In this document: one piece after another, positions 1 to 64,000 of the stretch
How the letters are laid out: each line of letters begins with the position of its first letter
Position numbering within the stretch: position 1 is the stretch's first letter
Source of the DNA: Mobula hypostoma
Taxonomy: Eukaryota
DNA: 64,000 nt
Assembly (NCBI RefSeq): GCF_963921235.1
Contig: NC_086097.1
Location: forward strand, 54,748,001-54,812,000
Direction of reading: 5' to 3'
The notes under the pieces: model-generated
Database searches by the model: none
Told to the model about the DNA's origin: nothing
The model's input: only the letters and a program-made list of their open reading frames with translations
Program-made: the position numbers and the translations under genes

Positions 1-2849
1 AATCTCTCTATAGTGAAAATGAAATGCCACATGGCAGTACCCTGAGATATGACCATAGAGATTCTCAAGGCAGCTACTTCCTGAAAAAATCATCTGCATC
101 AAAGTGATGTTCTGTTCCATTTCAACACCAAGTTCATATTTGCCATACGGTATTTTAAAACAGTGGTCACAGAATCCATTGCATCAGAGGTGGAAACCAA
201 ACAATGTACAAATGCTGCAGTTGCAACTGATTTCTGCCATCTGGGCTAACTGCTGCCAATACGGCTTTACTGTTAAATGCATCAAGGATGCCACAGCTCG
301 TCAACAATCTGTTCTCTAGCTGGTCAACGGCTCACCCAAAAAATACTGTTGGGTGGTGTAAAAAATTATAGGACAACCCTAGAGGAGAAGAAAAAACAAA
401 TAGAGGTCATGGTCACATTGACTTCAACAACTTGATTTAAAAAAGCAAAGAGGTCCAGCAATATAAATTGAGGAAACTACATAACATATTCAAGAGCAGA
501 ATCTCTAAGATTACATGCCATAAAAGACATGCTAACAGCTATTAAGAGTTTGAGGAGATTTGGCAAGACTAGGCACAGAACAGGCAACTGCTTTGCTATT
601 TCAAGCTTCTGATTAAGTGTTATTTCAACTCCACTTCCTATTCCCACACTTACTTGTCTGTCTTCAGCCTTTTTGTTACAGCCATGGTGAAGCCAAATGC
701 AAACTAAAAGAACAGCACTTAACTTCCACTTTGATAGCCCATAGCCCAAAAGTATGAACATTGAATTTTCTGGCCGCCCTGAGTTACTCTCCCTTTACTT
801 ATCTTTTCCATTCCTCCTCCCACCTGCCTCCCCTTATTACCATAACTTCACCCTCCTCCACCTGGTTCCATCTCCCTGTTACCCCCTCCCTTATGTAGCT
901 CCACATATCAACCATCAACTCCCAGCTCCACTCGGATTTATCTGCCAAATATTTATTTTTTTACCTATTTCCATACATCATTTATCAGCCTCCATCTCCA
1001 CTCATTCCGCCCCTTCCCTATCTACCTATGAATCCCCCACTATATTTTTGTGGGGTACAGAGGAATTTTGACAGGGGTACTGTATATGTCTAGAACTAAT
1101 TATCATTAGAAAGGAATAAGTATTAGATGTCTGAACAGGCCCAGAGGAGGATAAATCAAGAGGGTCGGATGAAATATATCCCAGGGTGCTCTGGAAGGCA
1201 AAGAAAGAGACTGTTGGGGCTCTAACAGAGATTTTTAGATCTTCACAGCTCACAGGCAAGGTGCTAGGTGATTCCAGGTCAGCAAATATGGTACCTTTAT
1301 TCAAGAAGGACAGCAGGGATAAACCAGGTAATTAATGAAGCTGTGAGTCCATAGTCACTAATTGGAAAATATTCTGAACAGAATTATGTGCAATTAGAAA
1401 AGCAAGGATTAATCAAATTGAGACAGAACAGTTTTAATAAGCTAAATCTTGTTTCACCAATTTATTCCAAAGGAGTAACTAAGGACAGTGTGAGCGATGT
1501 AATCTACATGAATTTCAGTTAAGTCTTTAACAAGCTCCCATACGGAACTAATCCAAGGTTAAAGTCCATGGGGAAGGCTGGCAAAGTAAATATAAGAGTA
1601 AGATGATAGTAGATGATTGGATGGGCATACTGGAAGTATGAACAATCATATGCATTTATTTAAATTAATTTAGTAGATTGTGCTACTTTCTGGACATCCT
1701 AACTTCCAAATGTTCCTGATATTGGGAATGGACGACACTAATAGCACTAAAAAGGAGAAATTGAGACCACCACTTCATATAGACATCATCAGTTGCTAGT
1801 TGCCACATTATTCCCAATATGAAGCAGGTCAAGGTCCACTGCACCTTGGTCTTTCTATATTCTAAATTAGTAGAGTGAAGTCCTCAAGTGAATCAGGATT
1901 AGAAGCCAGATCTTGATTGCATACTAAAAGAAAAGTTCTTGTTAATATTTGCAGATTTTTTCCTTTTGCTTCCTGATCCAAAAAGGTGCTAGAAAAGGGC
2001 CAGTAATATCATGGAGGATGCCATCCACCCTGCTCATGGACGTTTTGTCCCACTCCTATTAGGGAGGCTACGTAGCATCCACACCAGGACTACCGGCTCA
2101 AAAACAGTTACTTTCCCCAAGCAGTCCCTCCACACTCCCCACTACCACTACTTTATCATTTCCCATCAGTCACCTTGCATACAGACACTCCTGTGCCTAG
2201 TGTCACTTTATGGACAGACAATCTATGTATATAAACTACCTTATATAATTAAATATTCATTGCTTTTTTATTATTGTGTTCTTTATCTTATTGTGTTTTT
2301 TTTGTGCTGTATCAGATCCAGGGTAGCAATTATTTTGTTCTCCTTTACACTTTGTACCGGAAATAACATTGAACTATTTTGAATTGAATTGGATTGCACA
2401 GGATGTAAACATGAGAAGTTTCAGAATAAAGGCATTAAATAAAAATTTCAGTACAATATATATTGAAAGTGAAGCACCTCCTTTTTAACTAATGTGGAAA
2501 AGAAAATAATTTTCATAGCCACTATGGATTGAATCTTACAACTTCCTCCTTCAATGTCTGCATTCATTTATAAATTAAGCTAAAGTTAGCAGCTGTCATT
2601 ATGAAAATACATTCAAAATTTTACATTTTCTCTGCATGTAAAATCTTTAAAGATTTTAAAATCTTGACATTCTCAGCATATTCTCTCCCTGTCAAACCCC
2701 ATATTCATGAATATATTATAAATTTAATTATCATTCCCTTAATATGTTTGAATTTATAATTAAGTCTTGCCATAAATTACACCATACACTTAATAAGACA
2801 TTTGCATTTCATAACAGCAGGAATTTTAGAAAGCAAAGGAATCACATAC

Positions 2850-2961
2850 CCGGAGAGCAAGTGAGTAAACTTTATCACCAACATTGATTGATTTGGGATC
2901 ATCGTCATCTAAACTTTCCCAGATTCTTACATCACCATCACTACCTCCAGTTACAATATAT
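2850..2961 (-). CDS. WDHD1: WDHD1 (AND-1/CTF4) coding exon, second coding exon, 112 bp
   Basis: ttccag|A TAT ATT...CTC CGG|gtatgt translates to (R)YIVTGGSDGDVRIWESLDDDDPKSINVGDKVYSLALR, matching the vertebrate WDHD1 N-terminal WD40 segment (FIVTCGSDGDVRIWEDLDDDDPK). Phase fits the exon at 9997-10073. Confidence 0.95.
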
Positions 2962-3110
2962 CTGGAAATTCAAAAAGATTTGTTTAATTCAGGACCTTCA
3001 AAAGATGATTAGTCTATTGACCATTTTGATCATTCCAAGCCATCTTTTTGATCAGAATGGCTTCAAGCTCCATTCCAGGATCAAGAACATTAAAAGTATA
3101 ACTGTAACTA

Positions 3111-3773
3111 CAGCCAGCCCTCCGTATCAGCAGGTTCCGCATCCACCGATTCAACCAACCGCGGATCGAAAATATTCAGAAAAAATTCCAGAAAGTTCCA
3201 AAAAGCAAAACTTGAATTTGCCACGCGCCAAGCACTACGCTGAATCCACATGAATGACGTGATGTGTAGGCATACCCTGCTGTAGCCTCCCACCATTTCA
3301 CAGATCCTCAGTCTCTCTCCAGCGCTCGTTGTTTGAGCATTGTTTGCCTCGCGTCTCGTTCATTCGCTACTTGTGTTGTGAGCAGGAGGAAGGAGTTTAT
3401 GGCTAGTAGGGGATGGCTGGCTAGCTATGTAAAGTGCGACAGCCTCAAGAACTTAAAGATCACGGGAGAATCAGTATCGGCTGATGCCGAGGCAGCATCA
3501 GTGTTCCCAGAAGAGCTACGATAGGTGCACCTGTACTGAACATGTAAAGACATTTTTTTCTTGTCATTATTCCCTAAACAATACAGTCTAACAACTATTT
3601 ACATAGTATTAGGTATTATAAGTAATCTAGAGATGATTTAAAGTATACGGGAGGATGTGTGTAGGTTATATGCAAATACTACACCATTTAAAATAAGAGA
3701 CTTGAGCATCTGCAGATCTTGATATCCACGGGGGTCCTGGAACCAATCCCCCGCAGATACTGAGGAACGACTG
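3111..3773 (+). mobile_element. Non-autonomous Tigger/pogo-like DNA transposon (internal deletion derivative)
   Basis: TA on both sides (3109-3110, 3774-3775); imperfect TIRs cagccagccctccgtatc / gatactgaggaacgactg; internal transposase remnant EFMASRGWLASYVKCDSLKNLKITGESVSADAEAA. Confidence 0.85.
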
Positions 3774-4000
3774 TACACTGTTCAGCCTCTCATGCTTTTT
3801 CTACAATTCAGCATGTCATAATTTAGATCTTACTTGATAACATTTTCCTGCACAAACCCAACATCTCTCAATTCCCTTGAAATCTAAAAGACTTGTACCT
3901 TTCATTTTGAAAATATTCAACAAATGCATCTCTACCTTCCAGATTCACTAACACTTGTGTGAAGAAATTGCTTCTCATTTCAGAACTTAATAGCTAACCC

Positions 4001-4287
4001 TGTAGCGGTGTGCTACACACAGCGCTAGAGTAACCACACGGAGTCGGTGAGTTGGAGTTGCGATAAAGAGATTTATTCAAACTTCGCGGCCTGCTTTAAA
4101 GCCTTCCTGTTCCCGCCCTCCCTGGGGCGGGACTATTGTGGGGAATGCATATTCCCAGACCCTTTCCGCGCGCGGGATTTTCTCCCTGCTGGTGAAGATG
4201 GCCTGGCGCCCTTTTTGGGGCCGGCCCTCTGCCTGCGCGCGCTGTTTCGTGAGCCGGCTCGTGGGTGCTAGAAAATGAGTCGCCACA
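4001..4287 (-). repeat. 3' LTR of the Gypsy element
   Basis: Direct repeat of 8065-8351 with 15 mismatches counted by eye over 287 bp; AATAAA on the minus strand at 4072-4077. Confidence 0.97.
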
Positions 4288-4289
4288 TA

Positions 4290-7200
4290 ACCCCCCACCT
4301 CCAGAACCGGCGATACCTCCCCCAATGTCCACAGTCTGGATCGGCCTCTGTTTGGGAGGTCTGCCCTGCGCCACGGTGCCTGAGCCTGGACCGGCTGCGC
4401 CAAGTTCACATGGGCCGGTTTGAGTCGGTCCACCGTGAAAACCTCCTCTCTCCCCCCAATGTCCAGCACAAATGTGGACCCATTGTTCCTGATCACCTTA
4501 AACAGCCCCTCGTAGGGCCGCTGTAGCGGTGCCCAGTGTTCGCCCCATCGTACAAAAAGAAACTTACAGTTCTGCAGGTCTTTGGGTACGCAGGTCAGGC
4601 TCTGTCCGTGCTGTGAAGTGGGTATGGAGGCCAGGTTACCGAGCCTCTCCTGTAGTCTGTCCAGGACTGCTGTGGGTTCTTCCTCTTGCCCCCTTGGGGC
4701 TGGTATGAACTCTCCTGGGACTACCAGGGGTGCGCCGTACACCAACTCAGCCGACGAGGTGCGCAGATCTCCTTGGGCGCCGTGCGGATTCCGAGCAGGA
4801 CCCAGGGAAGCTCGTCCACCCAGTTAGGCCCTTCCAGGCGGGCCATGAGAGCCGACTTCAGGCGACGGTGGAAATGCTCCACTAGTCCGTTTGACTGTGG
4901 GTGGTAGGCAGTTGTGTGGTGTAGCTGCGATCCTAAAAGGTTGGCCATAGCTGACCACAGGCTGGAGGTGAACTGGGCGCCCCTGTCGGAGGTAATGTGG
5001 GCCGGTACCCCAAAGCGGGCTACCCAGGTTGCGATCAGTGCTCGGGCGCAGGATTCAGAGGTGGTGTCGGTGAGCGGGACTGCCTCTGGCCATCTGGTGA
5101 ACCGGTCTATCACAGTTAGGAGGTACCGCGCTCCTCGTGACACTGGCAGGGGCCCCACGATATCCACATGGATGTGGTCGAACCTCCGGTGGGTGGGTTC
5201 GAACTGCTGCGGCGGAGCCTTGGTGTGCCGCTGCACCTTGGCCGTTTGGCACTGCATGCACGTTTTGGCCCATTCACTGATCCGTTTATGAAGCCCATGC
5301 CACACGAACCTGTTGGCGACCAGCCGGACGGTTGTCCTGATGGAGGGGTGCGCTAAGTTGTGAATGGATTTGAAAACCCGCCGGCGCCAGGCTGCTGGGA
5401 CGACGGGGCGGGGTTGGCCAGTAGCTACATCACATAGTAGGGGTCCTCTCACCTGGACCTACGGGGAGGTCTTGGAGCTGCAAACCGGAGACTGCAGTCC
5501 TGTAACTGGGGATCTCAGCGTCTGCCTGCTGTGCCTCTGCCAGCGCTGCATAGTCCACCCCCTGGGACAGGGCCTGTATGGTCGGTCTGGAAAGTGCGTC
5601 CGCCATGACGTTGTCCTTTCCCGAGATATGCCGGATGTCCGTCGTGTACTCGGAGATGTAGGACAGATGTCGCTGCTGGCAGGACGACCAGGGGTCGGAT
5701 ACCTTCATGAACGCAAAGATAAACGGTTTGAGGTCTGTGAACGCGGTGAAGGGCCTACCTTCTAAGAAGTACCTGAAATGCTGGATTGCCAGGTACAGTG
5801 CCAATAGCTCCCGGTCGAAAGCACTGTATTTGAGTTCAGGTGATCGTAGGTGTTTGCTGAAGAACGCCAGGGGTTGCCAGCGACCCTCGATGAGTTGTTC
5901 CAGCACTCCACCGACTGCTGTGTTGGATGCGTCCACCGTGAGGGCAGTAGGAACGTCCGTTATGGGATGCACTAGCATCGCGGCATTTGCCAAGGCTTCT
6001 TTGGTTTTAACAAAAGCGGCTGCGGCCTCTTCGTCCCAGGTAATGTCCTTGCCCTTACCCGACATCAGGGTGAACAGGGGGCGCATGGTTCGGGCTGCTG
6101 AGGGGAGGAAACGGTGGTAGAAATTCACCATACCCACGAATTCCTGCAGACCTTTGATTGTGTTGGGTCGGGGGAAGTGGCGGACCGCGTCTACCTTGGC
6201 GGGTAGAGGGGTTGCCCCGTCTTTGGTAATCCTGTGGCCCAGGAATTCGATGGTGTCGAGTCCGAACTGGCATTTGGCCGGGTTGATTGTAAGGCCGAAT
6301 TCACTCAGGCGGGAGTAGAGTTGGCGGAGGTGGGACGGATTCTCCTGACGACTACTGCTGGCTATGAAGATGTCGTCCAAATAGATGAATGCAAAGTCCA
6401 GGTCGCGTCCCACCGCGTCCAGTGGTTGCTGGAACATCTGTGCGGCATTCTTTAGACCAAACGGCATTTGGAGGAATTCGAAAAGTCCAAACGGGGTGAC
6501 GAGTGCTGTTTTGGGGATGTCGTCCGGATGTACTGGGATTTGATGGTATCCCCAGACGAGGTCTACCTTGGAAAAGATCCTTGCGCCGTGTAGGTTTGGT
6601 GCAAAGTCTTGAATGTGCGGCACAGGGTAGCGGTCTGGCGTTGTATCCTCGTTCAGTCTGCGGTAGTCACCGCATGGTCTCCAGCCCCCCGTTGCCTTGG
6701 GCACCATGTGCAGGGGGGAGGCCCATGGGCTGTCGGACCGTTGTATGATCCCCAATTCCTCCATCTTCTTGAACTCCTCCTTCGCCAGTCGGAGCTTGTC
6801 CGGGAGAAGCCTTCGAGCACGGGCGTGGAGGGGTGGTCCCTGGGTCGGGATGTGATGCTGTACTCCGTGTCTGGGCATGGCTGCCGTGAACTGCAGTGTC
6901 AGTACTGATGGAAAATCCGCCAGGACCCTGGTGAATTCATCTTTGGACAGCGTGATGGAGTCCAGGTGTGGGGCTGGCAACTTTGCTTCACCCAGGGAGA
7001 ACGTTTGAAAAGTCTTGGCGTGGACTAGTCGCTTCCCTTGCAGGTCGACCAGCAGGTTGTGGGCTCGCAGAAAATCCGCCCCCAGGAGTGGTTGGGCCAC
7101 GGCGGCCAGTGTGAAGTCCCACGTGAACCGGCTGGAGCTGAACTGTAGCCGCACCGTGCGGGTGCCGTAGGTTCATATTGTGCTGCCATTTGCAGCCCTC

Positions 7201-7300
7201 AGGGTGGGTCCAGGTTCTCTGTTGCGGGTGTCTTAATTCGTTGGAGGCAAAACGCTGATCTCCGCTCTGGTGTCGACCAAAAATCGGCGTCCCGACTGCT
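4290..7300 (-). pseudogene. Gypsy pol (protease, RT, RNase H, integrase) with frameshifts and stops
   Basis: Protease FLVDTRAEISVLPP (DTG mutated to DTR, followed by TAA); RT YLDD and RNase H LTVDAS in ORF 5430-7154; integrase HHCC and DDE core in ORF 4721-5452; GPY/F-like motif in ORF 4077-4745. The frames shift between these ORFs. Confidence 0.93.
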
Positions 7301-7369
7301 TGTCCCAGATGTACAGGAGGCTGTCCTGATGGCCAGCCACTGTAGCGATCTGCGGCGGCTGGGCCTTGG

Positions 7370-8024
7370 CGTTTCCCGGGAAATTGCAGGGTGGTCTACA
7401 GCGGCGGGCCTCTGTGCCCCACCGCTGGTGGTAGAAGCACCATTGTTCATTGGGCTCTGCTGCCGGGCCTGGTCTGGTCTGTCATTGGGCACGCAGCTTG
7501 GTGATCTGTGTGACGGATGCCCCTCTCTCCTTCTTGGCATTCCACAACACATCTGCTCAGGCCGCCACCTCCCGGGGGTCACTGAAATCTGTGTTGGACA
7601 GCAGCAGGCGTATGTCCTCGGGCAGTTGCTCTAGGAACGCCTGCTCAAACATGAGGCAGGGTTTGTGTCCTTCAGCCAGGGCCAGCATTTCGTTCATTAA
7701 TGCCGATGGCGGCCTGTCTCCCAAACCATCCAGGTGCAGTAATCGGGGTGCTCGTTCGCGCCGTGAGAGTCCAAAAGTCCTTATGAGCAGGGCTTTGAAT
7801 GCTGTGTGTTTGCCGTTCTCCGGGGGCGACTGTATAAACTCCTCAACTTGTGCAGCAGTCTCTTGGTCGAGAGAGCTCAGCACGTAGTAGTAGCGAGTGG
7901 ACTCCGAGGTTATCTGCCGAATGTGGAATTGTGCTTCTGCCTGTTCCAACCACAGACGGAGTCTCAGCAGCCAAAAGCTTGGCAGTTGTAACGAAACAGC
8001 GTGAACAGATGCGGCGTCGGTCAT
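7370..8024 (-). pseudogene. Gypsy gag
   Basis: MTDAASVHAVSLQLPSFW...AEAQFHIRQIT is a typical small Gypsy gag N-terminus; premature TGA at 7557-7559; Cys/His knuckle CFYHQRWGTEARRCRPPC downstream. Confidence 0.85.
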
Positions 8025-8064
8025 CTCTGGCCCAAATATCGTTTGGGCTGTCAGGGTCACCAAA

Positions 8065-8351
8065 TGTAGCGGTGTGCTACACACAGCGCTAGAATAACCA
8101 CACGGAGTCGGTGAGTTGGAGTTGCGATAAAGAGATTTATTCAAACTTCGCGGCCTGCTTTAAAGCCTTCCCGTTCCCACCCTCCCTGGGGCGGGACTGC
8201 TGTGGGGAATGCATATTCCGAGACCCTTTCCGCGCGCGGAATTTTCCCCCTGCTGGTGAAGATGGCCTGGTGCCCTTTTTGGGGCCGGCCCTCTGCCTGC
8301 GCGCACTGTTTCATGAGCCGGTTCACGGGTGCTAGAAAATGGGTCGCCACA
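8065..8351 (-). repeat. 5' LTR of the Gypsy element
   Basis: Matches 4001-4287; adjacent to the PBS at about 8050-8062. Confidence 0.97.
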
Positions 8352-9996
8352 ACCCCTTATCTTGAGATTGTAACCACACGTTCTAGAAACCCTATCGGGG
8401 AAACTAACATCTTGAGCTATAAAGAATTTTTGTGTGCTTTATTGAGATCATTTCTCACTCTTGTAAACAAGATAGGAAAGCTGAGTCTACGTAATGTCCC
8501 CTCATATAACAAACCTGCCATCCCAGAATCAAAAATGAAAATAGAAAATGCTGGAGATAGTCAGCAAGTCAAGCAGCATCTGCAGAGAAACATAACTAAC
8601 ACTTCTGACAACCCTTTATCAGAACTGGATGTGAGAAGACAAATACAACTGTAAGCGCAGAGAAGGCAGGTGGAGAACACCTGCTCTACAGTGGAGGCCA
8701 AGGTTGTACAGCTAACACACTTACTTTTGCTGTTGATCACAGTTGTTCTGGTTGGAAGAGTATAAATTCCGGAAGATGCATCAGGCACATGGAAAAAGCC
8801 AAAACAACAGGAGATGCTACAACTATGAGAGGCAAACCACAGCAGTTGCTCAAAACCAAAATGAAAGAAAATGCTGTAAATATTCAGCAGATCAGGCAGC
8901 ATCTGTTGCAAGAAATTAACTGAGTTAATATCACTGCTCTATGGTCACATACCAGAACAGGCAAGCTCTCAACATTCTGGGAAGGTTGATTACCTGAAAA
9001 TGTTGAGTTCAATTGAGTCCTGAGGCTCAATATGTCAAGATGGAAGATGAGAAAAATAAAATAAGAGGACTCTCAAAGCTCAGGGACTCTTTTGTGGGCT
9101 GTATGGGGATGTCCGTAAAGCAGTTGCTCCATCTGCTTTGGGTTTTGCCTCTGTAGAGATCAACATATGGCAAATATTGCCCTTTCTGTTTTCATTTTAG
9201 ATTTCTAATGTCTGCAGATTTTGCTTTGCAATCCCTCAAATCAATGTGGTAAACCCACCCTGCAACTCATTGTAAAGGGCATATATCTTTTCCTTTGACA
9301 GGAAGTTTAGACATTTCGACAATACAGACTTTTTAAGTAGAAGCTGCAGCCTCAAATAAAAAACTCTGAATGACATAATGAGAGAAGGAAATATTGTCCA
9401 TAACGAACAGTTCAGGAACTGTTCTGTGCTCTATGGCAAGATACTCACCTATCTCACACCCTGTTCCTTTACATTAATCAAGAAATTCAAAACTAAGGAG
9501 GGTAATTATTAAGTTACTCTCTTAACTAGAAAATGAATTGGATCATCTGCTCTTATCATGTCACAGAGATTAAACTACCTATGAAAATCCATTAAATAGC
9601 GCTAGATGGGGAAGTGGACTAAATTGCCAATTTGATCTTGGCCTTGGCTCAATTTTCCATTTTCAGTTGCCCATAATCTTCAAGTCCCCCACAGACTAAA
9701 AATTTTAACTTTCAATTTATTTAAAGGGTTGGCATCTCTCTGGGATAGAAAATTCCAAAAGATTACAATTCTGTGAGGAGAGAAATAATTTCTTATCTTG
9801 GTCTTAAATAGGTGACCCTTTATTCTGAAACTAGTTCTGGATTCCACTCTCCCATCAAACTTAAGTGGAAACATTGTCTCAGGACCTAACTTGTCACTCC
9901 CCAAGGTAAAAATGTATTTTGACAGAGTGTTAAACTTTAATATAGAGTTTAATTATGGTGTGCTCTATTAAATTTAGATACATCAAGGGACCTTAC

Positions 9997-10073
9997 CTTC
10001 CTGTTTCATCAAAACAAACACCAGTGTATCCCTCGGGGTGTGCATATCGCATTGGCTTTCTCTCAGCTGGCAT
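9997..10073 (-). CDS. WDHD1: WDHD1 first coding exon (ATG at 10073; acceptor after 10082)
   Basis: MPAERKPMRYAHPEGYTGVCFDETG(R) followed by |gtaagg; matches WDHD1 MPATRKPMRYGHTEGHTEVCFDDSG; 77 coding nt. Confidence 0.95.
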
Positions 10074-10869
10074 CCTCAATTGCTGTTTTAACCAAGGAAA
10101 AATAACATTCAAAGTGAAGGCACAGATTTTGTAGGTACAATAGAAAAAAAATAGAAACTAACCAGTCTCAATTCTTGTTACATACAATGAGAAATCAACA
10201 TTTTCAGAGTGGTCTGGTGGATTGTTGTGGAGGATGCAGGTATAATACACTTAATCCAAAAGACACTTGACCATTTCATTTTGGAAAATGAAACAAATTC
10301 AAATATATTAATCTGCATGCAATTTCCTCAAAACACACTAGGTTATTCCTAGGATCACAGATATCATCCCAGAGTGACTAATTCCATTGCAAACAATGCA
10401 GGACACAAGCTTGATCTAGTCTGAAGGAAGCCATCCACCAACAATTCATACAATAACTGGAAGGAAGTAGAATTTAGAGTATGGAGCAGTAACTAATTAT
10501 ATTCTCTATTTATGTTCCAATTGTACTGATATATAGGGGTATTAGAAAAAAGTGCACACAGTGAAAGCTTAATTGTCTAGCTCAAGCAGGAGACAGATGC
10601 TAAATAAATAAGTACGCCTATTAACCTTTATGCTACCCTCAATGTTGATCTGGTGCTGCCCTAATAACCTCCTCTGAAGTGCCCACCTCTAGAAATTGAT
10701 GAAGTGCCAACTAACTGACCTTCCCAGCGCTAAACTGGGCTGAGGATGTGGTCCTAATGCAGGCAATGGGATTACTGTGCATGGGCAAGAGGATCAACAT
10801 GGAAGCAATGAACTAAAGAACCCGCTTCTGAGCCGTAAAACTCATGACTCTTGCTATCACTGTATTGAC

Positions 10870-13800
10870 AGAGTGGAGATGATTGGAAGGGAGGGAACTA
10901 CATCTACGTGAGATGCATCCAGCTGCAGCTCCTTGAAGACTGTGTCGGGGATCTGGACCAGCAACTAGATGACCAAGAGACCAGCTTGTACAGGATAGTG
11001 AGGAGATCATCAGAGTTACAGGGAAGTAGTCACCCTTTACGTTGCAAGAGGTGACTGTCAGTAAAAGAAATAGGAAGGCAAATAGGCAGTTAGCACAGAG
11101 TACCCCTGTGGTCATTCCCCTCAATAATGAGTGAACTGTTTTGGATACTGTTGTGGGGGATGATTTCCCAGGGGAATGCCACAGAGACCAGGTTGCTGGC
11201 ACTGAGCGTTAGTCCGTGGTGCAGAAAGGAAAGAGGAAGGAGGAGGAAGCAGTAGTGATAGGGAACACAACAGTCAGAAGAACAGACAGGAGATTCTGCG
11301 GACATGAACGGGACACCTGGATGATATAATGCCTCCCAGTTGCCAGGGTTGAGGATGTCTTGGATTGCATTTTGGAGCGCAAGGGAGAGCAGCCAGATGT
11401 CTTGGTACATGTTGGTACCAATGACAGAGGAAGGAAAATCAATGAGGTCCTGAAGAGAGAATTTAGAGAGCCAGGTAGAAAGCTGTGAAGCAGGACCGCT
11501 AGGCTTGGAATTTCTGGATTGCTACCTGTGAAATGCACCATTGAGGGTAGAAACAGGATGATCTGGCAGATAAATGCACGGCTGAGAAGCTGGTGCAGGG
11601 GGCAGAGCTTCAGGTTCTTGGATCACTGGGACCTGTCCGGGGGCAGGTATAACCTGGACAAAAGGAACAGGTTGCATCTGAACCAGAGGGGGACGAATAT
11701 TCTCATGGGCAGGCTTGTTTGAGCTGTTGGGGAGAGTTTAAATTAATTTGGCAGGGGGATAGGAGCCGGAGTGAAGGGATTCAGGATAGGATGGATGGTA
11801 AAAAAAGCAAAGCGAGCATACAATCAGACTCTCAGGAAGGGCAGGCAGATGATAGGGCAACATTGCAGTCAGCAGGGAGAGTATCAGTGCATGAGAGAGG
11901 CAGAATCAAAAAGGGTAGCAAACACAGTACTCAAAATGTTATATTTCAATGCACTGAGTATAGGAAATAAGGTGGACGATCTTGTTGCACTTGTACAGAT
12001 TGTCGGTATGATGTTGTGGCCATCATTGAATCGTGGCTGAAGGATGGTTGTAGTTGAGAGCTGAATGTCCAAGGTTATACATTGTATCAGGGATAGGAAG
12101 GTAGGCAGAGGGGGTGGAGTGGCGCTGCTTGTAAAAAATGGCCTCAAATCTTTGGAAAGATGTGACATAGGTTCAGAAGATGTTGAATCCTTGTGGGTTG
12201 AGTTAAGAAACTTTAAAGGTAAAAGGACCCTGATGGCAGTTATATACAGGCTTCCAAACAGGAGCTGGGATGTAGACTACAGATTACAACAGGAACTAGA
12301 AAAGGTGTGCCAAAAGGGCAACGTTATGATAGTTATGGGAGATTTTAACATGCAGGTAGACTGGAAAGATCAGGTTGGTAATGGATCTCTGGAGAGCACA
12401 TTTGTCGCATGCCTGCAAGATGGTTTTCAGAGCAGTTTGTTGTTGAGCCTACTAGGGGATCAGCTATACTGGTTTGGGTGTTATGTTATGAACTGGAGGT
12501 GATTAGGAAGCTTAAAGTAAATCAACCCCTAGGAGACAGTGATCACAATATGACTGAGTTCAACTTGAAATTTGATAGGGAGAAAGTAAAGTCTGATGTA
12601 GCAGTATTTCAGTGGAGTAAAGGAAATTACAGAGGTGCGAGAGAGGAGTTGGCCAAAGTAAATTGGAAGGAGATACTGGCAGGGGTGGCAGCAGAGCAGC
12701 AATGGCATGAGTTTCTGAGAAAAATGAAGAAGGTGCAAGATAGATGTATTCCAAAACCAAAAAATACTCAAATGGCAAAATAGTACAACTGTGGCTGACA
12801 AGGAAAGTCAAAGCTAATGTAAAAGCAAAAGAGAGAGCATACAACAAGCAAAAATTAGAAGGAAGATAGAGGATTGGGAAGATTTTAAAAACCTACAGAA
12901 AACAACTAAAATAATCATTAGGAGGGAAAAGATGAACTATGAATGCAAGCTAGCAAACAATATCATGGTAGATAGAAAACGTTTTTTCAAATTTCAAAAT
13001 AAAAGAGAGATAAGAGTAGATATAGGACCTCTAGTAAATGAGGCCAGAGAAATAATAACAGGGGACAAGGAGATGGCAGATGAACGAAATGAGTATTTGC
13101 ATCAGTCCTGACTGTGGAAGACACCAGCAGTGTACCATGTGTTGAAGCGTGTGAAGGAAGAGAAGTGAGTGCAGTTACTATTACAAGGGAGAAGGTGCTC
13201 AAAAAGCTGAAAGAAGTAAAGATACATAAGTCACCCAGACCAGATGAACTGCACTCTAGGGTTCTGAAAGAGGTAGCAGTAGAGATTGTGGAGGTGTTAG
13301 TCATGGTCTTTCAAGAAACATTGGACTCTGGTTCCGGAGGACTGGAAAACTGAAAATGTCATTCCACTCTCTAAGAAAGGAGGGAGGCAGCAGAATGGAA
13401 ATCATAATCCAGTTAGCCTGACCTCAGAGGCTGTGAAGATGTTGGAGTCAATTGTTAAGGATGAGGTTATGGAGTACTTAGTGGCACGGGATAAGATAGG
13501 ACAAAGTCAGCATAGTTTCCATAAGGGAAAATCTTACCTGATGAACCTGTTGGAATTCTTTGAGGAGATTACAAGGAGAAAGGAGATGCAGTGGATGTTG
13601 TATATTTGGATTTTCAAAAGGCCTTTGACAAGGTGCCATGCATGAGGCTGCCTATCAAGAGCCCATGGTATTACAGGAAAATTACTAGCATGGTTAGAGC
13701 ATTGGCTGATTGGTAGGAGACAGCGAGTATGGATGAAAGTATTCTTTTATGGTTGTCTACCAGTGACCAGTGGTGTTCCACAGTGGTCAGTGATGGAACC

Positions 13801-14771
13801 ACTTATTTTTATGCTGTATATCAATAATTTAGATAATGGAATAAATGGCTTTGTTGCCAAGTTTGCAGATGATATGAAGATTGGAGGGGTAGGCAGTGTT
13901 AAGGAAACAGGAAGGCTCCAGAAGGACATAGACAGATTAGGAGAATGGGCAAGAAAGTGGAAAATGTAATATGTTGGAAACTGCATGGTCATTCACTTTG
14001 GTAGATGAAATAAACGTGCAGAGTATTTTCTAAATGGGGAGAGAATCCAAAAATCTGAGATGCAAAGAGATTTGGGAGTCCTTGTGCTGAACATCCTGAA
14101 GGTTAACTTGCAGGTTGAGACTGTGGTGAGCAAGACAAATGCAATGTTAGTATTCATTTCAAGAGGTCTAGAATACAACAGCAGGGATGTAATGCTGAGA
14201 TTTTATAAGGCACCGGTGAGGCCTCACCTTGAGTATTGTGAATAGTTTTGGGCTCCCTATCTAAGAAGAGATGTGCTGGCAATGGAGACGGTCCAGAAGC
14301 AGTTCACAATGATGATTCTGGGAATGAAAGGGTTATCGTAAGAGAAATATTTGATGGCTCTGGGCCTGTACTCACTGGAGTTTAGAAGGATAAGGTGAAA
14401 CCTCATTAAAAGTTTTCAAATGTTGAAAGATCTAGACAGAGTAGATGTAGAAAGGATATTTCCCATGTTGGGGGAGTCTAGGACAAGAGTGCACGCCCTC
14501 AAGATACAGGGGCATCCATTTAAAGCAGAGAAGCAGAGAAATTTCTTTAGCCAGAGGGTGGTGAATTTGTGCAACTTGTTACCACATGCAGTTGTGGAGG
14601 CCAGGTTGTTGGGTGTATTTAAAGTAGAGATTGATAGGTTCTTGATTGGCCACAACATCAAAGGCTATGGGAAGAAAGCTGGGGAGTGGGACTGAGGAGG
14701 GGAAAAAAGTATCAGCCATGACTGAATGGGCCAAATAGTCTAATTCTGCTCCTATATCTTATGGTCTTATG
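10870..14771 (+). mobile_element. Near full-length CR1-clade LINE, decayed
   Basis: SGNH-esterase-like ORF1 remnant (LVHVGTND); APE motifs (YFNALSI, MGDFN, SDHN); RT remnant (KFADD); CR1 3' end cctatatcttatggtcttat; many stops and frameshifts. Confidence 0.92.
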
Positions 14772-15126
14772 GATAAATTTGCCATCAGTCAAGCTAAGTA
14801 ACTGAAACTGAATTTAAGACCCATAATTAGATATAACACTTGTTTTTCCTCACTGAAGAATTATTAATCCATTTACTGAAAGAATTTCCTGTAGTTTTTA
14901 AATTTGATTTTTTTTTGTTAAATGGACCATTTCCTGAGTAAATTGATTTTGTTGTAGAGTTGACTGGACAAAAATCTGGCAAATGCAGTATATGTGGAAA
15001 AATGTAAAATCATCCACTTTGACGGGAAAAATAAAAGGGCAAAAACGGAGAGAGACAGCAGAATCCTGGGATGCAAAAGGATCTAGGTATCCTAGTGCAA
15101 GATTCCCAAAAGGATATAATTCAATT

Positions 15127-16140
15127 AGATACTTCAAGACCCCATATCAGGAAAAATATAAAGATACAAATGTGATGTGTTGGAGAAGGTGCGGCTCTAA
15201 GGAGGCAAATCATTTTCATATTTTCTGGGATTGCCCTAAATTAAGTCTATTTTGGGAAGGTATTCATAGAACATTAGTTAAGGTACTTAGGTCCCAGATA
15301 CCTCTGAACTTTGAGACGCTCTATTTGGGGCATGTATTGTTCCTTGAACAGAAGGAAGATATAAAGTTGCTGCAGGCCCTCTTAGCGGCAAGTAAGAAAT
15401 CAATCACTAGAAAATGGCTAAATCCAATACCACCTACATCAGAAGATTGGTACGAAATTATCTTGGAAATATTTAAAATGGAAAAGTTGACCTACTCCCT
15501 GAGAACTCAAAAAGAAACATTTTATCAAATCTGGAATAAATGGATTGAATATATAACCCCAATGCGAGCAGACTTTAGATGACTCTCCTAATGATTTATA
15601 TTGCTCTTCTCATCAACACAGTAATATTGCTAACGTAAGCACCCCTAGTCTAAATGTTTGTTGTTGTTTTTTTTTTTAGAAAATAGAGAATTAACACAAG
15701 TAAAGGGAAAGATTTGGGAAAGGGATAAAAAAAATGGAAAAAATTAAGTAAATAAGTACATAGGGATTGGATAATTATGTCTGCGGGCAGGAACAAGCAC
15801 GAACAAATTGGGATATAAACACCTACAATGGTTGGTATAAAGGCTTGTATGCAACATTTTGGACCAGTGGAAATGGTCCAGAAGGGTTGTATGGAAACTA
15901 TTATTACCATTTTTCTTAACAACTAATTTCATTACTTAGCCTAATAGGTTAGATTTACCACAGTACATAATTATCTATTTAAATGTTTATTTTGCTTTTA
16001 TATCATCTCAATGTGTACTTAAGAATGTATAAATAATTGTAGTTTTATACATATAAAAAAATGGAAAAGGTTATATGTGTGAAAAAAGTACATGATAATT
16101 GTGAACTCCTTATCCAAATAAAAATAAAATTAAAAAAAAA
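15127..16140 (+). mobile_element. 5'-truncated L1/Tx1-clade LINE (ORF2 C-terminus, 3' UTR, poly-A)
   Basis: CWRRCGSKEANHFHIFWDCPKL cysteine-rich motif, stop at 15582, AATAAA plus A-tail at about 16117-16140; sits inside a CR1 fragment. Confidence 0.85.
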
Positions 16141-16377
16141 GAAAAGCTAATAAAATGTTATTGTACTGACCTCCTCTAGCAATAAGGCTGGGAAATTATA
16201 CTTTAGCTGTGTAGGGCTTTGAAAGAGCATTTACATTTCCTTATAAAATAGAGCTCCTTATTTAAAGAAGGATGGCATTGTATCGGAAACAGTTTATGAA
16301 AGCTCACTAGACTAATACCTAACATGGATGTGTTCTTTTACAAGGTTGAACAGGCCAGGCGTACACAGTAAATCACA

Positions 16378-17085
16378 ACCACAAGAAAATCTACAGATGC
16401 TGGAAACCCAAAGTAACACACACACACAATGCTGAAGGAGCTCAACAGGTCAGGTAACATCTATGGAAAAGAGTAAACAGTCAATATTTTGGGCCAAGAC
16501 CCTTCTTCAGGACTGAGAAGGAAGAGGGAAGATGCCAGAATAAAAAGGTGGAGGGAGGGGAAAGAGACTAGCTGGAAAGTGACAGGTGAAGCCAGGTGGG
16601 TGGGAAAGGTCAAGGGCTGAAGAAGAATCTGTTAGGAGATGAGAGGGGACAATAGGAGAAAGAGGAGGAGGAGGGGACCCAGGGGAAAGTAATTGGCAGG
16701 TGAGAAGTAGTGAAAGGTCAGAGTGGGAATAGAGGAAAGGAGGGAGGGAAATTTATTCACTGGAAGGAGAAATCAATATTCATGCCATTAGTCGGAGATA
16801 CCAGACAGAATACAAGGTGTTGCTCCCCCACCCTGAGAGTGACCTCATCATGGCACGAGGAGGCCACGAATCGACACATCGGAACAAGAAAGGGAATCGG
16901 AATTAAAGCTTTTGGCCACCTAGAAGTCCTGTTTGTGGTGGATGGCGTGGAAGTGCTCGACGAAGCGCTCCCCAATTTATGACATGTCTCACCAATGTAG
17001 AGGAGACTGCATTGAGAGCACCAGACACAATAGACAACCCTAGCAGATTCAAAAGTAAGATGCTGCCTCACCTGGAAGAACTGTC
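16378..17085 (-). mobile_element. Old Penelope-like element 3' fragment
   Basis: GIY-YIG remnant VVYCVWCSQCSLLYIGET...EQHLVF; pLTR with degenerate hammerhead at about 16479-16514. Confidence 0.85.
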
Positions 17086-19269
17086 CACAACCTTCCCAAA
17101 ACCTACATGACGTTAAAGTCATGAATGAGATTGAGCACCCTTGACAAGCATCCAGCTATGCTGCATCACAATATCGGTCAGATTTTCATAAGTTTGAAAA
17201 AAGCTTGAAGAAATAAAATATAAGAGGAGCATATACTGTACGTTAAACAGCAGGACCCTTGGGATCATTGAGGTGTGAGTCTATAGTTCCCTACAAGTTA
17301 AAAGGGTGGTAAAGGTCTCAATAGGTCAGCATGTTGAGTATAACCACAGGAAGTCACACTGCAGCTGTACAAAACATTGATTGGGCGACATTTGGTGCAT
17401 TTCTGGTCACTCCTGAAGGATATAGAGGCTTTGGAGAAGGTGCAGAAGAGGTTCACCAACGCGTTGCTGGATTAAAGATTATTAGCTATAAGGAGTATTT
17501 GGACAAACTTGGATTGTTTCCCCTGGAGCACTGGACGCTTAGGGTTGACCGGATAGAAATATTGTATATTATGAGACAAAGATAGGGTAGATCGTTAGTC
17601 TTTTTCCCAGGGTGGAGACATGAACCAGAGGCTATAGTTTTAAGGTAAGAGGAGCAGAAAGCTTAAAGTTGAGTTCCAAAGCAATATTTTTAATGCACAA
17701 AGTAGTGGGTGCACATCATGCTGAGGTAGGTGATGGAAGCAATGTTTAAGACATTTGGCAGGCACATGAACAGGCAGGGAATGAGACCATTAGACCACAA
17801 GACATAGGAGCAGAATTAGACCATTCGGCTTAGCAAGTTGGCTGCACCATTCCATCATGGCTGATCAATTATCCCACTCAACCTCATTCTCCTGCCTTCT
17901 CCCTGTAACTTTGTCACCCTTAAAAATCAAGAATCTATCAACCTCCATTTTAAACATACCCAATGATTTGGCCTCCACAGCAGTCTGTAGCAATGAATCC
18001 CATAGGTTCACCACTCTCCAAGAATGGAGTAGTACAAATCATGTGCAGGCAGATTGGATTAATTTAAATTGGCATTCTGGTTGGCAAAGACACCGTGGGC
18101 CTTTCCTGCACTGTATTGTTGTATGACTAAGTAAGAGGACATCTGATTAAAACTTAGTTAAGAGATTTAAACTTTCCCTGCCTCCCCAACCTTCAGCTCT
18201 AACCATGAATGTTAAATATTCACGTACTTTATTAGTCAAACCTAGCTACCTTTGTGGCTTCCTCATATACTCTATTTTCTAATTTCATGTGACAATAACT
18301 CTCTGGGGTCTCAACTCAACTCTCATCATTTTAGGCTTCTCCTCTGCCTATTTATGACTCCACTCCAAGCTCACAACTTCACACCCTCAATGACCCGCTC
18401 TCTACTACCGACATCCCATTCTCATTAAACTGCTAACCAACATTGCTTCCGACTCCCTTGGCAACAGACATTGTAAACAATTTCCCCAGAGCCAAGTAAA
18501 TTCCATCGGTGTCTGTGACCACCAAACTGAGCACAGCAACAGTTGCAAAGACGTGAAAGCAAAATCTGTACCAACACAGGAACATACAGAGACCCCGCAC
18601 TTTCAAAGACTTCATCTTTGAGGTGTTAATCCAAAGCTCCTCTGGTCAGTATTATGGTGCACAAAAGAAACCATGGTATTATTTAAAGAAGAACAATGTC
18701 CTAAGCAGCAGTGAAATGTAAACTGCTGGAAGAACACAATGTGTCAAGCAGCAGGTGTGGACAAGAAGGGATGGTTGATGTTTTGAGTTGAGACCCTGTA
18801 TCAGAATTGAGAATGTAGAGGGAAATAGGTGCAAAGCGGGGGAAGGGAAGGAAGATGATGGACAGATTTAAAAAGCAGGAAAAGTAATCTCAGGATTACT
18901 ACCAATGCTGCACGGGTAGAAACAGGTACACAGTGCATTTCGATACAGGGCTAAGGAGCTAGTAGAGGAGGGAGGGCTTCAGATTTATATATAATTGGCA
19001 AGGCAGGCAGGATCGCTACAAATAAAACAGTCTTCATCTGAGCTGGAAAGGAATCAGTACATTTGCTAGTGCTACTTGGAGGGTTTAAACCAGAGTGGCA
19101 GAGGGGTGGGAACCACAGCAGCAGGGCAACAGGTGGTAGGGTTGAAGGCAAGGAAGACAGTTGCCAAGTTAGACTGAAAGGGAGGAAAGCAGGGGATAAG
19201 CTAATGAACATGGTGGGACAGAATGGTTGAAATGAGTTTATTTCAACACTAGGGCTATTATGGGTAAGT

Positions 19270-19522
19270 CCTCCTGTGCAAGAGCCAAGAGCAATTCCTT
19301 TAAAGTTTTTCTACTCTGTAACTGGACAAATGCGCACAAAGTATATCGTTCCCTCTTCGCTTGTTTTCTGTGTGTCCTGCGCATGCCCAGTAGGAGGAGA
19401 TTCGCCCAAATATCCGTCTAATGTAGACGGAGATATTTTGAAAAACGCTTAGTGTGGACGCCTGTCGTTTTCACTCGAAACCGGCGTTTTCAAAATTATC
19501 CGGCGTAGTGTAGACGTAGTCT
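19270..19522. mobile_element. One end of a non-autonomous DNA transposon (PIF/Harbinger-like)
   Basis: CpG-rich block ending in ...gtagtgtagacgtagtc with subterminal gtggacg/gtagacg motifs, interrupting CR1 sequence; no matching second TIR seen. Confidence 0.5.
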
Positions 19523-21265
19523 TAGAACCTAGATAAGTACATGGAACTACGATGAATTACAAAGGCCTGGTTGCATGAGGGACAGTACTGGCAGCTCATT
19601 GTTCCTGGGTTTCCTTCTTTTATATGTGATAAAGAGGGATTTTGGAGGAGGGTAAAAGAGGTCGAGGGGTTTCACTAAGGGATAAGGGAGAATGTCACAA
19701 CGGTACTCAGAGAGGACTCATTGGAGGGATATTCCAGAGGCATTTTGGGAGGGACTCCAAAATGAGAAAGGTGTAATTGTGCAAATGAGATTATACTATC
19801 GTGCCCTCCCCCATAAGCCACTGAGAAGTAGAGAAGCAGATATATACAGATTGTGGAAAGGTGTTAAAGAAAAGGGTTTTAAAAAAGTGCTAAAGTGGGG
19901 GAATTTAACTTTACTTAATACAAGAGACTTTGATGGAGCAGGATTTCTTCAGTGCATCCAAAAGCGTTCCTGAAACACTATGTGGAGAATCCAACTAGAG
20001 AAGAAAACATACTGGATCTGGTTGTGAGAAATGAGCCAGACCGGTGATAGACCTGACAGTGGGTGAACATTTTGGGAATAGGACTGACATGTTCAGGTAA
20101 GGAGTAAGGGCAAAAATGTTAAGAGAGCCTTGAATGACCTGGAACGTCCAAAATATAGTCAGGCAGATAAAGGCAGCATAAACAAGGATTAGGAAGGAAA
20201 AAAATACAGGCTAGACCCTTCTAGAATATAAAGTGCTCAAGCAGGCAATGAGGAAGGCTCAACAAGATCAGGAAATGTACCTGGCAACCAGATCAAAAAG
20301 AAGGCGAAGGCACATTAAGGAAAAAAGAGAATAACTAAGGAGAGGGCAGGTCCACTCAAGGATGGAAAGGATAGGAGCCAGGGGGCGGGGTTGTGCTTGG
20401 AGTCAAAGCAAGTGGCAGAGTAAATGAGTACTTTGTGTCAGTATTTACTGAGGAAAAGGATTTGGAAGATAGTGTGGGCATGCTAATGTGCTGGGATATT
20501 TTAAGGTTAAGGAGAAGGTAATGCTGAATCTTCCAAGGCACATTAAGGTAGTTGTCCCCAACCCCTGATGGTATATACAGCCTACCAGAATATTGAACAA
20601 AGTGAGGAGACTGCTAGGGCTTTGACAAAGATCTTCGTGTCCTCCCTAGCAACAGGTGAGCTCCAGGAGCACTGCAGAGTAGCAAAGGTTGTGCCTTCGT
20701 TCAAGAAAGGAAATTGGGATAAACCAGATTGACCAACGATCTTCACATTAGCCGTCAGGAAGATATTGGATAGGACAGTAAAGGATAAAAATTGTGTTTG
20801 GAAAGACATGGCCTGCTTCAAGACAGTCAGCATTGCTGTGCAGGGCAAGGTGGGTCATGCCTTATAAACTTAACCAAGTTTTCCTCCCCCTCCCCCACCA
20901 AAAGGAGCTTTATGAGGATAAGGCTGTGAGCATTATTTCCTGGCATAATTTACATATTACTATTTAATTATTTATGGTGCAACTGTAACAAAAACCAATT
21001 TCCCCCAGGATCAATAAAGTATGACTATGACTATTATCTGCTTAGTAAAGCATTTGATAAGGTCCCTAATGGTAGGTTGATTAAGATAAAGATGCATTGC
21101 ATCCAGGATGAATTACAAGTTTGCCTTGCCCATAGAATGCAGAGTAGGGGTGGAAGACTTTTACTCTGATGTGACCAGTGGTGTTCTGCAAGGATTCTTG
21201 AAAATATAGATAGGTGGATTATCAAGTTTTCAGATGACAGCAAGATCGGTGGAATTGTGAACCAA

Positions 21266-21585
21266 GTGGCATGTGGCTAAGTGGTTAAGGCATTGGACCA
21301 GCTACCTGAAGGTCGTGAGTTCGAGCCCCAGCTGAGGGAACGTGTTGTGTCCTTGAGCAAGGCACTTAATCACACATTGCTCTGCGACGACACTGGTGCC
21401 AAGCTGTATGGGTCCTAATGCCCTTCCCTTGGACAGCACTGGTGTCGTGGAGAGGGGAGACTTGCAGCATGGGCAACTGCTGGTCTTCCACACAACCTTG
21501 CCCTGGCCTGTGCCCTGGAGAGTGAAGACTTTCCAGGCCCAGATTCATGGTCTCGCAAGACTAACGGATGCCTTTACTTTTACTT
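21266..21585 (+). mobile_element. tRNA-derived SINE
   Basis: A box TGGCTAAGTGG, B box GTTCGAGCC, (CTTTA)n-like tail. Confidence 0.8.
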
Positions 21586-22692
21586 TAAAGGACTATTAAA
21601 GAATACAGTGGGATATAGATCAGTTACAGATGCAGGCAGAGAAGTAGCAGGTGGAGTTTAATCTTGTTTTATATCTTACCGCAAAACAATATATCATGAC
21701 ATATGTCAGTGATGATAAACCCGATTCTGATCCAGACAATTATGTGGTGTTGTACTTTGTGAGGTCAAATAAAAAGAGGAATTATAGGTAAGTAAGTTAA
21801 TGGTAGGCCACTTAATAGTATTGAGGTATAGTGGGATCATGGAGTCTAAGTCCATAGTTGACTGAAAGTAGCTACACAGATGCAGGAGGTGGCAAAAATG
21901 GCATATGGCGTACCTGCCTTCATTGGATGGGGCGTTCAATATAAGAGTACAGAAGACATACTGCAGCTATATAAATCAGTCACACCACACTTGGAATATT
22001 GCATGAGGGTCTGATCACCCCATTATAGGAAGGATGTGGAGACTGTAGAAAAGGTACAGAAGATGTTTATCAGGATGCTGGCTAGATCAGAGGGCATGAG
22101 TGACAAGGAAAGTGTGGCTCTCCCCAGAACATCGGAAGCTGAGAGGAGACCTGACAGATGTTTATAAAATTATGAGCGGTCTGGGTAGATAGTCAGCATC
22201 CTTCCCTCAGGGTAAAAATGTCAAACACCACAAGATATGTTTTTAAGGGTGGAAGTCGAAGTTTAAAGGCAACATTAAGGGCAAGTTTTATCTTAATAAT
22301 GTAGGGAGGTAGGTGCCTGGAATAAGTTATTGGGGGTAATAATGGAAGCAGTTTGGTGGAGTTTGAGATTTCCACATAGACACATGAATATGAAAAGAAA
22401 TGGAGGGATATGGAGGAGAACAGCAAGTATAATTTGACATCAAGATCAACAAAACATTGTGAATGAATGTCTGACCAGTGTTATATTGTTCATGTTTGAT
22501 GTAGATAGGGCCAGGTGGGGGAAGACTCATGTTACAATAGAGGAACCACAAGAGGGGAAATTAAGCAGATGAAGCCACATGGGAAAGTGGAGGGAGAAGG
22601 GTAGAGACAGGTATGTGACAGGTTGAAGGGAGGGATGATAGGCAGATGGAAACCAGGTAGAGGGTAGGATGGGAAAAGTGAACCAAAGGGGT

Positions 22693-23293
22693 CAAAGAAC
22701 ACTGAGGCTATCTACAAGAAGGGTCAGAGCCAAATCTATTTCCTGAGGAGACTGAGGTCCTTTAACATCTGTCGGACGATGCTGAGGATGTTCTACGAGT
22801 CTGTGGTGGCCAGTGCTATCATGTTTGCTGTTGTGTGCTGGGGCAGCAGGCTGAGGGTAGCAGACACCAACAGAATCAACAAACTCATTCGTAAGGCCAG
22901 TGATGTTGTGGGGATGGAACTGGACTCTCTCACAGTGGTGTCTAAAAAGAGGATGCTGTCTAAGTTTGCAGGCCATCTTGGTCAATGTCTCCCATCCACT
23001 ACATAATGTACTGGGTGGGCACAGGAGTACATTCAGCCAGAGACTCATTCCACCGAGATGCAACACAGAGCGTCATAGGAAGTCATTCCTGCCTGTGGCC
23101 ATCAAACTTTACAACTCCTCCCTTGGAGGGTCAGACACCCTGAGCCGATAGGCTGGTCCTGGATTTATTTCATAATTTACTGGCATAATTTACATATTAC
23201 AATTTAACTATTTCTGGTTCTATTACTATTTATTAGTTATGGTGCAACTGTAACGAAAACCAATTTCCCCCAGGATCAATAAAGTATGACTAT
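22693..23293 (+). mobile_element. Rex1/Babar LINE 3' fragment
   Basis: YFLRRLRSFNIC...FYESVVASAIMFAVVCWG C-terminal motif; tail aataaagtatgactatga, also present as a short copy at about 20935-21034. Confidence 0.85.
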
Positions 23294-24337
23294 GAAATCT
23301 GAATAATCCATATTAGGTATGTAGGTAACACACACAAATGCTGGAGGAACTCAGCAGGCCAGGAAGCATCTATGGAAATAAGTACAGTCAACATTTCAGG
23401 CCTAGACCCTTCTCCAGCATCTGCAGATTTTCTCTTGCTTGTGTGGGGTATGCTGGTAATGGGTAGGGTAATGTGCTGGACATGGAAGCTAGTGGGCGAA
23501 AGATGAAGACCAGAGGAACTCCATTTCTGTTCTGTCTGAGAAAAGGGGCGAGTAGGAAATAGCAAAAATGCATGTGAGGGCTCCAACTATTAGAGTAAGG
23601 GAACAACTACATTTTCAAGGTAGGACTTTTCAGAGGTTCCAGAGTGGAAGGCCTCATTTTGAGAGCAAATGCGGCAGATGCCAAAACATGGTTTATGTTA
23701 GCTTCTATAAGCATCCCTTCAGGAGACAGCTCGGAGGAAGCGTAGTTGTGATAAAAACGGGAGTCTTCGGGTTTATGGTAGATAATGTGACAAACACTAC
23801 AGAAAAAATTTCTCTTCTTCACTTAACGAGATTGAGACTCGCAGTCCTCCACTTTCTTAAAGTATTTGCCTTCAATTTCTGACCTAACAAACATCGCCAC
23901 ATAATATCTCCAAATCTGTTTGTAGATGCATTTCTACTGTAACTTTGTTTGAATCACTTTAAATATGATTCCCGCTACACCACTGATAAGAACCAGTTCG
24001 TCAAAAAAACACAAATGCCATCCCTTTTCTTTGTCTACATTATCCTTCTTCATATCTGTGAAGTTTGATGTCGATGAGAATCCAACAAACCTCCTCCTCC
24101 GTTTGCTGCTTAGGGAGACAGACCCCTGTCACCTGCAATCACATCCACAGCGCTTTCACTGCTTCACTTACGCCACTATTTCAACATTATTTTCACTGAG
24201 GATGCTCCACTTCCTCGCCCAGATTTGGTTTAATCTGCAGAGCTAGATAGGGAGGGTGCTTCCAAACGGGACCAGTTAACTTTCCACAGTCTGGAGAGAA
24301 GGTGCATTGTACGGCCGACGGCCGCGTTTTCACTCAC

Positions 24338-24400
24338 CGGGCACCGATGGCTTTCTCTCTCTCGCCGCCGCTCAGCAAAGGTTTCGTGTTTCCCGCCAAA
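24338..24400 (-). other. WDHD1: Predicted WDHD1 non-coding exon 1 (TSS approximate)
   Basis: Consensus donor CGG|gtgagt at the edge of the CpG island, in WDHD1 orientation. Confidence 0.65.
24389..24400. promoter_or_regulatory. Overlapping double E2F site TTTCCCGCCAAA
   Basis: Exact match to the overlapping E2F motif type found in replication-gene promoters, located at the predicted WDHD1 start. Confidence 0.8.
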
Positions 24401-24599
24401 CGCCTCCGGCACGTCACAGACTGCGCCAGATGAGGAGGATAAAATACCATATCTTGGGTCGATTCTTAAACTAGAACTTGCTTTTGCCTTGCTTTGTTCT
24501 TTTTTAAAAGTGAACCTGGAAAAAAAAGTTTTATTTTTGTGTGAATTTTAATCTTGGGGACTCGCTGCGAGCAACCGCCCCGTCCCCGTCGTCACTTCC

Positions 24600-24688
24600 T
24601 ATCGCCGCCGATGTCAGGCCGAGGTGATAAAAGGGAGGTCCCGGGCCGGTGGCTCCGATGATCCGGCGGACGGTCGGTAACGCGAATT
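24600..24688 (+). other. SOCS4: Predicted SOCS4 non-coding exon 1 (TSS approximate)
   Basis: Donor ATT|gtaagt at 24689; ETS/CRE-like CGTCACTTCCT at 24590-24600. Confidence 0.55.
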
Positions 24689-27651
24689 GTAAGTCCTGAT
24701 CTTCTGTTGCCGTCGAAACAGCTCCCTGTTACCCAGCCGTTTGTCCGGATCCCTCCTCCCTTCACCCCACCCCCGGCTCACGCCACTTTTGTTATGGCTT
24801 CTACTTTCCGGCCACTTCTTTCCCATTCATTCGGGGTCAAACTGTTCGATGAGCGTTGATTTCTCCGGACGCGGACACCGTGCCAGGAACGGGGGTAGGG
24901 ACCGTGCAGATACCAGCAGGAGAAAATGGTGGTGGAATTAGTATAAGAGGCCTATGTTATTGATCCCATAACGGCAGCTGGGGAATCCAAATTCTAGTAA
25001 TAAAGTAAATCTGAAGATGGATCAGTAGTGATAAGTTTGAAGCGACTATAGATCTGCTAACCTTGCCTGTTTTGGCGTGTATGTGACTCCAGAATGATTG
25101 AATTAAAACGGACACATCTGGGAATGATAGTTTTACCAATAGTGTCCAGTGAGTGAATTCAGAAACAATACTAAATACACATCACTTACAGACCTCAATC
25201 ACCAAACTCCACATGCTTCCTAACTCTCCTACCCACACCATCACTTCGGCACTCACATACGTCTCTTTACACTCTTCCCCTCCCATGCCACATCACTGAA
25301 ATTACCCTACTCTCTCCCCGGCACCTGCAGCCCAACCTGGCTCCTAAATCTACCTCCTTCCACACCAACCTCATGAATCAGCCTATGAGTTTGTTAAACT
25401 GGTGACTTCCGTCCACGGCAGATCTCTTTCTCCCTTCTTTCTAATTCCACTTGCCTAGAGTAGTTCTCTTCTCCCCCCCCCCCACCCACCATGTACCATT
25501 GAAAGTATCCTGCACAGCCGTCACCTCAGAAGCTGTTTCCAACCCAACCCCTCTAGATTAATTTTTTCTTCTTCTTGTAAGGTTTGATGATATTTGGTAG
25601 ACTAACGTAAGGTACACTTATGGCTACCTGCTGAGTTGGAGTGGAGCATAGAGACGGGAAATATAACCACTAAATTTATGATAGCAGTGATATCCTAACA
25701 AACTTTCCATCTTAAACTTTGTCTGTCCCAAAGGTCTCAATTTAGTAATTAGATGTTTCCTTTGCACCTCATGGGAACTTCATTCTAATAATACTGTATG
25801 CTGCACTGTTTTTTGACAAGTGCACTTCCTACAAATGCCGGTATCATGCATGCAAATTCTGAACAAGGAATTATTTAGCCTTGTGTGTCCAATACTTAAA
25901 TGTCTAATTATAAATTCTTCCACCTTTTTATACCCATCTCTCAGTTGAATTCCCTCCATCCTCTCAATTTTATATAAATGCCATCCTTACATTTCCTTAT
26001 CCCATCTTGATTGCCACAGTGATTGAATAGACTTTTTAATTGTGGCTTTCACCCCCCCCCATGTAAAATTTGTGTAGATATGTAAGAAGCCATAATGTCT
26101 GCCTTGCATATATTGCTGAACTACTTGTGCCACTGATATACAATCATTCTTCATCTTGATCTTTTCTTGAAGCCTTAAATTAACCAGAGACAAAGGGAGA
26201 CACTATGGAGGAGCAACAGAAAAGAATACACTGAGACCATAATCCACATTAAGCAACCCAAAATTTTGTGCCCATTCATTTCCCATCCACCCAAAAGTGG
26301 AAACCTTAGGAATGCAACGCTCTCAACACTCTACAAATGTTGCCGGTATTGGATGACCAACTTTAAGTCTTATTACGTTAATCCAATAAACCATTGGTAA
26401 CTGTAGCCTGTGTAGTTGGAAAAGTACTTCACCCATTTCTACCAGTAATGTTGAAAGTGGGATGATTTAATAACATAATCTCAATGCTTGAGCTTGAACT
26501 TTAAGACTGTTGGTGAGACTGACCCATAAGGAACATATCGATAAATCAAAGACATCTAATTAAAGAAATATACATTTGTTTGTGATCTCCTACTCATACC
26601 CCAGTCACACCTAACTAAGCATATTAGGGGCTTCTCTCTTTACACATCTCTAGAATTTTATTCACGTGCACTTTCCATGTTAGTCTTGTGTCCATGCACA
26701 TAATAGAAATTTTATCACTGACTGTTGTTTAAGAGATTCACCATATAACTTGAGGTCAATTCTGGGTGTAATGTTCCTTTTAGGAAAACAAACAACTTGA
26801 GCCTTTGCAACAGAAAATTTAAACCCCACTGACATCACCATTCCTCTACTTCATTAATAGCTGCCTACATTTTCCTAACTATATAATTTATATTCCTGCC
26901 TCTCTTCCACACTGCACCATCATTAGCATGCAATGATTTGGAAATGTCTGAGCGAGCATTTAAGCAAATATCATTAATCATAATATTAAAAAAGGAGTGG
27001 GCTACACTGTGGGGTCCCATTCTCTATCTCATACTCAAAGAATGTTGTTCCCAACCTAATGTATATCTTCCTATGACATGAAAAATCTTGAATCCAATTG
27101 AACATTGTATCACCTATTTCCATCTTTCCAATTTGAGCAGCAATCCTTGTGTCCATAAAATACCATAAACTTTCTCTACATAAAAGAAAACCGCTACCAC
27201 TGATTCTTTATTAACTTTCGCCTTACGAATATCAGACTCCAAATTTAACACCAAGTCCATGGTCGTTCTCTTTGTTTTGAAATCCAGTTTGGTATACAGC
27301 TAATTTCAACTACTTTCCACAAAATAAGAAAGCCTTGCTATAACCACTTGTTTCATTAACTTACATACAGGTGAAATTGGTGAAATAGGTCTGTAACTGA
27401 AAGGATCTGATTAATCCTTACCAGGTTTCAATATAGGGATAACAACCACTAATTTCCAGGAAGCAAGAAGTTGCCCTTCAACCCATATTGTGTGAAAGAA
27501 TTTCAAAACCAACATAAGTTTCGAATCCAATAACTGTGAACATGTTATAACAAAAACAACAGGAATTCTGCAGATGCTGGAAATTCAAGCAACATACATG
27601 AAAGTTGCTGGTGAACGCAGCAGGCCAGGCAGCATCTATAGGAAGAGGTGC

Positions 27652-27687
27652 AGTCGACGTTTCAGGCCGAGACCCTTCGTCAGGACT
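27652..27687 (-). ncRNA. Minimal type I hammerhead ribozyme
   Basis: Minus strand reads AGTC-CTGACGA-AGGGTCTCGGCCT-GAAA-CGTC-GACT. Confidence 0.85.
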
Positions 27688-27697
27688 AACTGAAGGA

Positions 27698-27733
27698 AGT
27701 CCTGACGAAGGGTCTCGGCCTGAAACGTCGACT
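27698..27733 (+). ncRNA. Minimal type I hammerhead ribozyme
   Basis: Stem I AGTC/GACT, CUGACGA box, stem II AGG/CCT, GAAA box, palindromic ACGT in place of stem III, GUC cleavage triplet. Confidence 0.85.
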
Positions 27734-29565
27734 GCACCTCTTCCTATAGATGCTGCCTGGCCTGCTGCGTTCACCAGCAACTTTGATGTATGTTATAACA
27801 AATATCACCTTTCCCAGGTGATGTCTGACCAGCACCATTAATAGTCCTTTTACATTCAAACAATGTAAATTCAACATCCAAGCAGAAACTGGAGCATTCT
27901 TTTTTTCTCAGCAATCTGAGGAATGCTTGCCAAAACTGATTCTCTATAAGACCACTCTTCTTTACTTAAATTGGCCAAACTATGTACACTGACATACGTT
28001 TTTACGAATAATCCTGCTTTTTCAGAGTCAGTAACTGCAACCTTCTCCCCACCATACAAAACCGGTAATGCATCAAGTTTTCTAACTCCCCCCATTTTCT
28101 GTATCATATCCCAAACTTCCCCAATTTGGGTCTCTTTCCCAATGCTATCACAGTATGGTCTCCGATACTTTTTCTTTGCCCTTCTCATTACTTTTCTAAC
28201 TATGGCTTGAGCTGTGTTATACATATAAAAGATGAATAGGAGTAACACTAAAAGCTTTATTCCGCACCTTCACAGCTCCTTTTCCTTCATCTGTCCATCA
28301 GGGAACAGCTCTCCTTTTATTATCTCCCAGTAATCTGGGGATTGATTCCTTAGCTATTGAGTTGAATGCAGAGCACAAGGTATTATTACTCAACTCAATA
28401 TCCTCCTAAACCAAATGATCCGGAAATATACTTCCACATAAATAATCAAATACATCCCAATTTGCCTTATAAGATTCCATCTGGAGATATGAGAACCTTT
28501 GATACACATCAAAGTTTCAAAGTACATTTATTATCAAAATATCTGTACAGTACACAAAGCAGGCAGCCACAAAACAAAGAAACACCTGGAACCCATTTAA
28601 AGAAGACATCAAACGCCCAACGCATGAAAAGAAAAAACAAATTGTGCAAACAGCAAATATCAGACAGAATATTAAATATCGAGCTACAGGGTCCCCGAAA
28701 TGATCCAGGAGTGACAGCCTGAAGTCAATTCAGTTCAGCACTATGTCGATGACTGCAGACTTCAGCCACAAAGCCAGATCTGTACCAAAGCACCTCAGTC
28801 AAATTGTGCAAATATATGCTTCCTAGTTACACATATTTGCTATATCCTTAGATATCAGCATAGGGTCTATAGCAGAAACAGTGCTATTAAATAAATTTAT
28901 CCTGTGCTCTTACTATCATTCAAGCACACCAAACACCTTCCAGAAAGTCTTCCACCAACATTCCATTCACATTTGTGTCACTACAATCCTACGTAGCACT
29001 ATGAGCATTAAAATTCCCACACCATATAATCTTATTTTTCTTGCTTTACTATTCTTTCCCCAAATTTCAACCATAACTGGCTCATAAACAACTCCAATTT
29101 CTGTAACTCTTATGTGCTATTCCATTTTTGACAAAGGGTAGCCACTCATCCATTACCCATTTTCCAATCAACATAAACCTGTATCTTAAAACTTCGACAA
29201 GATTTCAACCAGATTTCCTGTACACATACAACATGAGGCATATTTGGTAAAGCTTCAATAAATGTCTTAAATTCTTGATCATTAGCTAACAGGCTTCTAG
29301 CATTCCATTGTAAGATTACAGGAACCATAAACAACCCTACTTTGAAATCAGAACATTATTTACTACTCTTGTAAGGCATCATCAATAACTTCCAGAGTAA
29401 AGTCTTTTACCTCTAGATGCTTTCCTTCAGCTTTTAATATAATTTATTTTCTTCTGTCCCACTTATAGTTTGTGCTGTACAGTTTACCACATCTGCCATG
29501 AAAGTAACAAACTTTAGTGTATCAACAGTCAGCCAATCCTTTGTTATATATTCAAGCACTTTACA

Positions 29566-29698
29566 TGGTCGTGAAGAAGAGTCTCAGCCCGAAACGTTGA
29601 CTGTTTACTATTTTCTGTAAATGCTGCATGACCTGCTGAGTTCCTCCAACATTTTGTGTGTGTTGCTTTGGATTTCCAGCATCTGAGGAATTTCTTAT
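29566..29698 (+). mobile_element. Older solo PLE 3' end with degenerate hammerhead
   Basis: ggtcGTGAAGAagagtctcagcccGAAAcgttgact followed by the family tail ...ttccagcatctg. Confidence 0.75.
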
Positions 29699-31414
29699 CT
29701 TTGTGATGCATTTTACACACTGTCTTTAATCTATCTGTATTCGGGATATTAATAGGTCCCGTTGACACTGTCTTTTGTACTTTCTGCAGAGTCTCTGCAT
29801 ATGACATACCCATTTCCACTCAAACACGTTGCACTTCCACAGCTTTCTTATATACAGGACAACCTGCTTAAGCTCCCCTGCTTATGTTCCCCTCCAAAGT
29901 TGCTACATTTTAGGTTAATGCCTTCACAATTGCCATAATCATGTTCTCCACCACATCTAGCACACCACTTTTTAGCTGTACACACAGCTGCTACATGGCC
30001 AAACTTGTTGCATTGAAAACACCTCAGATGAGGCAGCATATCCACTAGAACCACAATAGTCCAAATTAACCATATCCAGCAACTTTTTCCATCAAATTTA
30101 ATCAACACCAATAAGCTATCTATTCTTAGTCCACCACAAAAACTTCTAAATCATTTTACCATCTGCAAATTTTCTCCCAACTAAATTGTTTTTAACTTAC
30201 TCAGTGGATACATCTAGAGGCACTCCAGAGATTACTACCAAAGCCATTGTTGTTCATTATATATCCTTGGTGTTCCTCCTTCCCACAGTTATTAATCCCA
30301 GAGTTTCCTCATGTTGCTTACTGTCTTTGCAAAATACTAAGAGTGCCCCATCTCTTAAAGGTCTTGAGACCCCAATATCTCCTAATACTTTTTTCAGATC
30401 CTTAGTTTGGATTGATAGCAGAAAGAGGTCCACATTTGCAAGTCATTCTTTCTTTCATTTAAATCCCGACTATTGCCTTTGTCACTAGGTGATACGTAAA
30501 CCACTACAGTCCTCAATCAGCCACTTATTTTTCGTTTCCCAGAAACAGGCCATTCACCTTTCTCCATACAGCTCCTATCACCCAATACCACTTCCTGTTC
30601 GTTACCTCCATCTTCTCTGTTGCTTCCTGCATCTCTAACCACTCTCCCCCACTTTCTGCCTGAGAGCCACTTCCAACAGCAGGCTCAATCCTATGCTCCA
30701 ACCCCAATCATTCAACCAAGCCTCGTGCGTGTTATTGGCTGCAGGCAGGAAGAGCATCCCTCCAGAAAGCTCCTTGCATCCTGATTAAATTATTTTTCCA
30801 TTCATCCATTTTAAATTGTGGCCAATTTAGCAGGCTTTAATTTGAAACTTCCATTTTAACAGTAAGTCATAAAAGCCATTCATTTCTCCCACCAGCTTGT
30901 CCCTTTTCTCATCCAGTCCCTCCTCTTTCCTTGGGAATGTACTCACCCTATTTTAATTATAATTGGTTCATGACCTTTGCTCCATTTTGCTACTTAGTAC
31001 ATCAATCAGTATACACAGGGAATAAATATCCATCATCCTTTTGGGTGGAGAATTACAAAAGCTTATGACCCCATAAGTAAAGAAATTTCTTCACTCACGA
31101 AGCCGGGCTCTAAGGAAAGGGATGAAGAGTGAAGTCAGCCAGAGTGATAGCAATAAGGAACTTGATAGTAGGGCTGTCTGAGAGGGGAGGATGAGCAGAA
31201 AGTGGTTGTGGTCCATATAGGTACCCATTACATAGACAGGAGCAGGGATGAGGTCCTGCAAAATGATTTTGGGAAGCGAGGTAGAAAGTGAAAACGCAGG
31301 ACTTGCAGGGTTGTTATCTCAGGATTACTGTCCTGGCCATGTGCTAGTGAGGAGAGAAATAAATACATAGTGCAGTTCAATGTATGGCTAAGGAGCTTGT
31401 GCAGGAAGGAGAGC

Positions 31415-31612
31415 AACGCACACAAAATGTTGGAGGAACTCAGAGTACAGTCAACATTTTGGGCTGAAACCCTTCGGCAGGACAAAGGCTCCCAAGGGGT
31501 ATCAACCCGAAACATCGAGTGTACTCTTTTCCTAGATGCTCCCTGGCCTGTGGAGTTCCTCCAGCATTTTGTGCATGTTGCTCGGATTTCCAGCATCTGC
31601 AGACTTTCTCAT
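31415..31612. mobile_element. Older palindromic mini-PLE inside a CR1 ORF1 fragment
   Basis: Inverted arms cacaaaatgttggaggaactc / gagttcctccagcattttgtg with decayed hammerheads; tail present on the right arm only. Confidence 0.75.
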
Positions 31613-32474
31613 GTTTGTGGCAGGAAGAAGGGCTTCAGTTTTATGAATCATTGGGCTCTCTTCCAGGACAGGTGGAATCTCTATAAACAAAACAGTTTGC
31701 TGCTGAACTGGAGAGGAACCAATATCCTGGCCAGGAGTTTTGCTAGTGCTGCCCAGGAGGGTTTAAACTGGAGTGATGGTGAGATGGCAACAGGTGGTAG
31801 AGTTGAGGGCAAGAAAGATGGTATGACAAATAAGATTGAAAAGAGTAAAACCAATAGCCAAACAAGTAAACATAGTGGAATTGAATGGCTGAAATGTGTT
31901 TATTTCAACACTATTTGGGGAGGAAGATGAACTTAGAATCTGGATCAGTACATGGAATTACAATGGTGGTAAGGTGAGGAGCAACTTTTTTATGCAGAGA
32001 GTGGTAGGTGCCTGAACTGGTTTACCAACAATAGTAATGGAATTATTACGTTTTGTGGAGTTTAACAGACTTTTAGATAGATACATGAATATGAAGGGAA
32101 TGGAGGGTTATGGATGAAGACATCTATTATAAATAGGCATCAAGATTGGCAATAGAGTAAATGACCTACCTACTGCTGTACTGTTCTATGTTTAAACATT
32201 CAACCCCTTAGCCTGAAACTGCCTTCCTTAATTTTAAAATATCCAGACAGGAAACTTTGTAACGTTTATGTTGTTAGGAATAAACAGAATTTAGAATAGT
32301 TGATAGGTGGTTTTTACGCAGAGAGTGGTGTGTGCGTGAAATGGGCTGCCGGCGACTGTGGTGGAGGCGGATACAATAGGGTCTTTTAAGAGGCTTCTGG
32401 ATAGGTACATGGAGGTTAGAAAAATAGAGGGCTATGGGTAACCCGAAGTAATTTCTGAAATAAGTACATATTAG

Positions 32475-33118
32475 AGGAGGGAGGAGAAGATGGCGGCACG
32501 ACACAGCGCACGCAGCCGTTCCGAATGATATCGTATGTGTAACTAGGGGCTGTGCACAATCCGGATTTGATGGAGACACCCATGAGAAGCGCAAAGGAAC
32601 GTCTGGAGTAACTTCCGAAATGCCTGCTTCACTGCCGCTGCTACTGTGCAATCGAGAATCTCCAGAGACGAAGGCGCCAAATCCTCGGCTTTACATATCG
32701 CCTGTTGCCAGGGCCGGGGTCGAAGCGCTCGGCAGAGATGGTGCTCGGTGTCGAATAGGTGGTTGGAGGCTCGGAGTTTTTTCGGATGGACTTGGAGTCG
32801 GACTGTGGTCGGATGCTTCCAGAATGCTGCACTGGCAAGTTGGCGGCGCTGGAGGTTTACCCTCTGCGTGAGATGATGGGACTTTCGAGAGACTTTGAGA
32901 CTTTTACTTTGCCATGGTCTGTTCTTATCAAATTACGTATTGCTTTGCACTGTTGTAACTATATGTTATATGGTTTTTGTTAGTTTTTAAGTCGGTTTGT
33001 CATGTGTTTTTCGTGATATCATTCTGGAAAAAACATTTTATCATTTCTTAATGCATGCATTACTAAATGACAATAAAAGGGGACTGCTTGTCCTCATAAT
33101 CATAATAATAATAATAAT
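32475..33118 (+). mobile_element. Non-autonomous LINE-derived element (probably Rex1-related)
   Basis: CpG-rich 5' end with AAGATGGCG; AATAAA and (ATA)n tail; splits a CR1 3' end (about 32290-32470 and 33119-33182). Confidence 0.6.
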
Positions 33119-33558
33119 GTTCGGCACAGCATTGTGGACCAAAGGTCCTGTATTGTGCTGTAGGTTTTCTATGTTTCTATGTGATATACCTTTTCCAATC
33201 CAGATCAGTATTGATAAGTACTTGTCAGATAAGTAAGCCAAGTTTCTCCTGTTACTGATATCAAGTGATTAAATCTTATTGTAACTTACCTTTGCAGTAC
33301 CTCCATGTAATACATTTAAATATACTTATTTATTTTTGGTTTTCATTTAGTGATACAGCACAGAACAAGCACCACCTATTTAACCTTTGCCTACTCACAA
33401 GAAAATTTACAATGACCAATGAACCTACTAACCAGTATGTCTTTTGGAATGTGGTAGGAAACCAGAGTACCAGGAGGAAACACACATACTCTCAGGAAGT
33501 ACATATACTTCTTACAGACAGCGTCGGAATTGAACTCTTAACGCCCCAAGCTGCAATA

Positions 33559-36500
33559 CAGTGGTGCTAGAAAGTTTGTGAGCTCTAGAATTTTCTCTAT
33601 TTCTGCATGTGACCTAAAATGTGATCAGATCTTCCTAAAGTCCTAAAGAGAACCTGATTAAGTAAATAACACAAAAAACATACTTGTTCATTTATTTGAG
33701 AAAATGATCCAATATTACATGTATTTGTTGGAAAAAGTATGTGAACTTTTGCTTTCAGTAACGGGTATTGACCCCCTTGTACAACAATAACTTCAACCAC
33801 ACATTTCCAATAATTGTTGATCAGTCCTGCACATTGGCTTGGAGGAACTTTAGGCCATTCCTCTTTACAAAACTGCTTCAACTCTGGGATGTTGGTGGGC
33901 TTCCTTGCATGAACTGCTTGCTTCAGGTCCTTTCACAACATTTCTATCGGAATAAGGTCGGGACTTTGACTCAGCTATTCCAAAACACGGATTTTCTTCT
34001 TTCTAAACCATTCTGTTGTTAATTTACTCTTGTCTTTCAGATCATCTTGTTGCATTGTCCAACTTCTATTAAGCTTCAGGTGACAGACTGCTACCCTGAC
34101 ATTCTCCTGAAAAGTGTCTTGATACAATTTTGAGTTCATTGTTCCCTCAACAATTGCAAGCTGTCCAGGCCCTGAGGCAACAAAGCAGCTCCAAACCACC
34201 ATGCTTCACAGTTGGGATGAGGTTTTGGTACAGGTTTCCCCCGCCATCCGAAGGTAGCGCGTTCCTATGAAACGGTTCGTAAGCCGAAATGTCGTAAAGC
34301 GAAGAAGCAATTACCATTTATTTATATGGGAAAATTTTGTGAGCGTTTGCAGACCCAAAAATAACCTACCAAATCTTGCCAAATAACACATAAGACCTAA
34401 AATAACAGTAACATATAGTAAAAGCAGGAATGATATGATAAATACACAGCCTATATAAAGTAGAAATATTTCTCTACAACGATTGCACAGATCTCCGTAG
34501 CGAAAATCTCATGCAAGTGCTCTCGGCAGAAAATCTCACGCAAGCGCTGTTGGCATAAACGGCTCTCCAGTAACCTTTAAACTATGAAGCTGCCAGATCT
34601 ACCAAATAACACGTAAAAATACACAGCCCATATAAAGTAGAAATAATGTATGTACAGTGTAGTATCACTTACCGGAATTGGGAAAACAGCGCCGAGCACA
34701 CTGATGATGGTGTGTTAGACTGAGTCGTCGCAGGTTGGGGTGGTGCAGTGGCCCCCACCCTCCAGGCCGCCGACCGATACATTGCCGCGAAGAACACAGC
34801 GGTAGCCAGGAGGCACACAGCACATCTTTAAGAAAAAAGCCGAAATAAACGAGCTAATTAATTAGATTCTGCCTAGCACGTAACTGTTGGCCCAGATCAG
34901 AGGGGACTGCCGATTGCATCGCCTCTGATCTGGGCCGACAATTACGTGCTAGGCAGCACCTAATTAATTAGCATGTTTATTTCGGCTTTTTTCTTAAAGA
35001 TGTGCTGTGTGCCTCCCAGCTACCACTGCACTCTCCGCGAATCGGTACAGTATTCGGGGCCTGCGGGTTGGGGTGGTGGGACACGGGGGTGTTATTTCAT
35101 CGTCGATCAGGGCAGGCAGCTAATTTTCTCCTATGACTGCCTGCCTCGATGTCGAAGGTCGAGGTTCGTCGTCTGCTGTGGCTGATGTGGAAGGCTTGCT
35201 TGACTGCTGAGCCTCGCGCATTTTTCTATCATACAGTTGTTTGTAAGCACCCAAACCATCCTGCAAATATCCCCTAAACCTGCGTACCCTTTCAAAATTA
35301 AAGTCGTACTTTATCATTGCAGCGAGAATCTCACGCAGTTGCTTCACGTTCAGTTCGCTGCTGCATTCAGTTTCAATTGTTATCCTTTCTTTTTCCAATT
35401 GCATCAGCTCTTCATCTATCAGTTCTTGGTCATAGGATGCCAAAACCTCTTCAACATCATCTTCGTCAGCTTTCACAAGCCAAACTCACTTTGTCCTTGC
35501 TTCGTTCACCACGATCAAAATGCTTAATTATGTCTAGTTTTACGCTAAGTGCAACACCCTTACTCTTTCAGGCTTTTCAGACACCTTAGAACTCATCTTG
35601 CAAACGGCTGCTCACAGGCACATGTTTAAGCAATGCCATTCCGAATCCGGGGGAGAGCGGCTGCTCGGGGCGCGCGCTGATTTTTTATCACGCACTGCCT
35701 TTCTGCGTAACAGTGAAAACACCTTCTGAAAGCGATAACAGGGTACTAATGTAGGTCTTTCATAACAGTGAGGTTTCGTAAAGTGAATGTTCGAAAAGCG
35801 GGGAACACCTGTATTGGTCTGCAGTGTCCTTTTTCCTCCAAACATAGCAATGTGCATTTCTGCCAAAAAGTTCAACTTTTGTCTCATCTGTCCACAGAAT
35901 ATTGTCGCAGAAGCATTGTAGAACACCCAGGTGGTGTTTTGCAAATGTGAGATGTGCAGCAATTTTTTGTTTTGGAGAACAGCGGTTTTCTCCGTGGTGT
36001 CCTTCCATGAACACTGTTCTTCTTCAGTGTTTTTCTTATAGTGGACACGAACAAAGACCTTAGTAATTTGTAGGGATTTCTGCGATCTTTTGCTGCTACC
36101 CTTAGGTTCTTTTCCACCTCCTTCATTGCACGTTGTGCTCTTGGTGTGATCTTTGCAGGATGTCCACTCCTAGGGAGAATAGCAACAGTACAGTGTTTCC
36201 TCCATTTGTAAACAATGTTTCTTACTGTGGACTGATGAACACTCGGGTCTTTAGAAATGCTTTTGTGGCCTTTTCCAATTTCATGCTTCTCTATAGTTCT
36301 TCTAAGATCCTCTGAAAGATGTTTTGATCAAGGCATGGTGCACATAAACAGATCTTTCTTGAGACAAGCAGGCTCCGTCAGTAACCTGACTTTGTGTGTC
36401 TTTTTTTATAAGGCAGGCCACCTCTACAACCCACATGCAATCTCAACTCATTGATTGGAACACTTGACTCCAAATAGCTTTTGTAGAAGGCATTACCCCA

Positions 36501-36715
36501 GAGGTTCACATACTTTTTCCCAACAAATACATGTAATATTTGATCATTTTTCTCAATAAATAAATGAACAAGTATAATGTTTTTGTGTTATTTATTTAAT
36601 TGGGTTCTCTTTTTCTAATTTTAGGACTTGTGTGAAGATCTGATCACATTTTAAGTCATATTTATGCAGAAATAGAGAAAATTCTGCAGGGTTCACAAAC
36701 TTGCTAGCACCACTG
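33559..36715 (-). mobile_element. Tc1-like transposon with ~200-bp TIRs, decayed transposase
   Basis: TA|CAGTGGTGCTAG...CTAGCACCACTG|TA; transposase remnants ILWTDETKVELFG, MVVWSCF, QQDD, WPKVPPSQC. Confidence 0.92.
34231..35811 (-). mobile_element. Tigger/pogo-like element nested in the Tc1
   Basis: TA at 34229-34230 and 35812-35813; imperfect TIRs caggtttcccccgc / gcggggaacacctg; acidic Tigger-type C-terminus DEDDVEEVLASYDQELIDEELMQLE (35120-35476). Confidence 0.85.
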
Positions 36716-37924
36716 TAGCTATGCTATGCTACTGTGGTGCCTACACATGACGTGAGATTAACCTAGCCTTTTCTTAGTGTAAAAAGGCTCTAGCATGATT
36801 TTTGCTTCTGAGTCTTACTCCATCTTCTTTGCAACAATCTCTGCTGCCTTTCTTTGTGTCAAGCCCTAGTCTGCACTTGCAGGCTAATGTAAATGGTCCA
36901 TTACCACTATTTTGAAAATGTTTTGGGACTATGATAATAATCTTGTGATGTGATTGTGACAAATCATCCTTGAGCCAGTACTCTGTCAGATTGTTGTATT
37001 ATTTTCTGTGAGAGCCTGTAGTTCCAAAAGTGACTACGATATTTATCTTTTGCTTCTAAATTTCATTAGCCTTAGACTGCTTCATGGGCCCAGAGTTATA
37101 AAAGTTGACATTGAAATGCAACATTTTAATGTGTATTTTTGCAGTGGTCGTTATGGACAACCCATCCACCCATTCTCATTTGTTCATCCTCTTTATGTCA
37201 GCCTACTCTCTATATATACAGTACCTGTGAAGCCTTGTAGCAACAAATCTGTAATTAGTACTTTCTACTTAAATATTAGATTTTATAAATTGTAGTTTTA
37301 ATTTTTTAATTCAACTTGTATAGTTTCAACTGTCTTAGCATTGAAGAGCTCCTTCCCTATAAATTGGTACCACCTCATGTAACGGGTATGAAGGTTTCAG
37401 CCTGCTCTGATCTTAACTTTTCAAAGGGCATATCAAAGGCATATTGTGGGTTACTGCCTCTCAGTATTATTTTTCATTTTATTTGCACAATTTGTCTTCT
37501 TTTGCACATTGCTATATGTCAGTATTTGTTCATTTATAGCTTTCATAAAATTCTATTGAATTTCTTTTTTCCCCTGTAAAGAAGGCCTGCAAAAAATAAA
37601 TGTCAAGGCAATTACATATACATACGTTGATAATAAATTTACATTGAACTTTGTTTAATCATAACCTGAGTTTAAAGTTAAAAGATATATTTTATCATCT
37701 GCCTTTTAGATGGTAGGCTTTATTTTTAAATAAAAATCATCCCATAATCTTGAACCAGATGGACATACATAATAGTATATTGCTTTGTGCACATTTAAAT
37801 CAACACCTGGCACCCATGATGAATGAACAGGTTGGTGTGAATTTATAGCTAAAGTATTCTTAGCCTGCCCATAAAATTCTTTCTCTTCTCTAAGATTGAT
37901 ATCCTGTTAGTTTTATAACAAATT

Positions 37925-38064
37925 AGTTAGTCCTGACGAAGGGTCTCGGCCTGAAACGTCGACTGCACCTCTTCCTACAGATGCTGCCTGGCCTGCGCGT
38001 TCACCAGCAACTTTGATGTGTGTTGCTTGAATTTCCAGCATCTGCAGAATTCCTGTTGTTTGCG
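37925..38064 (+). mobile_element. 140-bp solo PLE 3' end
   Basis: 13-bp TSD TTTATAACAAATT (37912-37924, 38065-38077); same family as 49370-52414. Confidence 0.93.
37929..37964 (+). ncRNA. Minimal type I hammerhead ribozyme
   Basis: Identical 36-mer to 27698-27733. Confidence 0.85.
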
Positions 38065-38454
38065 TTTATAACAAATTTACTGTTTGTTCACACACCATTA
38101 CTTCCTTAGGAATACAGTTGCTCTTGCTTTTGTTCCATTTTATTGATTACTGTTTAAGATGATTTCAGCAGTTTCTGAAGTTGCTCTCTACCACTTTCCT
38201 TGAGCAGTTAGATATGGACAATAAATGTTACCACTAAAATCCTCTTCCCATAAACGGATGAATAAAAGTTTAGAAGTAGAACATTTGTGAGTCAACAATT
38301 GCTGATTTGCACTGAGACTTGTAATCCTGACTGATACTATAGCACAGTACTAAGCTAAGAATTTACCATTTAATGTTACATCCTTTCCTCAAGAGTCTGG
38401 AATAGGACAAGAATCATCCCATAATGAAACTAGTTCTTACATAGTATCTTAATC

Positions 38455-39805
38455 TTGAATGTTAATTTACAGGTTGAGTCGGTGGTAAGAAAAGCATATG
38501 TTAACATTCATTTCAAGAGGACTAGAATATAAAAACAAGGCTGTAATGGTGAGGGTTTCTAAGGCATTGCTCAGGCTACACTTGGAATATTGTAAGCAGT
38601 GTTGTGTGCCCTTATCTAAGAAAAGATGTGCTGACAGTGGAGAGGGTCCAGAGGAAGTTCACAAGATCGGGTTACGTATGAGCTCTGGACCTGTACTCGC
38701 TGGGGTTTAGAAAAATTGGCGGGGGGGGTGAAATTTCATTGAAACTATCGAATATTGAAAGGCCTAGATGGAGTGCATGTGGAGAGGATTTTTCTTATGG
38801 TGGGTGAGTCTATGGCCAGAGGGCACAGCTTCAGAATGGAAGGACGTCCCTATGGAACAGAAATCATTTCTTTAGCCAGAGGGTGATGAATCTGTGGAAT
38901 TCATTGCCACAGATAGCAGTGGAGGTCAAGTCATTGGGTAAGTTTAAAGTAGAGGTTTATAGGTTCTTAATTAGAAAGGGTGTCAAAGGTTACGGGGAAA
39001 AGGCAGAAGAATGGGGATGAGAGGGATAAGAAATCAAACATGATGGCAAACTTGATGGGCAGAATGACCGAATTCTCTTCCTATGTCCTAATGCAGAAAA
39101 GTACTCTAGATTCCTCACGTGGTCTGGTCATATCAGCAAAATGAGTCCATTACAAGTGAATCCGTGGTAAAGAAGGAAAATGCAATGTTGGCATTTATTT
39201 CAAGGAAAGTAGAATATAAAAGCTAGGAGATATTGCTGAGCCTTTATAAAACACTAGTCAGGTTGCACTTTTGGAGTATTGTCAACAGTTTTGGGCCCCA
39301 TATCTCAGAAAGGATGTGTTGTTATTAGAGAGAATCCAGAGGAGGTTCACGAGGATGATTCCAGGAATGAAGGGGTTAATGTATGAGGAGCGTTTGGCAG
39401 CTTTAGGCCTGTACTCACTGAAATTAAGAAGAATGCAGGGGGATCTTATTTGAAACCTGCCGAATGTTGAAAGGACTAGATAGGGTGTATGTAGAAAGGA
39501 TGTTTTTTATGCTGGTGGTATTCTGAACTAGAGGGCACAGCCTCAAATTTGAGAGGCAACAGAGGTGAGAACTTTTTTTTAGCCAGAGAGTAGTGAATCT
39601 GTGGAATGTTCTGCCACAGATTTTGGTGGAGGCCAAGTCCATGGATATATTTAAGGTGGAAGTTGATCGTTTTCTGTTCAGTCAGGGCATCAAAGGATAT
39701 GGCGAGAAGGCAGGTTGAGTGGGATCTGGGATCTGCCATGATGGAATGGCAGAGCAGACTCGATGGGCTGAATGGCCTAATTCTACTCCTATATCTTATG
39801 GTCTA
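38455..39805 (+). mobile_element. Two tandem CR1 3' fragments
   Basis: LEYC.QFWAPYLRKD remnants, each ending in a CR1 3' tail (about 39090 and about 39805). Confidence 0.85.
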
Positions 39806-40251
39806 ATGCAGATTAAAAACTTGAATCTTAGAGAATAAGCAGCATTGGGAAGGAATTTCAAAACAATGGCTCTATCAGCTGAATGTTTGCAGCAGGGGAG
39901 GGGTGGAGGAAACACCAGATTTTCAGAGTCCTTTAGCTTGGGGAGGGTGAGATGTTACCCTGGATGTATAATTGAATATACAAGCATCTGACCAGAAGTT
40001 CATGCTCCCGTGTGAATCAAGCTGATGGAAAAGAACATTTCAGTCTTTCAGAAATATCTCTTTAAAATTAAAGCTCTCATTTTCTCTTCTTTTTATGCAG
40101 ATTTTATCTTTTGAAGATGCATGGTGAATTGTCTGTGCAGCCGTTGGATGAAATGGTCCCATTGTGACTTACCAAATCCTAGATCATATATTTTGCCATT
40201 CGGTTTGCTGAAATACTGATGTCCTGAATGAATCCAGCTATCTGAAGGTTA

Positions 40252-41604
40252 ATGAAAGCAATGTCACATCAAACAGGAGCAGCAGCTCATAACTTGGATG
40301 TAAAACCCAAGGATGGCCAGGGGAAAAATATTGATCGTAGGGATGGTTATGCTTGGAGTGGCAAGAAACGTTCACGCACTTCCAAGATAGATACTAGTTC
40401 AGATGGTGAGGTTGGGGATGTTGCTGGCATATTGTCGATAACTCCGAGAAGGGAGAGGAAATGGAGTTCCCCTGTGCCTGATCTGGATCTTGAAGATTCA
40501 TGTTCTCGCAAGCTTTCTAGTCGATCACTGAAGCAAAAGATACAAGATGCAGTTGCTCAGTGTTTTCCCCTTAAGGCGAATAATCATAAAAACTCTGTAG
40601 CTTTAATTTCAAAAAGTAAAATCCACATTAATGATCTAGTCAATAGTTGTCCGTTTCCAGCTGGAATGGAGCTGGCTGAAAAATGGGACTTAATTAATTG
40701 GCATACAATTCCATTAACTCAAAACTGTGACATTTGGGAAGGCTCAGCAGTAGGATTTGGTGAAGAAGAGCCGGGAGAAGGATGCAGAATGAGTGTTGAA
40801 CTGGAGGTGAATCCATCAGATACACAGATTCACAACCTGGAAGTGATTTCTCGGATTAATGCATTACACGGACAAGACTCTGAGGTGGAGTCTGGAATAA
40901 CTGAATTAGCAGGTGACAGTGGTATTACATTTCCGTCAAATGATTCAGACTCTGACGAGGAGCTGATGGCTCTTTTCACAGACACTGAAAGTCAGGCAAA
41001 TACCAAGCTGGATTTTGAGAATGAGTGCAATTGGCTAACACCATTTCATAAATGCCAGGCTCAGTTCGGCTTCACCTACTGCTTAGTCCCAGATCTATTT
41101 CGGATCAGTAATAATCCGTGTTACTGGGGTGTAATGGATAGATATGGAGCTGAGGCTCTGTTAGAAGGTAAACCAGAAGGTACGTACTTGCTGAGGGACT
41201 CTGCTCAGGAGGATTATCTCTTCTCTGTCAGCTTCAGACGTTACAGCCGCTCTCTTCATGCTAGAATTGAACAGTGGAATCATAACTTCAGTTTTGATGC
41301 TCATGATCCCTGTGTTTTTCATGCACCAAGTGTAACAGGCCTCTTAGAACATTACAGCGACCCAAACTCATGTATGTTCTTTGAGCCACTGTTGTCGCTT
41401 CCACTAAACAGGACTTTTCCATTTTCACTTCAGCATCTTTGCAGAGCTGTCATTTGCAGCCACACAACCTATGACGGTATTGGTGCTCTTCCTGTACCAC
41501 CATCAATGAAAACCTACCTGAAGGAGTATCACTATAAACAAAAAATAAAAGTACTTAAGATAAGTACACAACAATGGCATAGTGGATTGAAAGGAAACTA
41601 TTGA
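40252..41604 (+). CDS. SOCS4: Suppressor of cytokine signaling 4 (single coding exon; acceptor at 40100)
   Basis: 450 aa; SOCS4-type N-terminus (DRRDGYAWSGKK, RSLKQKIQDAVAQCFP); SH2 domain (YWGVMDRY...LLRDS); SOCS box (FSLQHLCR...YLKEYHY); WDHD1 adjacency favours SOCS4 over SOCS5. Confidence 0.96.
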   Translation: MKAMSHQTGAAAHNLDVKPKDGQGKNIDRRDGYAWSGKKRSRTSKIDTSSDGEVGDVAGILSITPRRERKWSSPVPDLDLEDSCSRKLSSRSLKQKIQDAVAQCFPLKANNHKNSVALISKSKIHINDLVNSCPFPAGMELAEKWDLINWHTIPLTQNCDIWEGSAVGFGEEEPGEGCRMSVELEVNPSDTQIHNLEVISRINALHGQDSEVESGITELAGDSGITFPSNDSDSDEELMALFTDTESQANTKLDFENECNWLTPFHKCQAQFGFTYCLVPDLFRISNNPCYWGVMDRYGAEALLEGKPEGTYLLRDSAQEDYLFSVSFRRYSRSLHARIEQWNHNFSFDAHDPCVFHAPSVTGLLEHYSDPNSCMFFEPLLSLPLNRTFPFSLQHLCRAVICSHTTYDGIGALPVPPSMKTYLKEYHYKQKIKVLKISTQQWHSGLKGNY

Positions 41605-43809
41605 AGGTTACAAGAAAGATTAAGAAGGATCACCAGGAGCTTCTCTCCACCATTAAAAAAAACTTGGAACAGTTTTAAATAGGAGATTACTGGTAATAAT
41701 TTTCTCCCATCAGAAATTTTGTTTGAAGACTGTTAACTTCCATTCTTTATTCATGTGCTTGTTATTTTTTCCATCTCAACAGTGCAATGAAACATAATGT
41801 ACCTTGTCTGATCTGACAAATCATTTGTGCTTATCTTCTACAGTCCATGACATTTTGGCGTTTTTGCCAGTAATATATTCTAGTGTCATGTTGGAATGCA
41901 GTTTCAAGACAATGAATTTGTTTCTGAAGCCATGACCATCACGCTAAAGTGTACGTTTAGAAGTTCACGAAAATGTTGGCATGTGTATCAATTTTATTTG
42001 CACTTTAAAAGACGTTCATATATCTAATTTTCTAAGTTATCTGATGCTTTAAGTATGTGACATACACTATTGCAATGTAATTTTTAAATTAATTTTGAGT
42101 AAAACCTCTGAGAGAAATATTGTTCTTATGTTTTGTATTGAATTATGCAACTTGTAAGTCAAGTATTAGTATATCCAACATTGACAAGTATCCATCTTTA
42201 TGTTGTAATCCCCAAACAGTCCAACAAATGGTTAGGGAAGCAACTTTCTAAATGAGAAGGATTAGAGGATACTTGACGAGGACACCCTTCAGTTTTTAGA
42301 CATTCAGGCAGAGCTCCAGAAGATGACAGTAACATGGTATCACCTAAACTTGCAAGAGTTTTTTTTAAATATATATGTGTTTCCGGTGACAGCACTTACC
42401 ATTTCACTTTGTAGATCGTGTTTTATTTCATCAAAACATTGTGCTGAAATATTTTTCATCTGGCCCCATTTTTTTTGGATCACTTTGCCTTATTCTTTGG
42501 CACGCATGCATTAAAGACCATAAGATATATAGGAGCAGAATTAGGCCATTTCATCATGGCTGATCCATTTTCTCTCTCAGCCCCAACCTTCTGCCTTCTC
42601 CACATATCCCTTCATGCCCTAACCAATCAAGAATCTAGCAACCTCTGCCTTAAATATACATCAAGATTTGGCCTCCATAGCCACCTGATGCAATTAGTTA
42701 AACAGTTTCACCACGCTGTGGCTGAAGAAATTTCAACTTATCTTCATTCTAAAAGGACGCCCCTCTATTCTGAGGCTGTGTCCTCTAGTCCTTGACACTC
42801 CCACCATAGGAAACTTTCTCTCCATATCCACTCCATCGACGCCTTTCAACATTTGATAGGTTTCAATGAGTTCCCCCTCATTCTTCTGAATTCTAGCGAA
42901 TACAGGCCAAGAGCCATCAAACGCTATTCATTTGACAAGCCATTCAATCCTGAAATCTCTTTTGTGAACCTCCTTTGAACCCTCTCCAGTGTCAGCACAT
43001 CCTTTCTAAGATAAGGGACCCAAAACTGCTCACAATGCTCCAAATGAGGCCTCACCAGTGCTTTATAAAGCCTCAATATTATATTCTATTCTTCTTGAAA
43101 TGAATGCTAATATTGCATTTGCTTTCCTTGCCACCGACTCAATCTTAATGAGCCAGATTTGATAAGGGAACTTGAGATAAAGGAGCCATTAGGAGGTAGT
43201 GACCATAATATGGTAAGTTTTAATCTACAATTTGAGAGAGAGAAGGGAAGATTGGAAGTGTCAGTATTACAGTTGAACAAAGGGGATTATGGACACATGA
43301 GGGAGGAGCTGGCAAAAGTTGACTGGAAAGATACCCTAGCAGGGATTACAGTGGAACAACAATGGCAGGTACTTCTGGGAATAATACAGAAGATGCAGGA
43401 TCAGTTCATTCCAAAGAGGAAGAAAGATTCTAAGGGGAGTAAGGGGCGACCATGGATGACAAGGGAAGTCAAGGACAGTATAAAAATAAAAGAGAGGAAG
43501 TATAACATAGCAAGGATGAGTGGGAAGCCAGAGGATTGGGAGACTTTTAAGGAGTAACAGAAGTTAACTAAAAAGGCAATACGAGGAAAAGATGAGGTAC
43601 GAAGGTAAGCTAGCCAAAAATATAAAGGAGGATAGTAAAAGCTTCTTTAGGTATGTGAAGAGGAAAAAATTAGTTAAGACCAAAATTGGGCCCTTGAAGA
43701 TAGAAACGGGTGAAATTATTATGGGGAACAAGGAAATGGCAGACGAGCTGAACAGGTACTTTGGATCTGTCTTCACTAGGGAAGACACAAACAATCTCCC
43801 AGATGTAAT

Positions 43810-45049
43810 TCCTTCTCACAATTCCTCCGTCTCCGCCGCATCTGCTCTCAGGATGAGGCTTTTCATTCTAGGACGAGGGAGATGTCTTCATTTTTTAAAG
43901 AAAGGGGCTTCCCTTCCTCCACTATCAACTCTGCTCTTAAACGCATCTCCCCCATTTCACGTACATCTGCTCTCACTCCATCCTCCCACCACCCCACTAG
44001 GAATAGGGTTCCCCTGGTCCTCACCTACCACCCCACCAGCCTCCGGGTCCAACATATTATTCTCCGTAACTTCCGCCACCTCCAACGGGATCCCACCACT
44101 AAGCATATCTTTCCCTCCCCCCCTCTCTCTGCATTCCGCAGGGATCGCTCCCTACACAACTCCCTTGTCCATTCGTCCCCCCCATCCCTCCCCACTGATC
44201 TCCCTCCTGGCACTTATCCGTGTAAGCAGAACAAGTGCTACACATGCCCTTACACTTCCTCCCTTACCACCATTCTGGGCCCCAAACAGTCCTTCCAGGT
44301 GAGGCATCACTTCACCTGTGAGTCGACTGGGGTGATATACTGCGTCCGGTGCTCCCGATGTGGCCTTTTATATATTGGTGAGACCCGACGCAGACTGGGA
44401 GACCGCTTTGCTGAACATCTACGCTCTGTCCGCCAGAGAAAGCAGAATCTCCCAGTGGCCACACATTTTAATTCCACATCCCATTCCCATTCTGACATGT
44501 CTATCCACGGCCTCCTCTACTGTAAAGATGAAGCCACACTCAGGTTGGAGGAACAACACCTTATATTCCGTATGGGTAGCCTCCAACCTGATGGCATGAA
44601 CATTGACTTCTCTAACTTCCGCTAGGCCCCACCTCCCCCTCGTACCCCATCTGTTACTCTTTTTTATGCACACATTCTTTCTCTCACTCTCCTTTTTCTC
44701 CCTCTGTCCCTCTGAATATACCTCTTGCCCATCCTCTGGGTCACCCCCCCCCGTCTTTCTTCCTGGACCTCCTGTCCCATGATCCTCTCGTATCCCCTTC
44801 TGCCTATCACCTGTCCAGCTCTCGGCTCCATCCCTCCCCCTCCTGTCTTCTCCTATCATTTTGCATCTCCCCCTCCCCCTCCAGCTTTCAAATCCCTTAC
44901 TCACTCTTCCTTCAGTTAGTCCTGACGAAGGGTCTCGGCCTGAAACGTCGACTGCGCCTCTCCCTATAGATGCTGCCTGGCCTGCTGCGTTCACCAGCAA
45001 CTTTGATGTATGTTGCTTGAATTTCCAGCATCTGCAGAATTCCTGTTGT
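43810..45049 (+). mobile_element. 5'-truncated Penelope-like element inside the plus CR1
   Basis: ORF 43882-44625 with Cys-rich linker and VIYC...YIGET endonuclease; 13-bp TSD TCCCAGATGTAAT (43797-43809, 45050-45062). Confidence 0.95.
44918..44953 (+). ncRNA. Minimal type I hammerhead ribozyme
   Basis: Identical 36-mer in the PLE 3' pLTR. Confidence 0.85.
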
Positions 45050-47769
45050 TCCCAGATGTAATGGTGGCCAGAGGACCTAGGGTAACAGAGGTACTGAAGA
45101 AAATTCACATCAGGCACAAAATGGTGTTGGGTAAACTGATGGGACTGAAGGTTGATAAATCCCCAGGGCCTGATGGTCTGCATCCCAGGGTACTTAAGGA
45201 AGTGGCTCTAGAAATCGTGGACGCATTGGTAATCATTTTCCAACGTTCTATAGATTCAGGATCAGTTCCTGCGGATTGGAGGGTAGCTAATGTTATCCCA
45301 CTTTTTAAGAAAGGAGGGAGAGAGAAAACAGGCAATTACAGACCAGTTAGTCTGACATCAGTGGTGGGGAAAATGCTGGAATCAATTATAAAAGATGTAA
45401 TAGCGACATTTTTGGATAGCAGTGGCAGGATAGGTCCAAGTCAGCATGGATTTACGAAGGGGATATCATGCTTGACTAATCTGGAATTTTTTGAGAATGT
45501 AACTATGAAAATGGACATGGGAAAGCCAGTGGATGTAGTGTACCTGGACTTTCAGAAAGCCTTTGATAAGGTCCCACATAGGAGGTTAGTGTGCAAAATT
45601 AGAGCAAATGGTATTGGGGGTAGGGTACTGAGATGGATAGAAAATTGGTTGGCAGACAGGAAACAAAGAGTAGGGATTAATGGGTCCTTTTCAGAATGGC
45701 AGGCAGTGTCTAATTAGTTATGAGAATGCAGGGTGACTTGGACAGGTTGGGTGAGTGGGCAGATGCAGTTTAATGTGGATAAATGTGAGGTTATCCACTT
45801 TGGTAGCAAGAACAGGAAGGCTGATTACTATCTGAATGGTGTCAAGTTAGGAAAAGGGGAAGTGCAACGAGATCTGGGTGTTTGTTCATCAGTCACTGAA
45901 AGTAAGCATGCAGGTACAGCAGGCAGTGAAGAAAGCTAATGGCATGCTGGCCTTCATAACAAGGGGAATTGAGTATAGGAGCAAAGAGGTCCTGCAGTTG
46001 TACAGGGCCCTGGTGAGACCACACCTGGAGTATTGTGTACAGTTTTGGTCTCCAAATTTGAAGAAGGACATTCTAGCTATTGAGGGAGTGCAGCATAGGT
46101 TCACGAGGTTAATTCCCGGGATGAAGGGACTGTCATATGTTGAAAGATTGGAGTGACTGGGGTTGTATACACTGGAATTTGGAAGGCTGAGAGGGGATCT
46201 GATTGAAACATATAAGATTATTAAGGGATTGGACACGCTAGAGGCAGGAAACATGGCCCCGATGTTGGGGGAGTCCAGAACCAGAGGCCACAGTTTAAGA
46301 ATAAGGGGTAGACAATATAGAACGTAGTTGAGGAAAAGTTTTCACACAGAGGGTTGTGGTTCTGTGGAATGCTCTGCCTCAGAAGGTAGTGGAGGTCAAT
46401 TCTCTGGATACTTTCAAAAAAGAGTTAGATAGAGCTCCTAAAGATAGTGGAGTGAAGGGATATGGGGAGAAGGCAGGAAAAGGGTACTGATTGTGGATGA
46501 TCAGCCATGATCACAGTGAATTGTTTTGCTGGTTTGAAGGGCTGAATGGCCTACTCCTGCACCTATTTTCTATTGTCTAACCTGCAAATTAATCTTTAGG
46601 GAATCCTGCACAAGGACTCCCAAGTCCCGTTGCACCTCAGATTTTTGAATTCAGTAAATAGTCTACCCTTATATTTCTTCTACCAAAGTGCATGACCGTA
46701 CACTCCCCAACACTATTCCATCTGCCACTTCTTTGCCCATTATCTGAATCTGCCCAAGTGGAAAATTGTCCATACTGATGTTTTTGCCCAACTACACCGA
46801 TCCCTTTTGCCTGCATTATGTCTGTATCCCATTCTTTGTCCATTCAAGTACTTACTTAAATCTCTTAAACATGATGTTTATCATAGAGCTGAAAAGCACA
46901 GATACAAACACTTTGGCCCACTACATCCATGCCTACCTTTTTGTATTCTTATTTTTATTAGTTCCTCTGGCAGTAACTTCCAAATATCAATTATTCAGTC
47001 TAAAAAGGTTTGCCTCAAATTCTGTTGTAACCCCTTTCCTCTCATCTAAACCCATGCCATCTTAGTTCTAATGCCCCTACCATGGCAAAAAAAGGATTCT
47101 GATGATTTACCATATCTATGCTTCTTGTGTACCTCTATCAGATCATCTTCAGCCACCTTTACCTGCTTGCGAACACTATTGTTAATTAATCATTGATTCT
47201 CGCGTGAGTTGCCATTCAGGTTCAAATATATAGTCAAAATATATATATATTTCATTCGCTGCTGTGCTCCCTCCTGAAAGGATTCTGAGAAGAAAGGACA
47301 AGCATCTCTAATGCAGCTTTCACTGGCCAACATTTGTACAGGATAGGGAAGGATAGAGACTGCATTCAGTTGTGTGATTCCTTGCAACTTTTTGCTTGCA
47401 CTTCAGTAGCTTTTTCACAACACTTACTAATTTTCTTCTTTCAGGATTTTTTTATGATTACAGAGTTTTATATTTTGAAATATTGTCACTGTTGTCGTAA
47501 AGCAAATATGATACTCAGTTGCATAAGCCAAGCATCTATAAATATAGATCTTAATAATTAGTTTTAGTAATTGAGACTGAACATACAACATACACAGCAT
47601 AGGAACAGGCCCTGTGATGTTGTGCTGAATCAACATGAGCCTAATTAAAACAATTCCCTCTGGCTGCACGTAAGGAAAGGTAGCCAGGACACCCATGATA
47701 GAGTTTAACCTCCATCACCGACGCCCCACCCACCAACAGCTGCAGCAGACCTGCCTGCAGGGATATTGC

Positions 47770-48650
47770 TCCCCCTAGAGTTCAGGTTTAACCTGTAATT
47801 TTTGTACAGGTCATACCTTCCCCAGAAGAGATCTCCAATGGTCCAGAAATCTGAAATCCTGCCCCCTGCACTAATTCCTCAGACACGCATTCATCTGCTA
47901 AATCTCCCTATTCTTACTCTCGCTGGTGCATGGTACAGATAGCAATCCAGAGATTACTACTCTGGAGGTCCTGCTTTTCAGCTTTCTGCCTAACTCTTTT
48001 CAGGACTTCATACCTTTTCCTGCCTAGGTCGCTGGTAGCAATGTGTACCATGACTTACCGTTATTCACCCTCCTCTAGAATGCTGCGGACCCGATCCAAG
48101 ACATCCTTGACCCTGGCACCTGGGAGGCAATTTACCTCATGTCTACAGAATCACTTGTCTACTTTTTAAAGTCTGGATTTCCCTATCACTACTGCATCTC
48201 CTCTTTTCCCACTCTTCCCTTCTAAGCCACACAAGCGGACTCAGTGCGAGACCCAGTCACGTTAGTTTCTCTCGGTATGTCATTACCCTCCCCCCCCCCG
48301 CCACAAAAGTGTCCAAAGTGATATACTTATTATTGAGGGGGTGGCCACAGGGGTACTCTGCACTGATTGCCTGATCCCAATCCCTCTCCCTCTCCCTCTC
48401 CCTCTCCAGTCAGTCACCCAGCTACCTGACTCCTGCAATTTAGGAGTGACTACCTCCCTATAGTTCCTGTCTATCACCACCGTATTCTCCTGTTTGAGCC
48501 GAAAATTAGCGAGCTGTGGCTCCAGTTTCTTAACATGGTCTGTAAGGAGCTGCAGCTCGTTTCACCTCTTGCGTATGTGGCAATCAGGGAAAGTGGAGGT
48601 CTCCTAGAGTCCCCAGATCTCTCACAAAGAACTGACCACTGATCCTTGGA
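47770..48650 (-). mobile_element. CR1 5' (ORF1) fragment
   Basis: Reverse-complement similarity to 10900-11760 (YREVVTP, esterase region). Confidence 0.75.
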
Positions 48651-49432
48651 GCAACTCACACTGCACTGGCAATGTACCAACAAAGAGAGAAAAAAGCAAC
48701 TTCCGTGGACCTTCATCCTTTCTCGTCAAAACCTGGTCACTCTTCGCAATGTCCACTCACACAATGCCTGCTCTCCTTACACCTCGTGTCTTCATTGCCC
48801 TGTGCCGAGTGCCTGATCGATCGTTATGATTGCAACCCGCAGAAAAGTCTCAAAAGGCTCTGAGCCCCTGTGAAACCTCATGCACCTCAGCCAAACAAGT
48901 GAGTGCTTGCAATGATTGAAGCCCGCCGAAAAATTGCAAAAGCATTGCTGTAACTCACCTAAAATGTTTTCAATAAATGTGCAGTTTTCTTTACTCTGTA
49001 GCTATAAATCAGACACTTATTCAATCCATGATGTCAATCTTCCTAAAATGTATTTTATAAAGTTGTTGCTACTGTCATTTCAAATAAAGCCAAATATTTG
49101 ACTTAGCCCAATTTCCTGTGATCACATCTGCCAGGAATTATGTTTTTGCCATTTAAAATTTGACATGCAGAATCACTAAAGTAACTTAGAAACGAAACAA
49201 CATTGAAATGCTCTTGTGAGGATGGAAAGGGAAGCTTTTAGGTTATCTCTAAAGTCTGGATTATTGATTAAGAGATCAATGTAGCATCACTTCATATATC
49301 CCAAAATAATACCCTACTTGTAAAACAAATCTCTATTGACATTTAGAGAAGAAATAAGTTCTATATTGAGCAACACACATCAAAGTTGCTGGTGAACGCA
49401 GCAGGCCAGGCAGCATCTATAGGAAGAGGCGC

Positions 49433-49468
49433 AGTCGACGTTTCAGGCCGAGACCCTTCGTCAGGACT
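49433..49468 (-). ncRNA. Minimal type I hammerhead ribozyme
   Basis: Identical 36-mer on the minus strand. Confidence 0.85.
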
Positions 49469-50701
49469 AACTGAAGGAAGAGTGAGTAAGGGATTTGAAA
49501 GCTGGAGGGGGAGGGGGAGATGCAAAATGATAGGAGAAGACAGGAGGGGGAGGGATAGAGCCGAGAGCTGGACAGGTGATAGGCAAAAGGGGAATCGAGA
49601 GGATCATGGGACAGGAGGTCCGGGAAGAAAGACGGGGGGGGGGTGACCCAGAGGATGGGCAAGAGGTATATTCAGAGGGACAGAGGGAGAAAAAGGAGAG
49701 TGAGAGAAAGAATGTGTGCATAAAAATGAGTAACAGCTGGGGTACGAGGGGGAGGTGGGGCCTAGCGGAAGTTAGAGAAGTCAATGTTCATGCCATCAGG
49801 TTGGAGGCTACCCAGACGGAATATAAGGTGTTGTTCCTCCAACCTGAGTGTGGCTTCATCTTTACAGTAGAGGAGGCCGTGGATAGACATGTCAGAATGG
49901 GAATGGGATGTGGAATTAAAATGTGTGGCCACTGGGAGATTCTGCTTTCTCTGGCGGACAGAGCGTAGATGTTCAGCAAAGCGGTCTCCCAGTCTGCATC
50001 GGGTCTCACCAATATATAAAAGGCCACATCGGGAGCACCGGACGCAGTATATCACCCCAGTCGACTCACAGGTGAAGTGATGCCTCACCTGGAAGGACTG
50101 TTTGGGGCCCTGAATGGTGGTAAGGGAGGAAGTGTAAGGGCATGTGTAGCACTTGTTCCGCTTACACGGATAAGTGCCAGGAGGGAGATCAGTGGGGAGG
50201 GATGGGGGGGACGAATGGACAAGGGAGTTGTGTAGGGAGCGATCCCTGCGGAATGCAGAGAGAGGGGGGGAGGGAAAGATGTGCTTAGTGGTGGGATCCC
50301 GTTGGAGGTGGCGGAAGTTACGGAGAATAATATGTTGGACCCGGAGGCTGGTGGGGTGTTAGGTGAGGACCAGGGGAACCCTATTCCTAGTGGGGTGGTG
50401 GGAGGATGGAGTGAGAGCAGATGTACGTGAAATGGGGGAGATGCGTTTAAGAGCAGAGTTGATAGTGGAGGAAGGGAAGCCCCTTTCTTTAAAAAATGAA
50501 GACATCTCCCTCGTCCTAGAATGAAAAGCCTCATCCTGAGAGCAGATGCGGCGGAGACGGAGGAATTGCGAGAAGGGGATGGCATTTTTGCAAGAGACAG
50601 GGTGAGAAGAGGAATAGTCCAGATAGCTGTGAGAGTCAGTAGGCTTATAGTAGACATCAGTGGATAAGCTGTCTCCAGAGACAGAGACAGAAAGATCTAG
50701 A

Positions 50702-51985
50702 CCTAATCAGTTCCCCTCTACCACCACTCTGCTCCGTCTAGCAGAATTAGTCCTTACTCTTAATAATTTCTCCTTTGGCTCCTCCCACTTCCTCCAAACT
50801 AAAGGTGTAGCTATGGGCACCCGTATGGGTCCTAGCTATGCCTGCCTTTTTGTTGGCTTTGTGGAACAATCTATGTTCCGTGCCTATTCTGGTATCTGTC
50901 CCCCACTTTTCCTTCGCTACATCGACGACTGCATTGGCGCTGCTTCCTGCACGCATGCAGAGCTCGTTGACTTTATTAACTTTGCCTCCAACTTTCACCC
51001 TGCCCTCAAGTTTACCTGGTCCATTTCCGACACCTCCCTCCCCTTTCTAGATCTTTCTGTCTCTGTCTCTGGAGACAGCTTATCCACTGATGTCTACTAT
51101 AAGCCTACTGACTCTCACAGCTATCTGGACTATTCCTCTTCTCACCCTGTCTCTTGCAAAAATGCCATCCCCTTCTCGCAATTCCTCCGTCTCCGCCGCA
51201 TCTGCTCTCAGGATGAGGCTTTTCATTCTAGGACGAGGGAGATGTCTTCATTTTTTAAAGAAAGGGGCTTCCCTTCCTCCACTATCAACTCTGCTCTTAA
51301 ACGCATCTCCCCCATTTCACGTACATCTGCTCTCACTCCATCCTCCCACCACCCCACTAGGAATAGGGTTCCCCTGGTCCTCACCTACCACCCCACCAGC
51401 CTCCGGGTCCAACATATTATTCTCCGTAACTTCCGCCACCTCCAACGGGATCCCACCACTAAGCACATCTTTCCCTCCCCCCCTCTCTCTGCATTCCGCA
51501 GGGATCGCTCCCTACACAACTCCCTTGTCCATTCGTTCCCCCCATCCCTCCCCACTGATCTCCCTCCTGGCACTTATCCGTGTAAGCGGAACAAGTGCTA
51601 CACATGTCCTTACACTTCCTCCCTTACCACCATTCTGGGCCCCAAACAGTCCTTCCAGGTGAGGCATCACTTCACCTGTGAGTCGACTGGGGTGATATAC
51701 TGCGTCCGGTGCTCCCGATGTGGCCTTTTATATATTGGTGAGACCCGACGCAGACTGGGAGACCGCTTTGCTGAACATCTACGCTCTGTCCGCCAGAGAA
51801 AGCAGGATCTCCCAGTGGCCACACATTTTAATTCCACATCCCATTCCCATTCTGACATGTCTATCCACGGCCTCCTCTACTGTAAAGATGAAGCCACACT
51901 CAGGTTGGAGGAACAACACCTTATATTCCGTCTGGGTAGCCTCCAACCTGATGGCATGAACATTGACTTCTCTAACTTCCGCTAG
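50702..51985 (+). CDS. PLE RT + GIY-YIG ORF, 5'-truncated but uninterrupted
   Basis: QTKGVAMG, YIDD, LPFLD, VYYKPT RT motifs; CKRNKCYTC linker; VIYC...YIGET...RFAEH...LEEQ endonuclease. Confidence 0.92.
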   Translation, partial: PNQFPSTTTLLRLAELVLTLNNFSFGSSHFLQTKGVAMGTRMGPSYACLFVGFVEQSMFRAYSGICPPLFLRYIDDCIGAASCTHAELVDFINFASNFHPALKFTWSISDTSLPFLDLSVSVSGDSLSTDVYYKPTDSHSYLDYSSSHPVSCKNAIPFSQFLRLRRICSQDEAFHSRTREMSSFFKERGFPSSTINSALKRISPISRTSALTPSSHHPTRNRVPLVLTYHPTSLRVQHIILRNFRHLQRDPTTKHIFPSPPLSAFRRDRSLHNSLVHSFPPSLPTDLPPGTYPCKRNKCYTCPYTSSLTTILGPKQSFQVRHHFTCESTGVIYCVRCSRCGLLYIGETRRRLGDRFAEHLRSVRQRKQDLPVATHFNSTSHSHSDMSIHGLLYCKDEATLRLEEQHLIFRLGSLQPDGMNIDFSNFR

Positions 51986-52279
51986 GCCCCACCTCCCCCT
52001 CGTACCCCAGCTGTTACTCATTTTTATGCACACATTCTTTCTCTCACTCTCCTTTTTCTCCCTCTGTCCCTCTGAATATACCTCTTGCCCATCCTCTGGG
52101 TCACCCCCCCCCCCGTCTTTCTTCCCGGACCTCCTGTCCCATGATCCTCTCGTATCCCCTTTTGCCTATCACCTGTCCAGCTCTCGGCTCTATCCCTCCC
52201 CCTCCTGTCTTCTCCTATCATTTTGCATCTCCCCCTCCCCCTCCAGCTTTCAAATCCCTTACTCACTCTTCCTTCAGTT

Positions 52280-52315
52280 AGTCCTGACGAAGGGTCTCGG
52301 CCTGAAACGTCGACT
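52280..52315 (+). ncRNA. Minimal type I hammerhead ribozyme
   Basis: Identical 36-mer in the 3' pLTR. Confidence 0.85.
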
Positions 52316-52946
52316 GCGCCTCTTCCTATAGATGCTGCCTGGCCTGCTGCGTTCACCAGCAACTTTGATGTGTGTTGCTTGAATTTCCAGCATCTGCAGA
52401 ATTCCTGTTGTTTGAGTTCTATATTGAAGTGGATTTTATAGTATACAATGTCAGTACAGATTTGCTGCTAATTTTGTGCTCAGGGCTAATCTAAAATGGA
52501 TATTTAAAACTAATGAAAGGTGAAAACCAGCAAACTGTATTGTTACTACTGATTTTCAAAACACTCAACAGGGAAAGGACAAATGATGCAGAATGCAGGA
52601 GAATGAAGAGGTTTCTGTTCTCCCATTGTTTTAATCTAACAAGGAAATCTGCCTCAGAAAAATTGCAAACCTAACTCATTTCCTATAATGAATCAAGGTG
52701 AGAAATAATAAAAGTTGGCTTGCCCTTTGGAATTTTATAGGCTGGCCAATTCCCTATATACAGTACATCATTTTACATATTAAACTCATTATCTCAAATC
52801 CAATTTTAATTTGAGACAAACATCTGTAGATTTCACAAATTTACAATTATTAAAACTAAATAACCAATGCACTTAAATTATTTAAAGTACTTTTAATTAT
52901 AAATATTTTTTAAAAAATAAGTTTTACTTTTCCTTAATCATCATTT

Positions 52947-53067
52947 TCATTCTAGCGGCCCTACAATTGTGCATTCTGTACCAAAACCAATTGGCCCAAC
53001 ACTGGACGCCAGTCTTCCCAGTGTATCTATTACTAATCCATTGCAAACTCCAGCTTCACCAAAGTAA
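52947..53067 (-). CDS. Terminal coding exon of an unidentified gene
   Basis: ttttcacag|T TAC...GAA TGA gives (S)YFGEAGVCNGLVIDTLGRLASSVGPIGFGTECTIVGPLE*; ATTAAA at 52897-52892. Confidence 0.7.
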
Positions 53068-53468
53068 CTGTGAAAATGAAAGCTGATTTTTTCAAAGTGC
53101 CCCTTAAAATATAATATAGTTGCACATGATAATAAATGTCAACAGATTGGTACTTCATCGGTAATATGTCCATAACTTAAGTAAAAATGTATTTATTCTC
53201 TAATGTGGAATAAATACAAAATACCAGAAACACTCAGTAGGTAACGCAGCATCTATGAAATTAACTGCTACTTTTCTTTGCACCACTGGTGACTTGTCCA
53301 CTGAAAATTTCCACACAGTTTAATCATTCAGTTCTTAATTACATACTTCAATATTTTCTGAGACATTAAACCAGCCAGTCCATGATTCCCTGGTTTTCAT
53401 TCTCATAAATAGCAAAGAGATATGCAGAATGCATATCAATGCAGTTACAAAGAAGGCATGACAGTGGC

Positions 53469-53788
53469 TAACATGAGGAAATCTGCAGATGCTGGAAATT
53501 CAAGCAACACAAATAAAAGATTGCTGGTGAATGCAGCAGGCCAGGCAACATCTATAGGAAGAGTTACAGTCAATGTTTTGGGCCAAGACCCTTCGTCAGG
53601 ACTAACTGAAAGAAGAGATTGTAAGAGATTTGAAAGTGGGAGGGGGGAGGATAGTAAGAAATTTGAAAGTGGGAGGGGGGAGGATAGTAAGAGACCCTTC
53701 CACTTTCAAATCTCTTACTATCTCTTCTTTCAGTTAGTCTTGACAAAGGGTCTCGACCTGAAACGTTGACTGTACCTCTTCCTATAGA
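53469..53788. mobile_element. Intermediate-age palindromic mini-PLE
   Basis: Inverted pLTR ends with mutated hammerheads (~53568-53603 minus, ~53736-53771 plus); 33-bp tandem duplication in the loop. Confidence 0.8.
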
Positions 53789-54091
53789 CAGTGGCTATAT
53801 TTCATTGGGAGTTTGAGGAGATCTAGTGTGTCACCAAATACACTCACAATTTTTACAGATGTACCTTGGAGAGCCTTCTAACTGGTTGCATCAATGTCTG
53901 GTATGGGAGGTGGCACTGCACAGGACTGAAATGAGCTGCAGAAAGCTATAAGTGTAGTCAGCTCCATCATGGGCACTAGCCTCCCCAGCATGCAGGATTT
54001 CTTCAAGGAGCGATGCCTCAGAAAGGTGGCATCCATCATTAAGAACCTCCCATCACCCAGGTCATGCCTTCTTCTCATTGCTACCATCAGT

Positions 54092-54670
54092 CGTCGTTGT
54101 GGCTATCCCTCAAAGTCGAGGATGATGGTCTTCGTTCTGTTGACCTATTTATGGGCTTTCAAGTGGCTTATGAGTCCAATCTTGGCTTTGAAAATTCTTC
54201 CACATTCAGGACAGGTAGTTCGAGATGGCAGATCGGGCTTTGGTTGTTGCTGCCTCTCTTTCCTCTCTTTCCATTTTCTTCTCTTTTCTTCTAATTCTGC
54301 ACATCTGTTGGCTTCGAAAGTTGCTGTTCTTTCTCAGATGATGGCTTGCCAGAGTTTCCTGTCCTTGGCATTGGTTTCCCAATTGTTGATGTCGATGTTA
54401 CATTTCTTCACGTTGGCTTTTAAGATGTCTTTGAATCTCTTCTGTTGTCCACTTCTTTTATGTTTGCCTTCTTTAAGTTGGGAGTAGAAGATTTGTTTCG
54501 GCAGACGTTTGTCTTTCATCCGAACAACATGACCACTCCATCTTAGTTGGTTCTTGATGAGTTGAAAAGTTCCATCAACGCTGTCTTTGAAACATCTTAA
54601 ATATCAGCTGGGAAGGTAGAAGAGCCGACATCAGTGTGCTAAATGAAGCAAAAACAAGAAGCATTGAAGC
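54092..54670 (-). mobile_element. RTE-clade LINE 3' fragment with 5' inversion, inside a Rex1 fragment (~53790-54950)
   Basis: Minus part QLRWSGHVVRMKDKRLPKQIFY; plus part EKFHQRCL...SIEA; TSD CTACCATCAGT (54081-54091, 54671-54681). Confidence 0.85.
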
Positions 54671-55804
54671 CTACCATCAGTAATGAGGTACAGGAGCCTG
54701 AAAGCACACACTTAATGATTCAAGAACAGCATCTTCCTTTCTGCCATCTGATTTCTGAATGGACATTGAGCCCATGAAAACAACTTCACTACTGTACTGT
54801 TTATCTTCTTTTTGCACTACTTAATTAATTTAACTTTTTAATATTTCTTAATGTAATTCATTTTTATTATTATGTATTGCAATGTACTGCTGCTGTATAA
54901 CAAGTTTCATGACATGCCAGTGATATTAAGCCTGTTTCTGATCTCTAATGATTAAAAAAGAACAGGACCCTTATTGATAGAATCTCAGAAGACATAGATC
55001 GAAGTCAAAGTTGAGTTTATTGTCATATGCACAAATATATGCTTGCATAGGTAACATGAAAAACTAATTTGCGGAAGTATCAGAGACATATAACATCATA
55101 TAAGCAGCATCAACAAGAAAAGCATAAATTATACATAAATTGCATACAATTCTTACATGACCATATTGGAAGATTTAGATAGGTATTTGAAATATTATCA
55201 TTATTTTCTTTACAAATGGTGAAATAAGTTCTGCACATTTCATCCTCTTGAGCAAAATCATTGACCACTCCTGACTTCTACTTCTCAGAAATGACTTCCT
55301 CCGTAAATTCTCCAATTATTTTCATTGCAACCTTTTCAGTCTTGCCATTTTCCTTGGTTTTGCAGCTTCAGTAATGTTAAGTCTACATCATTATTTCCTG
55401 CTGTATCTTTACCCCAACCCTTTTTCCAACAGAATGTTTAAAATACAATTCTCACTGACTAAACTGTACACACTTTTCCCCGCAGCTATGCTTTTGTCTC
55501 TCCACCTGCTACAACACCCCTGCAGCTGTGGCTTTGCACAACCATTCCCCTTACCTCCAACTTCAGTGCTAACCTCCTGCAGTACTGTTACTATCTCTCA
55601 CTCTGATCATTCACAACAACCTGAACACTTATACAGTCATTAATTTACAAAAATATAATAATGTGATTTAATGAATTATAATTCAGCACAGATGGATACA
55701 GAGGCAGGAGGTTACCAGATGTGTATTAATGTGGAAGATCTCTGCAATTATTACATCTGCAAGGTTGAACCACACTGAAGTGGCAATTGTGTACAACCAC
55801 AACA

Positions 55805-56676
55805 GCAGGAAAAATTCTGCAGATGCTGGAAATCCAAAGCAACACACACAAAATGCTGGAGGAACTCAGCAGGTCATCTATGGAAATGAATAAACAGTCA
55901 ATGTTTCAGACCAAGACCCTTCTTCAGGGCTGGAAAGGAAGGGGGAAGATGCCAGAATTAAAAGGTGGGGGAAGGGGCCAGAACAGTCCTTTCAGGTGAG
56001 GCAACACTTCACTTGTGAATCAGCTGGGATTACCTATTGTGTCCGGTGCTCCCAATATGGCCCCCTCTACATTAGTGAGACATGTCACATATTGGTGGTG
56101 GGGGGGGGGGGAATCACTTCTTTGATCACCTCTGTTCCATCCACCTAAAGCGTAATTTCCAGGTGACCAGAAATTTTAATTCCAATTACCATTCCCATTC
56201 CAACTTGTCAGTCCATGGCCTCCTCTTGTGCCAAGATGAGGCCACCCTCAGGGTGGAGGAGCAACACCTTATTTTCTGTCTGGGTAGCAACCAACCTGAT
56301 GGCATGAACATCAATCTCTCCTTCTGGAAAAATATATTTTTCCCTCCCCTTTCCCTCTTCTTTTATTCCCTACTCTGGCCTCTTCTTCTCACCTGCCTAT
56401 CACCTCCCCATAGGTCCCCACCTCTTTCCCTTTCTCCTATGTTCCACTCTCCTCTCTTAACAAATTCGTTTCTCTCCAGCCCTTTCCTTTTCCTACCCAC
56501 CTGGTTTCACCTACTACCTTCAAGCTAGCCTCCTTCCCCTCCCCCTACCTTTTTATTCTGACATCTTGCTTACCAGTCCTAAAGAAGGATCTCGTATCTG
56601 AAATGTTGACTGCTTATTCATTTCCATAGATGCTGCCTGACCTGTTAAGTTCCTGCAGCATTTTGTGTGTGTCGCT
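55805..56676. mobile_element. Old PLE insertion with inverted pLTRs
   Basis: Short minus arm with tail, then a plus GIY-YIG remnant and pLTR; degenerate hammerheads near 55897 and 56576. Confidence 0.8.
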
Positions 56677-57779
56677 TTAGGCTAAAATTGCCCAGGTCCT
56701 TGGGTAATTTGGTGATTTATTACCACTTGTTGTATTCTGCAAGTTTCTTGTCTATTTGAGGAAACTGCATATAAGATTGTTTACCTTGGTGGAAATATCT
56801 GCAGCCAAGCACAAACAGAAATGCTCAGCAGATCAGGCAACATTAATATCAAGGACAGATCATGAAAACTGGAAAAATGAGAAGATGAGCCTATTGTAAG
56901 TTACTGAAAGGGAAAAGTGAAGGGAACAAAAAGAACACATGTTGTCATGCACCAATTACTTCAAAGAATGGAAACTTCGATGGGACATAATTTCAGTGGG
57001 GTAAGAACAGGTTGAAATAATCAGTCTAGTATTAGATCGTGGGATGGAAGTAGCAGTGAGGTTTATAGCTTTGGGATTCTATGAGGTTGGAGCCAATGCA
57101 GGGAATATTGATAAAATGAGAGCAGTGAATCTTGATTCAATAGCCAGTTACTGGTAACAATGGTGGGGTCATAATCCAGTAAGAAGTATAAAGAGATTTC
57201 TGAGAACTGATGATATGATTGTGTGTGGTGATATGAACTTTACAATAATATCTCTTTTTAATCATTCTGGTTTTGGTGTCCACAAAAATTTGGATGACAG
57301 AGGTATCCTTGCATTGTCTCTTTTTCTGTAATATTACATTTTCCAAATGTTGTGTTAAATAGGAACTTAGACCTTTATTTATATTGGTGAGAAGCATAAT
57401 TCATGTTTCAAGTGGTCCCTGGAATAGGGCTGAAAACTGCCCTTGGGTTGCTCATCTTTGGATGTAAGATAATTGATTTTCAAATTAACCCAAAAAACAC
57501 ACGTGGCCTCCAATCAGCATTTAATATGCTAATTTCATAAACCCGAAACATTATAAATTGTGTGAAGGGGAGTTGTTAATATGTATTATTGTGGTGGTGA
57601 TAATAGAAAATTTCCATGCATCTTCTAGCTTCTCTGTATAACTATATAATCTTTGCTATAGCAGAAATATACTTTCAGCTTAAATTGAAGTACTGTAAAT
57701 ACCCTTAACAATCCTGATGTACGTTGTACAATTTATTTCTAACTGGTTGGCAGTCAGCAGTGAGCAGAGAGACACAGGT

Positions 57780-58720
57780 GTCAATGCTGGGCCCAAAACT
57801 GTTCAGGTCACGATATACATTAACGATTTGGAAGAGGGACTGTATCTAGTATAAGTTCTCTGATGACACTAAATTGAGTATAAAATCAAATTTTACAGAG
57901 GATGTAGAGAGATATAGATAGATTAAGTGAGAGGGCAAAGGTCTGGCAGATGGAGTACAACACAGTTAAATATGAGGTCATCCACTTCAGAAGGAAAAAA
58001 TAGAAGATCAGATTATTATTTAAACGGTGAAAGATTGCAGCAGGCTGTTGTGCAGAGGAACTTGAAGGTACTTATAGATGAATCACAAAAGGTTGGTTGG
58101 CAGGTACAACAGGTTATCAAGAAGGCAAATGGAATGTTGGACTTCATTGCTAGAGAGATTGAATTTAAGAGCCGTGATGTTATGCTGCAACTGTACAGGT
58201 GAAAATCGCACCTCAAGTACTCCATGCATTTCTGGTCTCCTTATTTGAGCAAACGATTAGAAGCTTTGGAGGTGTTGCAGAGGATGTTCACCAGATTGAT
58301 TCCAGAGATGGGAGGGGTTAACGTACATATGAGCAAAGATTGAGTTGCCTGGGACTATACTCACTGGAATTGAGAAGAAATATATAAAATTATGAAAGGG
58401 TTAGGTGAGATAGAGTCAGGAAAGTTGGTTCTACTAGTAAGTAAGACAAGAACTAGAGGACATAGCCTCAAGATTCGGGGGAATAGATTCAAGACATAGG
58501 TAAGGAGCAACTGCTTTTCCCAGACAGTAGTGAATCTGTGGATTCTCTGTCCAGGGAAGCAGTAGAGGCTTCAACAAGAAGTATATTTAAGCCACAGTAA
58601 GAAAGATTTTTGCATAGCTGGGAAAATTAAGGGTTATGAGGAAGAGGCAGGTAGGTTGAGCTGAGATCGGCTGTGATCTTATTGAAATACAGAGCAGTCT
58701 AAACGGGCCGGATGACCAGC
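57780..58720 (+). mobile_element. CR1 3' fragment
   Basis: RT-end remnants (YYLNGERL, KKANGML) and CR1 3' region. Confidence 0.8.
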
Positions 58721-58990
58721 ATGCCAGTGTAGTTGGTTAGTGCAATCATTTTACAGCACCGGTGATCACCAGTCAGGGTTCGATTCCCACCACTGTCTGT
58801 AGGAGTTTGTAAGTTCTCCCCATGACCATATGGGTTTCCTCTGAGTGTCCTGGCTTCATCCCACATTCCAAACATGTACGGTTAAGAAGTTGTGGGCATG
58901 CTACGTTGGTGCCAGAAGCATGGCGACACTTGTGGGCTCTTCCCAGCACAATCCATGTGACAAGTAAAGTTAATCTTTCATCTTAATCTT
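58721..58990 (+). mobile_element. tRNA-derived SINE (V-SINE/HE1-like)
   Basis: B box GGTTCGATTCC; central ggagtttg...ttctcccc...tgggtttcctc motif; a related minus copy lies at about 61285-61530. Confidence 0.75.
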
Positions 58991-59430
58991 TATCTCCTAC
59001 TCCTATTTCACATGTTTTTACATAGGTGTGGTGATGGTTACTTTATCATGTTACAGTATATAAAGAAAGGAACGGTTTCATCATAAAATATATTGACAGC
59101 CTAATGCAGTGTTTTCTAATATTCCAGATGTCTTGGCATTGCATCAATCATTGACCAATTGTTAACAAGGGATGTGAATTTACCATTATGTGCTAGTTAA
59201 CATACATTCAGTTCAAATGCATGATATGTTAATGAAAAGTTTAAAGCATATGAAAAATTCCATTATCAATTAACTTGAGCACTATTGATCTTCATTATGA
59301 TACATTGTTTCAATCATTCAGAAAAGCAGTAAATGTTTGAATTATTTATAAAAAGAAACTCCAGTCATACAACCAAGTTGTAAAACAAAATTAGCTAAGA
59401 ACACTTCAGAATGATGTTAAATCATTATAC

Positions 59431-59527
59431 CTTGTATTATGCAAGAAAATGGGGCCCAGGGAATTATTTTGTACACAGATGTTTGAAACTAAAGGTTTCA
59501 ACTGGTTTGAATACATGCAATCACTTT
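59431..59527 (-). CDS. Candidate exon of the unidentified gene
   Basis: tctcag|AA...AG|gtataa; SDCMYSNQLKPLVSNICVQNNSLGPIFLHNT; phases fit both neighbouring exons. Confidence 0.6.
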
Positions 59528-60125
59528 CTGAGACACCAAAGTACAACATAATATCTGTGTGCTATTATGCAAAACGTTCCCCCTTTGCAACAAAAATAAG
59601 AAAGATTAATTCTTACGGACAGTGTTGCTTCCCTTGTAGGGGCTGCTGGGTCCCGATTTTGAAGTTCTGAGATTTATGGATTGGATTGTAGTTGAAACTA
59701 ACTGTTGCTCATACTGGCCTCTTTCAGTTCTGTGTTTTTTTTTCATGTCCTTGTCCATTCTTTCTTGTTGACAACTAGCAGGCTGGGGTTGGGGGGGGTT
59801 TGATGTTCTTGTTGTTTCTCCGTATGGGAGATCTGTTAGTTTCTGTGCGAGGGAGGGGTTGGGGGGGGTCTGGGATTTGCAAATTTTTGTTTTTCTTTTT
59901 GTGCGGGGGGGTGAGGATTGATGTCTTTCTTTCAACTACTATGTTTTTCTGTATTTTATGGCTATCTGGAGAGGACAAATCTCAGAGATGAATTCTGCAT
60001 ATATACTTCGATAATAAAATAAACGTTTGAATCTTTGTTGCATGTAATCAAAACTGAGTGAACACTCAGTTATTAAATGCTCATGTATTTCACCAATCAC
60101 CATTATTTTTTATACTTAACTTTAC

Positions 60126-60206
60126 TCAAATTTCTGTAGCTGTAATCCTGCGCTATATCTACTGTATGAACTTCCTGTTCTGAAATCAACAGACTTACTG
60201 CTGCTT
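60126..60206 (-). CDS. Candidate exon of the unidentified gene
   Basis: aaacag|AA...A|gtaaag; AAVSLLISEQEVHTVDIAQDYSYRNL; phase 1-1. Confidence 0.55.
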
Positions 60207-60790
60207 CTGTTTAACACAGTAAAACTCAGAATTTTCAAAATAGGATCCTAACATTCCCAGTCTTTGTTAACCTTGCCTGGGACTAAATGATAAAATAGAG
60301 AGATTTTGGTAAAACTATTTATATCCACACCTTGAATGCAATGAAAACCCATTATATTTCATGGGAATGTAATAGCAATACGTGTAATTGATATAAAATA
60401 TCAAAATTTCATCAATCACATTTTCTACTAAGCAAAACAAAAAGAAGCAGAAGAGAAAGAGGTATATTTCAAGCATTATCTTGAAGGAAGAAAGAAATAT
60501 AATGGAAAAATAGAGAGGAAATGCCAGTGTTTATAGTGTTGGCTGCAAAGGACACTGCTGCCTGTGGTGGAACTATTAAAATCAGAGGCTCAGGAGATCA
60601 GGATTGGAGGACAGCACATAACTTGAGAGTTTGGGTTACAGATTGCTGAGATAAGTGAAACAATGTTAGATTTGCAGGAGCTATTTAACTAGGAGCCATT
60701 ATAGACCTGTGTTCAGTCTGCAACTAGAACTCATTCCACTAAATTCTGGAAAACTTCCAACAAAGGATCAGAACTGTTTATAACGTTTAC

Positions 60791-60865
60791 CTGAGATAAA
60801 CACTATATGTCCTAATCTCTGTTTTATACGAAGTTTTGCATCCAATAACATTTCATATCTATACA
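60791..60865 (-). CDS. Candidate exon of the unidentified gene
   Basis: caacag|TG...G|gtaaac; YRYEMLLDAKLRIKQRLGHIVFIS; acceptor is weak. Confidence 0.5.
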
Positions 60866-61037
60866 CTGTTGTTATTATTCAACAGGTAATAATCAAATAT
60901 AATCTTCCAGTTTTAATAAAACATTGTGGATAAGAAAAATCCTTAGTTACCTATAACAAAGTAACTTAATTACTAAAATGCCAATAGAGTCCAGGTGGCA
61001 GTGACCTACACATCAAATTTCAATATGAGCTCCATAC

Positions 61038-61116
61038 CATTACAACATAAAATGCCTTTGTCAGAAAATATGCAGCATTTGCTGTAGTCCTGTTCATCAA
61101 TTACTCTAGTTATAAC
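61038..61116 (-). CDS. Candidate exon of the unidentified gene
   Basis: gtttag|GTT...G|gtatgg; VITRVIDEQDYSKCCIFSDKGILCCN; the only open frame. Confidence 0.5.
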
Positions 61117-61604
61117 CTAAACGATATTGTCCTACTACAAAAGTCAAGACAGTAACCTACAACTTTAGGAATAAATTGGGTCTTTAAGATTCCATAAAAG
61201 TGGGCACTTAATTCCAGTTGAAGATTAAAACGACATGTGAATGTGAAAGTGAAATTCCTTAAGCTACATTTGGAGACTTTAAGCATGGTCACAGGGCCTT
61301 TTGGCAGAACAAACCCAGTCCACCCAATTACACCCATGTGATCAATGAACTTACTAACCTGTAAATGTTTGGAATGCTGAAGAAAACTGGAGCACCTAGA
61401 GGAAACCCAGGTGATCATGGTGAGAACAGACAAACTCCTTACAGACACCAGTGGAAGTGAATCCGCGTCACTGGCACTGTAGTAACTGTAATAATGTTAC
61501 GCGACCCACTATGCTACTGTGCCATCCCACCTACTGCTGCAGAGTTCCACGAAAGTTGCAAAATATTTTCAGTGTTCAATAACAATAACTTCATTTGGAT
61601 ACCA

Positions 61605-61978
61605 AATTGAAAGGCCTAGAAAGGGTAGATGTGGAAAGGATGTTTCCCATGGTGGGAGAGTCTAGGACAAGAGGGCACAGCCTCAGGATAGAGGGGCACC
61701 CTTTCAAAACAGAGATGCGGTGAAAGTTCTTTAGCCAAAGGGTGGTGAATTTCTGGAATTTGTTGCCACATGCAGCTGTGGAGGCCAGGCAGTTGGGTGT
61801 ATTTAAGGCAAAGATTGATAGGTTCTTGATTGGACATGGCATCAAAGGTTACGGGGAGAAGGCCGGGAACTGGGTTTGAGGAGGAGATATTTTTTAAAAA
61901 ATGATCAGCCATGATTGAATGGCAGAGCAGAGTCAATGGGCCAGATGGCCTAATTCTGCTCCTATGTCTTATGGTCTA
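61605..61978 (+). mobile_element. CR1 3' end
   Basis: Close match to 14420-14771, including the cctatgtcttatggtct tail. Confidence 0.88.
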
Positions 61979-62503
61979 AAATGAAGCAAGTGCTACCTCA
62001 GCAGTTTCACACATTGTATGAAACTATCCTAAAATAATATGATTAATATTACCATTATATGAATTCAAAATATTTTATTTATTAATATTAATAATTATGT
62101 TATGAAATAGAAAGTTGTAATCTTCCCAAAGGGGTAGTAGGCTTTCTTAGTATCATCTCTGTCTGCACAGGTCTGTCTATGGCTATGAAGCTGATGACTG
62201 CCCTCTCATGGAGCCATACGCATCTCTGTTATATCAACCATCTACAACACAGGAAAACATTCACCCAGGGCTGTATGCAAATTACAAGAGAGGCAAAATA
62301 AAAGAATCAGGTAATGACCACACTTATGTAGTTGCCATGTGCTCAGAAGAGGCTTTATTAGAGAATGCTGGGAAGAGGAGTTAAGATGCTGGTGTCACAG
62401 TTTAACAGTGGTACACAGAATACTCCAGTCGTGCAGTACAGGCTGGTGGAGTGAAGGTTGTCATGATTCTACTCTTCAATTAGTTCTCGTACCACGCCCT
62501 TAC

Positions 62504-62549
62504 TAATTCTAATGCAAATGAGTTCTTGACAGTGAAGAAAGAATTAATG
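62504..62549 (-). CDS. Candidate exon of the unidentified gene
   Basis: catctgcag|C...TTA|gtaagg; INSFFTVKNSFALEL; ends in phase 0, as the next exon requires. Confidence 0.4.
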
Positions 62550-64000
62550 CTGCAGATGATAGTGAAAATAAAAATCATAACCTGATTTAATTTTAAGTGA
62601 TTTGTGTGTAGCCTAATCTTATCTTCCAATTCAGCAGCACTGCGGTTCTAATAAATACAGACAACATTTATACACTCGATACTCATTATTATGACCATGT
62701 TATGGATCTGCAGGAATAGATAGCAATCTCTTGTGATTAAAGGGACAGAGAAATAGTGGAACTTTTAAGTTGAATGTTACTTTATAAAGACGGTACAATG
62801 GCAGTAAAATAATTAAATTACAAGCTTGTTTTTGGCCTCATATGTGCCCATATTTTGGAACCCCCAGCATTAGGTGATTTCCTCATCACACCAAGGTCAT
62901 TCTCTGTGATGCTATCAATGGAACATTTCAGACTGGGAATGTCCAAATTTTGAAACCAGCATGCCACAGGCATTGTCCCGACTTTTTTTTTGCAGTGAGA
63001 ATGAGTATTTTAGCTCAGGTTAAAATTGAGGACCACATCCCAAATGGTAGGAATGGTTAAATTAACATAATAAAATTAAAAAATACATTGTTTTGCCCAG
63101 GCCAAGAATTCAGACAGCTCTGTAAAATGGACATGATTTTCGGAGGCTGCAACATGTGAAAGGGATTTAACAGTAGGTTGCAATGGTAGAGTGATGATAA
63201 CAACAGCTTTAAGGAGAGAAAAATAGAACCTTACGATAGAGAATATTAAAAATATTGATTGAAGTTAGTGGTCAGTCGTCCAGTGGGAATAACATTGAGG
63301 AAGTCAAAAGTAAGACTTATGAACTAGATAAATTTGTAGAATGCTTGAGAACAGATGGGGCAGAAACTGAAATAAAACACAAGGTTGAGCTTAGCATTGG
63401 AGGAATATTTGTCTTTTGCTTACTAGTTATGGGAATTAAGTTAAGTGGAAAAGGCAGCAGACAGAAAATCACATTTCAACTATGTAAAAGAAAACAAAGT
63501 CTTCTGATCTTCAAGACATAAACTTTTCTTTGTAATTATTGTTGACAACACAATGAAAAATATGTCAAGTTTTACTAAATTATAGATTATTAAATCAAAT
63601 TTCAGTTTTTGAACAGATAACTCAGTCGTTAGTGTTAAACATAATTTATCCATTGGCATCAAATCAAGACATATTGTGAAGTGGGTTTTCAAAGTACAAC
63701 GGTGAAGCTTCTGCCAATTGTTTCCGATAATACTTTCTGGATACAAGAAGAAATAGAAACATTTCCAGGATTTTCAGATGGTGATCTATTTCTGTAAAAG
63801 AATTCATAATTATGTGTGAGTGTAAATTCCGGTAGTAAACAAAAGATTGAAAAATATTTGGCTTTACACTGACATTGAAATAGTATAAATATTAATGGCA
63901 TTCCAAGAACAAATAGATGAAAGGAAGAATAAAGCCGATAAAAGATAAATACTACTATAACATGAAGCTATACAAACAATAAAAGTGAATGGTGATTAAT

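Follow-up and report, generated by a model that had tools for sequence, protein, structure and literature searches.

A 36-bp motif repeated in the window, i.e. the whole 64,000-nucleotide stretch of Mobula hypostoma DNA analysed here, is likely the minimal hammerhead ribozyme (min-HHR) of a Penelope-like element (PLE) terminal repeat (pLTR), predicted to be a weak dimer cutter and dispersed by insertions that derive from two kinds of uncut RNA. This kind of motif is already published, as the PLE minimal hammerhead (Cervera & de la Pena 2014, PMC4209133), which makes the find ordinary in kind, although large in scale. The element that carries it is almost certainly a young endonuclease-bearing PLE with a min-HHR in its pLTR.

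Copies of the motif in the window

The six exact 36-mers lie at the places and on the strands given by the initial annotation and correspond to four insertions, two of which are head-to-head pairs (Table 1). These four insertions are flanked by target duplications of 12–13 bp, and the window copies are 98–99% identical over up to 1.3 kb. The decayed relatives reported with them are also present: seven display 4–8 substitutions and an eighth, at 56576, is more degenerate and carries one extra base.

Table 1. PLE copies and hammerhead motifs identified in the 64-kb window
Feature	Position	Strand	Details
Older-family copy	16376..17084	-	endonuclease remnant, then decayed hammerhead 16479-16514
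Older short copy	23327..23421	-	decayed hammerhead at 23386, truncated at 5' edge
Head-to-head mini-insertion	27554..27794	both	~12-bp target duplication
Long-tail arm of mini-insertion	27554-27699	-	exact hammerhead 27652-27687
Short-tail arm of mini-insertion	27698-27794	+	starts at first base of exact hammerhead 27698-27733
Older short copy	29567..29703	+	begins at decayed hammerhead
Older inverted mini-pair	31449..31617	both	(-) decayed motif 31449-31484 with CTGCCGA (A6C) core
Solo 138-bp copy	37925..38062	+	starts 4 bases ahead of exact hammerhead 37929-37964; 13-bp target duplication
5'-truncated PLE copy	43811..45050	+	exact hammerhead 44918-44953; 13-bp target duplication; host site is an RT-coding LINE fragment
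Inverted arm, same insertion as 50701..52414	49369..50701	-	short tail, exact hammerhead 49433-49468; 13-bp target duplication brackets the whole inverted insertion 49369-52414
5'-truncated PLE copy	50701..52414	+	RT C-half, CX4CxxC linker, GIY-YIG endonuclease (stop at 51985), pyrimidine-rich 3' UTR, hammerhead, long tail
Exact minimal type I hammerhead	52280..52315	+	predicted cut after 52311
Older head-to-head pair	53470..53788	both	decayed hammerheads 53568-53603(-), 53736-53771(+)
Older-family inverted insertion	55801..56611	both	endonuclease remnant; decayed hammerheads 55896-55931(-), ~56576-56612(+)

The element and its protein

The element unit is 3,516 nt long and carries a single ORF of ~1,017 aa that encodes a reverse transcriptase (RT), a CX4CxxC linker and a GIY-YIG endonuclease (EN), and that starts ~160 nt past the predicted cut. 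The closest homolog of this protein is a shark protein (71% identical) and its best homologs have RT-type domains; its Pfam scores fall short of the curated cut-offs for RVT_1 (E 4e-5) as well as for GIY-YIG (E 3e-4). Partial tandems place one hammerhead at either end of the ORF: a pLTR-ORF-pLTR tandem is found at locus L045 and a two-unit tandem at locus L281, while locus L282 packs four hammerheads into a tandem of 310 nt. The copies display the marks of EN+ PLEs, namely partial-tandem pLTRs, an inverted 5' arm, a 30–40-nt tail and a target duplication. Furthermore, CX4CxxC agrees with the CX2-5CxxC that characterizes Neptune between RT and EN, a linker common to Nematis; by this motif rather than by a tree, the element would be of Neptune or Nematis type.

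Structure and predicted folding of the hammerhead

The sequence supports the proposal of a minimal type I hammerhead in a PLE pLTR, in which ACGT replaces stem III and the predicted cut follows GUC. Indeed, with nucleotides numbered as in PMC4209133, the copy at 52280..52315 consists of stem I AGUC/GACU, core CUGACGA, an extra A, stem II GGG(U)/(G)CCU, GAA and the palindrome ACGU. The CUGANGA...GAAA...UH core expected of PLE minimal type I hammerheads is thus present in order, together with a helix I of 4–5 bp and a helix II with an extra 5' nucleotide. A structure-based min-HHR descriptor gives 177 matches in 1.94 Mb of motif-enriched DNA, versus 0 in its shuffle, and in 177/177 helix III is reduced to the palindrome ACGT. 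Hammerhead families are absent from the 16 matches obtained in an Rfam scan at E<=10. Covariance models are expected to miss motifs that lack helix III.

Among the subfamilies sampled, variation falls in loop II and at positions 7 and 11.1, to which CpG decay adds. Position 11.1 is C in 26/44 older copies and T in 188/229 young ones, which gives either G-U at 10.1-11.1 or a shifted A-U register. The stem covariation that the initial annotation would expect among subfamilies was not seen, the stems being unchanged across the subfamilies sampled. Cleavage as a dimer would be expected by analogy with the hammerhead class, and folding predicts that such cutting is weak: the active-like dimer lies 18.8 kcal/mol above the dimer minimum (nearest-neighbour energies only). 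The monomer is predicted to fold into a rod (-11.7 kcal/mol) no stabler than the folds of shuffled sequences (z 0.08).

Genome-wide abundance and successive waves

The very large copy number anticipated from the window is confirmed by 32,886 exact 36-mers genome-wide (one per ~106 kb), versus 0 for the reversed pattern; intact cores, searched as core, stem II, palindrome and H17, number 81,230 in the 3.48-Gb genome. By contrast, the motif has no special invariance, since the adjacent downstream 36-mer has 55,132 exact copies; its uniformity reflects the youth of the element. Successive waves of spread are also supported, but older copies mostly lack the CTGAAGA core attributed to them: 26 of the 44 with the older tail have T at position 7, against C in 10, A in 7 and G in 1, so that the older core is mostly CTGATGA. 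One older subfamily carries a CTGCYGA (A6C) core and, judging from its counts, has spread (3,069 for A6C vs 1,097 for A6G and A6T together). A metagenome scan yielded 3 distant loci (best segment 33–55%), and among the titles and abstract openings listed by literature searches, none describes this family from cartilaginous fishes.

Ends of the copies

The 3' ends are bimodal, at ~66 or ~102 nt beyond the predicted cut, and 66/78 inverted pairs combine one long and one short tail; comparable PLE tails have been published (Craig 2021, bioRxiv 10.1101/2021.04.23.441226; Frangieh 2024, PMC11167929). The insertions examined have target duplications of 9–16 bp, in ordinary AT-rich DNA, and in many solo copies that end at the 5' edge of the motif this edge directly adjoins the target duplication.

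A set of 167 young copies, taken at tail-selected loci, served to map the 5' ends, the samples coming mostly from one contig (C1) and from pattern-selected loci. Nearly half of the copies at risk (64/135) have their 5' end between -5 and +9 relative to the first motif base, whereas only 1/157 stops at the predicted cut +/-3; two variant columns displaced by one base may move a small number of starts in q1597-1604 and q1623-1630, the counted windows being unaffected. The edge stop falls at the same place in short-tail (37/74) and long-tail (27/61) copies. Genome-wide, copy starts number 2,339 for motif base 2, 461 for the cut and 242 for a control position 4 nt further on. Uncut templates very probably dominate among the copies; the cut-site excess, ~1.9x a single control position, indicates that some cleaved templates may be used.

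Edge stops nevertheless become rare in long copies (1/25 at risk among those with at least 1 kb of ORF vs 64/135, p=1.4e-5), as in inverted arms with a long partner (1/33, vs 47/70 with a short partner, after one duplicate row was dropped). The passage of the edge by these near-full-length copies and long-partner arms, which is the addition of this analysis, suggests two template classes, and the division into a short-RNA and a long-RNA class is somewhat favoured on balance. The inverted-pair result would also be explained if both arms end together. In 26 partial tandems, comparison of the 5' repeat with the 3' one gave 153 differences in 11,642 columns, of which few are recurrent and these largely at CpG; this comparison does not tell circular from read-through templates.

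Two other readings of the 5' edge were rejected. A transcription start ending every copy is ruled out by the long copies that pass the edge. A splice acceptor was considered, the D. virilis intron end combining a pyrimidine tract and AG (PMC4209133), but solo copies share no common upstream exon and the 3' UTR is 70–88% pyrimidine throughout.

Origin of the templates

In the preferred explanation, the protein of the element would nick the target and initiate reverse transcription from two internal positions located downstream of the ribozyme and frequently used one per strand, leading to head-to-head pairs. Short RNAs with a 5' end at the hairpin base, generated by transcription start in the pLTR or by trimming back to the protected hairpin, would give 100–140-bp run-off copies carrying little beyond the ribozyme, and long read-through or circular RNAs would give long copies and partial tandems. 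In this way, the tens of thousands of intact motifs would have been scattered as passengers that decay later. In the Anolis element, according to PMC11167929, ribozyme mutants had no effect on in vitro insertion, the protein was required for cleavage and RNA-seq ends at the cut were not found. A more elaborate version, in which short RNAs from the hammerhead foot give strong-stop-like insertions of 100–140 bp, ribozyme-made circles give long copies and tandems, and the palindrome joins two RNAs in head-to-head pairs, is doubtful; if true, it would provide genome-scale evidence on PLE hammerhead action in vivo.

A single RNA class would suffice if the RT fell off after copying the hairpin, the new cDNA end folding back, mainly early in synthesis. 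This is a somewhat improbable alternative, in spite of the coincidence between the base of the predicted rod and the 5'-end pile-up, of a stop set by position rather than by cDNA length, and of the older families with other upstream sequence that often end there (39/80 in a crude pyrimidine test). Indeed, near-full-length copies pass the edge more often than a constant stop rate allows, and a stop restricted to early synthesis is weakened too: scaled to the lower baseline, ~5–6/25 long copies would be expected at the edge versus 1 seen (p=0.016). Moreover, the fold is not stabler than shuffles.

The ribozyme could instead be an efficient dimer-cutting processor, as put forward in PMC4209133, with cleavage defining the RNA of the element as unit-length circles, from which long copies and partial tandems would be made. 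Older families keep the motif 250–370 nt behind the endonuclease, with a mean identity of 0.84 (upstream 0.59, downstream 0.71; 29 copies) that is inflated by the motif-locating procedure, long copies pass the edge without a 5' end and starts at the cut are in slight excess. This processor is however unlikely given the lack of a cut-site peak in the local 5'-end sample, the energy of the active-like dimer, the U at 11.1 of the youngest subfamilies where PMC4209133 describes a conserved G10.1-C11.1, and the spread of the A6C subfamily, a change that makes two other hammerheads cleave less in Mg2+ (PMC7151607). As regards the long class, it is compatible with the preferred explanation. Less probable still is a motif that has ceased to be a ribozyme here and persists solely as a signal for protein binding, promoter activity or RNA pairing. 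It would account for the A6C subfamily, for G-U at 10.1-11.1 and for a self-inhibiting GACG/CGUC pairing with no compensatory change seen, and 8/9 Xenopus dimers were uncleaved in vitro (Li 2026, bioRxiv 10.64898/2026.07.22.740005); but both the young and the older classes keep, as their commonest letters, all the other core positions together with stem I, the palindrome and C17, and A6C is a known natural variant that retains residual activity.

The role of PLE hammerheads is presented as an open question by Craig 2021. This role becomes testable by breakpoint mapping in a family so young, whose near-identical insertions number in the tens of thousands; the present data speak for templates that were mostly uncut and suggest a second class of short ones.

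Comparison with known systems

Like the metazoan PLE min-HHRs of PMC4209133, which are reported in the fish PLEs Xena, Poseidon and Neptune, the Mobula motif is of type I, lacks helix III, has a palindromic 15.2-16.2, an extra nucleotide between 9 and 10.1 and a short helix I, and is located in pLTRs, mainly as single motifs on truncated copies, with opposite-strand pairs 100–700 bp apart. Cartilaginous fish are not named among the hosts in the available text of that paper. The Mobula copy number far exceeds the 4,000 of coelacanth and the 9,000 of Xenopus given there, and its motif is very uniform, as in D. virilis, whereas the motifs described are otherwise highly variable. It also differs by a helix II of just 3–4 bp, by the G-U at 10.1-11.1 of its youngest copies and by its A6C subfamily.

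The Poseidon element PAc of Anolis carolinensis (PMC11167929) shares the two internal RT starts proposed here, which define a 30–40-nt tail downstream of the hammerhead, and an uncut RNA as main template. However, its ORF begins inside stem II and not ~160 nt after the predicted cut, Penelope/Poseidon proteins lack the CX2-5CxxC linker, and the available text reports no 5'-end pile-up at the ribozyme edge such as that found in Mobula. The C-terminal GIY-YIG, DKG motif and linker are those of the Neptune/Nematis EN+ PLEs of Craig 2021, as are the partial tandems, the inverted 5'-truncated arm and the tail at one end, but the Mobula element differs from them by its 9–16-bp target duplications in ordinary AT-rich DNA. 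Finally, hammerhead-bearing monomers derived from pLTRs and short tandems, such as that of locus L282, recall the non-LTR retrozymes of Li 2026, where the one chondrichthyan genome included contains retrozyme arrays; unlike these arrays, the window copies are dispersed truncated insertions.

Hammerhead copies in the window and in the genome

The six identical 36-mers and seven relatives (4–8 substitutions) reported in the initial annotation were located where it had placed them; the relative at 56576 also exists, but is more decayed than these seven. The observation is real and its identification as a minimal hammerhead (min-HHR) of a Penelope-like element (PLE) is correct; the kind is already known, the number is exceptional and ribozyme cleavage is a prediction. 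Four insertions, each with a 12–13-bp target duplication, account for the six motifs.

The very large copy number expected genome-wide was borne out, with 32,886 exact 36-mers in the 3.48 Gb genome (control, 0); a relaxed pattern that still demands the intact core, stem II, the palindrome and H17 matched 81,230 times. The adjacent downstream 36-mer reaches 55,132 exact copies, and therefore the hammerhead motif is not unusually invariant, contrary to what had been supposed. The hammerhead 36-mer contains four CpGs versus one in the downstream 36-mer, and is removed before it by 5' truncation. A descriptor search gave 177 matches, all from this sequence family, and none in shuffled DNA; an Rfam search did not recognise the motif.

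Sequence variation and predicted fold

Variation was examined in 323 copies within 9 substitutions of the motif, classified by their tails as young (229), main older (44), unclassed (46) or belonging to two minor classes (4). Position 7 of the 44 older copies is T in 26, C in 10, A in 7 and G in 1; the older core is therefore mostly CTGATGA, not CTGAAGA as first proposed. Position 11.1 is T in 188/229 young copies and C in 26/44 older copies, this C travelling with the older–young marker.

A core carrying A6C, found at 31449–31484 of the window and 3,069 times in the genome (versus 1,097 for A6G and A6T combined), belongs to an older PLE subfamily. Indeed, most of 16 local A6C copies share their upstream flank, which indicates a subfamily, and an endonuclease remnant precedes some A6C copies. 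In two other hammerheads, A6C reduces Mg2+ cleavage (PMC7151607; PMC3088659).

In 29 copies anchored on the endonuclease, whose 3' UTRs have diverged, identity is 0.84 in the motif versus 0.59 and 0.71 in the flanks, a difference that is biased because the motif was located by similarity and 23 further endonuclease matches had none in range. The stem covariation considered earlier did not emerge, no compensatory change appearing among the copies compared. The monomer is predicted to fold as a rod, core GACG pairing with CGUC, and an active-like dimer would lie 18.8 kcal/mol above the dimer minimum.

Directly upstream of one hammerhead, 52258–52281 resembles a 3' splice acceptor (branch-point-like sequence, pyrimidine tract, two AGs) and overlaps an initiator-like TCAGT; no spliced copies were seen.

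The element and its protein

A protein search revealed long open frames in some PLE copies. That of locus L043, which spans about 1,017 aa when counted from the first Met of the family, displays DKG, YIDD, a CX4CxxC linker and GIY-YIG; Pfam matches are weak, under cut-off, and the top homolog among 1,526 is a Chiloscyllium punctatum protein (71% identity across 76% of the queried region), which makes a cartilaginous fish the likely host. According to Craig (2021, bioRxiv 10.1101/2021.04.23.441226), such a linker between RT and EN marks Neptune or Nematis, to which this element would point by motif rather than by tree.

Locus L045 shows a pLTR-ORF-pLTR layout with two hammerheads on the same strand, and L281 two PLE units spaced 3,516 nt apart. 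Only 590 exact copies of the ORF-start 30-mer occur, so nearly all PLE copies are 5'-truncated. Five loci (L177, L213, L222, L223, L280) hold short direct repeats within which an ORF-start piece is fused to a pLTR piece at varying junctions, as expected for template jumps. Along L045:4063–4900, contigs of runs X1, X2 and X9, from three organisms, cover the pLTR part far deeper than the ORF start, indicating that related PLE families occur in other data sets.

Copy ends and proposed template classes

Coordinates (q) follow the + strand copy at 50701–52414: the hammerhead starts at q1580 (52280), with the predicted cut after q1611 (52311). Among 543 unique matches to this copy, 243 were young (at least 93% identical), tail-bearing and clear of locus edges, 167 of them from loci that had been picked for their tail patterns without regard to the hammerhead. 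Their 3' ends cluster near q1678 (52378) and q1714 (52414), and 66 of 78 inverted pairs carry one end of each group. Among solo copies, 37/110 show 9–16-bp target duplications.

The 5' ends pile up at the motif's boundary (the edge). Among copies extending far enough to stop there (at risk), 64/135 end in q1575–1589, 5/71 in q1560–1574, 19/154 in q1590–1604, 6/160 in q1605–1619 and 1/157 around the predicted cut (q1609–1615); starts at q1612 and q1613 are seen in two further copies that do not belong to the tail-selected set. When patterns requiring two foreign flank bases were counted across the genome, 461 starts fell at the cut and 242 at control q1616, compared with 2,339 at q1581, where the pattern had a stricter body. 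The edge therefore dominates, and the cut is favoured at most mildly, relative to one control.

Among 76 ORF-start anchors, 33 have at least 1 kb of ORF; 8 of these end downstream of q1590 and 25 reach it, only one of the 25 stopping in q1575–1589, versus 64/135 (p=1.4e-5). Likewise, inverted arms stop at the edge in 1/33 cases when the partner extends past q1540 and in 47/70 otherwise (duplicate row removed). Stopping is therefore a property of the insertion event, not of the site alone. We lean slightly towards two template classes: short RNAs starting at the hairpin base, which would yield copies ending at the edge, and long read-through or circular RNAs, which 26 5'/3' repeat pairs did not tell apart. 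The main rival, a hairpin stop in an early synthesis phase with both arms terminating together, is weakened by the near-edge stop deficit of long copies (p=0.016), though still plausible. Short-ORF copies at risk (n=22, de-duplicated) stop 7 times in q1575–1589 and 14 times in q1560–1589.

Other features of the window

The SOCS frame is a host SOCS4/5-type gene lying within the span of the hammerhead finding and unrelated to the PLE. The inverted repeat, with a weak mir-15 score below the gathering threshold, may represent a MITE or else a further head-to-head insertion. The decayed LINE ends, one with an RVT_1 match in frame 45007–45714, we take to be CR1-like.

Features of the window other than the PLE
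Feature	Position	Strand	Description
Uninterrupted frame	40246-41604	+	452 aa; SOCS (PF12610), SH2, SOCS-box
LTR retrotransposon	4001-8351	-	287-bp repeats, 95% identity; RT, RNase H and integrase frames broken by stops/shifts
Inverted repeat	34786-35039		121 bp, 88% complementary, spacer 12 bp
Decayed LINE 3' end	14144-14769
Decayed LINE 3' end	38498-39808
Decayed LINE 3' end	42750-43084
Decayed LINE 3' end	45007-46580
Decayed LINE 3' end	61606-61979

Comparison with known systems

The hammerhead class and its dimer model are already published, as are the inverted arms, the tail and the in vitro dominance of uncut templates; literature searches listed no description of this PLE family by title or opening of the abstract. 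The window motif agrees with the min-HHRs described by Cervera & de la Pena (PMC4209133), and the two 3'-end groups agree with the tail and two internal RT starts described in PMC11167929. Locus L282 (G000:C2:157813500-157819499, minus strand, about 1999–3030) contains a tandem of 310-nt units with four hammerheads, a natural dimer substrate; the units start at q1578, two bases upstream of the hammerhead, and end 181 nt inside the ORF region. This tandem resembles a non-LTR retrozyme (Li 2026, bioRxiv 10.64898/2026.07.22.740005).
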